DNA of 63,432 nucleotides, counting the filler, from Dimargaris cristalligena (taxonomy: Eukaryota): assembly GCA_003614675.1 (NCBI GenBank). It is 5 parts of 5 records of this genome, joined end to end, with 100 filler letters (N's around TTAATTAATTAA, not from the genome) between each part and the next. Parts side by side here need not be neighbours in the genome. Positions count along the whole stretch, not along the records: positions 1 to 12,678 come from ML003033.1; positions 12,779 to 25,388 come from ML003035.1; positions 25,489 to 38,093 come from ML003036.1; positions 38,194 to 50,785 come from ML003037.1; positions 50,886 to 63,432 come from ML003038.1. One strand, given 5' to 3'. A model generated the notes under the pieces. That model searched no databases and was not told the DNA's origin. It saw only the letters and a program-made list of their open reading frames with translations. Within the stretch, counting starts at the first letter, position 1. Every line of letters begins with the position of its first letter. Below, one piece after another: positions 1-63,432 of the stretch. Both the position numbers and the translations under genes were made by a program.

Positions 1-65
1 AGGGTATTATTTCTATTATATTTTTATTTTATTACTATTTATGTTGCCCAACATCATAACATTTC

Positions 66-183
66 AGTTGTGGCCATATGCACCTGTTTGCACCGTATCC
101 CGTTAGATCTGCGAAGTTAAGTAGGTGTCAGCCAATTTAGTACTGAGGTGGGTGACCACTTGGGAATAGTTGGTGCTACAACT
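66..183 (+). rRNA. 5S: 5S rRNA gene (dispersed copy)
   Basis: About 118 nt. Terminal helix AGTTGTGGC/GCTACAACT, conserved GATCTGCGAAGTTAAG (box A region), TTAGTACT and GTGGGTGACCAC (box C region). Helix II (GCACCTG/TAGGTGT) can pair. Followed by T7. Confidence 0.93.
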
Positions 184-189
184 TTTTTT
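183..189 (+). terminator. RNA polymerase III oligo-T terminator of the 5S gene
   Basis: TTTTTTT directly at the 5S 3' end. Confidence 0.85.
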
Positions 190-1256
190 GCCGTTTTTCA
201 GAAATTTAGTTACTATGGCTACTATATAGATGCCCATAGCCATTCCCTTTTTAGCGTCCTACTTTTATAATTTTATTAACAATATTGGTGAATTATCCCT
301 ATCTGGATCCCACCTATACACCGTATGTGTATTTTCAATTACCAGAACCCCCAACCAGCATGTAGGTTTTGCGGTTGGGTTAAATATACCCTGTCTAATG
401 GTTCAATAAATTGTTTAGGAATGGTGAGAAGGGCTACAAGAAAGCAAGGTCCCAATTTACCAGTATCTGATAGTTTAGTGCACATTAATACTGGTTGGTT
501 TAAATTAATTCAGTAGCTGGTTATTTCCTGACTGCCTACTTCGAAACCTCCTATCCATAGCCCGAAAAAGCGACTGTATCACAGTATCAAAAAAACAACG
601 ATGGTTATCTCTTCAAGACGGTCTATAAATGTAAGCTTAAATATGGCCAGTGTAAATTTTATGAAAGGTTAAGTAGCCACACCCATATTGTTCCACGAGT
701 TATTTACAGTCATCTACCATTAAACCAACACATACTAGATGGTTTCAAGTTGCGTATCCTATGCATCTATCGATTATCAAACAGGGCTGAAGTAGCAGAG
801 TATTACATGTAATATACTTAATACTAAAGACTATTTTTAGATAAATGAGGAAAATAAAAAAATGTATGCTGTACACACTGTATAGTTTTAAGATCAAATT
901 AAGCGTAGAAAGATTGGGTAACGAAAGTGGGGAGGTCGGAGGGATCAGACATTGCAGTCCACTGTACTCGATTGAGCAGTAATCAATTATTAAGCTGTGG
1001 CGCGCCCATTCCAATCCTCCTAAAGAGCACATCATACATAAACGACAGTAAAAACAATAACAGTGATCCCATGGTGGTTTAAATTAATGAAATAAAAATA
1101 GAATAATAAAAAAGAGGGACTGGCAATATATATTGTAAGAAAACACTGAAAGAATTACTACTATCATTCCGAGGCTCATACACCCAACGGTAGTGCCATT
1201 CATAAAATATCTACGAGCATCTTAGCATAATGTAAAAAAAAATCACAGTCGCCGAA

Positions 1257-4200
1257 TTAGGCATCCATCGATGTGCCAGGCGCCGCAGCACTAGTGGTCA
1301 ATGGCGGAGCTGCGACATCGGAAGTGGGCGGAGGGGGAGCCGGTGTGGAGGTCGACGTAACCGTAGCACTACTACTGGTGGTGGTTTTACTGGCGGCTTT
1401 GGGTGGTCGCCCCCGCCCACCCGAAGTGGGCGTTTTGGGTTTACCCAGAGTGGTGAAAGGGACAGACTGCAGGGCAGCCAGCGGCCGTTTCACCAGCATG
1501 GGATGGCGGGGTTTGAAACCGTTGTAACGTTGCCGGACGGGTAAGGCATCGTCTTCCACGGCGGAACCTTTCGGGGGTAGGGGTATATCTGCCGAACCCC
1601 CCACCACGGTATTCCCCATCGGCACCGGGGCCGCTCCATTTCCGCCCTCACTGCCAAAGCCCCCCCCCTCCCGCGCCCCCTCCTCCTAGCCCCCCGGCCC
1701 CACCGGGACCACCACTACTACTACTGACACTGGGGCCCGGTCCCCCCGTCGCCGACCCCGTAATAGCAATGACGGTCGCCGCCACGTCCGGAGCAATCCG
1801 GATTTTCTTGTCCAACAACGGCCGTAGTAACCCAATCTGCGCCCGTACATTACTCTCCGAAATGGGCGGGAACGGCGTTTTGGGTACCCGGTAGGGCAAT
1901 TTATGGCTCCGCCGTTTCCGTTTTTGCCGAACGCCGATGGGTTTGGGTCGGTAGTCAGCGCCGAACAAGAGCCGGTTGGGTAACTTGAGGGTTTTGGCCC
2001 CATACTCGTTGTCCAGACCCAGTTCTTTGAAGCCGAAAAAATCTTCGGTTTCCAAAGTGTCGCCGAAATCGCCGATCATGAGGGCATCGGCATCGGCATC
2101 GAAATCAATATCTTCGTCCGCCCCCGGCCCTCCGGATCCACCCATGGCCCGGCGTTTACGGGGGGTTCCCCCCGTCGTTTGCCGACCGTCGCCTCCGCTA
2201 GGGTAATCACCGTCACTGTCGCTACCCGAATCTGACCCATCCGTAAACTCGCCCTCCTCCTCCTCGGACTCTTGATCCACCACCCGTATGTACGCGTTTT
2301 CGAGCTTACGTTTCAAATCGGTGAGTTTGGGACCGAATTTCTCGAATTCGTCCCGAATATAGGCGTCTAGTTCGGTGACGGACTCGAGCCCGTTTTCGAA
2401 GAGGGTATGCTGGAGAATTTCGAGGCCGCTCATGCGGCGGCCGTATTTATCGCAGTAGAGACGCATGGTACGGCCGATATTGAGGAGACAGTTGACAGCC
2501 AAGTCAGTAATGACCGAAACGGCCTGTTCTTGGAGGTCTTCATAGCCAATGTGCGAGGATAGCGTAGTCACCACGCGGACCATCATGTGATAGGCAGTGG
2601 CCCGGTTAAGCTGCAGGGGGGGGAGGACATCGGGCGGGGCCGAAGGAGCTGATGCTAAGGGAGCAATAGAAGCCGGAAATGTTGACAAGGTGGGCGGGGG
2701 ACCAAATGGTAGCGGTGGCTGATTACCCAGGGGCGCTTGGGAACCGGGCACGGTCCAGGGCCAGGCGGAACTGAAGGCGGGATTTTGGCCCATTACCGGC
2801 GGTGGGGGTGGGGCAGCAGTTAATATAGGCCCCCGAGGCAGAGCCGAGAGTGCGCCGAATCCACCCCAACTTGGTTTAGTATCGACGACACAAAAGCCGT
2901 TGCGGGCACTAAGACCCACTAGAGCCGGATCACTGGATCCCCCGGTGGGCCCCATGGAGGTACCATCTTCCTCGTCCGCCGTTTTACCCGTAATAAGTCC
3001 GATGGGATAGTTGGCCCGCGTGGCCCAAATCTTAGCATCGATTTCCCGGATTTCTTTGAAGGCGTGTATATTAGCGAATAACCGGTGGCAAATGTTTCCC
3101 TGGGTGGGAATAAGGGCCGCCGGGTAGCGGGAGAGGGGGATTTCAGGGGGATTGACGTAGCCCTCGGGAACAAATGCGGGGGGTAGGATGACGGTCCCCA
3201 TATGGGGAAGAGAGGGAGTGGAAACAGAAGCGGCCAGGGGGTCGATTGATGCAGGTCCAGCGGCATGGGCGTTGTGAATTTTACCCAAGTTCGGTAGCGC
3301 AGTGTACGGGTTGAGTAACTCGGAGATACCACTCTCCGGCTCGTACTCGGGCAGGAAATCCACGGGAGGGACATTGGATTCGGGATAAGAGTTCAAGACA
3401 CTGCCCCCCGATCCATTCATGTTGGGTCCACCTTCAAACGGGGGTCCCGCCGTGGTATGGCATTTGAGGTTACTATGGTTAAACCGATTCATGGTCATAG
3501 GCGATGATTTTACCGGATTTACCGACCATGGTGGAAGGGGAGTAGTTTGCCGAAACCCATTAGCCTGCATTGAGCTGGCGGTGGGAGCCGTGTTACCCGG
3601 GGTAGGGACCGTAGTCCCCCAAGGGATGGGTGAAAAGTGGCCACCTAGGCCCGTTGAGCAGCCGCTATTGAGAGGCGGTGGTACAGCCTCATCTGGTTCG
3701 GGTTGGGTTATGCTGACGAGCTGATTATCATCCCACCGCACGGTTTCGTATTGAACATGGACGTTCTGCGCAAACATCCCCATGGCCCTCGGGAGGCGTT
3801 GTCGGGCCGGCCAATCAGCAAACGACCCCATAGCCTCGGCGGCATCGGTCCGTTGGACGGCATCGGCCCGATAGGGATCGGTTTTGAGGTTCCAGAGTAG
3901 CGTTTGGGGGTGTTCCGTTTCGACCGGGTCGGGCTGGGGAGCGGTGGTATCCGCCCTGGCCTCGGATGGTTCGACATCGCCCTCTACCGCGGAAGCCACC
4001 AGCGCTCCTCCTCCTCCTCCCCCACCGGGGATCGGCGTCCCGGACACCCCCGCAGCGGCTGCGGAAGTACTACTCATGCCCGTATTACGCCGCCCCCGTT
4101 GGGGGGTCGAGTTCCGGCTCGGCGAAGTGTCTAGTGCCCCCAAGGTATCGTTCATCAATCGATGGGCCGGTGGATTCGTTCCAGCGGGGGCCGCGGTTCC

Positions 4201-6215
4201 AGGGGTGGTTGCTTCCGGGGCGCTGGCCAAGGCCGTTGCCCCATTGGGCCGAGGGGTATGGAGGGACCGTTCGCTGTCGCTCGCGTAATGACGGTCCCCG
4301 TCAATATCCATGGTGGCGTCCTCCTCAGCCTCCACCTCGGCCCGGTCCCGGACGGTAATATCGGGGACCGACTTGAGCAAGGCGTCGGCCTTCCGCTGGA
4401 GATAGCTGGCGTGTTTCCGGTAGGTACTGGCCGGGTCCGAATTGTAGGTGAAACAGTTTTTGTAAATCAGGTCCAGGTCATGCACGAAGGCGGCCTTGCT
4501 GGGGTATTGGAGGTTCTTGAGCTTTTTGGACATCGTGCCCAGGTCCATCGGATACTTGATCACCTCGTAGTAGTCGGGCGCGTCCCGCCGACTGACTTTG
4601 ACCAAAAAGGGCTGGGCGTGCTCGCCGTAGTGCTTGAGGTCTTGGAGGGTTTTCTCGAGACCCTCGTAGAGCTCCTCCTGCCCTACCCGTTCGTCGTTGG
4701 CCCACTTAGACCGATGGGTACGCAGGTCCGTTAATAAATAGCGCAGCTCCCGGTCGGATACCCCTAGGGATTTACGCTGACTATCGATGGCGTGGAAAAG
4801 GTGCTTGAGGTGAGGGTTGTTGCGACTAACGTTGGCAATGACCGAGTCATGAAACACGTCCGTCGGGGATAGAAGGTCGCTCGCCTTGTCGGTAAGGGTG
4901 GCGGATGGGCAGCCGTCCCCGTCTGGGCCATCCATTGTATTATCCCCCGCGTGGGCCAGCAGTTCGGCCTGGGCGCGTTCCTCCTGTCGCCGGCGGTACT
5001 CGTCGGAGATCTGGAGATCCGACTCTAGAGTATGGAAAATGGCATTAAATGGTATCCGGAATTCTTCGGTACTGGCCTCGATGGGTTGGTCCACTTCCTT
5101 CGGACCGGCCTCGTCAAACCCGTTTCCGATGGCTCTAAACGTAGGTAGTAAGGTATTAGGACCCTCCAACTTGATTGATGGGACAGTTGGCAGTGGGGGC
5201 AGTCCATTGGAAATTCCATGGGTAGTGGGTAATAGATTGGTTGTGGCTGAACTAGTAGATACAGGGCCATTATAACTACCATCGTCATTGTCATAGTCAT
5301 CATCATCGTCATCCCCGGCGCCTATACCGGAGTGACCGCCAAAGGACGAGCCATTAAAACCATGGCCAAATGGGGCTGGATTGGTCGCTAGGGTAGGTGC
5401 TGAATTACCGAAAAGACCCGGCTGTGCGGTGGAATCGGTCTGGCCCAGAAAGCTATGAAGGGAGGTAGGTTGGCTGTCCGGCGGATCAGTTAAATATGCA
5501 GGTGCTGGATCGGGTTGGGCCTCGGGGGACGGAAAAAAAGGGTCAATACTGGGGGCGGAACACGCGCAATCAGAGGGATAGAGTAGAGGTATCATTTGTT
5601 CAAAAATCATATTGCGGGCCCGGAATGCGGTTTGGACGTGCGTACAAAGTCCCTTGGGAGACGAGACGGCTAAAGATGGTATACCAGGCCAAATATATAT
5701 TCGTAGGGTAGGGGTTAGTGCATATTTGGGGTGCAGCAGTCTAAAAACGACACCAGCCTGTGGCAATAACTGGCCAGTACTAGGTGAATGGTAATTGAAA
5801 CCAACACCGGTAAACTGGTTCCTCTTGATAGACATCGGTCGGGTGACTATTATACTCGAGTTCAGCCTTGGCTGGATATATTATTATTATTATTGAAAAA
5901 ATAAAATAAAAAACATCGAAGGTACTTACTGGGCTCAATGAAGTCACTCGTTGTATCTCCGGTGGGGGCAGCCTCGGGAACTTGCGTACAGGGGCAGTTG
6001 CGCGGCTCATTCTGTAGTAGCGCCTGGAGGGCGGTTGGGGAATCGACAGCCTCCTGAAAATTGCGGTATTCTTGGGGGTAGAGATGGGTCTGAAAGGAGC
6101 CGGAGTGTTTGAGCTGCCGGGCGACGTGGAATTCCCATTGTGACCAAGGGCTGCTCTCGCCTTCGGCCGGTTCGTGACGAGTCATGGAGCTGTTTGGGTA
6201 TAAGGTATCCCGCAT
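1257..6215 (-). CDS. SPT7: SAGA complex subunit Spt7 (bromodomain + histone fold). Model: exon 6215-5930, intron 5929-5670, exon 5669-~1660, apparent frameshift at a G9 run, then ~1659-1257
   Basis: Spt7-type SKWANDERVGQEELYE motif, then a bromodomain (AQPFLVKVSRRDAPDYYEVIKYPMDLGTM...NCFTYN). C-terminal histone fold (IGRTMRLY...ILQHTLFENG) and IGDFGD...EDFFGFKELGLD motif. The GTAAGT donor and CTAAC...TTAG acceptor are phase-compatible. Confidence 0.93.
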
Positions 6216-7997
6216 GGGAACAGAGGTGGGGGATTGTACGGGCTGCTCAGGCGATTGAAGGAGAGAGAGAGAGAGAAACGGGAGTGGGCTATAAAAAAAC
6301 GAGGTGATTCAACGCAATTCAATTCAGTTTAATTGGCACTCTAGAAGACACGGCGAACAAGGTCTGCGATTCAGGTAGGATGGCTAAGCTCGGCCAGCTG
6401 GAGTCAAAGGCGGCAATGTCTCGCAAATTAAAGTCGTGTAGTGGAAAAATAGCGCGTATGTCGCAGGGAGTTTAAGTCGGATAAATAAATAGGTAGGTCA
6501 AAAGACAGCGGAAGCTCGAAACAATTGACTTGGCAACAAAACAAGGGCGATGCAGCAGCGATAGACGGAAATATGGACCATGGAGGTTAAGAAAACGTGG
6601 GGAAAAGTATAAAGACCACTGACAATGTGTAAGGAAAGCCGGAAGATGCACGCGTTGAAGTAATACACCAAGGCCAATGGGAGCCACTGATTCAAAAAGC
6701 AAGAGAATCGGCCAAAAGACGGGGAGGAGTGAGTAGATAGGCCAGGATAAAAGCAGCAGTGGCTCTCGATTGCCCAAATTGCGAATAGGTGGCGGAGCTC
6801 GGCCAAATAATCCAGGGAAATGTGCAGTCAAGTTATCAAGACTGTATTGAAACGCCCCAAGGCCACGGACTTCTTGCCGGCCAAGGGACTGGGAAACTAA
6901 ACAAAAAGCCCGTTCGGGTAGTATTGTTCGGCCGAAGTGACTGAGATAGGCTGGTACTATAGTTCGTAACCAGGACAAGTTGGGGCGGTATTTGGAATGC
7001 GCCCAGCCCACGACGGTTGAAAGGGTCAACCTTGCCAGTTGGTAGTCCGCCAGCCCAGCTATTTATGTCAGCGAGGTAGCGCTTCGGAGGGTGTTTTCGG
7101 CAGCGGTGGTTCGGAGAATTGGGGGCACCACCCAAGCGGGCGGCACAGGTCATGTTGCCCGAAATCTTATCATTGAGTGGTTGGTCGGCTGTTTTTGGCT
7201 GTGAGTGATCGAATGTTTTGGTAGTTGGTAGCGGCCAGGATTTAGGGGAAGATCCGGTATTAAGCGAAATAGCGCCGCTTAGGGAGCCCGTAGGCCTGGC
7301 CAGCTACATCCCTGGAATAGGTTATATTCGGGAAGATATTCCGCGGTTTAGGTTGAGCTTAGTTTGAAGAAGCATTGTCCTATTCCATCTGTTTCATCGT
7401 GTACCCGTTCGTCGCTGTGGAATATACCATAGATGGTTGCAACTAGGCGGGCCTTGTGACCCTGAGGACGACCGTCGGAAGATATCCGGAGACGACTCTC
7501 TAATATATACTAAAGTACGATGTATCCATTGGAGTGGGGGTTAATATTTATATATTAAAACACCACCACAGAGAGGCTTGTATTGGGGGACTCGGATAGC
7601 ATGGCAGCAAGACAAGTTGTTGGGCCCACAGGGCCGGTTTCCCACCTTGCTGGAATATTATTTATACCCGCCTCTTTCCGTCCCGCTCGTTGCATTAGTT
7701 CCCATTAGCCAACCCCATTCATTCCTACTCCGACTTGATTGGCACCCACCATCTGCTTGTCTCTTGTATAAAACCCCCTTTTCCTTAGTTTTACTCTTCC
7801 TGTTCTAGAGTCCCCTTCACTTCAGCCCTCGGCCAGCCTAACCCTTGACCGGTTCGTTTTTTTAGTCCACCCTATTCGCCAGCACCCACCCATCCAGAAA
7901 GCCTTGCATTGCAAATCTCACCCCATTCCCAGCTCTTCCCAATTTCCGGACCGTGGAATAACCCCCCATTCCCCGCTTAGCTGGCTCCTCAGCCACC

Positions 7998-9353
7998 ATG
8001 GGTCTTCGCCACCGCTTTCTCCCCGTGTTTCGTCGCAACCACCTGGTAAGTACCCAAGGCGACTCTAGTCTAGGCCTTATTGGACCCCGCTCCTAGTGGT
8101 AGAGAGGAGGTACCGCTTTGGGTTTCCATTCAAGGTGACCCTTGTTTGCGCGTCAAAAAACCGGGGTTCGTCGGGGGAAAAATCCCAGCCACTACTGTGG
8201 GCAGTTCGCCAGCCACAGTGGTACTGACCCAGGGTGGGCACACTCCATCCCCCCTCTCCACACCAACTGATCATTAACCACAGTCATCTCGATGCGTCTC
8301 CCAATCTCTGTCAACCTACATCAACTGGTATCTTTCCCGTTTCCCTGCGGCTCAGGCAACAACATCGGGGTATAGCTTGTCTAATATCGACGTGGCCCGG
8401 GATCGCGAAGAAGAGGACGAGGAGGAAGAGCCCCAGGGCACCGAACGCTATGACGTGATTTACGAGAACCAGCGCGGCCTCTATTTTTTCGGGATCCCCA
8501 AATTCAATAGCAAACTTCTGTTTCCTGCCGATCCGCCCGCTTGGTACGATGGCTATAACTTTGCACTCGCCGATATCCACTCCTACCAGCTACCCGACCC
8601 CAGCTGGGAATGGGCCTACGACCACTGGTGTGTCGACATGTCGGACGACGTAGATGAGGAGGGCTGGCAATATTCCTTTAGCTTCGGTCGGCCGTGGTGG
8701 CATGGTAAGTCGCTTAATATAACCCCTCCCTCCCATGCTTAACTCCCGTGTATCCATTGTCCACGGGTTTCCCTTGCCCGAACCAGGCAATCCCTTTTAT
8801 CCGTACTAACCCACAGTAATTCCCCCGCTGGACCGCCATTCGTCTTCCGAAAATATCCCCTTTTTCCTCAACAGGTTCACACAGTGTCTGGAAATCTTTT
8901 GTCCGGAGACGGCGCTGGATTCGGCTTCGGCGCAAGCATGGCCGCATTGGCCTTTCGATTCATCCCACCCCAGACCTGGCCCGGTCCAACCGTTCGTCCG
9001 CATCGCAGGCCGAAATACCCCCGACCGACCTCTTACGTCAACTCCAACAGGTCAAAACCGACCGGCAGCGACTCGACATTATTTGTGATTGGGTCCAATC
9101 AGACGAAGGGGCCATGATGGTAGAGGCCCACATTCCCCATATTCTCCAAAGTCTTGAGTACGAGACTAGTCGGCTCCAATGCATTCAAATGTTGGAGGAG
9201 TTCGAGTTGGCGCCGGGTCGGTTTAAATACGATATTGAACCCCCGGCCTTCTTTTCCGACCGGAAACAGCTGGACGGGCTATTAGACCCGACTCCGCCGG
9301 CCAGTCGAGTCCCCACCTACCGGCATCCTTCTACCCAGCCTCGTTATCCATAG
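7998..9353 (+). CDS. Dysferlin (DysF)/Pex23-family protein, Spo73/Mug65-like. Exons 7998-8045, 8356-8704, 8875-9353
   Basis: YENQRGLYFFGIPKF...DPPAW, LPDPSWEW...W.VDMSDDVDEEGWQYSFSF and, after splicing, WHGSHSVWKSFVRRRRWIRLR are DysF hallmarks. Both introns are GTAAGT...CAG and keep frame. Confidence 0.88.
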
Positions 9354-11811
9354 GCATCCTCCCCACCCTATTCCTGTATACCATCCCTTGCACTAATGCT
9401 CGATTTTCTTTCGTAAAGCAATGATAAGCAACCATTTCAATGCTACCCTGTCCATGGATAAACCCGCCATACCAGGCCTAGTCTACTCTAAGTCCTTGTT
9501 GGGTACTTTAAACCGCCGAGATTTCCCATGCACTTTTATTACCCACCGCTGGGGTTCGGTTAAAAATGAAATCAAAATGAATTACTGTGCTTTTTAAATT
9601 ATAATTTTGCCAAAATTGAGCGATCATTCATGTTGTGGTTGCTTTTAGCATTGCTTTTTGTAGTTGAGGTTCTTATGGTTTATGACACACCAATCTGTTT
9701 CATCACGTACAATCCTATGCACATCAAAGTGTCGTCAATATTTCATCCAACAAAACCCAATTATATTTACTATACGTATTTTGAACTCTTTATTATATTA
9801 AATTAATCAGTGTCCATATTAAAATGATGAAAATGAGTAGGCCAAATGAATATTCTTGCCTGAGGATGATTTGGCCGGGGACCAGAGTAACCAAGGGCCT
9901 GGCTACTTAGAAATTCTAGTTATTGACGAATGGTATCCCTGTCTATTAGCATTGACGACTCTTTCCTACGAAGTTCCTATCCTCGTCAACCAGGCATATC
10001 AAGTATGGTATCGCCCCACCGTTTTGACAATGTTACCTCAGCCCATATATTGTAGAATCCGAACCAACTAAATATAATGGGGGCTCTGCTAACATGTAAA
10101 TAATTAAGTATTTTACTAGTACTCCTATTGCAACTCCATCACTTCATTTAGATTTACACTACCGCATATTCCCTCAATAAAACGCCCACTTTATTCATAA
10201 TGTTGATATATAAAAAATGATAATCTCGAAATAAAACGTCAGTGAGTAGACCGCAAATGGCCACATATATGGTTGAGTGTAATTATCCTCACGGCCTATT
10301 GGTCTACCCCAGCCGTACTACCAACTTTTACCAAGGCAATGGAGAAGTGCCTCGACCGGTCCATACACATACCCATGTATAAGCCCAAGATGCTCTTATA
10401 TTGGCAGTTCGGGTCTTACATCATCAACCGGGCAAATGTTGATAATACAGTTAGTAAAACACTAACAGGCCGCGTGAATAATCACCGTTAAACATATACG
10501 GGCACAGTCGCGATCTACCCATGGAAGATTTATTTCGAGACCACACTTGCGATCAATACCGAGTTTCGGTTTACCGTTATGCAGGAGGTCTATGGTGATA
10601 GCACACCGACCGATTTAACAATGGGGATCACTACAAATGTGGTGTCTGCTAACAAAAAAAATTGTTAGTGACATTAAAAGTACCAAATGCAAGTCCGCTC
10701 ACATCGTGTTCTTTTCCCGTCTGTAGGCTGCTAGCCAATATTCCGCGTAGCGTATCCATTGTGTTTTAGATGGTCACAATTGCCTGTCCGAATGTACCCG
10801 ATACGAAATTGTTGGAGTCAAGACCACGAATGTGCTGTTCTTGTACTCGGCAGCCTCGACGATGCAACCAATGGTGAAGACAGTTTCACCCAGCGTACGA
10901 CGACAACGAAAAGCGATTTTTAAAAAGCAAGTTAAAAATTGGAATATCGGGAAATATTATAGATCCTGACAATGCACCAAAATAATAACGTACTGGAATA
11001 GAGGAACCCAAACGCGGATGTCCAAGAACAGAGTGAATATATCCCAATAGGTTGTTCCCGGATACGTATTGGACATTGTAAGCTGTGAGGGGGCTCAGGG
11101 TAGGCGGGGCACAGAGGGTGAAGCGGTGTCCTGCCACTGGTAATGTCAGGCAGGACACTAATAATTATCCGGAAAGGACACTAAAACACTTGAAAGTATA
11201 CTCAGTGAGGAAAGTTGTTTCACCAGAGATGAAGATATGTGGTTATTGACATTTATTCATAGACCAGAAAAGCCACTGGTATTTATACAGCGACAGTGGG
11301 TATGGGGATTATAGCAAGGCATCTAAGGTCGGCAATGGGGGCCAAAGGTCGGTTTTGATAGATACCACTATGAACTGCCACAGTATTAGGAATCATCAGG
11401 CATACTGAACCACTGCTGGGGTGCTGACATCAATTGGAAGAGGATTAAACAGACACCAAACCTGTATTGGCTAGGTTGGGCTCACAACTAATTTGGTCTG
11501 TAATATATATTGTGAACAGCAGCAAAGCTTCTAGGAAGAAAATGTAAACCAAAACAGTAAAGACTTTTCATTCCCCATACCTACTGACTCTCACTACTCA
11601 AGGATGTCCAGCTGTAGCAGGTCACAATGACCATTGTGCACCCCTTCCTCCCATTGGTGTCTAAGCAGTGACTTTACATGATCCAGATGGGAAAGACCTT
11701 TTTGTCACCAATGCTAAGCCTACACCTGTGTCTACCAGTGGACCAGTGGAAGTATATTAATAAAAAGGGCAGCATTGGGGAAGTCTAGTATTTATTAATT
11801 TTATCACATAC

Positions 11812-12392
11812 TGTTGCCCAGGTTAACCACTCTTAGTCCTTCAAGAGTCCTGAGGATAGGCTTCCAATGGTAGGCAGGGCTTAGGCTCAGCCAAGCAGGC
11901 TATTAGTATCAGGTACAGGCATAGTACTAACTAATAAAGGCTAAGTATAGGTATAGGCAAGGGATATGCAGTGGGCACACTTACTAGTCAGTATGAGGGA
12001 AGTGAGTGTATATAGAGTTTATTGGGGTAAATTAGGGGTAAGGATAAGCTAAGGAATCTAACTAGTCCTAATGGGACTTGGTTATATATATGCAGGGGTA
12101 ACTCCAGAGGGAGGTTCCAAGGGAAGAATACTACTAAAGCTAGGGGATAGGTAAATAGGCCAACTAGATGGCCACTAGTATCCAGAAAACTCTGATGGTA
12201 ACTGGAAGAGTCTTTAGATTAGCACTTGAGTGATTAGTACAAAGAGGTAGAGTCCAAAAAGAGAAGGGTTATATGATATAAGATGATCCCATAGTACTGG
12301 GGGTAATTATGGGAAGGTTAATATGGCACTATAAGGCCTAATAGGGATAGACACTAAGGCATCCAGATTAAGGAGGATTAAGTAGTCTAACA
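11812..12392 (-). mobile_element. Solo LTR, family A copy 1 (~580 bp)
   Basis: TG...CA termini. Homologous to 38748-39296 (same orientation) and 54341-55063 (inverted). TATA-like and AATAAA signals read on the minus strand. Essentially CpG-free. No clear TSD. Confidence 0.8.
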
Positions 12393-12442
12393 GGTAGGTA
12401 GTAAGGAGCTATATATTCAGGATGGAAGTTCAAAAAAAAAAG

Positions 12443-12678
12443 GTGAGGTATCTATCAGACTATCTAATCTGCCTTAATCCAGACATATTAGTATATGTCT
12501 GTAAAGAACTGAACTCAAATCCTTGAAAACTGAACTTTATTTGAAAAGATAGATAATAAAAGGGAAAGGTGATGATAGACTTGCTGTTCCAAGAGGTGGC
12601 AGCAAGGGGGAGTATTTATACTTGAAAGAGGAAGCCTAAATGAAAAGATAGATGAATAATAGAGAAAGGGAGAGAAGG
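12443..12678 (-). mobile_element. Possible second LTR/retroelement end fragment running into the gap
   Basis: On the minus strand: TATAAATA, then AATAAA, then ...CCTCA followed by a T10 run. CpG-free. No second copy in the window. Confidence 0.3.
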
Positions 12679-13526
12679 NNNNNNNNNNNNNNNNNNNNNN
12701 NNNNNNNNNNNNNNNNNNNNNNTTAATTAATTAANNNNNNNNNNNNNNNNNNNNNNNNNNNNNNNNNNNNNNNNNNNNCTAATTACCTATATATGGACAG
12801 TGGTTTCAATTAAAAGAGTAAAAATAAATAGGATAATGCCAAATACTACTATAGCCGTTTGGCTATATCATAATACTTTCTTGTTGTGCAACAGTGAGAA
12901 AATACTGAAAATGAAAGTTTAAATAGTAATAAACATCTGGTAAAAATCGGCAAAAGAATCAGTTATCTTAAAGGCAAGAACCAGGGTGTCAAAGTCTGCT
13001 TTATTAGTGATGGGTGATTACCCCCTTATTTATATGTCGGGAAATAAATCAGGGGGTTAGGGTATTTAAGGGTGGCGGAAAGTAGTAGCTGGTCTTAATA
13101 CCATTATTGGAATAACTACTGGTGGTCCTGGGTCACTTGATGTTATTGGCTGGGAATGTTGGGGACGTTGGTGGCATTGCTGGTTTTGATTGAGTTTCAA
13201 ATGAGTTTGTTCTAATAAACTCGGTGGCTTAGCTATTGGGGAGGTCATGGGAACATTCAGTACTTGTGGGTTGGGGATTCTTGCAGGACGACTGGGGGAA
13301 TCACCAGACCGGTCCTGAGGACGTCCTGGTGACCTGGGCCTGGGAATTAGTGCCACCAAAGTTTGTGGTTCTTAGGGAGGTGGCACAGCATGTTCCACCC
13401 ACTTTTTTCAGCTTTTATAAGAGACCCTTAGCTATTCCCCCCCTCCCTGCCCATCTGCGACCTCAATGGCCCCATCCATCCATCCAAAACCCTGACTACC
13501 CATCCCCTTATACTCACAATACATTG

Positions 13527-14506
13527 ATGGTAACTTGCAATAGTAGCCAGCCCCCCAATCTATCCATCCTAGCTTTACAACAGGAATTCCTCCAAATCCT
13601 TGCTACTCAAAGTACCAAACTTACCAAGCAGTTTGCATCCTAAATCACAGACCAGTAGGCCTAAATAGATACCTGCCTAGCTAGTTATGATGACCTCCTT
13701 ACCTGTTTATCCCTTATTAAGGCTTAATGTGACTCTGCCCACCAAGCCCTTGCTACATCCAAGGCTAAGAACAAAGTGCTTACTGCCCAGATTACCTCCC
13801 TTATGGCCTGTACCCCCAGTCCCAACTGCCCCAAATCCCCATCCCTCAGTCCCCAGCCTGAACTAACTTATACCTCCCAGGTAGCTAAGCCTGCCCCACT
13901 CACTGGCCCTCCAGGCCCCCGCCATACCACTATTAATACCCACTACCCACCTACCAATAGCCACTTAGCAGCAGCCACCCATGCATTCCAACTCCCCACT
14001 GGCCCACAAGGCTATGAGTATATCATTATCCCCCATGGCCATAAAATGTCCTATACAGAAGCCTGCCATAGCCTTCATGTCCTTGGTATTGACACTGCCC
14101 ACATCCTAGATATTATCTTCCCAGCCCATAACCATGCAGCCCTACTGGTACACTAATAGTACTCCCTAACCCTCCGTGCCACCCTTAGGTCTGCTAAGGC
14201 CACCCCAATTGAAGACTTTGAATTCTGGGACCCTAAACACCTTGCTGACCCCAAATTTAATATTAAGTCTGATACTACTAAGCATATTATTGCTATGAAG
14301 ATACATCATGATTGCTGTATCTGCTCACTTATATTTCTGAGTACTAATCATCCCCATGTTGCTACTGCTATTGGCTACTTCTTTGCTGAACAGAGCTGGA
14401 TTTCCACCTCTAATATCCCCCCAGCTATGCTAATCCCTCTAAACACCCCCACCCAACTAATGGTGACTCTGACCAGGATCCTATAGATGACCCCATGCAA
14501 GAATGA
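13527..14506 (+). pseudogene. LINE ORF1 remnant (coiled coil + conserved C-terminal domain)
   Basis: GYEYIIIP...SLHVLGIDTAHILDIIFPA...LLVH and DPKHLADPKF resemble ORF1 proteins of zygomycete LINEs (recalled, not searched). Multiple in-frame stops. Confidence 0.7.
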
Positions 14507-17500
14507 GTCCCCTTAGAATAGCCTTATGGAATGCCTGCTCCCTCTCCACAGTTAAAGCCCAGGATACCCTCCACCACACCTCCCTCTTTGACATAATCTT
14601 TATTACTGAAACTTGGCTTCTACCCCCTAAACACCTACACACCCCATGGACCCAATACCACTAATATGGTCTACCTACCTCCAACTAGCAGCTTGGTCAT
14701 ATGGGTTTTTGTGCCCTTGTCAATCCCTCACTTAATATCCCTATTATTAACCTCAACCTTACCTCCCCTCTCTGCCTCTGCCTTTCCCTTGGCTCTTTCC
14801 AAATTATATGCGTCTATATCCCCCCCTTCTCCCATCCAAGACATTTATTTCTACCCTATTCTCCCTTCCCCTTACCCCAAATACTATTCTCTGTGGGGAC
14901 TTTAACTCCCAGCATAAACAACTTACTAGGGACCACTGCCAAAATACCCTTGGTATAGCCCTCCATGAATAGATTACCACTACTACCCTGGAAGGCCTAC
15001 CCAGACCAGTACCATTGACCTGTTTATATGTAATTTTGAACTGACTCTACTTCCTTAAATATCCATAAGGGCTTAACACTTGACTCTGACCATGCTATTT
15101 TGATCCTTATTTTTTCCCCTCCCCCCTTCTCTATTCCTCCCCCCCTACTAGTACCCCTCACAAATGGCACCTTCATAGACTTGCAAATGAGAAACACTGC
15201 CTCCACTATATCTTCTCTTTTACCATGGTCAGCACCCCTCCTGAATCAGCTACTATCCCTAATTACTAACCCCCCACCCCTAGCCCCTGATATCCACCAG
15301 CTCACTCTTATACTCAATAGTTGTATTTATTCTGCATTAGATAGCTCAGTTGGCCATTGGGGGCCACATATACCCTTTTCTAAGCCCTGGTGGACACCCC
15401 ACCTTACCTCTGCTATACAACTTTGGGACCACCTCTATAAGCAGTGGCACTGGGCTAGCGGTATTAACATAATAGTTAAATGGGCCACATACTAATTGGC
15501 ACAAAGAAAATTTCATAATGCTGTTTACTCCCATCAGCAGCTGTCCTGGCATCAATTCTGTACCTCCCTTGAAAAAACCCCCCAGTCAGCTATCTCCTAT
15601 ACCAGCTGCCTGAATTGCTATCACCAAGCACAGCCCTCATTCACCCATCAGGATGGCCCTCTAACTACCACCAATGTTATGGCTGCCCATTTAGCCCAGA
15701 CATATGATGTGAAATACCTCCCTTCCCCCTGTCCCCCTCCTATCCCATCCAGTGATACTCCATATATACTACCTAATTCACACCTATTACCATTGGCTGT
15801 GGAAGACAATATCTGCTGCCTACCCTATAGGAAGGCCCCTGGTCCTAACCATATTAAGGCTGAAATGCTTTGGTCAATTACCAGCCCTCTCTCACTTATC
15901 CTCTCTGCTATTTTCAGCCTCTGCTGGTAGTGGGCCTATACCTCCCCTCTCTGGAAAACAGCTCATGTTTTCCCCATCTTTAAAAATGGTGATAGGTCTA
16001 ATCCAGCCAATTATCGGCCAATCTCCCTTACATCACACCTCTGAAAATTATTTGAATACTGCCTAACCTCCTTTCTTAATATATTTACACCACCTCTGGA
16101 TCCTGCCCAAGGTGGTTTTTAGCCCCAATGGGGTGTACTTGACCAGGCACTATGCCTCCATGAGCTTATACAGGCTCACTACAATACCCATCACCATTTT
16201 CCTACTATTGCATTCCTTGATATTAAGGCAGCCTATGATACAGTAGACTACTCAATAATTTGGGAGGCTATCTCTAGTGTATCCCTGACCCCTGGATTTC
16301 TCCCCTTACTATCTTATATCTTTGATGATATATTTATATCAGTCTCTCTTCAATGCTTGATTTCAGAGCCTTTCAGGCCAAAAACAGGGGTCCTACAGGG
16401 CTCAGTTCTGAGCCCCCAACTTTATTCAATCTTTATTAATAGCCTACCCATCCTTCTTTGGCAGGCTGCACACCCATTTACACCCTCTATCCCCCCCCAT
16501 AGTGGGTATAATCCCCACCCTCTAGCTATTAATTCACTACTCTATGTGGACAATGTTACCATTTTTGGCTCTCCCAATGATGTTGCTAATATGCTGGCCC
16601 TTGCTGAGAGGTACTCAATCATATACAGATACCACTGGAGCCCCTCTAAATGTGTACCCCTCACCACAAACCAGTGGCTCCACTTTAAGCAGTATGGAAC
16701 CCCTCTGACCCATTAAGAGGATTTTCCTTATTTGGGTATCCCATTTACATAAAAGGGGGTATCTCCTCCCCTTCTCCTGGCCCACACTACCAGCTGTGCA
16801 TACAACTGCATAAGGCTGCTTGCAGCTATGGGCTTGAAAAAGTCTGGCTTTAATACTACTCTATGTCTGCACCTATACACTTCTCTTATGCACCCTATTT
16901 TTGAGTATGGTATAGCCATATGCTCCCTTAATATTACCCAGACAAAAGCTCTAGAAAAAGCCCAAAACATCTGCCTGTGGCAGATTATTAGTGGCCAGGA
17001 TAGAACATCTACCCATATCCTCCACCATATTTATGGCTTTCCATCAATGGCCCACTGGGCCCAGGTTCTCACTGCCAAATACTGACATTGGGTGGCCCTT
17101 TTACCATAGGATAGCCTCCTCACACTCCTCCAGCCAATCCTCCACAAATCCTACCTTTTATCCACCCTCTGCCAATCCTCCCTCTTCCTCTCTATCCCCC
17201 CATCCCCCTCTAATACTGATATCAGAGATGCCATACTGAATACCCGCCTTACTGAAGTTGATTTGCTACAAAGTACTCAGGCCCTCATGAAAGGCTGCTA
17301 CCAATTTATTGGCAAAGACCCTATCACTTACCTGCCTGCCACTAGCACTGAATGCCACCATCTGATTTTCTGGTGTATGGGGTGGTTACCAGGTCACTAT
17401 GAGGATTGCCCATGTGGCATTGGCCACACATCCCAAAATCACCTCCCAAAATGCCCCCTCATCCCCTGCCTGCTATTTGCTGCACTACCATCCCCCACAA

Positions 17501-17658
17501 TAGATACTAACCCTATTGATTTTGCCATCTCCTCCCTGCCAACATCCCCCCGCTACCCCTGTTGCTTTTGGGTCCCCCTCCTTAAAATACTATTGTATAT
17601 TGCCTGTATATGTTGCCTTGATATCATACTTCCCCCAGAGGACTCAGGCTCAATTTAG
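14503..17658 (+). pseudogene. LINE ORF2 remnant: AP endonuclease + reverse transcriptase
   Basis: APE motifs LWNA, ITETW, GDFN, SDH. RT motifs KAPGPN, NYRPISL, QGGF, FLDIKAAYD, GVLQGSVLSP, YVDNV (from YADDV), YLGIPF. C-terminal Cys/His cluster CPCG...HLPKC. Confidence 0.92.
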
Positions 17659-18944
17659 TCTACTACCACTGCAGTTAACCCTCCAGTCATATAGTTCTGA
17701 GCTATAGCTCCACCCCCCCTTTTTTTTCTCTCCTTTTTTTTCTTTTCCTTTTACTATGGCTCAAATTTGATAGTCACTGGTAGGCAAAGTGTGGATAGAG
17801 TAATGTGGCAATCTGTGGCAATATCCCTTTAAAAGTAACCCCTGGATGTCCACCTCTATTTCACCACTGACCCTGCCACCCCCCTCTGTTAAAGTTTTAC
17901 TGCAAGGTCCTGCTACTAAGTAGTAGTGGCCAATGCTTTCTTTTATTTGATTCCCCCAGGGTGGGGATTTAAAATGCCATATAGGTGTTACTCCTTGCAA
18001 CCCTGTATAAATAAATCCCTATTATTCTTCTGACATATGGTCACAACTGGAAAATTTTAAAAGAATTGGATTTTATCAGTTATTTTTATAATTTGATTTG
18101 TTTGACATTTAGTGATACTGATTCACTGTATAGGTCAGTTAGAATTCCAGTGGGTAGCCCAGATATGCCCTACATTTAGGAGCGACAGCTAGTTTGCCCT
18201 ATATTACCAGTCGAGGTGCACTAATGGTAAAAAATAAATGTATACGTCCTTCACATAGATACTATATTTCACCATTACTGAATGTCACTAGCAGCATCCT
18301 TCGATTTAGCCATATTCCAACTGAGTAATTAATTGGACTGGTTAATAAGGGAATACGAGTATAGTTCAACAATACTGGGTTGCAACACTATTGATATTTT
18401 TGAGGGAATGTCGATTGGCTTTTGAACTTTTATCAGATGAGCCCAATTCAGCACACCAATTTATCGCTATTTAACTGGGATGGATTTCCCCTTATCTGCA
18501 GAGGGTCTAATATCGACCGGTAAAGAAGATGGGCCCAGTATATTGGCCATATTCCTGGCCTGTGGTGATAGAGAATATATCACAGTGACCGGCTGGTTGA
18601 CCTTTAAGATATCCTCATCTCTTCTCACCTTGGGCTGCGACAACACCTTTCACTGAGGGTGCATTATTATATTGGCGCTCGAAATATGCACACGGGGGAA
18701 AGGGCTTATTCCCACTGATAGTGAATGGGAAGAGGGAATCACTATGGCGTTCGCTGCTTGTGTGGGCTAGGTTAACCGAGTATTTTCACAGATGCAGTCA
18801 CGTCGCTATGCTTAACTTTCTTGGTCTCAATCGCAGCTTTCGCTCTTATTACATTCAATCCCAAGTTCAAACATTTCTCGGCAGCTCTCTTCCTATTTTC
18901 TTTTCTATTTTCCTCCAAGTACTCTAATCTCTCCCAAGCTCACC

Positions 18945-20078
18945 ATGGCATCCGCAGTTCGTAAAGCGCTGAACATTGCCCTTGTTCAAATGAAAGTAAC
19001 GGCCAATAAGGCGACTAATTTGCAAGTTGCTCGGGAGAAAGTCCTGGCAGCCGGCCAAAATGGAGCCGATGTGGTCGTATTGCCTGTAAGCTACCTTTTA
19101 CGGCATATTATTTAGCTCTCGTAGGGTGAAAACCCGGTCTTCTAAGCAGACCCGAATTCCCGGTATACCTGCTTTCGAAAACTCGACGCCCTCTACCCTT
19201 TTGTCTAACCTTAGGTGATACTTGTAGCCCTCTTCTCGCCCCTTAACTAACAATTATAAATCGTATTCGATCATTGTACTGGATAAATTTGTACTGTCCC
19301 CATTCAGGAATGTTTCAACTCCCCCTACGGAGTTCAGCATTTTGAGCAATACGCTGAGCCCATCGAGGGCACCGCCCCTGGTGAGAGTATCCGGGCCCTT
19401 TCGGCCATGGCTAAAGACGCCCAAGTCTATCTCGTCGGCGGTACTATTCCCGAGGTTGTAGTGAAAGAAGGGGGCGCGGATTCGCCATCCCAGCCCCAAC
19501 GCCAACTCTACAATACGTGTCCCATCTTCAACCGGGCCGGCCACCTACTTGCCACCCACCGCAAAGTGCACCTGTTCGACATTGACGTGCCCGGCAAAAT
19601 GACGTTCCGAGAAAGCTCGGTTCTGCACGCCGGCAACCATTTGACCCAATTCACCACCGAATGGGGTCCCATCGGGGTCGGTATTTGCTACGACCTGCGT
19701 TTCCCGGAGATGGCCATGATTGCGGCCCGTCGGGGCTGCATCGCCATGATTTACCCGGCCGCGTTCAACATTACCACAGGCCCTGTGTTCTTTGAACTTT
19801 TGCAGCGGGCCCGGGCCGTTGATAACCTTTTTTTCGTAGCCACTTGTTCGCCCGCCCGGGCCGACCCCGAGGCGATTCGAAATGAAGGAGTCTATCCCGC
19901 TTGGGGCCACTCGTCCGTCGTTGGTCCGGTAGGCGAGGTGATTGCAACTTGCGATCACGAAGATACCACTGTGGTGGCTCAATTGGATCTGGATAGATTG
20001 GACGAGGCCCGTCGGTTCTATCCTATTTATCAGCAGCGCCGGTTTGACTTGTACCCTGATGTGGCCCAGGGGCTCTAG
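18945..20078 (+). CDS. NIT3: Omega-amidase, carbon-nitrogen hydrolase family (Nit2/Nit3-like). Exons 18945-19085 and 19308-20078
   Basis: Catalytic E-K-C triad in VVLP|ECFNSPYG, HRKVHLFDIDVPG and GICYDLRFPE. Also AFNITTGP and WGHS. Phase-0 GTAAGC...CAG intron. Confidence 0.93.
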
Positions 20079-20810
20079 TCAGGCACCGGAAACTCCATGC
20101 GGCTGCATCGCCTACACTTAATCCAAATGTTCTGCTAGCATATATTGCAGTCTGAGCCTAGGGGTTGGAATAAATAAAATCCCCTCAAGCATTTGTAAAC
20201 AATAGAATCCGAGCAACTCCCTTACGACTAAGTAAATGGGGATGGGGTGGTCACGGTTTAGGGCGATTGGGGGTATACATTGGAGCACGGGGTATTGGCC
20301 ACTGTAATCCAATTGAGGATGTTTTCATACTATGTTGTTTAATTGAAGGATTGAGTGGGCGGAAATCGGTAGATAGTTAAAGGAAAAAGATACACCCGAG
20401 TTTGATAGGTTCTTTGACACATAGTTGCATTACATAAATGGATCGGGGCGCCAGAGAAGGCTAGGGGCTGAAAAGCGACGAGATGGTTCCAATTAGTATA
20501 CAGAAAAAAAGGTATTGACGAAGGTAGATAATACAGCGTAGAGAAATAGAGACGGGGAAATGGGGGAGGTGTGTAAAGAATCATTCATCCGTAAGAGCAA
20601 AAACAATATGTAGGGATAAAACAATAGGAAGACTTGATCGTTTCCTTAACTCAGGCCAAGTCGGGGTGATGGAGATTGAGCTGCCATATACAGTACTGCA
20701 AGCGGTTGCGGCGTATGGCAATTATAATAAAAACGCACAGAAACTAGAATAGTACCCAATGGCCGTTGGGCCCATTGGGAACAGTGACGTAGTCTAGGCG
20801 CAGATGGGTT

Positions 20811-22043
20811 CTATTCGCTGACTTCATCCGAAGTGTCAGCTGGTTTGCCAAAGGGTGGGGGAACCACGCCGTTGTAGACGAAAGTCCCGTATATGAGAAT
20901 GGCGAAGCCAGCGACCTGCAAGAGCTGGAAATGTTCCCAACCGAGGGAAACACTAGCCATCCAGATGAACAGGGTGCGGCAGGTATCGATGGTGGAGCGG
21001 GAGGTGGCGCTGAGGGAGCGGGTGACGGACAAGCCAAACCAGTTGAAGAAGGCGATGGAGAACATAATGGCAATGGAGGTAGTCCAAACGCCAGAGTTAT
21101 CGACAATTTGGTGGAAGCCGTCGTACATGTCGAAGTAGCCGCCCGGGTGCGTGCGGCCAATGACCCCATGCAGAAGTGGGATGCCCATGGCTACGGTACC
21201 TAAGCCGAAAATACCTTCCAGGCCCACCGCCCGCATGGGCACCACATGGAACTTGTGCATAATTTTCTCTTCCACCACGAACTGGGCGGCGGTGAAAATC
21301 TGGGCCATCAACACCATACCCACTCCGAGCAGGGACCGTTCCGAAAATTCCACCCCGGCTACTGTGATACCAATCGGGTCGGCGGCGTTGGGAACAGGGG
21401 CCGGCTGGTACGGGAAAAGCACACTGCTCATCCCCACCGTACCCACCCCAATCATAATAAGCAGTAGCGAACCCCACTGGAAGGACTGGAGCCGGTGTTT
21501 CAGGAAAATAACGGAGAAGATGCCCGAGAAAATCACCACGGCACCGCGCAGCATCTGGTAAACGGAAGCGGAAGTGTAGAACAGGCCCACGTTCATGAGG
21601 GTGGTGCCACAGATATCGAAGGCGGCCGGAAGCCACATGAGGAGGGTGCGGAGCCCGGTGAGCGGGCGGGTGTCGGCCAGCGTGGCTGGGAGAGCGTCGG
21701 GGTTACCGGCCATGGCCAGAACGCCCGCTTCGCCCCCAATGATATCTTCGATATCGTCGCCATCGCCCGGGGCCGCGGCCGTCAGCAGCTCCTGGTAACC
21801 TTGGCGCTTCCGGCGGTAATTGGTCCAGAAGATGTTGAGGTAAAACACGATAAGACAGAGGGTTTCGCCAGCGAACATGTTGAGGGTCTGCCAAGTGGGC
21901 TGCTCAAACAGCTGGCGCCGGCTGGGGTCGGGGTCCTCGCAGTTGCCCACGCACTCCATATCCTGCAACTTAGTCAGCAGGGTGTTGAGGGTGCCAGTGA
22001 CCAGCATGCCACTCACCAAAACCACGGTTTGCGACGTTTTCAT
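20811..22043 (-). CDS. SLC35F6-like drug/metabolite (nucleotide-sugar transporter superfamily) membrane protein, 410 aa
   Basis: About 10 hydrophobic segments. Motifs MLVTGTLNTL, FEQPTWQTLNMFAGE, PAAFDICGTTLMNVGL, ASVYQMLRG, QFVVEEK, VGLEGIFG, SIAFFNWFGLSVT..LSATSRSTIDTCRT. Confidence 0.92.
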   Translation of the reverse strand: MKTSQTVVLVSGMLVTGTLNTLLTKLQDMECVGNCEDPDPSRRQLFEQPTWQTLNMFAGETLCLIVFYLNIFWTNYRRKRQGYQELLTAAAPGDGDDIEDIIGGEAGVLAMAGNPDALPATLADTRPLTGLRTLLMWLPAAFDICGTTLMNVGLFYTSASVYQMLRGAVVIFSGIFSVIFLKHRLQSFQWGSLLLIMIGVGTVGMSSVLFPYQPAPVPNAADPIGITVAGVEFSERSLLGVGMVLMAQIFTAAQFVVEEKIMHKFHVVPMRAVGLEGIFGLGTVAMGIPLLHGVIGRTHPGGYFDMYDGFHQIVDNSGVWTTSIAIMFSIAFFNWFGLSVTRSLSATSRSTIDTCRTLFIWMASVSLGWEHFQLLQVAGFAILIYGTFVYNGVVPPPFGKPADTSDEVSE

Positions 22044-25000
22044 GACGTCGGCCTATGGGGTTGAGGAAGGAGGCGGGGAGGGTCTCGGGATTAGGTTGGC
22101 AGGGGCAATGTGCTGTAGACGACCGGATACGTAGGCGTCAAGTCAAATACGGGTGGTGAAATAAGGGGTAAATATAGCGGCAATGGAGTACTGTAATGGG
22201 GGCTGGCGGAGGGAAGAGATAATAGAAACGGGGAGGGGGAATGCGTCGCTGGAATATAAAGAACAAGAGGACAAAAGGGTACAGAGATATATGCAGTGTA
22301 TTGTAGCGGGGGATTAAAGACGGATAAGCGGGGGAGAGGATACCAACCTGCCAGGGTGCTAGTATAATCATCACAACTAAGGGAGAGGGGGGGGATAGGG
22401 CCAATGTGGCTGGCGAGCCCAGGCTGGTCGGACACGGGGCTCCTCAGGGCCTCTTGTGTAGCCAATAGCCATCTGCTAATAAGGCCAATGACTCCCCTTC
22501 ACCCATACCATTCACTCGGCGCCTCCCGTTCTTTTCTCCGTCAGCTAGGTCACGCGGACCTGGTCACCAGTCACAGAAGAGATAGATGGTGAATTAGGTG
22601 GCAAGGCGAATACACGGGCCCTTGGGACAATCTTCCCATTAGTACTATGGAACCTTGTCAGCCTGGAATGGCGGACCACCCACCCTGCTCATACCACAGT
22701 CATCGATAACGAACAGTCGCTTGAACCCCCCCCACCCAATACACACCAGCCTAGTGACAAGGGGCACCCGTCGCATCATCAGCCGAGTAAAACCACCATT
22801 GCACTGAGTGGTATAGGGGTCAGCTGACCCTATTCTAGGCTGTTGAACTTGTGAAGGGGCGGTGTGGTGGGCTCTGCTTTCCCACCATAGATGGGCCAGA
22901 TTACCCGACCAGTTCCCGCTGCACGTAGCAATTATACCCAAGGGCTTGATGCAAAAGGCGGGAAAAGTAGGACCATCCTGTCGATCTGACCCCGTGTGCT
23001 ACCCTTTACCTTAATCCACGGCCACCGTTGTTCACTTCCGGCGGTTTGGCTAAAATTCGGCCCTTAAGGGCATAATTAAAGGACATCCCTTTGGAACGCA
23101 TTAAAGTTGCACCAGAGTGTGGCAGACATTCCAGGTAGTTGTTAGGAGGGTTGCTAAATAAGACACCCGGTTGCTATTAAGGCTGGGCCAGCATATACTT
23201 AGTCACCAGTAAAAGCTCGAAATGTGCCATTTGTGACTATTCTAGATTTTCCGCAATGGCTATACCATAACCCACCCTGTGGGCATACTCAAGTAGGCGG
23301 ATAATTGGGCTGAATGAATATACCACTGTAGTGCTGTATGTAACCATGCTGGATTAATCTATTTTACACACTTCACAGTATATTAATTTCTTGGTGAAAT
23401 GCCACGTTCCGGTATATACAACTAATCAGAAACCTAGGGATACTACTGCTTATAAGCCGCCTTGACGTTCCAATAAAAAGAGGCCATTCGTTGCGTTTAT
23501 TTACAGATGATACACTAAATAAACTAAAAAAAGGTATTCCAACTCGCAAGCGAAGTGTACAGGCATGGGCTGTAGGTCTATTTTCACAGGCGCGCCCAAA
23601 AGTGCGACACAGTGCGTTGAACAATTCTTGAAAGCTACGGATGCGTTGTATTTACAAGGTCTACTTGAGTGTATCCTCTGTTATATCACTGGGACATATG
23701 GATTTCGGACCTTTCCTCTAGTAACCGTTATTCGATGCGGATGGCTGAAACCAATCCTAGGCTGAACTGGTGAATGTTCAGTTGAGTGGTGTAAAAAGCC
23801 ACAGGTTGAAAAATGAACTATCTGGCCCCTATACCACCCAGGAACGAGACTATCATTGCCATTAGGAGTTGGAATCGTCGTCGGAATTGTTGTCCGCCAA
23901 ATCGGGGCAGACAGCGGCGGTGTAAACATCGGGCAAGGGCATAAACATTTTAGGCGAGTCTGAAACCTTTAGATGAAAATAATGAGAAAGATGGATATTG
24001 TAAGGCAATTTTGGATATGGGAATGTGAATAGGGATGCAAATGGAGCCAATTGAGTTGTGATATGGTTTTTGAAGTCGACGGAGCAGCGCTGGCTTCTTA
24101 TATACCCCAAACCTTGGCGACTCTACCAATTTATCTATTTAATAACTGACAGCATCAATACGCAAACGAGGAAGGTGGTGTGCTGTCGAGTTATCCACCG
24201 TAAAAAAATACAGATTCTAAATTGCAAAGTAAATTATTTTGACAAGAGGATCTTGTTGGCGAGTACTTTAACCTGCAGCCATAACATATCTTAACCGTTA
24301 CCCAAAATAGTTTGAAATTACGATAAAATCTGTCACACTACCCTATATTACCAATTAGGCGGATGACAGAGTTGTTGGTGCACAGTTACTAGACCTCATG
24401 GTTTAACGAGACAGTTTCTTTCGCAACATCAATTGATTCCGCGAACATGTTAGAATCCGATGTTCTCGCCAATAACTTTCTGGTTGTGATGTACTCTTGG
24501 GCGGATTGTTTAGGCTATTCTCTATTTCAACACCCGTTCTCGATAGTAGAGATCGCGATTAACGATCAGGCCGCTACGGTTTGGATTCGATGGACATAGT
24601 CACAATCCCGGAACTGGGTTCACGATCAATCTAAGATCACATGGAATGCTTTGATGACTGTAGACTACCTCGTACGGTCATTTTAAATGATGGCTTTTAT
24701 TCGCATTAAAAATGGTTCCCTTTTGCGGCGCCACCTCGAATTCGACCGATTGAATTTATACAATCAACAAGATCGAATCACAGCCATTCTGTATTCGACT
24801 TTCCCAGCGAACACTATTCAATTTAGACCCTGATCTACATCTTCACTTTGTCTTGGCGACTAACTTAAATTGAAGTGGGACATATATTGTCCGAATCACC
24901 TCGGGGACTTCCCCAAAAGTTGATCTCATACACAAGAGTTAAGCTGCAGAGTGTAGTGTTGTGGTCGCAATTAATACCACAAGGTAATATGGCCTAATAA

Positions 25001-25490
25001 CCTTATCAGGGCCAACTGGAGCAGCCTCAGTCTAGTGGGAAAAACTAACTAACTAAGGGAAACACGCACTCAGCGGGGACAATTCTTATCTGATCTTCAG
25101 ATAGGGACAATTAGGGCAACCGGGGATCACACAGGGATCCTTCTAATGTATGGCAGATAAGGCACAGTGAATGGGCTTGGGCCAAATGGACGATAGGAAT
25201 AGAACAAGACCGGTGGATCGAAAATAACTGACTGGTAAACTTATACTTGGTGTCAAAAAACTGCCTATTTATTAGGAGAATACCTGATGGGTATTTATAT
25301 GAAAATGTAATAAAAAAGGCCACCAATGTTGGTGGCTCTGAGAGTACTAAGTCTGGGGATATGCCCCAGACTCCTATAACTAAATGATNNNNNNNNNNNN
25401 NNNNNNNNNNNNNNNNNNNNNNNNNNNNNNNNTTAATTAATTAANNNNNNNNNNNNNNNNNNNNNNNNNNNNNNNNNNNNNNNNNNNNCC

Positions 25491-26273
25491 TATCCCCACC
25501 GCCGTGCCTCGGGCGGCGATGGCGGTGACGGTGGCAATGGTGGTAATGGCGGTAACAGCAACGGCCGTGGTAACGGAGGCGACGGTGGTGATGGTGGTAA
25601 CGGCGGTAATGGCGGCAATAGCTTTAACCGTGCCTCTGGTGGCAATGGCGGCGACGGTGGTAATGGTGGTAATGGTGGCAATAGCAACGGCCGCGGTAAT
25701 GGAGGTGACGGTGGTGATGGTGGTAACGGTGGTAATGGAGGTAATAGCTTCAACCGTGCCTCTGGCGGCAACGGCGGTGACGGTGGTAATGGTGGTAATG
25801 GCGGTAACAGCAATGGTCGGGGAAATGGCGGTGACGGCGGTGATGGCGGCAATGGTGGTAATGGTGGAAACAGCTTTAACCGCGCCTCTGGTGGCAACGG
25901 TGGTGACGGTGGTAACGGCGGCAATGGTGGCAATAGCAACGGCCGCGGTAACGGAGGCGACGGTGGTGATGGCGGTAACGGTGGTAATGGTGGCAACAAC
26001 TTTGGTCGTCGCGACGGTGGAAACGGTGGTGACGGTGGTAATGGCGGCAATGGCGGCAATAGCAACGGCCGCGGTAACGGGGGGGACGGTGGTGACGGTG
26101 GCAATGGTGGCAACGGAGGCAATAGCTTCGGCCGCAGCTCTGGCGGTGACGGTGGCGACGGTGGCAACGGCGGTAATGGCGGTAATGGCGGCAATAGCAA
26201 TGGCCGTGGTAACGGTGGTGATGGTGGTGACGGCGGTAATGGCGGCAACGGTGGAAACAGTTTCCGTCGCTAA
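25491..26273 (+). CDS. Gly/Asn/Asp-rich tandem-repeat protein, 5'-truncated by the gap (260 aa visible)
   Basis: Open frame from the gap to TAA at 26271-26273: YPHRRAS, then 12 blocks of (GGD/GGN)5 (one has 6 triplets) separated by SNGRGN / SFNRAS-type linkers, ending SFRR. Variation falls mostly at third codon positions of this frame. Confidence 0.85.
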
Positions 26274-28687
26274 ACTTTCAGCCAAAGGCCTCCCACTACC
26301 CATCGACAGCTCACTCCCCCCTTATGTGCGACATGCCGGGCCTAGTACTGTATTTGACCATGTACAGCATTTTGGTGTCGACCCCTTCAAAACCTTCGGC
26401 CCGTTTTCACTGGGTTTGTCCAGAAACCATCTGTACCGGTTTGTTGATACCCCAGTTCCCATCCGCCAGTTTTAATGAGACACTACTCTTTTATGTATAT
26501 ACCGCGTGTAAGACTTATTTCCCTCTGGTCAATCTAGGTCACTCTGAAATGGTTTTACTTTCTAATCCGGCCTGATTGACTGCTGGCCTTCTTTGGTTTT
26601 ACGCCATAGTCTATTTATCCTCCGCGACCTTACCCTTTATATAACCCTGCTTCGCCTTTTCCAGCGCTGTATAACCTTATATATTTCAGATTTTTATATA
26701 TTTACACATGTTTTTTTTCTTGGTCAACGACTGGACCATACAATCTTAAAACCCCTAAAAATTAGAAAAGCCCAATAAATCCAAAAATATCATGAGCTTT
26801 ATCGATTTCCAGCCTTCCCTTATACTGCATCTCAAGACAATGTATTTTGATTTTTTTAATTATTTTTTTTAATTGTGGTCAGTACGGGTCGTTTCTATTT
26901 TCTTAGGCTATAGATGTACATGTGTATGTTTTCAGCCCGCCCTCAGAGTAGCACGTTAATAGTTAATGGAATGGGTAAGTCGAGCCTTTTAAACCCGGGG
27001 CTGGGAGCGTGACAAATCGCATAGATTTGTTTGAACGTCGCCACCCTTTAATAAATACGGTTTTTATTAAGACTAAGAATTAATCTAAAATTAATAATGG
27101 AGGTTAAAAAGACCCCACTGATAGGCAACACTATAATACCCACGACTGATTCTGGAATATTCCAGTTACAATAAGAACACTATAATGCCTACTTAATTAA
27201 CACAACTACTAGATAAAATCTATAGCTGCCGCTGCCAAGCTGAGCGGGTGGGTTGCCTTTAGATTGGGCGAGGCACGCGCGTTTAAACCAGTATGGTGGG
27301 TGTGTGGGGCGGTGGAGAATAGCACCTTTGAATTACGGTGGACGATAGTGTGAATAGGTTACGTAGGGGCCCCGGGCTGCGCAGTGAAGACTACACGGCC
27401 GAATAGGGAACGGATGAATGGAAGAGGAGATGGCTGCTGCGTCCAGCCAACCATCGACTGCCACCTTGGCCGAGGGGGTCTATAATAGTTTATCCACTTG
27501 TCCGATTGTTTTAGGATTGGCTGGGGTTGGGACTGGTGGTTGGCTGTGCTGCCCAGGGAGCGCTAAATGAATCATGGTCAATAAACCATGCGCACATATC
27601 TATAGGTAGGTTGTATTAGTATCATTTATATTAGTTGCTGTGAGAGAGTAGCAGGATTTATTTATACCTAGACTTACTTGCCAAGACATTAGGGATAGCA
27701 TCCGCAGTGTCTCCCATTTGTATGTCATTTGGCCTGCCCTACTAGAATGGAGGAGAGTAACGAAGGGATTGGGAGAGAGGGCCACATGATCCAAGAATCC
27801 TCTGGCCTTCCCGTCTCTCTTCAACGGCCCTCCCGCTGTAACCAGGGCCCAGCCCATCGCCGAATAACCAATGGTGGGCCCCGGCCCCCTTTTTATCGAA
27901 GGCCGCGTTAATGAGGGGGGCTTACTCGACTCGTTTTGTTCACCACCACCACACTAGCAAAACAGCTGCTAATTCATACTGCCAAGCTATCCTATAAAGG
28001 CAGGTAGGTATGTGCGGCCGAATGGGCTATTCGTTGCGTTGTGTGCATGCGTCCTTTGGCTCATTCTCCACCTTTTAATAATAACCTCCTAGTAATTTAC
28101 GACAACTTGGACAGAAGGCTCTCGGACTCCTCCTCCTTCGAAACCGGCTGTGCCTTCTTTAATCCTTTTATATTTCGTATCTTCATTCTGGGCTGTTATT
28201 ATTATTCGATTTTCTCCAGGTGACCTCGAATACACACCGCTTCAGCTTACCCTTCTGGGCTACAACCGCCGGTGGTCTGCCCACTTGGGCTGCAGGTATT
28301 CTATATAGCTAGCTGCAGGCTATACTTACTTACTTACCTATAATAATACCCCTCTTCCCCTGCTACGCTTCTTTCGCCCAAGCCACAACGACTCTCCCAC
28401 TTCAAGCGCCGCACAGTCCACCCGTTAGCATTGGTGCCACTCTTTCATTCGCCAATCCTATCGCCACATACATCTCCTCCTTCCTTGTCAACAACCCGTT
28501 TCCCATACTTTTTTTCTTGCTAATTTCGTTCAAAGGTCTGGGTGCTACCTGCGTAGAATACTCCGTCCGTTACCTCAGTTTCGTTGGAATTGCTCCATTC
28601 CTCTGAACGGTACTTGCTGCCGTTTGAGAAGCGCTGTGTAGGTGTTATCGAGAGCTACTTGCCATTGGGGTGAATACAAGTCGTCTT

Positions 28688-31600
28688 ATGGACAACTCCG
28701 CTTCACCCAGCCTCTCACCCGATTACCGCCCTCCAGTTGATTTGCCCACCAACAAACCCAGTCCCATGGCCGGTCCTTCTCCACTCGCTTCGACCGCGAC
28801 TGATACCAACCATAACCCAAATAAACCTCTGGTCCCCTTTTACGGTAAGCTCCCTGGTAAAATACCTCCTCTATGAAGTGGTCTGTCGACGCCCTAAGTT
28901 CCGCCCATAGTCAGCCTGGCCCCTTCTGCTCTGCCGGTATCTTAGCCATGAAACGCCCCCCAATCCCCCTAACCATTTCTTTGCTATTTCTATATTCGCC
29001 CCTTAATCACATTGGTCCATTAGGTGCTCCGCATAAGCCCCCGGGCAGCGCCCCGTTCGATGTTCAATCACGAATCAAGCCGGCCCAAGAGCAGGGCCGC
29101 ATCCTGCTGGTGTCCCTCCTGGAGAACTTCTGCATGCTGTACGATCAGAGCCCGCGGCGTAACCGTGAACTATTTTTCATGATTTGCAAGACCCTGTATT
29201 CAATGGGAATCATTGAAGAGGACTACATTGATGAAATGGCCGCCGTGCGCAGTTCCTACATGCACGCCTTTCGCGAATTAGTGCTCCAGGCCATGCGTAG
29301 TATCGACCAGCAAAATAAATTGGATGAATCCCAGTTCTTTTCTCGGTTATCGTCCGCGGATAGCCGGGATGCCCCGTCCGGCGCTGGTGACTTAAGTGCG
29401 TCCCCCCCGAATTCGGCGGTGCCGCTCCGTCGTCCCTCCGATTCCGACAAGGTCGCGGATCCTTTTGCATTCCCGGGTGACCGAGTCACTTCGGGGTCGT
29501 CAAGTAGCACCAATACGCCGATTTCAGGGTCCCGCCGCCCCTCTTGTGCTGGTCCGAATAGCCTTATTCTGTTCAACCGACAGGGTATACCCATTCCGAA
29601 TTCCTCCGACTCCGGACTGCGAAGTTTTTTAGACTACCAGAATAGCCGCTACCGACTCGACTTTATCGAGCTAGAGCGACTAGGTAAAGGTGGTTTCGGT
29701 ACCGTGTATAAGGTAAGTCCCAGGTGGAATCCTCTAGGTTTATCCAGGTAACATCCCCAGTTATAGATATACCCCCCCCCCCATTATCATTCGGTTATTG
29801 CATTTATACACCCATACGGTGTCTTATCCGAAATTATCCCAGACTGATACTCAATTGGTGTATGATAACTGACAATCGCATTCCAGCATTCAATTATTTA
29901 ACCCTATGCCTGTGATCTATTTTCATTTAACCTCCCCCCATCCAGGTAAAAAACCGACTCGATAATCGGGAGTACGCCGTCAAGAAAATCTACCTATTGG
30001 GAGATGATACTCCCCTGGATAAGATCCTTCGCGAGTCCACTAGCCTGGCCCGTCTCGAACACCCCAACATCGTCCGGTATTATTCATCGTGGGTTGAGGT
30101 GGGCCATGCCGACCCGTCTAGCTCGCCAGACGATTCCGGGTTAGACAGTCCATCCGATAGCGACGGCCCCCCAACCCCCACTCCGGACTTCGAGGATTTT
30201 CACCTTAACCAGTCCTTCAGCCGCGACTCCCTTTGGAATGAGTCCCCTTCGTTCGCCGAAGAAGCCGACCCAGTGGTGGTCCGCCAAGCCTCTTACCCCA
30301 AGAATAGCAGCCTGTGTGTCAACGGGTTTGATATTCCCGGTGATGTAAGTGCCCGTTTCTCAACTCTCTCCCGGGCCGGTAGTCAGCAGTCCGCAAATCC
30401 CTCGAACCAAAGTGGTCGCCATCGGCGCCATCGTCGTCGTCGTCGCCGCCACCATCGCGACAGCCATGATCACGACGACAACCGGACCCGTCGCGAAAGC
30501 ATAAATGGTGGTGGTGGTAGCTGCAGTCACCACCCATTGTCCAAGTCTAACCCGCTAACTCATGGGCGGGCCCAATTTTCGTTTGATATCAGTGAAGGGT
30601 CGGCCAGTGACCGGGGGAACCTAAGTGATGGGGATAATTATGACGACGATTCCCTGTCCATCGCATCGGATTCCACCGACGGCATTGATTTCGCCTCCAC
30701 CTCCCACCCCACTTCCCCGGATAAGGCATCTTTCGCGGAGCCCGCCAGCCGACGCCGTAGCACTGGCCCTCCCCCGGCCATTAATATGCCTAATCCCCCC
30801 CGGCGGACGCATACCCGGTCGGATAGCCTGGGGATACCCCCCCACACGTCGGGTTCGGTAGGTGATGGCCTCCTCCCCCCTCTAGAATCGTCGAGTATAG
30901 GTTCCTTCTCATCCAGCGTTCCCCGCTTTAGTCGACTGTCCGTACCCTCGCCTGCTCAGGGCCCTCAAGGCCAATCCGCGAATCGCAATTGTGTCCGCTC
31001 TACCCTAACGCTGCATATTCAAATGCAGCTATGTTCGACGAACCTCGCCGAGTTTCTCAAACGGCGTAACGAGCGCCTGGCGGATCGTTTTCCCGGGGCT
31101 TCCGTGGATGAACTCTTGGCCCAAATCGATACCGTAGGCGTACTCAAATTATTCAAAGGTATCGTAGAGGGAGTAGCCTACCTACATACGCACCACATGA
31201 TCCACCGGGACCTCAAACCCTCTAATATATTTTTGGACGTTTCCCGGTTCGCCGTGCCCTACGGACCCGCCCAGCCGCCCCCGGCCTCGGCCTCGGCCGC
31301 TCATTTGGCGTCGCCTCTCCTAGTTCCGATTAACCAGTGGACCGACGATATGGACGAAGCCAAGTGTACCCCACGCATCGGTGATTTTGGCCTAGTGACC
31401 ACTGCCGAAGCGGCCATTCTCGAACACCATTCGCAGTCGTACCCCGACGATACCGGGTCCCTATCCGCCGGGTCCTTCCTGGAAAACTACCTAAGTACCT
31501 CGGCCAGCGGTCCCCATGCCCACCCCCTTCTATCTAACCAGCCATCCCGACAGACGGGTCCGTCGTCAACGCGCCGTCGTAGAGCATCCCGGGCCGGAAT

Positions 31601-32066
31601 GCTGGGAGGCCCAACCCCCATGACCTCCGGGGTAGGCACCGTTACGTACGCGGCCCCGGAACAGCTCGACGGCATTACCGCCCACTATGACACCAAGGCC
31701 GATATTTTCAGCCTCGGTATCATTTTGTTTGAGCTCCTCTACCCCTTTTCAACGGGTATGGAACGAGTCGTCATTTTAGATAACCTACGGCGCGGTACCC
31801 TGCCCGAACGATTTGTCACCCTGCGGCCCGTGGAAGCCTCCTTCATTCTATGGTTAATGGCAACCCAACCCGAACAGCGACCCACGGCCGAGGAAATCCT
31901 GGCTTTCCAGTTATTTGATACCGCCGAAGCGATGGAGATTAAACTGAAGAAGGAAATCCAACAGCATATTAGGGAAAAGGCCCAGATGCAAACCCATATT
32001 GAGCAATTGCAGGCGCAGGTGGAGGATTTACAAAGTCGTTTAGGAATGACGAACCTCCGTCATTGA
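28688..32066 (+). CDS. eIF2-alpha kinase, HRI-like. Exons 28688-28844, 29024-29712, 29946-32066
   Basis: HRI-type N-terminal LLVSLLENFC helix. SRYRLDFIELERLGKGGFGTVYK|VKNRLDNREYAVKKI, LARLEHPNIVRYYSSWVE, long kinase insert, LHIQMQLC, IHRDLKPSN, IGDFGL, TSGVGTVTYAAPEQ, PFSTGMER, C-terminal coiled coil. Confidence 0.92.
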
Positions 32067-35000
32067 GGAGGGCTGCGTCCGGCGATGTTTTTTTATTTAT
32101 TTAAGCGACTTATTTATATATGGGTGCGGTGTAAGTATTATATATATATATAATTATGTCAAAAAATAATAATTAGTGGGTGGTTTTATAATTTACATAA
32201 TTTTACATTTTAATCAAGGATTTGACTGAGGTATTCTAACCCTCTCGAATATTACTTGATCCTTTTACTCATCGCATACCCGAAACCACCCAACAAAGAT
32301 ACCCCTCCTGCTTACTCGTCCTTTTCTTGTTTCACTTCGCGCCATTCTCTATAACACGACATCCACTGTCGACTGGTAGGACCAATGGTGCTGTAATTTT
32401 ACGTTAATCATTGTGGGGGCATTTATAGCGTTAAGTTATTTTAATGGTGGACGTACCTTACTCTTAAGCAATGCATACCAATACAATAAAGATTTAATAT
32501 TCCCCTTCCCTGTGTTGTTGCTCCGCTTGGGGCATAGGAAACTTTGGATATGGCCCCCATGACTTAGGAGAGGTATTCCAGGCATAAATATTATATAATT
32601 AAGGCTACAGGCTAGAACTCGGGATGTTCATTGGCTAGCCATGACGTAGTTTTATATAACCCCAGTCCGTGGGATCTACAAGACTATAAGCAGAGCAGTA
32701 TAGGTTAGCTTTCAATAGGGATGCAGATAATAGTTTTCCATGTCGGCCCAATGACGTTTAAATGTGGTACAGAATGCCATACGGAAGGATAAATTGAAGT
32801 ACACTTATCGTTATTGGAAACCTTGGAGGGAGACGCAATATGGGCACAATAGGTAATATGCAAGTGAATTAAGGCTTTTAAGGCGACGTATTGGCTGGAG
32901 ATTGTGAAGCTAGGGAGTCAACGACCCTATAACTTCTTTTCTTCTGCCAGTAAACTCTCCGTGCCAGTAAATTGCCCGAATATTAGGCGGATTCTGGACA
33001 ACTGGCCGTTCGCTAGTCGGTGATGTATTGGCATGGGAGAAAAGGCAAGCAACGTCTAGGGGAACCAATGTCTGTATTGAATGATTGTCGAAGACTGGTC
33101 AAGTGTTCCCAAATACCACGGACTGAAGTCACTGTGAGAGGGTGTGTTTAGAGTGAGACTTTTATTCATGTATTTCAAAACAGTGGTTTTTAATAGGCCC
33201 CAAGCAACTGGCTTTTATTTATACAGTGACTGTGGATGATTCTCGCGACTTCACTGGAGAGAAAAAACAACGCCAGTAGTAGCTGTGGCGCTACTTAAGT
33301 TACCGCTAAAAATGCTATTATCCCTCGGATAATGCCAGGTTGAAACCGAACGAGAATTTGGGCATCTAGAGGTGGGGTAGTCCATGTTGTTTAGGTGGGT
33401 CATTTATGGTAAATCGTAGTCTTCCGAAAGATAAAAAATGTTGCTAGGAGGTCTTCCGCAACCCAACTTCGACTCTGGCCTTCTCAAAATTGACCAATAT
33501 TTGGCTCTAATCGATATACCATGGTCCGTTAACGCGGTCTGTATTTGCGCTAACCTCAGTTCTAGGAAACCCTAAACAGATAGTTTGTAAACATCTTCAA
33601 CTCAGGGAGGAAATGTATTCCAACTTCATATCCTACAGGTCGCATTTCTATAAATAACAGATTATAGCGCTACCCTAGCCAGAGCGAGCAGCTATTAGTA
33701 CAGGTATTAGAGCACAGCAACCTCAAAATTAACTATAAGCCGGACCTAGCAGGGCTATAAAAATGTATTAAGTTTCTGGTGGGTGTGCCAGTGTGCGATA
33801 ATAGTAATTATTGCTGATAAGCTTCCCACCGGCGCGTATGCAAAAATGGCTCTGAAAATTGGTGGTAGGCGTGAATCCTTGCTTGCAACCCCTACAGGAG
33901 AGGAGCTGGTTCTTAGGGTAAGCCTTCCGAGACTGTTTACCAATGTCGGCGCGCGGGAATTCCTGATGGCAAAAATCCTTTCTAAAGAACATTTTGTCAA
34001 GCTATACCTTTCTATGCCAACGCACGACTAATGTTTACTAGAAGATGGTGTAGGCCATTGCAGTATTATGTAGAGTATTTCATGATAAGTCGCCGCCCAA
34101 GTTAATATATCACACTGTATTGTTCGTGTATGAGCCAACACCGTGGGATTCTAAGCTGGATCAGGTGGTACTGCTGGCACTTGTACCATAGGCGCCCTCT
34201 ACCGCACGGAAAATTGGCCCGACTGGCTCGGAGGAATTAATGGATTGGCCCGCGAAGCGCAACTACGTTCAAGGTTGGGATTCTTGTTAGATATGCCGCC
34301 ACCCACACTTTCCTTACTTGTGATATAGTATGCTGTCAGTTATATTCTGTAAAACCGACTACCAAATGGTAAGGCTCCATTTAGCGATGAGGCTCCTCTA
34401 AGGGGCTGGCTTAGGAACATCTGCCAAAAATCACGGTATTTGATCCAGTCCAACTGGCCATGTGATAGCTACCCCGCCTGACTCATGCCACCCCAAATAG
34501 GTTCCACCGGAGCCGTCAGTATCCATCTGGTACTATAGTACGGACCATTGTATGACAACGTAACCACTCATAGAAAGAGATACCGACCAGAAAATTATGG
34601 GTTTTGGGGGATCCCGGGTGTTCGGCTGAATAGTGAGTGCCGTTGGTCCGGAAGGGATTACTATATTCAGCGGGAAATTGCCTAGACCATGGCGCTTGGT
34701 TATCCCTGGCTAATATATTATAGGCTGCAAGGCATCCGTCACTTGAGTTCCCATGGATGGCTTATTTGACATCTATGCTAAAGGGCCGCTATTCTGGGAT
34801 GGGGATATATTGAATCACCATTTCCCTGCCGTAAGCTGCTTCCCTATCGCTAGTCGGGAATTTCTTACTGGCTAGAGAACAGGGTCATATCACCTACACT
34901 GAGTTTAATGGTATTGGCATTGCTAAATAAAATCAATCGATCCCTCTGAACTCTTCTTCCACTCCAGTATTCCATAGCCGATTATTCTTTATTCGCTGCT

Positions 35001-38000
35001 GTCGGGCCAACAGCATGTTGGGAGTTCAGCCCGATTATATTACCTCTAACTGTGAATATGGCCTAGGCAGTAGGATTGAAATAATAATCTCGGACCACAC
35101 CACTGGCTATCCGTGACAGGTGCTTTACATCCATACTTTTTCCTATTGTTTTCCCTGTTGTATTTTAGCTGACCCCCCTAATCATTCCTAAATCTTTGCC
35201 CACATCCTGATGTTAGGTTCTTTAACGAACTTATGCACACATCTATTTGCACCACAGTCCTAGCCTGCCATTTCCTTTCTACCCCTTAGTTGCTTGCGAT
35301 TATTCTGGTGCTGGCCTATTGTACCTTTCCCATCGATAAATGCCCCGCATTAGTTAATCTTAGTAAGTTAAGTGCACCTAGTATGCGACGTAATTCTCTC
35401 GACTCTTTCTTAAACTCAATGTCGGTGGACTCATTGTCACCATGGTATGACATCCTCGGCATAGGTTGCCCCTACATAACGAATCCCTCACTCACTTATT
35501 CCGCACTCCTTTGGTTAAGAGTCAGTCAAGACACCCTAACCTAAAGTTATTTTCAACAGATGTTTACTTAACCCGTACAGCAAATTTATTGACTATATTG
35601 CAATGAGAAAAATAAATAAAAACAGTCTGTAAAATCCGCCGAAAAATTATTGTGGGTCTATTCGTAGTTGAGGTCCTTAGTGGTGTGAGAAAAGTAGGGA
35701 GTGCCCTTTCATTCATCTTCATAAAATAATCAGTTGCGATGCTTTATACTGGCAGGTCATACGGCCATAACATTTGGGCGCGGGTAATAGGAATGGTCGC
35801 GGTTACTCCTTGGGTCGAATTGTCCAATTTTCAGTGTATAACAGTGCCGTCAAATTGAATGCCTTGCATAATCTGTAGGCTGTTCTCGGGTGCCCCAATC
35901 AGGGTCACTGGTGTGGTTAACCTATCGATAATGCCTATTCTACTACTATGAACCAGCTAAGCTGGGTTTCTGGCCTACCGTCATTGTAATCCTTTGAACT
36001 GGCTGACCTTGAATATGCTTGCCCGCTTAATAACGAAGACTGTCGGATCGCTTAAGCCAGCCGGTGGGATGGTGGCAAAAGCTGGTTACAAGGTGCCGTC
36101 TGGTTCCGATAAGGCTGCCAAGTAAGTGGCATTGGTGTATTGTCCATTATTAGCCACGCCAGCACAGCATGTGGGCAATCCAATCAGCCGGTTCCAATGA
36201 CCGCGTGGGTTCATATATAGGGAACTAAGGCGGGCATTAAATGCCAATATAGAGAGGCGCCTAGGTGCGTGAGGTGGAATCCTTTTATTTTGGCGAGGTG
36301 GTGGTTATATAATCAATGGGCGCATTATAGGGGCCCTATCTCCGTCCATGCAAGAAGAGTAAAAATAGCCAATTTATTTACCCTTTTACCAAGGTTTGGT
36401 GGTCAATCCAGGTGAATTTTCGGTGTCTATCATATCGACATATTTTTTTTCGCACTCTATGCCACACTGTATACTGGTGAAATTTGAGTAGACGAAACAT
36501 AAGGTATTGTGTTATTGGTTGTCTATGGGGGATGCTCTGTGGGCAGTGTTAAATAAGTCTTGTGTGATCGCGGCGGGGGTCAGCCAATGTCGTCGATTTT
36601 CCGAGGCGGGGTGATGCAACGCGATCGCAGCCCGTCTGGGAAGTCATGTCAATACAGACACCGGCAGTGGGTGGGAACGCCAAGTTGGCCATGGTCGGCG
36701 GTATCAGGTATTGCTCGGCCGCCATACTTCGGGCCGGCTGACATTAATGTTGGAGAAGTAGATTGGCTTTGGCCACTGGATGGGGGAGTCGGTGACTGTG
36801 TTGGTGGTGGTATTACAGCTCGCGGGTCCACTACGGATATACGCGAGAGCAATGCCTACAGCTCATTACGAATATTTCTTACCATTACCGGCTGCTCCAT
36901 TGCTATTTAGAATGTTAGGGTGCCACTGGGAACGGCCATTCAAATCACATCGGGGTAAGCCTATAGAGACGAGTATGGGCGTGGTGGTGGTCTAATCAGC
37001 GCTCCCGACTTTCCCACCCCACTCTGACATCAGCCATTCGAAAGAAAGGGATTTTAAGCTGGATCGGCCCAGCGTGGCAGGTCAACGAGGTGGGGGGAAT
37101 GATGAAACCCGGCCATTACCAATCCGCTGCAATGACGAGCACCGCGGAGTGGGGCATGCATGCGACTATGCAAGCCGTGCGCGGGGATACCAACCTCATC
37201 TTTCGGGGTTGGGGACTGTGCAGTTGGGCCGGCTACTTTGTCTAGCAACGGCCCACTTTGGCCAACGCCTCCCTCTCTAGCTCAGCAGGGATGGGGAAGG
37301 GGCGTCATAGTAGAGAGCAGCAGGGTCCATAATGACGCGCTTCCGTGGTCATGGCTAGTAGGGGCCACCATGGGTACTATTAAAGAACAGGTGCCAAGAA
37401 CGGGGGAGAGGGGGCAAATATGGATCGGGGGGGTTTCAAATTACACGCCGATTCACTTGGCCGGTCCCGTCTCTTTGGGTTGACCGATCACTTTAAAATA
37501 GGCCGTCGTCGCGGCGCTGGGCGACCCCCAACACTAACTATCGTTTGGGCTTTTTCTTACTAGCCATTAATTTGTGCTCCCAATCCCAGTCCCTTCTCAG
37601 GTATATATATTTTACACTTGGTCTAATCAGCTCAGGGAATTGCGGCTGATCCTTCGGCCCACTATTAGTCTCAGTTAAACTCGCCATTGTGCTTTGGGCC
37701 AAGCTTCGTCTGTATAATTCGACACCCGCGACAGCGTCCGCTGTACAGCCATAGTCTGTCTGACGATTTCCACTGTCGCCTTCCAGCGGAAAGCCACCTC
37801 CCCCTGCTGGCCGGCTCCCCCGTTCACACTCCTCTTCCCCTTGGTAAGGTGGTTTGGACCGGCTGCTGACTCTGAGCCCCCCCCCAACTCGGACTCTCCC
37901 CCCTATAACTATCCCCCTCCTTCCACTCCCTTTAATCCCTTTCTCCCTAATAGTGTTACCTCTATACCTTTAGTTCTAGTCTCCTCTATTCTTCCAGTGC

Positions 38001-38747
38001 CTTCTTTTATATATTTCATTTTCTACACGACTCCGTTGTCTTCAACTGCCTGTCCTCGCTGGTTCTCGTATTCCCCGCCCGACTCCGACCTTANNNNNNN
38101 NNNNNNNNNNNNNNNNNNNNNNNNNNNNNNNNNNNNNTTAATTAATTAANNNNNNNNNNNNNNNNNNNNNNNNNNNNNNNNNNNNNNNNNNNNGAGAGGC
38201 TGTTCTTCAGGATGGTTGATGCTATACACCCTTCTGGTAAATTAGGGGTCAAGTGTGCCAACTGTGCTGCCATAGGCAGTTGGGCAGAGGCTATATAAGC
38301 ACTAGTACCTGTTACTAATCTAAGAAGTGGCCATACTTTGGATGGATTCAAGATCCCTGGATGATTGATAAGTCATTTCCATGGGAACAGTCCAGGGCTG
38401 AGAGAGTTATTTTATTTCCTTATACTTGCTGATTCTCTTTTCCTTCAGCTTTCCAAATCATACTTCCATTTATTAGAAATATAAATATGATAGTAAATAC
38501 AAGTACCTTCAATTGCAACTATAAAGATTTTAAAGAAGAGAGAAAGAACCACAAGGGGCAAGGCTAGATGCCCACAGTTAGTTTTATTGAATTAGATAAT
38601 AGCAGTAATAATGATTAGGACAAAGTCCCAGGTATAGAATGATATAGTAACAGCTAGAATATAGTCCTGAGTATAGAACAATCCAATCACAGAGATGGAA
38701 TCAGTGGGACAGGGGAATGAATTTCCAACACCATTTACTTTTCCATC

Positions 38748-39296
38748 TGTTACCCAAGTTAACCACTCTTAGTCCATCAAGAGTCTCGGGGGTAAGCTTC
38801 TAACAATAGGCAGGGCTTAGACTTGGCTAAGTGGGCTATTAGCATTAGGGTGGGAGTAGTACTAACTAATAAAAGATATGTGCAGGCTTAATGCAAGGGA
38901 TGTGCAGTAGGCACACTTACTGGTTAATACAGTGGGTGAGCATATAAAGAGTTTATTAGGAGTAAACTATGGGGGTAAGAAAATTAACTGACTTGCTAAC
39001 TGGTCCCAGAGGGGCCTGGCTATTTATACACAGGGACTGCTCATAACAAGAGGTCCCAAGGAGAATACAATAGGACTAATTATAAGTAGGGAAGGAGGCT
39101 GGCTGGGTGGCCTTACTTCTAGAAGACTTTCATGGGAACTAGGGGTTGTTAGATTAGCTGGCAGAGTGTCACATGTGAAGTGTTGAGGCCAGTCCTAGGA
39201 TGTTAGATGGTAAAGGAGGGCAGTATGGTGCTATAAGGTAGGATAGAATGGGACAATTGGTACTCCCATATTTAGGTGGAATTAGGAGGGCTGACA
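38748..39296 (-). mobile_element. Solo LTR, family A copy 2 (more diverged)
   Basis: TGTTAC...TGACA termini. First ~300 bp align with 11812-12392. Flanks CCATC and CTGTC fit a mutated 5-bp TSD. Confidence 0.8.
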
Positions 39297-39883
39297 CTGT
39301 CTATTATTAATGAAGTTATAGGTCATCCAAATCAATGGTGACTTTAACCCATGATGATTGACCATTTCATATTACTACTTTTATACTATTGACTATCCTT
39401 TATGAGTGGGGCTTAGGAATAACTAGCCTCCAGTGGTTTCCTTCTTAGAATTACACTATACAATTACTTAGTATGAATTCTTTTTATTAGTTTTATCAAT
39501 ATCTGACATGAAGGAGAATTAGGAAGACTGTATCTTCCAACCTTCCAATTTCTATAATTTGCTTCCCTTTAAATTACTATAATTTAGCCAGTAGGTCAAT
39601 TTATTATATATACCTTAGTAGTGTCCCCTCAGTTAAAGGGACAAGTTAGTTTCAAGACAAACAAATAAATATCTGTTTTAACTTCACTAGATAATACTGA
39701 CAATTAACCTTTTATCCAGTTTTATTATTACTAATTATTTTATTACCACTACTCCGATTTGTTAATTTTTATTTACTTAGCTCGAATTTATGGTATCCCC
39801 GAGTACCAAATTGATTATACTATTTGATTATAATATTTTTAGTTTATTATATTTTTCTTATCAACTGACAATGCAAGACAGCC

Positions 39884-40162
39884 ATGTATGATACAATGGA
39901 TGACCAGAAGATCAGTGGCAACTTCCCCAAGGTCACCTTGGTCTCAACCCCCTCAAACCCAGTAAAGTCCAACCCTCCACACTATATGACAAAATATGGT
40001 GACCCATCCAGTGGAAAGAAACCAGAGGTTCCCCCTCCTGCTGACACTCCCAAAGACAAACCAGTGGAGCCCCTTAAATGGTTGGCAACACACTTAACAC
40101 CAAGGCCTATTGGCACTGGCTCTTTCATATTAAATATACCAAATTTACCTAATATAGCTTGA
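39884..40162 (+). pseudogene. Possible exon or gene remnant, Pro/Lys-rich 92 aa
   Basis: GC-richer open frame in AT-rich DNA, preceded by CTGAC...CAG. CpG-free. No recognisable domain. Confidence 0.25.
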
Positions 40163-42056
40163 CACACTGCTGGACTCCATAGCATAACTTCACTTGCATC
40201 AGTGTTGAAATGGCAGTTAGTAATTATGTGTTAATGCATAGTGCATGATTAGGGAAGACTTAGGTATTATCGATATTATCAGAGGCAAGCATTATCGAAA
40301 TTATCCATCATATTACAACTTTGATACTGTCATTGACCCCCATGAAGGAACCTTGCATTACCTTTCGAAGTTGTGAGTGGAAAGCCAGCCCCAACAATGA
40401 TAGCCGGTTCAGTCGCAAAAGCCGTCAATAATGAAGGGCCCTTCAGTATTTATTCATCCTAGTCTTTTGCCATCTGTTATGTTTAAATCTGTTGATGCCT
40501 ATCGCTAATCTGGGGAGCATGCTCCAACATACAATCCCGAGGCAAAGTCCAAGACCGATTGTGAGTACCACGCCCAGTTATGCTCATCGTTATCACTCCC
40601 GAGTATTTTTGGAATACGTACATCTGGTCTGTGTTCGAATTTATATAATTTAAAGTAGGCGTCTGTGTATAGCTATAGAGAAGAAATCAACGAGGGTAAA
40701 CTCGATAGTACCCATGGTTCCTTAAGCACGTCATTATTTATTCAGCTTTGTCGATTTACTTGAATTCCTTTAAAAATAAATAACCACTCGTTAAATTAGT
40801 ATACTTGGTTCATCTCGTCACCACTCTATCGCTCCGTTAGAGAAATTGACACCGGACAAGGGCACGCCGAAGCCTACCAGCCTCTAGGGCCCCAGCACCA
40901 CAGATATGCCATTTTATAGGCGAGTTCCGATACATCATTACGATTGATAGATTTAATACAAGATCCAACCCATCTAAGACTTTAGTAATACGTGGGTTGG
41001 TATAGCTTCTAACCAAGTTATTGCACGTTCAACATCAACAGATCTTTAGACAGCCGGCCTAAGAGTAAAATATCGGTAACTATTATATTCATTTTAACTT
41101 GTGCTATGATAGAATCTACTAGGTCCAACCCACAAATACCCATCACAACTAATAATAAATAACGAAGTCGATATGAATGAACTCGAATTCACATTTACCT
41201 TCATTAACTAAATATGTTCGAAAATGCTATTAAAAAAAACAAGTAGGTGTGACCAAAAGCCATTGCCAATATGTATAAATATATGTATGTATAACAAGCA
41301 AGTGAAGCGGTAAGAAAACAGCCAGCGAACACGCGCGTAACAGCAAAGAATAGGGAAGGGGGCGGATCAAAACCAGGCTGGCCTCCATCATGCTTAATAA
41401 AACCAAAATATAGGGTAAGATCACAAGGATGCATGCTTGCCATTATGCTTTGTACTGACTCACTGGAAAATTGGAAACAATAAATAATTAAATCAACAAA
41501 AGCGGCAAGGTTCCAGTAAAACCCACCAACGACCGGGGGCATTCACACTAGAGTAACTGATAAACTGGAAACCGTAATACAAGTCGGTTAAACTATCCTA
41601 TAATAAAAAGATAAATGAAAAACAAGTTGATCCAACGATTGAAATCAGTGGAGGTGAGAGGAAATCGGTGGAAATCGGAGAATGGGGCGCAGAATAGTTG
41701 TAGGTCTGGGTAACGGAAATAAAGGAGGTAACCTATGCGGAGAAGAGGGTTCAAAATAGAGCTTGCTATCGTTTGAACCCCAAGGGTAGATGTTAAACTC
41801 GGGGGAATTAGTGGCACATTACATTAATAGGGATCATGGAATGAAATTACCCGATAGAACTGTTGCCAACGATAAAAAAATACTAGAGGTAGCACGATTA
41901 TAGGATTATTAATATTAGTGGTTTAGAAAAAATAAAAGGAGTTGCACAAAGTTGATAATAATGGGAGGGAAATAGACAAGGAGAAGTGGGGCAATGGGGA
42001 TATGGCGATGCTAAGTGCAATGTAGTAGTTTAGAGGAACAGGGGGCTAAGGTGCCT

Positions 42057-44533
42057 CTAAATTAAATACCGACCGGCTTCGGCAGTCTCTCCGCTAGCTG
42101 CTTCGGTGGGTGCCTGAAATGTACCGCTATCACGATTAGGAGATACGGAAGAAGCGCCCACCAAAGTCATGGGGTGAGATTCAGCGGAAGATGGAGACAG
42201 TGCACCACCAGCGGCCTGGGCCTCAGCCTGGGCCACCTGACTATTCAGCTTCTCCAATACAATAGGGGATACCATTGCAACACTATGGAGACGCGGCATT
42301 AAGTCGGTCGAGGGTGAAGACGAGAAAGGATTAGGTGATGAGGACGACGAGAGGGTTAATGATGGTAGGGACAGTGGTTGATTTGGGGGGCTAGTGGAAA
42401 GTTTGGTACTATTGCCTGCATCAAGCGGGGAGTCCCGATCCCGACCAGCCGTGGCCGCCAGATGCTTCCGCATCCGAAGGGTGATATCAGAAGCGGAAGG
42501 CAGGGAGGGAGCTGCAGATGCCGAAGAGCCACCAAGGGGGCTCGTAGTGGCACTGGGATGGTCCGGGGACATGGCCCCTAAGGCACGGGAGTTTCGCCGC
42601 GAGTTGTAAAGACTGCCGGGGAGGGAGGGAGTGACAGGGTCCAACGTGGCGTAGGGGGATACCATGGGGGATCCACTACCAGCAGCGGCACTGGGAGATA
42701 GTTGGCTCCGGTCACTTTCCGAGGCATTACTTGGGGCGGGACTATGATGCAAATAGCTGCGACGAGAGAGGGGGTCGTAAGTGGGGGCTGGCGGTTTGGG
42801 TGGAGTGCTTGTGGCTGGCACCAAACCCTCCTGAGAGCGGTTTGGGGTGGCAGTAGCAAAAGACCCGGTACCGTGGCCGCCGGACGGCTCGTTGGTGCTG
42901 GTATTTGTGGCCGAGTTGGCAGGGGGTGTATTGATCTTGGTGGAACAGGACGAATCGCGCAAAGCAACGGGATCAATGTCAGTCAGCTGGTTATCATTGG
43001 ACAGAGCGGTCCGCGTGTGGTCGTAGTTGGTGAACTCATTCTCGATTTTTTGCATCTCTGTGGATAAGGGTTTGGGGTTCTTGGAGCGGTTATTGACACG
43101 CAGAGGGGTGTCCTCCATGAGTAGCTCCTCCAATTCGTGGGTGGCATCGAAATTGGAGTGCTTGGCGTCCGGAACAAAAAGAGGCTTAATCTCCTTACGA
43201 GCTACTTGGTCCCAGTTGATCCCTTCAAACCACCGATGGTTGATGAGCTTTCGGTAATTGGACTCGCCGAACCCCAGGCGTTTGTGGATATTCCGTTCGC
43301 AGAGTCCGAGCAACACTTCTTTACAGGCGTCGGAGACGGGGCCTCCCATCACGGGCTTATCGGGGAAAGTGATGGGTTTCTGGAGGATAAGTCGGGCTAG
43401 CTCGTCATTGGACTTGGCACGGAATGGTCGCTGGCCAAACAACATTTCGTAAAGCAACACGCCGGTACTCCACCAGTCTACAGAGAAGGTATAACCCATA
43501 CGTTGTAGAATTTCCGGCGCCATATAGGCTAAGGAACCAGCCACAGAAGTTAGTTTTTTACCCGGCTTGATACGGACGGCAATGTTAAAATCGGTCAAGT
43601 GAGCGTGGCCCTGGGAGTCCAGTAATACGTTATCGGGCTTGATGTCACGGTGTACAAACCGTTTGGAATGCAAGTAATGCAGACTGACAATGATTTCGGC
43701 AGCCCATAACCGGATGACCTCCTCGGATAAGGAGCCCTTGCGGTCGACATGGAAGCGCAGGTCGCCACCCAGCATCAGATCCAGTACCATGAACATATTC
43801 TCGTCATCCTGGAACGCATACCGCAAGTTACAAATCAGGGGGAATTTAATTTCCTCCAGGATGCGACGCTCCTGAATGATGTTATCGATGGCCTTCATCC
43901 GAATGCATTTTTCCTTGTTGATATACTTAAGGGCATAGTTTTGCTTATTGGCCTTATGCTGGACGATCCGGACCTAATGACGGAAGTATATGAAGACGAA
44001 CAAGGTACGGGGGGGGGTAGTATGGAATAGACACCATCAGCAGATGGACAAAGTATTATATGCGGGTTAGAGTCACGGAGGTGGGCAGAAGCCAGGTAAA
44101 TTCGGCATTTAGTGGAGGGTCAGAAATCGGAGGAAGGGGACTGATATTAATATGCCTTCCTACGAGCTGCCCGTGGTACATATATGCAAGGTAGATAAAC
44201 CCAGGTCGAGCCGCAACGTGGTGGGGAGGTGGACGTAGGGAGGACATATGCGAACAGGAAGGAGAGTATGGTAATGTGGCCCACCCCATTGGACGTGCAA
44301 AACACCCCTTTTCGAAATCCGAACCTCCACACACGCAACAGTGGAATCGAAGAGGAGGTTGCATAGCCAATTTTTTAGACTGAATTGTGGAGAGATAAGC
44401 GAGAATAGGGAGTGGTGGTGTAACTTACTTTTCCAAAGGCACCCTTGCCGACGCAGCGCAGCAGGTCGAAATGGGCTAAACGGACTTCCTCGGTGAAATC
44501 GATGGAGGAATCGCGACAACAGACGGCACCCAT
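42057..44533 (-). CDS. AGC-group STK32/YANK Ser/Thr kinase. Exons 44533-44429 and 43973-42057
   Basis: MGAVCC...HFDLLRCVGKGAFGK|VRIVQHK...YALKYINK, NLRYAFQDDENMFMVLDLMLGGDLRFH, HRDIKPDN, family-typical LTDFNIA, NFDATHELEELL. Long Ser/Pro-rich tail. Confidence 0.92.
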
Positions 44534-47500
44534 CTCGACTAAGTGTATTTAAAGGAGTTGGTATGTATCTATGTAAACAAACCAACGCGACTCGATATGG
44601 GAAGCGGGAGAACAGAACAGTGATGGTGGGCCTGGAAAAGAGGGTTAGAGGAAACTCCGACCAAACAGAGCTACCCAGACTCGCAGCTAACTAAGAAAGC
44701 GGTTGATGGGAGGGTAATTGAAGGAGAACACCAAAGAGTATAGGCAGCACCTCGTCAGCATCAATGTATGCGCTATAGCCGGTGCAGCGATAGATATATA
44801 TGTGTATGTATGTATGCCTAAAAAAAAAGACGAATATAAACCCAAAAAAGGGACACGATATAAAATTCGGACAGGTCCCTTGGAGCAGAGTGACAACAGG
44901 CGGGGCAAATAAGACGAGGTCAGGGGTCTGTCGGACTATAAATAAGGTGCTATGGGAGCAGTGATATAGAACATTAAAGAGCGGAGGAATTGGACGTCCG
45001 AGATAGCGGGAGGTGTAGTTTGGCGCTGCGAGGGCAAACTGGAACGGCTAATAAAAACTAGAGCTAGTAGGAACTCAAGAACGAACGACGAGGGGGTTAG
45101 GCCACGCGGTCAAAGGGCGGACACGAGTTGGTCGAGGGCTTTAAGGGGAAAGGCCTGTCGGTGGAAAGAGAGTGAGAGGAGAGGTCACGGTAGCTAAGAT
45201 AAGATAATATAATATTATAAGGGAGAAGAGAGAGTGAGAGAAAAAAGAATCGGTGGATGAGTTAAGGCCAGAGGACAGTGAGTGGAGGGAATAGGAAGGA
45301 AAAGAGGTAGAAAGCAACCAACCACTCGTTTGATAGGTTGGAGTGGACAAGATGGAGTAGAGTAGTGCGCATATATTTGGTGGTTGCCTTCAAAACACGC
45401 CTCGCCCAAGGTCAGTCAGTTATAAAAGATGGCCACAAAGTTCAGCTGACGGGGAATGGGGAGGAGAGGGAGCCTATAGCACTTAGGAAAGAGAGGGAAA
45501 AGGCACTTCGCTCCTGGTCAACAAGGACCGGGGAACTCTACAGACAGCCACACTAGTGCGAGGGCCGTCCAACAGCGAAGGGATGAGCCAAGTGCACTCC
45601 CCAACTTGCTCATACACTAATAGGATATGTCTATCGGTCTCTATCGGGATACTTCATAGTCTAGTGGGGGAGAGAGCCTCGAGCAACCGCGAAGGATACA
45701 CATACACCCCTAGCCACGCTGCCTAAGCCAAAACAGGCCGGCAGTGTAGAGCGGGTGAATACGGAGCGAAGACTAAGGTTCCGGTTAAGCCGACTTACCG
45801 ATAACCGAGTGAACGCTTTAGGGGGCAGTAGGACGACCGAGGGAGAGGGGCACGGACGATGGTTCCCGGGTACCAAATATATATATATATATATATAAAT
45901 ACTAATAAAAGGGGTCGTACTACACAGATACAAAGGCACCGGTCCTTGGTAGGGGAGTACAGTATACTAAAGACTATTAAGAAAACCAGTCGGGGTACAA
46001 ACACGAAGTTCTGGTACAAGGCTGTCACAGATATAGAGAGAACGAACTAACGACGAGAGAGAAAGAAATAAGTAAAGAACGAAATGAAGGAAAGTAACAT
46101 AAGGAAGGAAGGACCCGGGTCAAAAAGAGAAGGAAAGAGAGAAAGAAGAGTAGAGAGTGTAAATAGTGAGGGTTAATCAATGGCAGCTACCGCATATACG
46201 ATGAAAAAGTAAGAGAGCAAGAGAGAGAGAGAAAGGAAAGAGCACCGCTCACAGTGGGTTAAAGTATAGGTAAATTAGGTAAAGAGCATACATCCAAGGA
46301 CCGGGTGCCAATGTCTCCTCCTCTAGTCTACTGCCAGTATATGGGGGAGGTCCATGTATCTAAAGCCCGCCGACTTCGATTCCTTTTGGGGCTTAGTGAG
46401 AGGAATAGTCCTTCCATGCATATCATTGCTATTCATAATAATCCCAATTGTTATATAATAGAACCTCCCAATGTTTGTGGTTGGAAAATGGAAGACCCCG
46501 AGTGGCCATGGTGGATGTTGGCAAAGACTTGGGGGGCTATATTGTAGCCGAGCAGTCCTTTGTCGCACTACTTGAGGGGGATAATTCTTGAGAAGGCGGA
46601 TGACCCCCATCTTCCGTTTCATGTTTTAACACAGGCATGTAAATTTTGGTACCCATGGCCCAATATATATATATATATAAATACATTGGGCATGGTGTGG
46701 CTGCGAATCATCTCCATTTCTCTCCCATTCCTTGTGCTAATGGCCTTTAAAGCCACTGGAGTCCTTGGGGAACTTAGATATCTACGGGTGGGTGCTATAG
46801 TATAGATAGGTTATAGGACCATCCATCCCCGATGGCCCAGAATTAGAATCGCTACAGTATCCTCACCCCTTTCCCCTGTGAGCCCTCTAAACTAAAATAG
46901 CTGTTGAAGTGGGTGACGTCGAGGCATGTCGGGTGTGGTTGGTGGCCCTGACCCAAAATTTAGTTTAGACCACACCAATCACACCGTATCGAACATCCTG
47001 CTGGCCATAGAAAGGGAGACCCACCGACGTATCAAAAAGATCCAAGTATAGAAATAGGAAGCACATGTTGGGTGAGTAAAACTGCATCGCCTCCCCTGTC
47101 TCCTAGATTGGAGAGGCGGAGGCAACCATTATGATATATACTCTCTTTATTATTTATTATACCGCAGATCTTACCTCACCTTCATTGTTGGATAGCTACA
47201 TGAACCTTCTTCAATGCTGGCCAATTTAGGTATTGGCAGTCAAGGTGCACGCCGGCAAGTTGCTGTGACGGTGGCCGAGAACAACGATAACGACTAGAAT
47301 GGTAGCGACTGCGACGTACGATACCAAAGTGGAGGGATGGGCGATAAAAGCCGACTTGTAAAAATGAACCAGCGGTCGTGTCCATCGAAATCAGACGCAG
47401 ATCATCATGAGTTCCGCACCAATGATGTACACCTCACCTAACTATTCGCCTTGGACTGTGCAACTCAGTTTGCGCATCCCTGCCATATTCAACCCCGGCG

Positions 47501-49062
47501 CTTGAGTGATTTGGTAGGAAGGGGGGGGAGACAATCCCTCTCCCCCACCACCTCTTCGATTGGTATACTATTCGCTCGCTGTTGACTTCAAATTGGTGAC
47601 CCTTCACTTGCCCAATGCTATACTGATTTGGTGTCTAGGCGGGGCAATAAGCCTTTATTCAGTCTCGTAACCTTTTGCCCATAGTGAAGGGTTTCTGGCC
47701 CGCCCCTTTCATTATAATCCTTCCCCCCACCTCCTCTCGAATCTATTTGCCAGCTGAGGAGGAGGACCAATGGTACTGTGAACCGCCCCTTCTTGCCTCC
47801 ACCACTTGAAAGCTAGCGGTGCTTTAAAGCGGGTCTACGATACGTTGGAGGTCGCAGGGACACGCCGATGGGCAATCGGGTTAAGTGAGTATCATTCGAG
47901 CAGTTTACAGCCACCACCACTTACTAGTCTTAACATCATTCAAGAATGGGAAAGGAGTACCGTGCCGCAAGGTAAAGACCGCGAATCCCTTAGTTTTCTC
48001 CCTACCCGCTCGACATGACACTGGCTGAGCTAATAAAGGGATCTCGCTAGTCAATTGGTGCCTCGAACCCCCCGGCCCGCGTACCGAACTTGGGACCGCC
48101 GAATAAAACGGATACCTTAGTAAACAGATACCCAGTCGTGCGTAGATTATCGAAATTTTGATCGGGCAGAACCTCGGCCCACCGATTCTATACTTAGCCA
48201 GGCGAAAGGCAAATACAATACACAGGTCATGCAATTCCTATGTTCAGCGAACATTGATGCAAGTCACCGTGGTATATTTCCCAGATACCAACTTATCAGC
48301 GAAAGCACTATGCCCTCACATAGTCAACCCCCGGTGTAGTTATGTATAAGAACTTCTCACCCCTCCCCCTCTCTCTCTTACTTTCCCTCTCGCTCTTGTG
48401 CAGCCCACTCCACGTGAAACAGCCGCATACCCACAGACAGTCGTTTGCTATACCCATGTCCATTAACCAGTGTACCAGAAAGCAACCATACATTTGCCCA
48501 CATTAACTAGTACACTTAAAACAGTATACTAATCTCAGAAAATAATAATAGGCAGAACACTCCCATCTCCCAGTCACTGAGATTGTATAGAGATTGGAGT
48601 ACAGTGGGGCGGTAGGATCTTAACCTAAACCTGGCAATGGGTCCCGATTGTTCTAGACCAGACCCAATAGGTCTAGCTGAATGTGAAAATATACAAAAAA
48701 AAACGACTGGCACTCAACTCCCCCCTTTTCCCCAGCCATCAGTACACATCCGCAAGAGAGGTCAAACCCAAATCACTCTTGGAATTCTAGGTATTTCCGA
48801 GTCATATCGGCTCTCAGCTCAACCAGGCCTACTCCTTCCTCGCATGGGTTTGTTTTCGACTATCATTAAACATTACAGGTTGTAGTAAAGGGTGACAAGC
48901 GACGGATCACTTAGTCCGCCTTTATTAAATATAATTAGGCCGATGGTATTCCATAGGTCCCGATAGATGTAACTGAAGGGTTAACCAGTGCAAGCACTTA
49001 AACCGGAATCAGCCGTCGGGTAGAGCGTGCCGTGAGTGGGCGATGCCGGAGGAGCCGCGAAT

Positions 49063-49878
49063 TTACTGGGACTTCTTCTGCTTCTCAATGTGTTCATCGA
49101 GCTCCTTCTTGGTGCTATCGATACTCTCCTGGGCCTTGGCGAGTTTCTCCTTAAGCTGCTGGATCTTGAGCATCTCCTATAGTATCAAAATATTCAGAAA
49201 ATGAGGAGTGTCGGATGATGGCATTAATTCCATAGACAGCTAGAAAGGGGTAAATAACGTAAATTTGGGAAGCAATCTTTTTTGCCAAGGCGAACGAGGG
49301 TCCGTCGAAGCGATGCCAGCCACCTAGGTGTTATTTGAGCGATTCCGGATTAATGATCCATGGAAAAACCTACCTGTTCGTGAATGTACTTGTTTTCAAT
49401 GGCGTTCTCCTATTAATATTAAAAAGCGCAATATAAGCCAAATCGATGAGGGTTATTACAACAAGGGTTAGCTAAAGTGACCAAACGATCCCAGTACCGG
49501 GTGATGTGTAACGTGGATATCCCAGAAGCTGGAAGGAAGTGGTGTATGAACAATAAGGCGTTTAGGCCCCTGGCAGCAGAACCCCACGTCCAGTTAGAAT
49601 AGTCCAACCGGCCCTGGGGACCAAAGACCAGCCATCCTGTAGAATGGACCCTATAAAGACCATGATCAAGCAGGCTATAGGACCAGAACAAAGCCAAGCG
49701 AATAGAAAGCCCATGTATGATTGTGGGGTCTTACTTTTTCGCTGAAGGCACCGCCACCACGGGGAATAGCGCCCTCGGTGTAGAAGGCCTTCTGAACGGC
49801 CAGGGGGCGGGCAATCGCGAAGCGGGCGCGGAAGGCAGCGGACAGGAGCATGGAGGTAGTCTTGGTGGAAATGGCCAT
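49063..49878 (-). CDS. INH1: Mitochondrial F1Fo-ATPase inhibitor (IF1/Inh1/Stf1-like). Exons 49878-49735, 49409-49374, 49176-49063
   Basis: Arg-rich presequence, then YTEGAIPRGGGAFSEK|ENAIENKYIHEQ|EMLKIQQLKEKL coiled coil. Two phase-0 GT-AG introns. The ORF track shows only exon 1. Confidence 0.9.
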
Positions 49879-50517
49879 GGTGGAGTTTATTGAAGGGTGA
49901 AGGAAGGATGAGATGTGAATAAAGACAGGAATTACTGGATAGATGTTTAAAAGAAAGAGAGAGGGAGGTGGTGCATGTATAGCTTGGGTTTCAAATCAAG
50001 CGGGACATGGGGGGGAAGTCCACATGCGGAAGAATCGCGCAGTGGTGGTATTTTGGGGGTATCCGGGGCGTGACTCTCTTCCCCCCACCCGCCCATTACT
50101 ATAGGGGAGGGTGAGCACTGACTCTGGCTGACTGACGTAGTCCTCCCCCCCACCACCACGAGCAGAAGGGTTCTCGGCCTTTGCTTGGCTGGATGAAACC
50201 AACTGACACCAACAGTCCCGCCCAAGCCGGGATGGGAGTTTGAGTCCATCGCCGTAATCATTTAATTCGCCAAGTGGAACAATATAATTCCCATCAACCG
50301 CATATATAGTTTTGAGCGGGGTTGGAAGGAGCATCCTCGAATCATAATGGATCATCTATACGCATACCACCACCGCCAAGTCAGTGCCATCCACCCATTT
50401 TCGAGGGCCTAAAGAGCCATCTTCACTATAGTATGCCGCAGCAGCTAGGCACGGGAGGAGAGCTGTGACTTTGCCTCTTTGTCAAAGAAACTTGCTTTCC
50501 CTAACAATAGTAATTGT

Positions 50518-51485
50518 ATTATCGTTGATAGATGCCGTCGACGTTTTGTTATTTATTGGCAATACTTATTACGCCAATTGGACAAGTCCACGGTCTGCAA
50601 TAACCGAAAGTCGTCGTGCACATGTGTAAAGAACACGGCAGAGACAAATTTTGATAGTAAAAATAGAATAAACTAATAGGGTCGGATGGTAGGAAGGAAT
50701 AAAAGAAGGAGAAAGATAGAGAAACAAATTTTCGCATGGAAATTTTTCCTTTCTACTTCGGGGAAAGTAATATTTTTACGGAAAANNNNNNNNNNNNNNN
50801 NNNNNNNNNNNNNNNNNNNNNNNNNNNNNTTAATTAATTAANNNNNNNNNNNNNNNNNNNNNNNNNNNNNNNNNNNNNNNNNNNNACCAAAAGGTCGCCT
50901 GCCTTAGATTCACTTTAAATAAAACTCTACTTCATCTAAGCCAAACAGGTACCTTGCTTTTGTTTGCTTCATTTTTAAGTAGCAAAATTTTTCACTACTC
51001 ATTTTCGAACTGTTCATGACTATCCATCCCTCTTTTTTGACCATTCAGGCACCTGCAAGACTACCCAAAACCACCCCCCGACTGTCTGACCCATTTACCG
51101 GAATAATGATTCTGTGGACATTCTGATGATCCATTCAACTTTCCGCCAATTTTGTGAGCATTTCGAAATTCATTTTTAAAAAAACTCATTATGTTAATAG
51201 AGGGGAAAGAAAAAAAATTCTGTAAAAATATTACTATCCCCAGAGTAGAAAGGAAAAAGTTTCCCTGCAAAAATTTGTTTCTCTATCTTTCTCCTTCTTT
51301 TATTCCTTCCTACCATCTGACCCTATTAGTTTATTCTATTTTTACTATCAAAATGTGTCTTTGCTGTGTTCTTTACACAGGTGCATGATGACTTTTCGGT
51401 TATTGCAGACCGTAGACTTATCCAATTGGCATAATAAGCATTGCCAATAAATAGCAAAATGTCAACAGCATCTATCAATGATAAT
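50518..51485. repeat. Long inverted repeat (arms 50518-50785 and ~51218-51485) around a gap; DNA-transposon/foldback-like
   Basis: About 268-bp arms align as reverse complements. The left arm keeps its CpGs and the right arm has lost most. Confidence 0.85.
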
Positions 51486-51883
51486 TAGTTAGCAACCAGA
51501 TTATGACAGCAATTAGAGTGAGTTGGGGTGGCTAAAGCCCACGTGTCCCTTGGCACTCCTCCTGTTAGTGCCATTGTACATTCTTCACTAATCATGTGCC
51601 TTCAACTACCATTTCCTTATCAGGACAATCTAATATAGTAAATTCCCTCCTTGGTATGTACAAAGTGGCCTGTTATACGGACTCTACCTGTGTGCTGTGT
51701 TGTATGACATTTATTGAATCCCTGCTATTTGTTAGTTATCACCAAACTAGCTACAGCAGCTGTACTGCACATCCCGCAACACCCCTCCCATTAATCTCAC
51801 TGTTCTAGAAAAACAACAGTAGCAACAACAGCAATTGTCCATTAGCTGTGTTAATTGCTGACATGGCTCAAAAATGAGTTTTT

Positions 51884-53570
51884 TCAGAGAAAATATTCAA
51901 CTATCCAACAGCAGTAAGTGATTCCAAGTAGGAGTAATAATGGCAAGTCATATTTCCCTTTAACGACGTCCATGGCCTGGCTGAATAAAGGCCAGTTCTT
52001 CCTATAAATTACACCCACGGCTCTTTTTACCAGCTTGAATGACAGGACATCGGTCCGAACACTGTGGTCCAGGTACTGGTTGGCCTCCAAGGTAATTCCA
52101 AGCATATTATCCGGTACCTGAACTCTCAATTCGCCTTTCTGAGTGAGAGTAAACCAGCAACTACCTAGATAGCGGTACCAACAGTTGGTGAGATCGACAT
52201 TGTAATTATTCGGGCTGACTTGCACTCCCCAGGTATTGGCCAGGAATCAGGCGGCATTGGCCAAGTCTCGGGCAGTGAGGCACTCAATAAACAGCTGCTT
52301 TTGACTTTCCAAAGTATAGCCGGCCTGCTGGTCAGCACCATTGAAGATTTCCACCATAACCAGCAGTTCATTCAGCATCTCCACCCTAGTTGAAACCCCG
52401 TGGATGGCAGCAAGTGCTAGGGAAAGGTAAGTCACACTACCGGCCACATGGCTAATGCAGTGTAGGCCATTCCCCCTGACCTCCGGCGGTACTGGACACA
52501 GAAGAGCCCTGAAGAACTTATCCAACTCATCCGCCTATTCGCAGTAGTGGAGGTACCAGGTTATCATGGGAATGGCCAGCTCAATCGATCCCCCCACTGG
52601 CATACAGCCAGCTGAAGGGCATCCACCAACTTGGGGCTTAGTTGAAGAGTGGTCCCAAAATGGATATCTAAGGTGAATTGTGGTTCATGTAACAGGCTAA
52701 AGTGGGTTGAGGTGGAGCGGTAAATCCGCTTCAAATACACCAAGGTGTCATCATTGGCATAGGGCACTAAAGGGAATAGTTGTCTTAGTTGAGGGGCTGA
52801 TAAGGCAGGAACACTGCCTACTCTCCACATTTCCTTTTGTAAAATTGGAGTGAGCCGATTTGCGCTTATCAGCTTGAAAAATTCAAGAGGCCGGTGGATC
52901 ATGGGGTTCTCACCATCAACAATGGACTCATCCAAGGTGTCTTGGTTTAAAGGGATATCCTGGAATTCACTCAGAAAACTCCCCATTATCTGAGCCCAGG
53001 ACTCGAGGCAGGCTAGTGAATAAAATTCGACCGTAAATTGCAGGATCTGTTGAGCCGAATTCTCCAAGATTCGTTGGTCAAAGGTTTCCACCGCCTTGAA
53101 TGCTATTGAAATACCCTCTAATAATTTGTTTATCTACCAGGTATACTTAGTAATACACAATCCAATGTCCCCCACACACAAACCCCAATAGCACGCCGGT
53201 TAGACAACTGGTAAATACATCTCTACATGATTGGTAGCCTCGATGGACCACAAGGAAGAAATAGGTATAGTGTATTTTCGCCCTAGGGACAGGAATATGA
53301 GTACAATTTGAAAGGAGGTCGAGATAGTGGGGGGAAATAACTGACTCGATTAGTAATAGCAAGATGGCTCTGGAGTGGGTTCCAGTATATATAAGTGGCT
53401 TTTTGGGCAAAATCACCAATGGACAGACGGTCTCCAATGGCTACTCGGAGTTTGTTGGGTAACAGCTGGTCAATGAGGTCTCTTAGCATCTCATTGGTTG
53501 TTTCGGTGGCCCTTTCAAGAGTAGTGAAGGCAAAAAAGACCAGAAGGGCTGAAGAAGTACTTGTTTTCAT
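51884..53570 (-). pseudogene. Disrupted gene for a putative secreted protein of unknown family
   Basis: TATA box at ~53675, signal-peptide-like start MKTSTSSALLVFFAFTTL, then collinear same-strand ORF pieces (53570-53283, 53091-52564, 52525-52247, 52225-51884) broken by stops and frameshifts. Confidence 0.5.
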
Positions 53571-54340
53571 GTTGGTCAAAGGGTCTAACAAAAATGAAAT
53601 AGGGAGGCCATAGGTGTAAACAAGAGCATTACAGAGTGTAAGTTTTTGGCTGAAATTCTGTGCAGGTAATACAGTATTTATATAAAGTAGACCACACCAA
53701 TGGCCATTTACTTAGTAGAGAGAGTGCCTTGGTACAAAAATGTTGGTCCAGCACTGAACATATCAGAAGGAATCACTGGCTTTGGCATTGAATCCAAAAG
53801 CAACTATTATATGATTTATTGAACCACTATCATGTTATAATGAACCTCCAGTATAGATGATAATGGGGGAAAGAGGCCAGCCCCTGTTCCCTTGTGCAGT
53901 CTTCAATGGTTACTCCACCCAAACTACTTCATGAATTCGTAATAGTTGTTTAAGAACAAGCTGTGGTTATATTCATCTTTCCCGTGACCTGCTAAGCCAC
54001 AGTGGTGGCTCCCATGTGGTCCATTTGAACCCCTTAACCACTTGGCTAAGAACACTAGTTTGGGGTATCCCATAGCTACCTAGTTGATTACCACTGGGAA
54101 AATGGGATGAAGACCAACTACTGATAAGCTTACAGTGACAGGCTGCCATTGGGAATGTCAGGTTAAATATGCTACAGTTGACTGTGTTGTTACAGCTTAC
54201 TAAATTATTCAAATATAGAGTATTCTGTTACTTGCCAATATATTTTAAAAATGTGACAGTAGAAGAACTACATTAGGGATATATAGATGTGATATGATAG
54301 TGAGACAAGTAAAAATATCAAACAAATGGCCATAACCACC

Positions 54341-55063
54341 TGTTAGACCATCTAATTCACCTTAAATTGACTGGCTTAGTGTACATCCCTATTAGGCCTT
54401 ATAGTTCTATATTATCCTTCCCATGGTCACCCCTAGTACTATAGGATCACCCTATATCATATAACCCTTCCCCTTCTGGACTCCACCTCTTTACACTAAT
54501 CACTCAAGTACTAGTCCAAAGACTCTTCCAGTTACCAGTAAAATATGGGTAAAGTTCAACTTGGTTGTATAAGGGTTTAACTAATATGTGTATGGGAAAA
54601 TTGGTGAGATGTTTATTTTCAACTAGTAGTACTTGCCTTATCAAATGGATTTTTCATTATACAGCCTTGTTGAACTACACCCATATTCTGGATACTAACA
54701 ACTGTCTGGTTGGCCTATTTACCTATACCTTAGTCTTAGTAGTATCCTTCCCTTAGGACCTCCCTCTGGAGTTATCCCTACATATATATAACTGGGCCCT
54801 ATTAGGACCAGTTAGATTCCTTAGCTTATTCTTACCCCTTAGTTTACCCCCAATAACCTCTATATATACTCACTCCCCCTTATACTAACTAGTAAGTATA
54901 CTTACTACACATCCCTTCTATATACCCACTATAGACTTTATTAGTTACTCCTGTACCTGTACCTAATGCTAGCAGCCTACTTAGCTAAACCTAAGCCCCA
55001 TCTACCATTAGAAGCCTATCCTCAGGACTCTTAATAGACTAAGAGTAGTTAACCCAGGCAACA
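54341..55063 (+). mobile_element. Solo LTR, family A copy 3, with nested MITE
   Basis: TGTTAG...GCAACA. Reverse complement of 11812-12392 over its full length, apart from a ~140-bp insertion. Confidence 0.85.
54546..54683. mobile_element. 138-bp MITE (Tc1/mariner-type TA target)
   Basis: Absent from LTR copy 1. Imperfect ~27-bp TIRs TGGGTAAAGTTCAACTTGGTTGTATAA / TTATACAGCCTTGTTGAACTACACCCA. TA on both sides. Confidence 0.8.
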
Positions 55064-55333
55064 TAATAGACTAGGGGTAATATTAATATCCTGGACCACC
55101 AAAATCCCAAACAGTTATAAGGTATCAGCCACTTTAGTAATCAACCCACACCAGTTGAATTCTTCCCCTATATGGAGATAAGGTTACCCAGTATGATGGA
55201 CACTGGTGGTGGGGGGGACAGCTCCATCTTCAACCCAAGGCTGTCTAGTGATCCACCTGGTATATATTGGGATCCTGTTATTGCAAACATATTAGCAGTT
55301 GATATCAGTCTGCTCTATTAACAGGCTTAAGAG

Positions 55334-55776
55334 TTGGTAGAACTGGATTCTGATTGCCACAGCAGTGAAATACACAAGCCTGTGGGTTCTATTTGGAATG
55401 GCAAGTGCCTGATATTGCATAACAAGAATATGGCATATGCCTGTGACCATTGTGAGCACTCATTTGTGACCCAGAGAGGCCTTGAATGGCATTTAAGGTT
55501 ACACTTAAATATGAAGCCTCACATTTGCGAAGTTTGTGGCAAACTATTTCCAGTGCCCAGTCGTCTCAGAAATCATGTGAACCCACTGGGAAGAAACCCT
55601 ACACCTGCGATAATTGCAAGAGTACATTTTTAACAGCTTGTGATCTCAAAATACACACATGAACGCATACCGGAGAGAGACCTTATACCTGCGAGTATTG
55701 CAGAAGGGGGTTTGCAACATCCAGCAATCTCACTAAGCATATTCGGAAATACCATAAAGAAACTACCAATGTATGA
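55334..55776 (+). pseudogene. C2H2 (Kruppel-type) zinc-finger gene remnant, about 4 fingers
   Basis: YACDHCEHSF...HLRLH, KPHICEVCGKLF...RNH, then after frameshifts TGKKPYTCDNCKSTF* and [29 protein letters not shown]. Confidence 0.85.
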
Positions 55777-58048
55777 ATATTGTAGTCATTCATATGTGAA
55801 CCATAACACCTTTAACTGTTATTTAAAAACATTACTTTACCGAAATACTCTAAATATTTGGAATTGAAAGAAGTCCATACATGTGCTGCGCCCATCCTAT
55901 ACAGCATCGCTAATAAAAGCCGACAAATATGATATTGAAGCTATGGTTGTCCCAATAGAAGTTTAAGGCCAGTGGTAGGCGCACCATCAATAAAAAATTG
56001 AAATAGGGGATGCATCCAGTGTCTGTGAATAATGCGGCTTGTCGAGAATTCTCTATATTGGCTGTGATATAAGCCTTTGTAGATAAGCATGCACCTGATT
56101 TTGTAGTGCTGGGTGGCCCCACATTTGACGTGCTAGGCTAGGGGAGATGCAAGGTCGGCTTGATGCCCACCTCAGGCTGCTTCAACACCGCGATGGAGGG
56201 ACCCAACTTAAAAGGATTCGGTATGTTCAGGGGCGCGGATTGGGCGGTCTTGGGGGCACTGAAACTCACAGTAGACGTTGGATATAAACGCAAGAAACAA
56301 GGCAATTGAATTTCCGAAGTGCTTAAAACAATACTAGCGAAAATAATAGGGATTTATTAAAAATGAATGATTGCTTCGAATAGAGAATGTGAACTTTATT
56401 TTGTAGATGATATTTTTTTATTGAATTCGCAGGATTCCTTCGTTTTTAGTATGCAAATTCGAACAGTATGGAAGATGCTAGCTACGTTGCAATAGTGGAT
56501 ATAAACGAAATGGTAAGAAGCTATAATGATTGATTTCATTGGCAATTCATCAACGATATAAAAATTGAAAAATTATTGATCCCAGTGGTGATAGATAATC
56601 CGCCACAATAGACGTTGATATGATAAAACTGCGCTAAGTATACCACTGGTAAATAACTGCCAAAAATACGGAAATGGTATTTCTTCTATTTCGCGGCATG
56701 AGGTAGCCATTCCATATTTTTAATGATCAAACAGCCATTATCGCCTTTATAGCTGACCATATCCCCCCAGGTCCTACCATCGAATCCGGGCAGCCTTTCC
56801 CTCATAAACATTCCGATTACTCGGCTGGCTCTTTGAGTATTTCCCCTATAATGAAGCTTTATTCACTATAACTTGACAATACATCTCCGACATAAAAGCA
56901 CCCTGTAACTCAAGATGCAATTTGTGAATACAACAATCCCCACCACGTCTACTATCGAATCGAACTATTTCCACTGGCAGCCGAATTCGCCAACAAGTAG
57001 GAGGGTTTATTGTGCTGTATATCAATAATACTAAGTCTAAAATCGAGTTACCAAGGGCACCATCGCATTAGCGACCGGTATTCCATATACAAGATGACAT
57101 ATGGTATCGACAACCCTTTAATATAAAAGTAGCTGCCGTGTCCGTGGTACAGCATCTATTGATGGCGTGAAAAGACATTTAAGAAAAGCCGAAAATATCA
57201 CTCAAGGGTACCTCGGATTATAATGTAAATTTATCTTTAACTTACTATAGTAAAAAATAATAATAAAAAGAGTAAACGTGAACTTGTAATTGGAATTGGA
57301 GTTGAATATCTGAGAGGTGAGTAAATGGAACGTCGTCTCTATTATTCGGGGAAACATGTCGTCCGAAAGGCGAGGTATCGGGAGTTCCAATACGCCCCCA
57401 TATGCCAGGCGTGAAGTGTGACATGTAACCAATTCCAGAGGTACCAACAAATGATTAAAGATTAAAGAACAAAAAACTAGGAACTTGATGTAACTAAATA
57501 GATTGAATACGCCTAACGAGATCACCCAAAATACGTTTGTCATAATGCCCCAACTGGCCTGGAAATTTAAAATGCAAAGAAGGCAGTCTCCATCTAAGTT
57601 GACAAAAATGAATAGGTTAAAAATCCACCAGAAGGAGTACCATTTCAACGAAGGCATCGACTACACACACACCCGCGCACGCATACGGCCAAATTCATCT
57701 CAGCCAAAGTCAACATGTGGTTGGTAAACCACGATACTAGTTGGTGCGCCAAAAACAAGATAAATGGGATAGAGGGATAATATAGGATAAAGATCAACCA
57801 GGTAATGGTTGCCGATTGGACGGGGAGTTGCTTCTCTTTATTGTCCAGAGGCCAACTAAATATGCCTCGCTGATTATAAAAGGGAAATTTAGCTAGTGAA
57901 GGAAGAAGTAATAGGCACTCTCAATATTGAAGGTTAGGCGAGAGAAATGCCTTCACCCCCCATATAGTTAGCCTAGTTGTCTTCGGTGGCAGTGAACACA
58001 AGTAACGAAGACGCATCTCAATTCCCAAAAGGGGGAATGCCGCGGAAC

Positions 58049-61000
58049 TTAGTTTGGTCGACCACCGGACGGGCGGGGCCGGGGGCGAGGCGGCCCTCCG
58101 TTATGATGGCCGGGGTTACGCCAGCCGGGGTGGCGATGCGGGGCTGTACCGTTCGAGTATACCAATATATATCAAGGGAAATACATTTTTTTAAAAAACT
58201 CCCGAATTAAATCATGATCAAGTTGAACGCCAAGGTCCCTCATATAGCGATGTCTGCCGTGTAATAACACTGACAATCAATAGAAAATAGCAACTTACCA
58301 TGTGGACGATTGAACTGAGGTCTGCCGGGTGGAGCCATCGGGCGGTATGAGTGACCACCATTATGAGGTAGATTTGCGCCACCGGGGTAAGGATTCCGAT
58401 TAAACGAACCATTGTTATGAGTCGGTTGTTGCGAGTGGAGATGGTGCTGGTGGTGGGGATACGGCCGGGGTCGAGGTCTACCCCCGGCATTTTGGTTCTG
58501 GGGGTAGTAAGGGCCGGAGCGCGCTGAGGGATGCTGATTTGAAGGGTGGGGCCGTTGGGGGTGTCTCGGGAAATCTGAACGGGGACGGCCGGGAGCGTTA
58601 CCGGTATGGACGTGATTTTGGCCATAGCCCACTAGGACAGGGGGCCGATTCCCCTCGGTTCCAGGGTACTGGTTGAAACGTCCCTCCCTATTAGGTTGAG
58701 GATAAGGGCGATAGCGGGTCGGGTGGAGATTTTCATAGGTGGGTCGTCTACATTTGTATTGAAATCCCGAGGGTTGGGAGTGGTATTGGGCCCAGTTCTC
58801 GGAATGTGAGCCGGAAGTATCATTGCTGACCTGATAAAGGGGGTCCTTCCTACCCCATATGACATAGCGCTGGTTACATACCAAGTCGCGAATGAAGTTA
58901 GGTAAGGTTTTGGGGGGTAGGTTGACTTTGGGATGCAGATGCAGTAAAGGCGTGCTACCCTCTGGTTGTTTCGGTAGACGAAAAATGGCGCTGATGGACT
59001 TATCATTGGGAATATCGGATTTCTCGGTTTCCGGTCCAAAGGGTGAGTAGAACGTGGTTTCGGGAACGAAATCCTCGTCCCGTTGGACGACTCCCGACAA
59101 AGGCATCGAGGTAACAGGCTCAATGGCCAGGGAGGCATTTTGATCGTCAGCGGGGCGGCTGTATAAATCATAGAGGGCCGAATGGAGGGCATTTTGGGGG
59201 CCCACCAACAGGCGGGGCTCATTAAGGGAATTGCGGATTTTCTCGTCATCGGAGAGAGTGTCTTCGAGCGGCTTCATGGCTTCGAGCAGTCGCTTCTCGT
59301 CGATGAAAGGGAGCAGAGCCACTGCCTTCCATATTTTAGACTTGCCGTTCATATCCAGTTTGAAATCTAGGGGATAAAAGTCCAAAATGGGGGATTTGGG
59401 ATCGACCATTAAATTAGCAAAGGCCGGGGGGAGACAGGACCGACTGGCGGCAGGGAAGACCCCCATCAGTTGCTCCATGGGCTTGAAGGGACGACCGATA
59501 TCAAATTGGATGTCCATCTTGGCGATGTCTTTGAAGTCCGACGCGAACGGGGCGTAGTGGTAGGGAAAGTACCAGGTCCATGACGGGCAGCCGCTGTAGT
59601 AGTAGCGTAGAACCCAGCATAGGCCCTCAATGTAAGATTTGGTGATTTGGGCAACGAAGGCGGGCAGATCGTCTCCTTCGACGCCGAATTTGACCCGGTA
59701 GTAACGTTCACGGTAGCCCGGCTCGTGAAGCTGGGCATTATCCAGCTCCGCTAGTTTCCGCTCCACTTCGGCATTGGGGTCGAACGCCGTTTTCTTCTGA
59801 GCGGGCATAGCGGAGTGCGCCGGTGCGGAGGGGTCGTTAGCAGAGGCTGGAGTAGGGAGGTCCGCTTCGGTAGCGGGAGCGGGAATAGGGAGGTCACCTG
59901 ACTCGGGGTTAGGAACGGGAGACTCGGCTTCGAGTTCAGCCGCCTTCCGTTTCAAGTCATTAGGGGGGACATCCTCGGGGCCAGTTTCGGAATTGGCACC
60001 CAACGCGTGCTGGAGGGAGGCCCTGAGAGTCTGGGCGGCGGATTTATTATCCAAAGGGCGCGGTTGCTTGGTCGGCGGGGCTTGTGGGCCTTCGGCAGCC
60101 TTTGCGGAATCGGTTTGGCCCGCGGCATCTTTTAGCTTTTTGGTGACTTTGGCTATTCTAGTAGCCTTTTCCCTGTCATCATCCCTCAACGAACGTTGTA
60201 GTTTTTTCTTGGCTTCCTGATACATCCTCACCAGCACGGCCTGTTCGGTAGAAGCGATGTGATTCAGGATTTCCTGGACGAACTCTAAGTTGACTTGACT
60301 CCCGCGGGTCATGAAGGTGCCCCGCCTGGCGAAAATATCTTGCCAGATATCCACTAGATCTTCCAAAGTACCCTGTTGGATATCAAGGCCGGGCAAATGG
60401 GGCAGGAAATCGTTACCGACGAAGAAACAGAGGAAGATCCAATCATCGATGGCGGACTCGAGTTCGAACTTGGGCAGGGGTATTTTGCTACAGCTGAGCT
60501 CGATATTGAGGTACTCCCGCAGAACGTCGATCTTTAGTAGGCAGAAGCCAGCGTCGGTGGCTTCCCGGCGGGATTTCACCAGACCGGTCTCGTCTGCGGC
60601 ATCCTCGCCGTCATTGGGGGGTTGTTTAGAAGCCTGCCACTTGTTCATGGTTTTTTCGCGCAAAATAGTGAAATGCGGCTCGTGGGTGGCCAAGGCCAGC
60701 ATGATTAAATCAGCGTCGAGCCCGTGGAGCACATGATAGGTGTCGGGATTGTAGTCTGGCGAGGCGCGCTGGCTCCGGATAAAGTCCATAATTTTGTGTT
60801 CGCCCTCTCCGGGCACGGTAGCGTCGGTGATGATGACCTGAAGGCCCGCCCAGGCCGGGTCGGAGTTCATGCGCTCGGCCACGTAGTAGCGCAGCGCAGC
60901 GGCTAGGCGGGCCATGAAGGGAGTACCGGGGGTAATGACGTTGGAGTCGAATTTATCGCCCGATTCCACCAGGGGGGGCAGACCCAGCTCGCGGCTTAGT

Positions 61001-61580
61001 TCTTCTTTTTCAGCGGCGAATTCGGCGCTTTCTTGGGCGGAGCGGAAACGACGGGAGCGCTGCTGATTCATTTTAGCACGCGGCGCGACACCGTCGATGG
61101 CCATGTAGAGAATTTTACGAGGCCGGATCATGGAAAAGACACGGTCGATGTAGCTGAAGATGTCGAGAATCATGAGTTCCTCCGTGGCGGGCGCGGGCTG
61201 GATGGTGGGAAGGTCCATGTGCATATATACATATATAGAAAAAGACAGACCGACATGGGGTTAGCAATTTGATGCGGTGGATGGTACAGAAAAAGGCACA
61301 CATGGCCTAGCGGAGGGAATGCCGGGGGGCCTTATAGACGAGGATATGCTGTATGCATGTAGTCGGGGTTGCTTACCTTATTCTCAGGGTGACAGCATGG
61401 GTGAATAATGCCGTTCATGTCGAGGTATAGATTGTCGCAGTGGCGGCCGGTCAGGGGCGGCTGGGTTAGGTCGACGGGGACTTCGACACCGTTGAGTTTC
61501 CAAGACCCTTCCTCTGGAACGTCCATGAGGATCTTGGGGAATTTGCGGCTCAGCCACAGGAAAAAGGACGGAACACCCAT
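58049..61580 (-). CDS. RAT1: 5'-3' exoribonuclease Rat1/Xrn2. Exons 61580-61377, 61197-58299, 58143-58049
   Basis: MGVPSFF.WL, DNLYLDMNGIIHPC, AIDGVAPRAKMNQQRSRRFR, FDSNVITPGT, PGEGEHKI, GLDADLIML, GNDFLPH, WYFPYHYAP, LLPFIDE. Size ~1060 aa without an Xrn1-type extension. Last exon inferred from GTAAGT...CAG. Confidence 0.93.
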
Positions 61581-61867
61581 GGCGACGGTTTTGGGATTAA
61601 CTTAGCACAGCCAGCGGGGTGACTTGGAGCAGAATGGAGCACAGTACGAGATAGAGCGGAATGTAATAAACTAGAGCACAAAAGTGCAGCGAAAGGTAAC
61701 TTTATATTAACCGACCAAAGGTGAAGGCTAAATAAAGGGGAAGAGAAAGAACAGACTAGCCCTCGCTTCCATGTTAATCTCATAAGCCTTAGATCACACG
61801 CCTAGTGGTATTTTCCTCATTCCAACAAGAGAAAAAAAGAGAACAGGTATATAGTAGATATAGAAAT

Positions 61868-61891
61868 TATTGGTATTGGTATTGGTATTGG
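61868..61891 (-). promoter_or_regulatory. Four tandem CCAATA units (CCAAT-box-like) upstream of RAT1
   Basis: (TATTGG)4 on the plus strand. Confidence 0.4.
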
Positions 61892-62036
61892 AAAAAAGGC
61901 CTAGATAGGTTTTAGAGTGAAACCCCTCCTCGATTTTGGTTGGTCAAATCGACACGCACAATGCCCAGCATTAAATGCCTATTGATGATGGTACTTAAGA
62001 GAAACGAAATCCCCGACTGGAAGCAAGCGAAGCTAT

Positions 62037-62112
62037 TCCGATGAACGAACCAAGCCACTCCGATAAACGAACCAAGCCACCCCGATAAACGACCCTAGAA
62101 ATCCCGATAAAT
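62037..62112. repeat. ~22-bp tandem repeat x3.5 with core CCGATRAA in the divergent promoter
   Basis: TCCGATGAACGAACCAAGCCAC / TCCGATAAACGAACCAAGCCAC / CCCGATAAACGACCCTAGAAAT / CCCGATAAAT. Confidence 0.85.
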
Positions 62113-62630
62113 AACTACAGCCAGATATGCCTCTATAAATCCCCAATCCTTCGGTGCGCTGATCCTGCCGGTTATGAAAAGATGCGCGCTAAAACTAAAA
62201 GCCATTGGCATGGAGATGTGACTCCATAATACAATAATACCCTTCCTCCCTAGTCCTAAAATGGCCTATTGTCCACCTAACCAAACCCATTACTTCATCA
62301 GTAATTATTAAAGGGCACCGAGCAATGCCCCTTGGCTGTAATTGTTAAGCAATGGACGGCCACAATCGGCCTTGGGAAGTCAACCCGCACGAAGCATTGT
62401 TCTGCTCAGGTACGCTGCTGAGTTAACTAACCCTATTATATCCATCAACAATATATATATATATGATGCCTCTGCCTCAGCCCTACTATCCCGCTCGATT
62501 ACGTAGCCACGCCACCACTAGCAGCATCGTCTATATTATCCCCTCACGGGCCCTCTCTCAAACCCTATCCGTCCTTTTCCCTTTTCCCTTTTCCCCAACC
62601 CTCTCGCTTCCCCATACAACCCACTTGACC

Positions 62631-63432
62631 ATGCCAAGAACCCTGGAATTGGGGTCCATCAGCAACTTCAACCAGAACCTCGACGACGAGGTGTTTGAAA
62701 TTGCCGACTATACCACTGCCTCCAGCTGGGAAAAGTGCATCGCCTCCGTCGAAGAGGTCCTGCGCTCGTGGGGCCTAGCCAGGGGCCAATACGGCGTCTT
62801 CAGCGACGACGCCCTCCGGTCCCTCGACTCGCCCGCCTTCGACGGCCCGTACCTCCGCGATGCTCTCATCCATCTCAACGAGTCCCGCGCCTTCTGTCTA
62901 ACCTATTCGTGTCACCCCCGGGTGGCTACCCGTGCCCGTGCCTCGGGTCCCACCACGCCCCCTTCGTCCGCCGGCCCCGGGTCTTTTTCGGCCTTCTTGC
63001 CCACTGTCGCCCCGGCTCCCTGTGACCCGGTGTTCTACCCCTTGGCGCCCACCAGTGCCACCTACGAACCCCAACGCCATCTCTATGCCCAACCCCTAAC
63101 CACACAGTACCACCCGCTACACCGGTGGTCCGGTGAAGGCCGGCTGCTGGTGCTCAGCTCTGTGGCCGTGGACCGAGGCCGCTCCAATGCCGCTGCCGCC
63201 ACCCAGTCTAAACTCATCCTCTCATCGCTGGCCGTAGCCCTCCAGAATGTGCACTGCACCCTGCCGGCATACGTTCCCGTCAATGACCTAGGCGAGCCCC
63301 CTTCGGCCCAGTCGTACATTGGGTACCGCCTGGGCTGGCCTTCCATCACCCACGCTGCTCCCGCGTGCTTACTGGAAACCGAAACCCGCTACCACACTCT
63401 GGCCCTGCCCTCCACCCCCCACATTTACGCCA
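62631..63432 (+). CDS. RAB3GAP1: Rab3 GTPase-activating protein catalytic subunit, 5' part (runs off the window)
   Basis: DEVFEIADYTTASSWEKCIASVEEVLRSW matches the RAB3GAP1 N-terminal FEI.DFTTAS.WE motif. Also HPLHRWSG and LSSLAVALQNVHCTLPAYVPV. Frame is open to the window end. Confidence 0.85.
   Translation, partial: MPRTLELGSISNFNQNLDDEVFEIADYTTASSWEKCIASVEEVLRSWGLARGQYGVFSDDALRSLDSPAFDGPYLRDALIHLNESRAFCLTYSCHPRVATRARASGPTTPPSSAGPGSFSAFLPTVAPAPCDPVFYPLAPTSATYEPQRHLYAQPLTTQYHPLHRWSGEGRLLVLSSVAVDRGRSNAAAATQSKLILSSLAVALQNVHCTLPAYVPVNDLGEPPSAQSYIGYRLGWPSITHAAPACLLETETRYHTLALPSTPHIYA

Follow-up and report, generated by a model that had tools for sequence, protein, structure and literature searches.

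The window analysed here, the whole stretch of 63,432 nucleotides (filler included) from the genome of Dimargaris cristalligena, contains repeat copies in which sites that were once CpG now read TG, CA or, frequently, TA. The question is whether these copies record simple deamination or a second activity directed at repeated DNA. The three copies that raised it belong to an LTR-like family of ~580 bp with TG...CA ends, which has at least ~900 candidates in this genome (G000). All three 15-mers quoted for them in the preliminary description were located, at 11885 (plus strand), 38821 (plus strand) and 54976-54990 (minus strand).

Repeat copies in the window

The features on which the analysis draws are as follows:

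11812..12392, plus strand: copy 1 (subfamily A), LTR-like, 581 bp long with TG...CA ends, 0 CpG, without target-site duplication
12881..13390, plus strand: copy of a separate repeat of ~500 bp, 8 CpG left, against which CG>TA was counted directly
13233..17658, plus strand: decayed LINE-like element with a reverse transcriptase domain (PF00078) at 16123-16713, 11 CpG versus 208 expected
38748..39296, plus strand: copy 2 (subfamily B), a solo LTR, 1 CpG
38743-38747 and 39297-39301: 5-bp flanks of copy 2, CCATC and CTGTC, differing as a decayed CpG would make them differ
50518..50785, plus strand: CpG-intact copy of a 268-bp repeat, 14 CpG, near-identical to two other loci, a direct reference
51218..51485, minus strand: decayed copy of the 268-bp repeat (L115), 2 of 14 CpG left (5 TG, 7 CA), 2 CpA>TpA changes
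54341..55063, minus strand: copy 3 (subfamily A), LTR-like, ~140-bp insert near 54538-54685, 0 CpG, without target-site duplication

The description of all three copies as solo LTRs holds only in part. The family carries TG...CA ends with short inverted termini, a hallmark of solo LTRs, and the 5-bp flanks support this status for copy 2 and for subfamily C (4-5 of 5 bases identical in 15 of 17 scored copies); those of subfamily B match in 4 of 6 copies when transitions are allowed. Copies 1 and 3 lack such support, and a target-site duplication was found in only 4 of the 39 subfamily-A copies. No common internal sequence was detected in the 150-bp flanks of 39 copies. Copy 2 is separated from copies 1 and 3 by ~15% transversions, compared with 2-8% inside subfamily A, and is therefore assigned to another subfamily.

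The three copies retain 0, 1 and 0 CpG (copies 1, 2 and 3, respectively), where 23-25 are expected. Copy 1 reads TG at 10, CA at 13 and TA at 8 of 32 CpG-class sites and TpA at 10 of 39 CpA sites; the corresponding counts in copy 3 are TG 12, CA 9 and TA 10, with TpA at 21 of 38 CpA sites. Taken alone, these copies are weak evidence, offering few sites from mixed subfamilies (2dlnL 9 against a CpA rate equal to background). Of the three ancestral CpGs implied by the original example, those at 11888 and 11896 are indeed CpG-class, whereas 11892 is an original CpA that has gone to TpA (CA 20, TA 10, TG 0 and CG 0 in 30 subfamily-A copies).

Rates and order of C-to-T change

Across 39 copies of subfamily A, the type of copies 1 and 3, the 1201 CpG-class cells read CG 9, TG 453, CA 403 and TA 336. 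TA thus accounts for 28.0%, whereas the background C>T level of 5.6% at CpC/CpT predicts 4.5%, or 8.1% when that background includes the 13 fast CpC/CpT columns. The claimed excess of TA over simple deamination is borne out, and TA at the ordinary transition rate, the outcome that would have explained it away, was not observed. Original CpA sites themselves read TpA in 36%, against the same 5.6%, and the fitted C>T rates rank as CpG 3.05, CpA 0.41 and CpC/CpT 0.06. The ratio of CpA to the other non-CpG contexts (b/c) is 6.7 (bootstrap 5.8-8.9). Column medians are 0.36 for CpA and 0.05 for both CpC and CpT, and every CpA-class column (39 of 39) reaches at least 13% TpA, compared with a CpC/CpT median of 5% (Mann-Whitney p 1e-17). 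A second C>T activity directed at CpA, as proposed, is therefore present. In old transposon copies, nearly all CG and about one third of CA sites have been changed in this way. No preference for the 5' or +2 base around CpA was detected, and tests for TpCpG-type and CHG-type preferences detected none.

The CpA excess was seen again in another 22 copies, in two sister subfamilies, in the LINE and in two other repeats. The CpG:CpA rate ratio is 7.2-7.6 in three LTR subfamilies of unlike load, 6.0 in the 22-copy replicate and 4.9 in the LINE, a steadiness expected from one process with a fixed preference. LINE copies show C>T at 115 of 1014 CpA sites versus 85 of 2667 in the other non-CpG contexts. 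For the ~500-bp family, CG>TA was counted at 10 of 133 sites (2.6 expected); its CpA rate of 20% was dropped as inflated, the reference copy itself being decayed. For the 268-bp family, the raw CpA count of 76/548 was rejected as pseudo-replication, most changes being shared subfamily sites; with six shared sites left out, 13 of 472 CpA sites are changed versus 6 of 1084 (p 6e-4), a comparison in which some sharing is still possible. These changes are more frequent in copies with CpG loss (8/151 versus 5/321, p 0.03), and the relation of CpG loss to flank CpG in this family is borderline (rho -0.39, p 0.053).

The preliminary description allowed that both strands might be mutated at once, and this is not supported. 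In subfamily A, 29.5% TA is predicted from the CpA-site rate and 28.0% is seen; in the 22 further copies, the sequential prediction is 44.8% and the observation 37.9%. Young copies (22 TG, 33 CA, 1 TA) also fit a sequential order. Models that allow CG>TA in one step put the rate of that step at zero in three of four sets, and in the remaining set the estimate is not significant (2dlnL 0.63); TA is thus the product of two successive hits. A single event striking both cytosines of the pair before repair is very improbable: TA is frequent at CpG-class sites and a one-step share of up to ~5% of CpG losses agrees with the fits, but a 9% share is rejected in subfamily A, the replicate and subfamily C (2dlnL 8.0, 6.8 and 13.9), though not in B (2dlnL 2.9), and such an event would not account for the TA seen where CpA is ancestral.

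Origin of the second activity

The decay is confined to repeat-rich DNA. Genes in the window keep their CpG (338 seen versus 349 expected, 184 versus 171, and 223 versus 222), and CpG loss tapers off across ~1 kb of flanking DNA, most of it unrelated (successive o/e 0.03, 0.09, 0.29, 0.44, 0.61 and 0.72). Flank dinucleotide profiles were uninformative on CpA decay outside repeats, and four public sequencing runs over 12781-25400 yielded no usable between-isolate variation. The host belongs to the Dimargaritales, an early-diverging lineage outside Dikarya, in agreement with the statement that RIP is not established there. Searches of its genome with PF00145, TIGR00675 and full-length DNMT1 queries found only one DNMT1-type and one DNMT2-like locus; no RID-like and no DIM-2-like gene was detected by these searches in the 2220-contig, fragmented assembly. 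The DNMT1-type gene (G000:C729) encodes DNMT1-RFD, BAH and methylase domains and is cut off at the contig end; its closest relative matches DNMT1 structures at 1e-97 and the DIM-2 structures 9BAQ/9BAP at 1e-26.

We regard repeat methylation, much heavier at CG than at CA, followed by deamination as the best reading and, on balance, a probable one. The DNMT1-type enzyme would methylate repeat-rich blocks, heavily at CpG and lightly at CpA, and with time methylated C would turn to T at one site after another, mostly passively and with poor T:G repair. A first hit would convert CpG to TpG or CpA, and a second, slower hit on the product, which carries CpA on one strand, would give TpA. In support, copies with a higher CpA load also have more TA at their CpG sites (rho 0.61, 39 copies). 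A possible reason for the second target is that the thymine methyl of the paired TpG mimics a hemimethylated CpG; CpA/TpG is described as intrinsically hemimethylated in PMC11514455. Repeat 5mC is reported for Phycomyces and Linderina (PMC11258239). Two reports speak against methylation decay: Dnmt3a/3b alone account for non-CpG methylation in mouse cells, with no contribution from Dnmt1 (PMC3386304), and fungi with only a Masc2/DNMT1-type gene show CpG signatures alone (PMC4352252).

An active, RID-independent, RIP-like mutator, in which repeats would be deaminated at both CpG and CpA, at a low dose per cycle, with the help of the DNMT1-type enzyme or of a partner missing from the assembly, is a possible though less likely explanation. 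The CpG rate of subfamily A is ~100-fold the T>C rate (0.029) and ~50-fold that of CpC/CpT, and the CpA rate is ~19 times the transversion level. The CpG mutation-rate excess of mammals is roughly tenfold, and an excess so far beyond it may point to help from an enzyme. CpA is also singled out while CpC equals CpT. The load of CpA hits shows mild overdispersion between the copies of subfamily A (chi2 63.6, 38 df); this, together with its lack of correlation with transversions (rho 0.003), also tells against methylation decay. Against such a mutator stand the failure to find a DIM-2-like gene and the strand pattern. RIP mutates a copy in a clustered, strand-coordinated manner, but here hits are strand-symmetric and independent per site (TG share 0.53-0.54), with no strand clustering in TG:CA dispersion (p 0.20, 0.68 and 0.82) or neighbour tests (p 0.29 and 0.84) and no strand-coordinated runs (z 0.1-0.6), although many weak rounds could hide such runs. 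Precedent comes from Dim2, to which PMC8016269 ascribes CA-specific C>T change in mitosis, but CG, the main target here, is spared in that species, Zymoseptoria tritici. In sequence alone, a low-dose, non-processive enzyme looks like passive decay. The narrower proposal that the DNMT1-type maintenance methylase alone drives a RID-independent repeat mutator of Zoopagomycota, acting on CpG and then on CpA through TpG mimicry, is rather unlikely.

Classical RIP, in which a RID-type enzyme hits CpA in both duplicates before meiosis, combined with a separate methylation decay of CpG, is improbable. CpA is the classical context, o/e in subfamily-A copies is 1.61 for TpA and 0.76 for CpA, and a RID gene could be missing from, or missed in, an assembly that lacks even the end of its DNMT1 gene. 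Yet no RID-like match was obtained with the three queries, strand runs are lacking, and the CpG:CpA rate ratio is constant, something that two separate processes would not necessarily produce. In addition, CpG-intact copies persist in the genome (LINE and 268-bp). One LINE copy (L079), 3.7 kb long and 85% identical to the window copy, keeps 77 CpG (compared with 6 and 10) with only 12 of 310 CpA hit, though it could have inserted later. Where L079 still shows a CpG, TA stands at 10 of 143, where singleton rates expect 4.1 (p 0.01) and the CpA rate expects 14.2; this count exceeds background with singleton rates only, pairwise rates giving no clear outcome. PMC4352252 and PMC12543289 place RID and RIP-like signatures in ascomycetes only. 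Of the proposed repeat-directed mutator with CpG > CpA preference, the context ranking thus survives, while neither an identity with RIP nor a reading of homology is supported, in view of the ~7:1 CpG:CpA ratio, the lack of strand runs, the intact copies and the failure of these searches to find a RID-like gene. A composite RIP index, computed in 1-kb bins, proved a poor guide, being positive over copies 1 and 3 and negative over the LINE.

The CpA excess would be detached from repeats if it came from mutation or repair bias across the genome or from old polymorphism among master elements, and this is similarly improbable. The raw CpA changes of the 268-bp family are mostly shared, and 13 CpC/CpT columns of subfamily A show strong mixing too, with no clear linkage, which indicates that unlinked master polymorphism exists. 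However, the elevation covers all 39 CpA columns, these columns are unlinked (r2 0.0264 versus null 0.0263), intergenic DNA with normal CpG is near expectation for CpA (o/e 0.99) and TpA (o/e 1.02), and LINE copy L079 retained its CpA along with its CpG.

Comparison with known systems

Surveys link the CpA signature of fungal repeats to RID and to ascomycetes (PMC4352252 and PMC12543289). A 3-7 fold, alignment-based CpA excess in Dimargaritales, where only DNMT1 was found, breaks this link. If DNMT1-type methylation alone leaves a RIP-like CpA scar, RIP calls based on TpA indices outside ascomycetes are weakened; alternatively, a RIP-like mutator predates Dikarya, and a DNMT1-driven mutator, if true, would make the CpA preference of RIP older than both Dikarya and RID. 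The methylation reading, if true, predicts mCG:mCA of ~5-7:1, with mCA several times mCC and mCT.

Rusts and Microbotryum, as presented in PMC4352252, PMC8063080 and PMC3318451, resemble this case in near-total CpG loss from repeats, untouched genes, a DNMT1/Masc2-type enzyme and a load that rises with age, but their signature is CpG only (often TpCpG), whereas no 5' T preference and a clear second CpA signature are found here. Tuber melanosporum shares the CpG-major, CpA-minor transposon signature (PMC4352252); its transposons are methylated ~80% at CG and ~30% at non-CG (PMC4165359), and the authors prefer methylation over RIP (PMC4352252; methylome PMC4165359). Tuber is, however, an ascomycete, and PMC4352252 reports a RID/Masc1 gene in every genome with a CpA signature, while none was found here. 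The Dim2 mutator of Z. tritici likewise produces methylase-linked CpA>TpA changes in repeats and was proposed to operate without the premeiotic stage, but over 98% of its C>T changes fall at CA (PMC8016269) and the enzyme is DIM-2, in contrast to the DNMT1-RFD enzyme here.

RIP of Neurospora crassa and other Pezizomycotina resembles the present pattern in C>T change at CpA in repeated DNA, on both strands, with raised TpA, and differs in that CpG here exceeds CpA about 7:1, strand-coordinated runs were not seen, long copies of high similarity appear to escape, and the searches found no RID. The intact copies of the 268-bp family say little on escape, since they fall below the RIP length threshold of ~400 bp (PMC3318451). 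Entomophthorales such as Zoophthora radicans also show a RIP-like signal in Zoopagomycota (PMC11105155); that signal consists of composition indices accompanied by the authors' caveats, whereas the present one was obtained in a different order by aligning copies and measuring rates for each context.

CpG decay and double hits in the LTR-like family

The three motifs quoted in the preliminary description were all located in the window, in three related pieces of a family whose members start with TG and end with CA:

11812-12392, + strand: copy 1, LTR-like, subfamily A, 0 CpG
38748-39296, + strand: copy 2, LTR-like, subfamily B, 1 CpG
54341-55063, - strand: copy 3, LTR-like, subfamily A, 0 CpG, insert of ~140 bp

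Each copy would be expected to hold 23-25 CpG, and, unlike these copies, the genes of the window have CpG at the expected level. Searches of the genome assembly for the family gave 983 and 887 first-look candidates, 40 being scored per search, and 79 distinct copies were grouped by clustering on transversions into subfamilies A (n=39, including copies 1 and 3), B (n=6, including copy 2) and C (n=20, less decayed than A); the 14 of 79 copies outside these groups were left out of the analysis. Subfamilies C (15 of the 17 copies scored) and B have clear 5-base target-site duplications. For subfamily A (loci L001-L030 and L064-L072, and window 54341-55063), matching 5-bp flanks occur in 4 of 39 copies, or 6 if transitions are allowed, and no internal sequence common to the copy flanks was found; old subfamily-A copies may have been reshuffled through recombination between loci. 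Groups of two or three LTR copies within 1-2 kb are common, and some are arranged head to head (L024 on contig C267, L010, L016, L018 and L027).

Alignment columns were classed by base mix across copies. At the 32 CpG-class sites of subfamily A, where the ancestral state is inferred as CG, the 1201 cells read CG (9), TG (453), CA (403) or TA (336). CpC/CpT sites were changed in 5.6% of cells without 13 columns exceeding 45% (~10% with them), T>C in ~2%, and transversions amounted to 1.7%. A two-step neutral model at the background rate predicts 4.5% TA (8.1% including the outlier columns), against 28.0% observed, which bears out the earlier claim that TA double hits exceed simple deamination. 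The 39 CpA-class sites (both strands) show 35.8% TpA, and the CpA rate predicts 29.5% TA. A mixture model without thresholds gave per-strand rates of 3.05 for CpG, 0.414 for CpA (bootstrap 0.36-0.48) and 0.062 for CpC/CpT (0.050-0.069), a CpA over CpC/CpT ratio of 6.7 (5.8-8.9). Of the two sources of TA previously proposed, a second CpA-directed activity thus stands, whereas simultaneous mutation of both strands is not supported: adding a one-step CG>TA rate improved the fit in none of four sets, and a one-step share of 9% was rejected in three. Taken together, the two models and the one-step tests indicate that the double hits are real, far above background and sequential. The 13 outlying CpC/CpT-class columns have 50-87% T and are little linked, and 12 of these appear as G/A on the G-rich strand.

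Replication in other copies and repeats

In 22 further A copies outside the first set, picked for likeness to copy 3 (22 of 29 found; 375 columns), CpA was changed in 267 of 522 cases (background 6.8%), and TA was read in 191 of 504 cells, against 5.7% (background) or 44.8% (CpA rate) expected. The 665 cells of subfamily C comprise 47 CG, 289 TG, 250 CA and 79 TA, with ~20-24% of CpA changed versus a background of 4.7%. Fitted CpA/background ratios were 3.5 (C), 3.6 (B) and 3.1 in a decayed LINE-like element (window 13233-17658, +), and CpG/CpA ratios were 7.4, 7.6 and 7.2 in the three LTR subfamilies and 4.9 in the LINE, whose three copies carry private changes at 115/1014 CpA versus 85/2667 CpC/CpT sites. 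In direct tests on ~500-bp and 268-bp repeats, the old state was read from an existing copy with no inference. Where the window copy of the former keeps a CpG, TA occupies 10 of 133 cells in 18 other copies (2.6 expected), and relative to a CpG-intact 268-bp copy, unshared CpA changes number 13/472, versus 6/1084 comparison sites; LINE copy L079 as direct reference, a weak test, gave TA in 10 of 143 cells. Shared ancestry is unlikely as the cause of the CpA excess, since CpA columns of subfamily A show no linkage across copies and each of the 39 has at least 13% TpA. The observation holds, with stronger support than the three window copies alone could give.

Several other features were observed in the window. 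Two 268-bp copies, one intact (50518-50785) and one decayed (51218-51485), lie on opposite sides of an assembly gap, facing each other; the former is 99.6-100% identical to loci L091 and L092, so this family has moved recently. Public-run contig depth at 12781-13400 and 24990-25400 is 60-150x that of neighbouring single-copy DNA, indicating that young high-copy repeats have collapsed at contig ends. An open frame at 25437-26273, of Gly/Asn/Asp-rich tandem units with a 126-bp period, has no Pfam match and fully retains CpG (82 vs 61 expected) despite the ~75-83% likeness of its units to one another. Broken frames lie at 51884-53711 (-) in DNA with CpG o/e ~0.4, including a 188-aa piece with no Pfam match, and 10224-10540 is weakly self-complementary (63% over 322 bp).

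Possible sources of the CpA component

The bases flanking CpA show no preference. Within a copy, TG and CA outcomes occur in balance and independently of one another, without strand runs of either. CpG loss tapers over ~1 kb of flank, and flanks are mostly unrelated among copies. L079 (contig C672) keeps 77 CpG in 3.7 kb with CpA changed at 12/310, while its sisters (window 13233-17658 and L078) keep 6 and 10, with CpA changed at 59/361 and 44/343; its transversion branch (31) falls between theirs (61 and 14). Of the 25 copies of the 268-bp repeat, 17 lost no more than two CpG, and CpA changes are commoner in the remaining 8. Because of the missing context preference and runs, the fading in flanks and the LINE and 268-bp contrasts, the data fit one regional process ranking CpG above CpA.

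We prefer, with moderate confidence, the reading that repeats would be methylated and then deaminated. TpG might then mimic hemimethylated CpG, extending an argument that PMC11514455 makes for CpA/TpG with DNMT3 and methyl readers, not DNMT1. The CpG change rate (~100x T>C), the mild overdispersion of CpA load among copies and its lack of relation to transversions, and the report that mouse Dnmt1 does not produce non-CpG methylation (PMC3386304) count against purely passive decay. An enzyme-driven, RID-independent mutator is a tentative alternative.

The host belongs to Dimargaritales (Zoopagomycota), and a methylase from its assembly is nearest to Dimargaris, Tieghemiomyces and Dispira proteins (55-57% identity). 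PF00145 and TIGR00675 searches of the assembly gave two methylase loci: a DNMT1-type gene (L063, contig C729) with RFD, BAH and methylase domains, the catalytic one cut by the contig end, and a short locus that is probably DNMT2-like, judging by size and motifs. A full-length relative, used as query, found neither a further paralogue nor the remaining part of the DNMT1-type gene in the assembly; its matches to DNMT1 structures reach 1e-97, against 1e-26 for the DIM-2 entries 9BAQ/9BAP. RID, the methylase type of classical RIP, was not found with PF00145, TIGR00675 or this relative, none of them a RID sequence, and a RID gene may still be present. Classical RIP is improbable, a general bias or artefact equally so, and one-step double hits, with no gain in fit, are the least probable. 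The pattern is best described as repeat decay that is probably linked to methylation, and its CpA component is RIP-like rather than proof of RIP.

Comparison with published systems

No published report of an alignment-based CpA signature in Dimargaritales was found by a search covering few subscription papers. According to PMC12543289, whose panel includes one Dimargaritales genome (supplement file 1), RIP-like k-mer signatures are unique to ascomycetes. Other papers describe Dim2-dependent mitotic CA mutation (PMC8016269), a RIP index signal, with caveats, in Entomophthorales (PMC11105155), and Phycomyces and Linderina repeats that carry 5mC (PMC11258239); further comparison literature comprises PMC4165359, PMC8063080, PMC3318451, PMC7862722, PMC13297926 and bioRxiv 10.1101/2023.01.30.526367. 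In PMC4352252, CpA signatures are limited to genomes with RID/Masc1, all of them ascomycetes: rusts and Microbotryum have a CpG-only signature, whereas Tuber combines CpG and CpA.

Follow-up and report, generated by a model that had tools for sequence, protein, structure and literature searches.

Natural glycine-rich bundles of PPII/PGII helices are, to our knowledge, confined to a handful of unrelated proteins (springtail antifreeze proteins, Obg, phage fibre tips, ALK/LTK and, as models, PGRS proteins), and protein designers take an interest in them as a third type of building block. In the springtail antifreeze proteins (for example snow-flea sfAFP), consecutive helices run antiparallel and the even-numbered helices make up one face; one of these proteins has been modelled with 12 helices in 220 residues, and the type is reported from Collembola only in the accessible part of that source (PMC10235112). 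Modelled PGRS sandwiches are described, in the available text of PMC9436101, as having one straight edge of short, regular, Phe/Trp-rich loops and negatively charged faces. Chains of the types (Pro-Gly-Gly)n and (Ala-Gly-Gly)n assemble into PPII sheets of two layers, the glycines lying inside, according to the available portion of bioRxiv 10.1101/2023.11.25.568672.

The gene described here lies at the start of the third of five pieces in the window (the whole stretch of 63,432 nucleotides of Dimargaris cristalligena that was analysed). The pieces, of about 12.6 kb (12.5 to 12.7 kb each), are tied by four identical artificial joins of 100 nt (12679-12778, 38094-38193, 50786-50885, and the one ahead of piece 3 listed in Table 1), and piece 3 (25489-38093) begins within the repeat gene. 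The first-pass annotation had treated the join ahead of piece 3 as an assembly gap that held the start of the gene and should be closed; this was mistaken: the join is artificial, and the sequence preceding it is unrelated to the gene. Translation of the plus-strand frame from 25491 to 26273 gave 260 residues ending in a TAA stop, and the description given at first pass (12 GGD/GGN blocks, one of them with six triplets, alternating turns and a super-repeat of 42 residues) proved accurate.

Table 1. Positions, in window coordinates, of the repeat gene, its surroundings on piece 3 and the join that precedes it
Feature	Position	Strand	Remark
Artificial join (44 N + TTAATTAATTAA + 44 N) linking pieces 2 and 3	25389..25488	.	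Outside the gene
Start of piece 3, reading (x)YPHRRAS in frame with the repeat	25489..25511	+	RAS matches the end of the SFNRAS turn
Repeat domain (12 GGD/GGN blocks separated by turns of six residues; six 42-residue super-repeats)	25512..26270	+	
Block 11, the sole six-triplet block	26142..26195	+	
TAA stop straight after ...GGNSFRR	26271..26273	+	No hydrophobic tail
Unique 3' flank, no long ORF	26274..27500	.	Single contigs link it to the repeat in 4/4 runs compared
HRI2_3H domain ORF	28861-29748		Pfam, piece 3
Pkinase domain ORF	29931-32063		Pfam, piece 3

Block length was five triplets in 11 of the 12 blocks, and the third residue (X) of the triplets was D or N only. The odd blocks (1, 3, 5, 7, 9 and 11) were followed by the turn SNGRGN without exception, while the turns after even blocks were SFNRAS (after blocks 2, 4 and 6), NFGRRD (after 8), SFGRSS (after 10) and SFRR directly before the stop (after 12); Arg was present in every turn. 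The X positions read D-D-N-N-N in all even blocks and N-D-N-N-N in the odd blocks, with blocks 1 and 11 as the exceptions (D-D-N-N-N(-N)). At the DNA level, Tandem Repeats Finder reported a period of 126 (5.8 copies, 82% matches, score 847) and one of 63 (11.4 copies), and the 126-nt periodicity ran from 25502 onward. The 260 residues consisted of 136 G (52%), 57 N (22%), 21 D (8%), 17 S, 16 R (6%) and 6 F, among others; Cys was absent, the four Ala residues were all in turns, and the single Pro was outside the repeats.

By its design, as read from the sequence, the domain most closely resembles the mycobacterial PGRS-type polyglycine-II sandwich, and the gene appears to be a member of neither the PGRS nor the springtail family. 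PGRS proteins share with it GGX blocks, GGN and GGD among them, and short turns; in the Mycobacterium ORF L032 the blocks had four to six triplets (mostly five to six), the turns were mostly of 5 to 12 residues, and Gly made up 52%, the same share as in the repeat gene. The aromatic edge and negative faces of the PGRS model would likewise match the Phe turns and the Asp/Asn faces proposed here. In PGRS, however, X is A, T, V, I, S, Q or another residue and the blocks and turns are variable, whereas here X is restricted to D/N and the arrangement is strictly regular; small PGRS sandwiches have three to four triplets per helix in the available text of PMC9436101, as against five here. PGRS genes belong to Mycobacterium genomes, while the repeat gene lies beside a eukaryotic kinase gene and has matching codon usage, and no sequence homology to PE_PGRS proteins was detectable. 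The motif GRPLI was absent from the 260 residues in view; a PE domain and GRPLI linker would lie N-terminal to these, upstream of 25489.

The springtail antifreeze proteins have in common with the fold proposed here tripeptide helices (G-X-X/GGX), short loops, and odd and even helices on different faces. They differ in having three to four triplets per helix, Cys disulfides and an Ala-rich ice face, as far as the available text describes them, whereas the domain studied here has five triplets, 0 Cys and Ala only in turns; moreover, no sequence match to solved chains was obtained. Natural glycine-rich PPII bundles also occur in very different proteins, namely the tail-fibre tip adhesin gp38 of Salmonella phage S16 (PDB 6F45) and ALK/LTK, but these have helices of 4 to 9 residues, pure-Gly runs and variable loops or domains in between, and the accessible part of PMC13243192 describes no tandem 42-residue repeat in them. 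Among fungal proteins, SsGsr1 of Sclerotinia sclerotiorum has glycine-rich tandem repeats whose copy number varies between strains (PMC10269696, as far as accessible), which may be compared with the difference of one triplet seen here; its repeats are of 11 residues and it has a GPI anchor, whereas the present gene has a 42-residue super-repeat and no GPI signal. Plant GGX-rich proteins contain long GGX arrays, but a design of fixed-length blocks and turns is missing from them as they are presented in the available text of PMC13243192.

All homology searches were handicapped by the low complexity of the query (BLASTP masks the repeat), and its status as an orphan is therefore unproven. The Pfam scan, with E values up to 10, gave no match, including none to the PGRS model PF21526, and was equally blank for two glycine-rich Mycobacterium control ORFs (L032 and L036); the scan is thus blind to such sequence, and its blank result carries no weight. 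Word-indexed protein searches gave two weak matches out of 8000 scored among proteins of near length (E 2.4e-7 and 5.4e-5; both bacterial-looking secreted Gly-rich proteins) and four weak matches out of 8000 scored among longer ones, while two came from an exhaustive HMMER search against 1.84 billion representatives (E 3.5e-6 and 1.1e-4). One candidate homologue, P0004, combined a signal peptide with four-triplet GGX blocks and SNGPGN and SF turns; it was rejected on the ground that its two relatives shared the C-terminal Cys-containing domain only, the Gly-rich part not being conserved. The nearest entries in the ESM Atlas were unnamed actinobacterial Gly-rich clusters (0.93, with low recognition), a match of composition only. 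A sequence search of the PDB returned 0 matches to solved structures at E up to 10, a scan of metagenome contigs for related loci returned 596 pattern matches of which 0 were confirmed, and the back-translated motif of turn plus block produced 0 matches, whether in metagenome contigs or in prokaryote genomes. The exact 15-residue block was found once each in 37 prokaryote and two viral loci, where it was situated within heterogeneous Gly-rich modules and never in a similar array. In the literature search no description of a fungal PGII bundle was found, and the available portion of PMC13243192 contains no mention of fungi. The initial statement that no characterised fungal family of this design was known agrees with these results, since none emerged from the Pfam, protein, PDB, metagenome or prokaryote searches.

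The repeat gene is evidently real, under selection and strikingly regular, and the plus-strand GGX frame very probably represents a true coding sequence. Across the five complete 126-nt units, the numbers of variable columns at the first, second and third codon positions were 4, 4 and 34, each out of 42 (binomial p 3e-10), and the units were 82.2% identical in DNA and 94.0% identical in protein, in line with the synonymous scrambling of codons noticed at first pass. Codon differences between units in the GGX frame were synonymous in 173 cases and non-synonymous in 25; pS was 0.58 against a pN of 0.043, and synonymous sites were near saturation. The pattern of D and N (NDNNN / DDNNN) was broken in only two of the 12 blocks, although D and N are separated by a single transition. 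Strong purifying selection keeps the repeats at single-residue resolution, in the positions of D and N, the length of five triplets and the alternation of turns; a fixed register combined with near-saturated synonymous sites argues for a defined repeating structure rather than a disordered region conserved in composition only. That CpGs are kept, as had also been noted, was borne out by an observed/expected ratio of 1.33 in the repeat (0.53 to 0.87 across the five pieces), which is in large part due to GGC-GGN codon junctions.

A non-coding minisatellite, or the remnant of a dead gene, could merely resemble coding sequence, and the gene has neither a start codon in view nor a homologue among the sequences searched; against this stand the three-base periodicity of the variation, the confinement of the listed strain variants to third positions with an indel that is in frame, codon usage like that of real genes, and a stop codon placed precisely where the array ends, which together make this explanation very improbable. 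The choice of strand was less simple. Five of the six frames were open across the repeat, so openness was uninformative as to which is coding, and four frames were dismissed on the ground that nearly all differences between units would be non-synonymous in them. The remaining competitor was an antisense frame (PPLPPS), running from 26269 down to 25490 and open for 259 codons, which would encode a proline-rich protein and fitted the variation nearly as well as the GGX frame (155 synonymous and 32 non-synonymous codon differences, dN/dS 0.072). Because the two frames have their wobble base pairs in common, synonymous scrambling cannot pick the strand; the earlier argument from scrambling to selection on the protein therefore stood for a coding repeat under selection on its amino acids, with the GGX frame correctly named, while the strand had to be settled by a separate test of codon usage. 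With the seven Pfam-supported ORFs of the window as reference, the GGX frame scored +49.1 bits, or 0.19 per codon (0.10 to 0.26 in the reference genes), and the antisense frame -109.6 bits, below every antisense frame of the reference genes; with the linked kinase gene alone as reference the values were +57.5 and -102.5 bits, respectively. On this basis the plus-strand GGX frame was chosen. The minus-strand frame also had proline codons wrong for the genome (CCA 69 and CCG 59 out of 136, with CCC 3; CCC accounts for 48% in known genes) and an excess of TTA/TTG among its leucines (53 of 65, compared with 25% in known genes); it contained no ATG and opened right after a stop at 26270-26272, and GGA/GGG codons before AAY led to Leu-to-Phe changes in it. 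A proline-rich minus-strand product is accordingly barely credible.

Five public runs from two studies carried the stretch in the form of assembled contigs (presumed to derive from DNA) that amount to 27-34 million letters per run, and four of them were compared. Contigs of 823 nt (X1 and X3) and 1698 nt (X4) covered 25489-25589 and extended 722 and 1597 nt upstream, respectively, without a break. As contigs built from short words break at repeats, the unbroken extension suggests that the array in view is probably complete, starting near 25502; the extension itself is probably non-repetitive. The window would then hold the C-terminal repeat domain, and a non-repetitive N-terminal part of the gene probably lies outside piece 3. 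The single-letter variants listed in the ORF (25544, 25694, 26060 and 26204) were at third codon positions in 4/4 cases, the one at 25694 resting on one contig of depth 5.2. A contig of run X1 (record 5) spanned 26087-27500 with 0 differences. In X5, which belongs to the second study, the 9 nt from 26169 were missing, which is exactly one GGN triplet of block 11, so that in this isolate all 12 of 12 blocks had five triplets; the deletion was carried by a 729-nt contig that bridged 26087-26821 into the unique 3' flank. At many loose ends or inserted letters the repeat ran on, with the frame kept, into further Gly-rich sequence that looked coding (with SNGQGN, FGRGD, TTGWGSGSG and GDGYGYGGNG), which indicates that several putative paralogous Gly-rich loci are present in the same genome.

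A two-layer PGII/PPII sandwich is proposed as the fold of the repeat domain, with a probability that we put at roughly 45%. Each 15-residue (X-Gly-Gly)5 segment would form a left-handed polyglycine-II/PPII helix about 46 Å long, at 3.1 Å per residue, and consecutive helices would be antiparallel, with the odd helices in one layer and the even helices in the other layer of a flat 6+6 sandwich. With a helix spacing of about 5 Å, the particle would measure an estimated 46 x 30 x 10 Å or so. One edge would then carry all SNGRGN turns and the opposite edge all Phe/Arg turns, which would form an aromatic stripe; the glycines would point inward, both faces would present ordered Asn arrays crossed by Asp stripes, and the Arg of every turn would adjoin the Asp at helix starts. 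The design rule for such sandwiches (equal-length (X-Gly-Gly)n segments, short turns, antiparallel pairing) has its counterpart in the 12 (GGX)5-6 blocks, the six-residue turns and the two-block periodicity of the domain. Several observations point the other way. AlphaFold2, run with no alignment and no positive control, gave a mean pLDDT of 36.2 and a pTM of 0.13 for the 260-residue domain, and 37.3 and 0.12 for three super-repeats (126 aa). The first-pass annotation had called for a structure prediction and named a disordered one as evidence against the fold; the values are formally of that kind, though weak as a result for the reasons just given. Prediction of a complex between the two halves of the domain, as a check on packing of the blocks, scored 0.20 (mark, 0.34), which speaks neither for nor against the fold. 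None of the searches produced a homologue that would show conservation beyond this species, and no solved structure matched in sequence. The absence of Cys excludes disulfides of the sort that stabilise the springtail proteins, and helices in the natural bundles listed in the accessible part of PMC13243192 have 4 to 11 residues, fewer than those proposed here. A rigid, flat, polar lattice of this kind might, more speculatively, serve as a structural module at the surface or outside the cell, or as one that binds another lattice (carbohydrate, mineral/Ca2+ or ice); a surface or extracellular role of the product is our best guess as to function, though one that we rate as less likely than not.

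The gene and frame would be the same if the product were instead an intrinsically disordered or fibrous Gly-rich protein (a flexible matrix, hydrogel or condensate), comparable to the class I glycine-rich cell-wall proteins of plants. Disordered low-complexity regions usually keep their composition and not their register, whereas here block length, turn type and the choice between D and N are fixed per position (pS 0.58, pN 0.043), and the periodicity of two units (42 residues) is what would be expected of an up-down hairpin array. On the other hand, both AlphaFold2 runs were of uniformly low confidence, the composition is extreme (G 52%, N 22%), and the nearest neighbours in the ESM Atlas are Gly-rich bacterial clusters, alike in composition only. 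Molecular dynamics did not support stable bundles in plant GGX-rich proteins, in which PPII was only transient according to the available text of PMC13243192, and richness in GGX alone is thus no guarantee of a fold. Disorder is a possibility to be taken seriously, albeit one that we doubt. Far less probable is a secreted precursor cut at RR by Kex2 into Gly-rich peptides. The dibasic sites at PHRR|AS, NFGRR|D and the C-terminal SFRR would agree with such processing, and the leading PHRR had been suggested as a Kex2 site at first pass; in precursors of repeat peptides, however, a cleavage site follows each unit, while RR occupied only three of 13 turn positions here and did so irregularly (after 0, 8 and 12 blocks). 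Each of the remaining Phe turns has a single Arg, and the suggestion is unsupported. A similarly small chance is allowed to a Ca2+-binding beta-roll or beta-helix of the RTX type in place of PGII helices. The sequence GGDGGD at the starts of even blocks would fit GGxGxD, but position 8 of the RTX nonapeptide consensus (GGxGxDxUx) is large and hydrophobic, whereas every block has Gly there, and no Pfam match was obtained, although Pfam was blind to the Gly-rich controls as well. A collagen-like repeat (G-X-Y with frequent Pro) was rejected in view of the one Pro in 260 residues, which lies outside the repeats, and so was a GPI-anchored Gly-rich wall protein, since the protein ends in ...GGNSFRR and lacks the hydrophobic stretch of a GPI signal.

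Should the sandwich proposed for the repeat domain be correct, the gene would provide a natural and idealised bundle of 12 helices, each face built from one residue type, and thereby a ready model for the stability of the fold, which would be extended to a new kingdom. In its most far-reaching form, the proposal would be of the first PGII sandwich from a fungus or a eukaryotic microbe with a small genome: a near-ideal two-layer bundle of 12 helices, with the longest helices known for the fold (15 residues), pure Asn/Asp faces and one aromatic edge, with an evolutionary origin separate from that of the springtail, phage, kinase and mycobacterial cases, belonging to a paralogous family and acting as a lattice-binding surface module (ice, mineral or polysaccharide); taken as a whole, this is rather unlikely to hold in every part. 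If the product is disordered instead, its conservation at the level of single residues would amount to an unusual, register-specific selection on low-complexity sequence.

The host of the window is a eukaryote with short introns. Downstream of the repeat gene on piece 3, an HRI-type eIF2-alpha kinase gene was found split over two ORFs (Table 1). On the other pieces a bromodomain protein, a Rat1/Xrn2-like exonuclease, a second kinase and a nitrilase-family enzyme were encoded, along with a transporter of the sugar-nucleotide type and a reverse-transcriptase fragment.

In the public runs that match the repeat gene (X1, X3, X4 and X5, examined as assembled contigs from two studies, X5 belonging to the second), loose ends and inserted letters over positions 25489-26270 connect the repeat in frame to further Gly-rich sequence. 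The attached sequence, of which SNGQGN, FGRGD, TTGWGSGSG and GDGYGYGGNG are examples, includes W, Y, H, S and T, and Gly-rich repeat genes seem to form a paralogous family in the same genome. Contig depth over the start of piece 3 (25489-25589) was 274.7 in X4, 170.2 in X3 and 52.1 in X1, versus 18.5, 40.5 and 66.1, respectively, for the unique 3' flank (26274-27500). Position 25544 was T in X1 and C in X3, two runs from one sample. Together, the depth pattern and the T/C difference could mean that two almost identical copies or alleles are present, or that the sequence upstream is multi-copy. In Pfam scans with E values up to 10, two Mycobacterium Gly-rich ORFs of the PGRS type, used as controls (L032:1-1656 (+) and L036:1-2469 (+)), gave no matches; these scans are thus blind to the PGRS-type Gly-rich class, and a blank Pfam scan therefore does not equate to 'no family'.

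The five separate pieces of approximately 12.6 kb that make up the window are joined by four identical artificial linkers (44 N + TTAATTAATTAA + 44 N). Any feature described as running 'into a gap' is truncated at the edge of its piece. CpG observed/expected was lowest in piece 2 (0.53, versus 0.72-0.87 in the other pieces), and the 'dead repeats' mentioned near the repeat gene in the first-pass annotation were probably the reverse-transcriptase fragment and low-CpG sequence of this piece. The repeat gene is followed, after approximately 2.6 kb, by an HRI-type eIF2-alpha kinase gene that is split over at least two ORFs.

Linkers, other genes and elements in the window
Feature	Position	Strand	Remarks
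Artificial linkers	12679-12778, 25389-25488, 38094-38193, 50786-50885		Identical
Bromodomain protein	1651-5880	-	Ordinary eukaryotic housekeeping gene
Reverse-transcriptase fragment	e.g. 16123-16713 (piece 2, 12779-25388)	+	RVT_1, E 1.5e-11
Carbon-nitrogen hydrolase	19287-20075	+	Ordinary eukaryotic housekeeping gene
EamA/nucleotide-sugar-type transporter	20814-22052	-	Ordinary eukaryotic housekeeping gene
HRI-type eIF2-alpha kinase gene	28861-32066	+	HRI2_3H helical domain, then kinase domain with long insert
Ser/Thr kinase	42060-43973	-	Ordinary eukaryotic housekeeping gene
Rat1/Xrn2-like 5'-3' exonuclease	58243-61260	-	Ordinary eukaryotic housekeeping gene
Short tandem repeat, 22-nt unit	62030-62111		~3 copies, 86-90% matches
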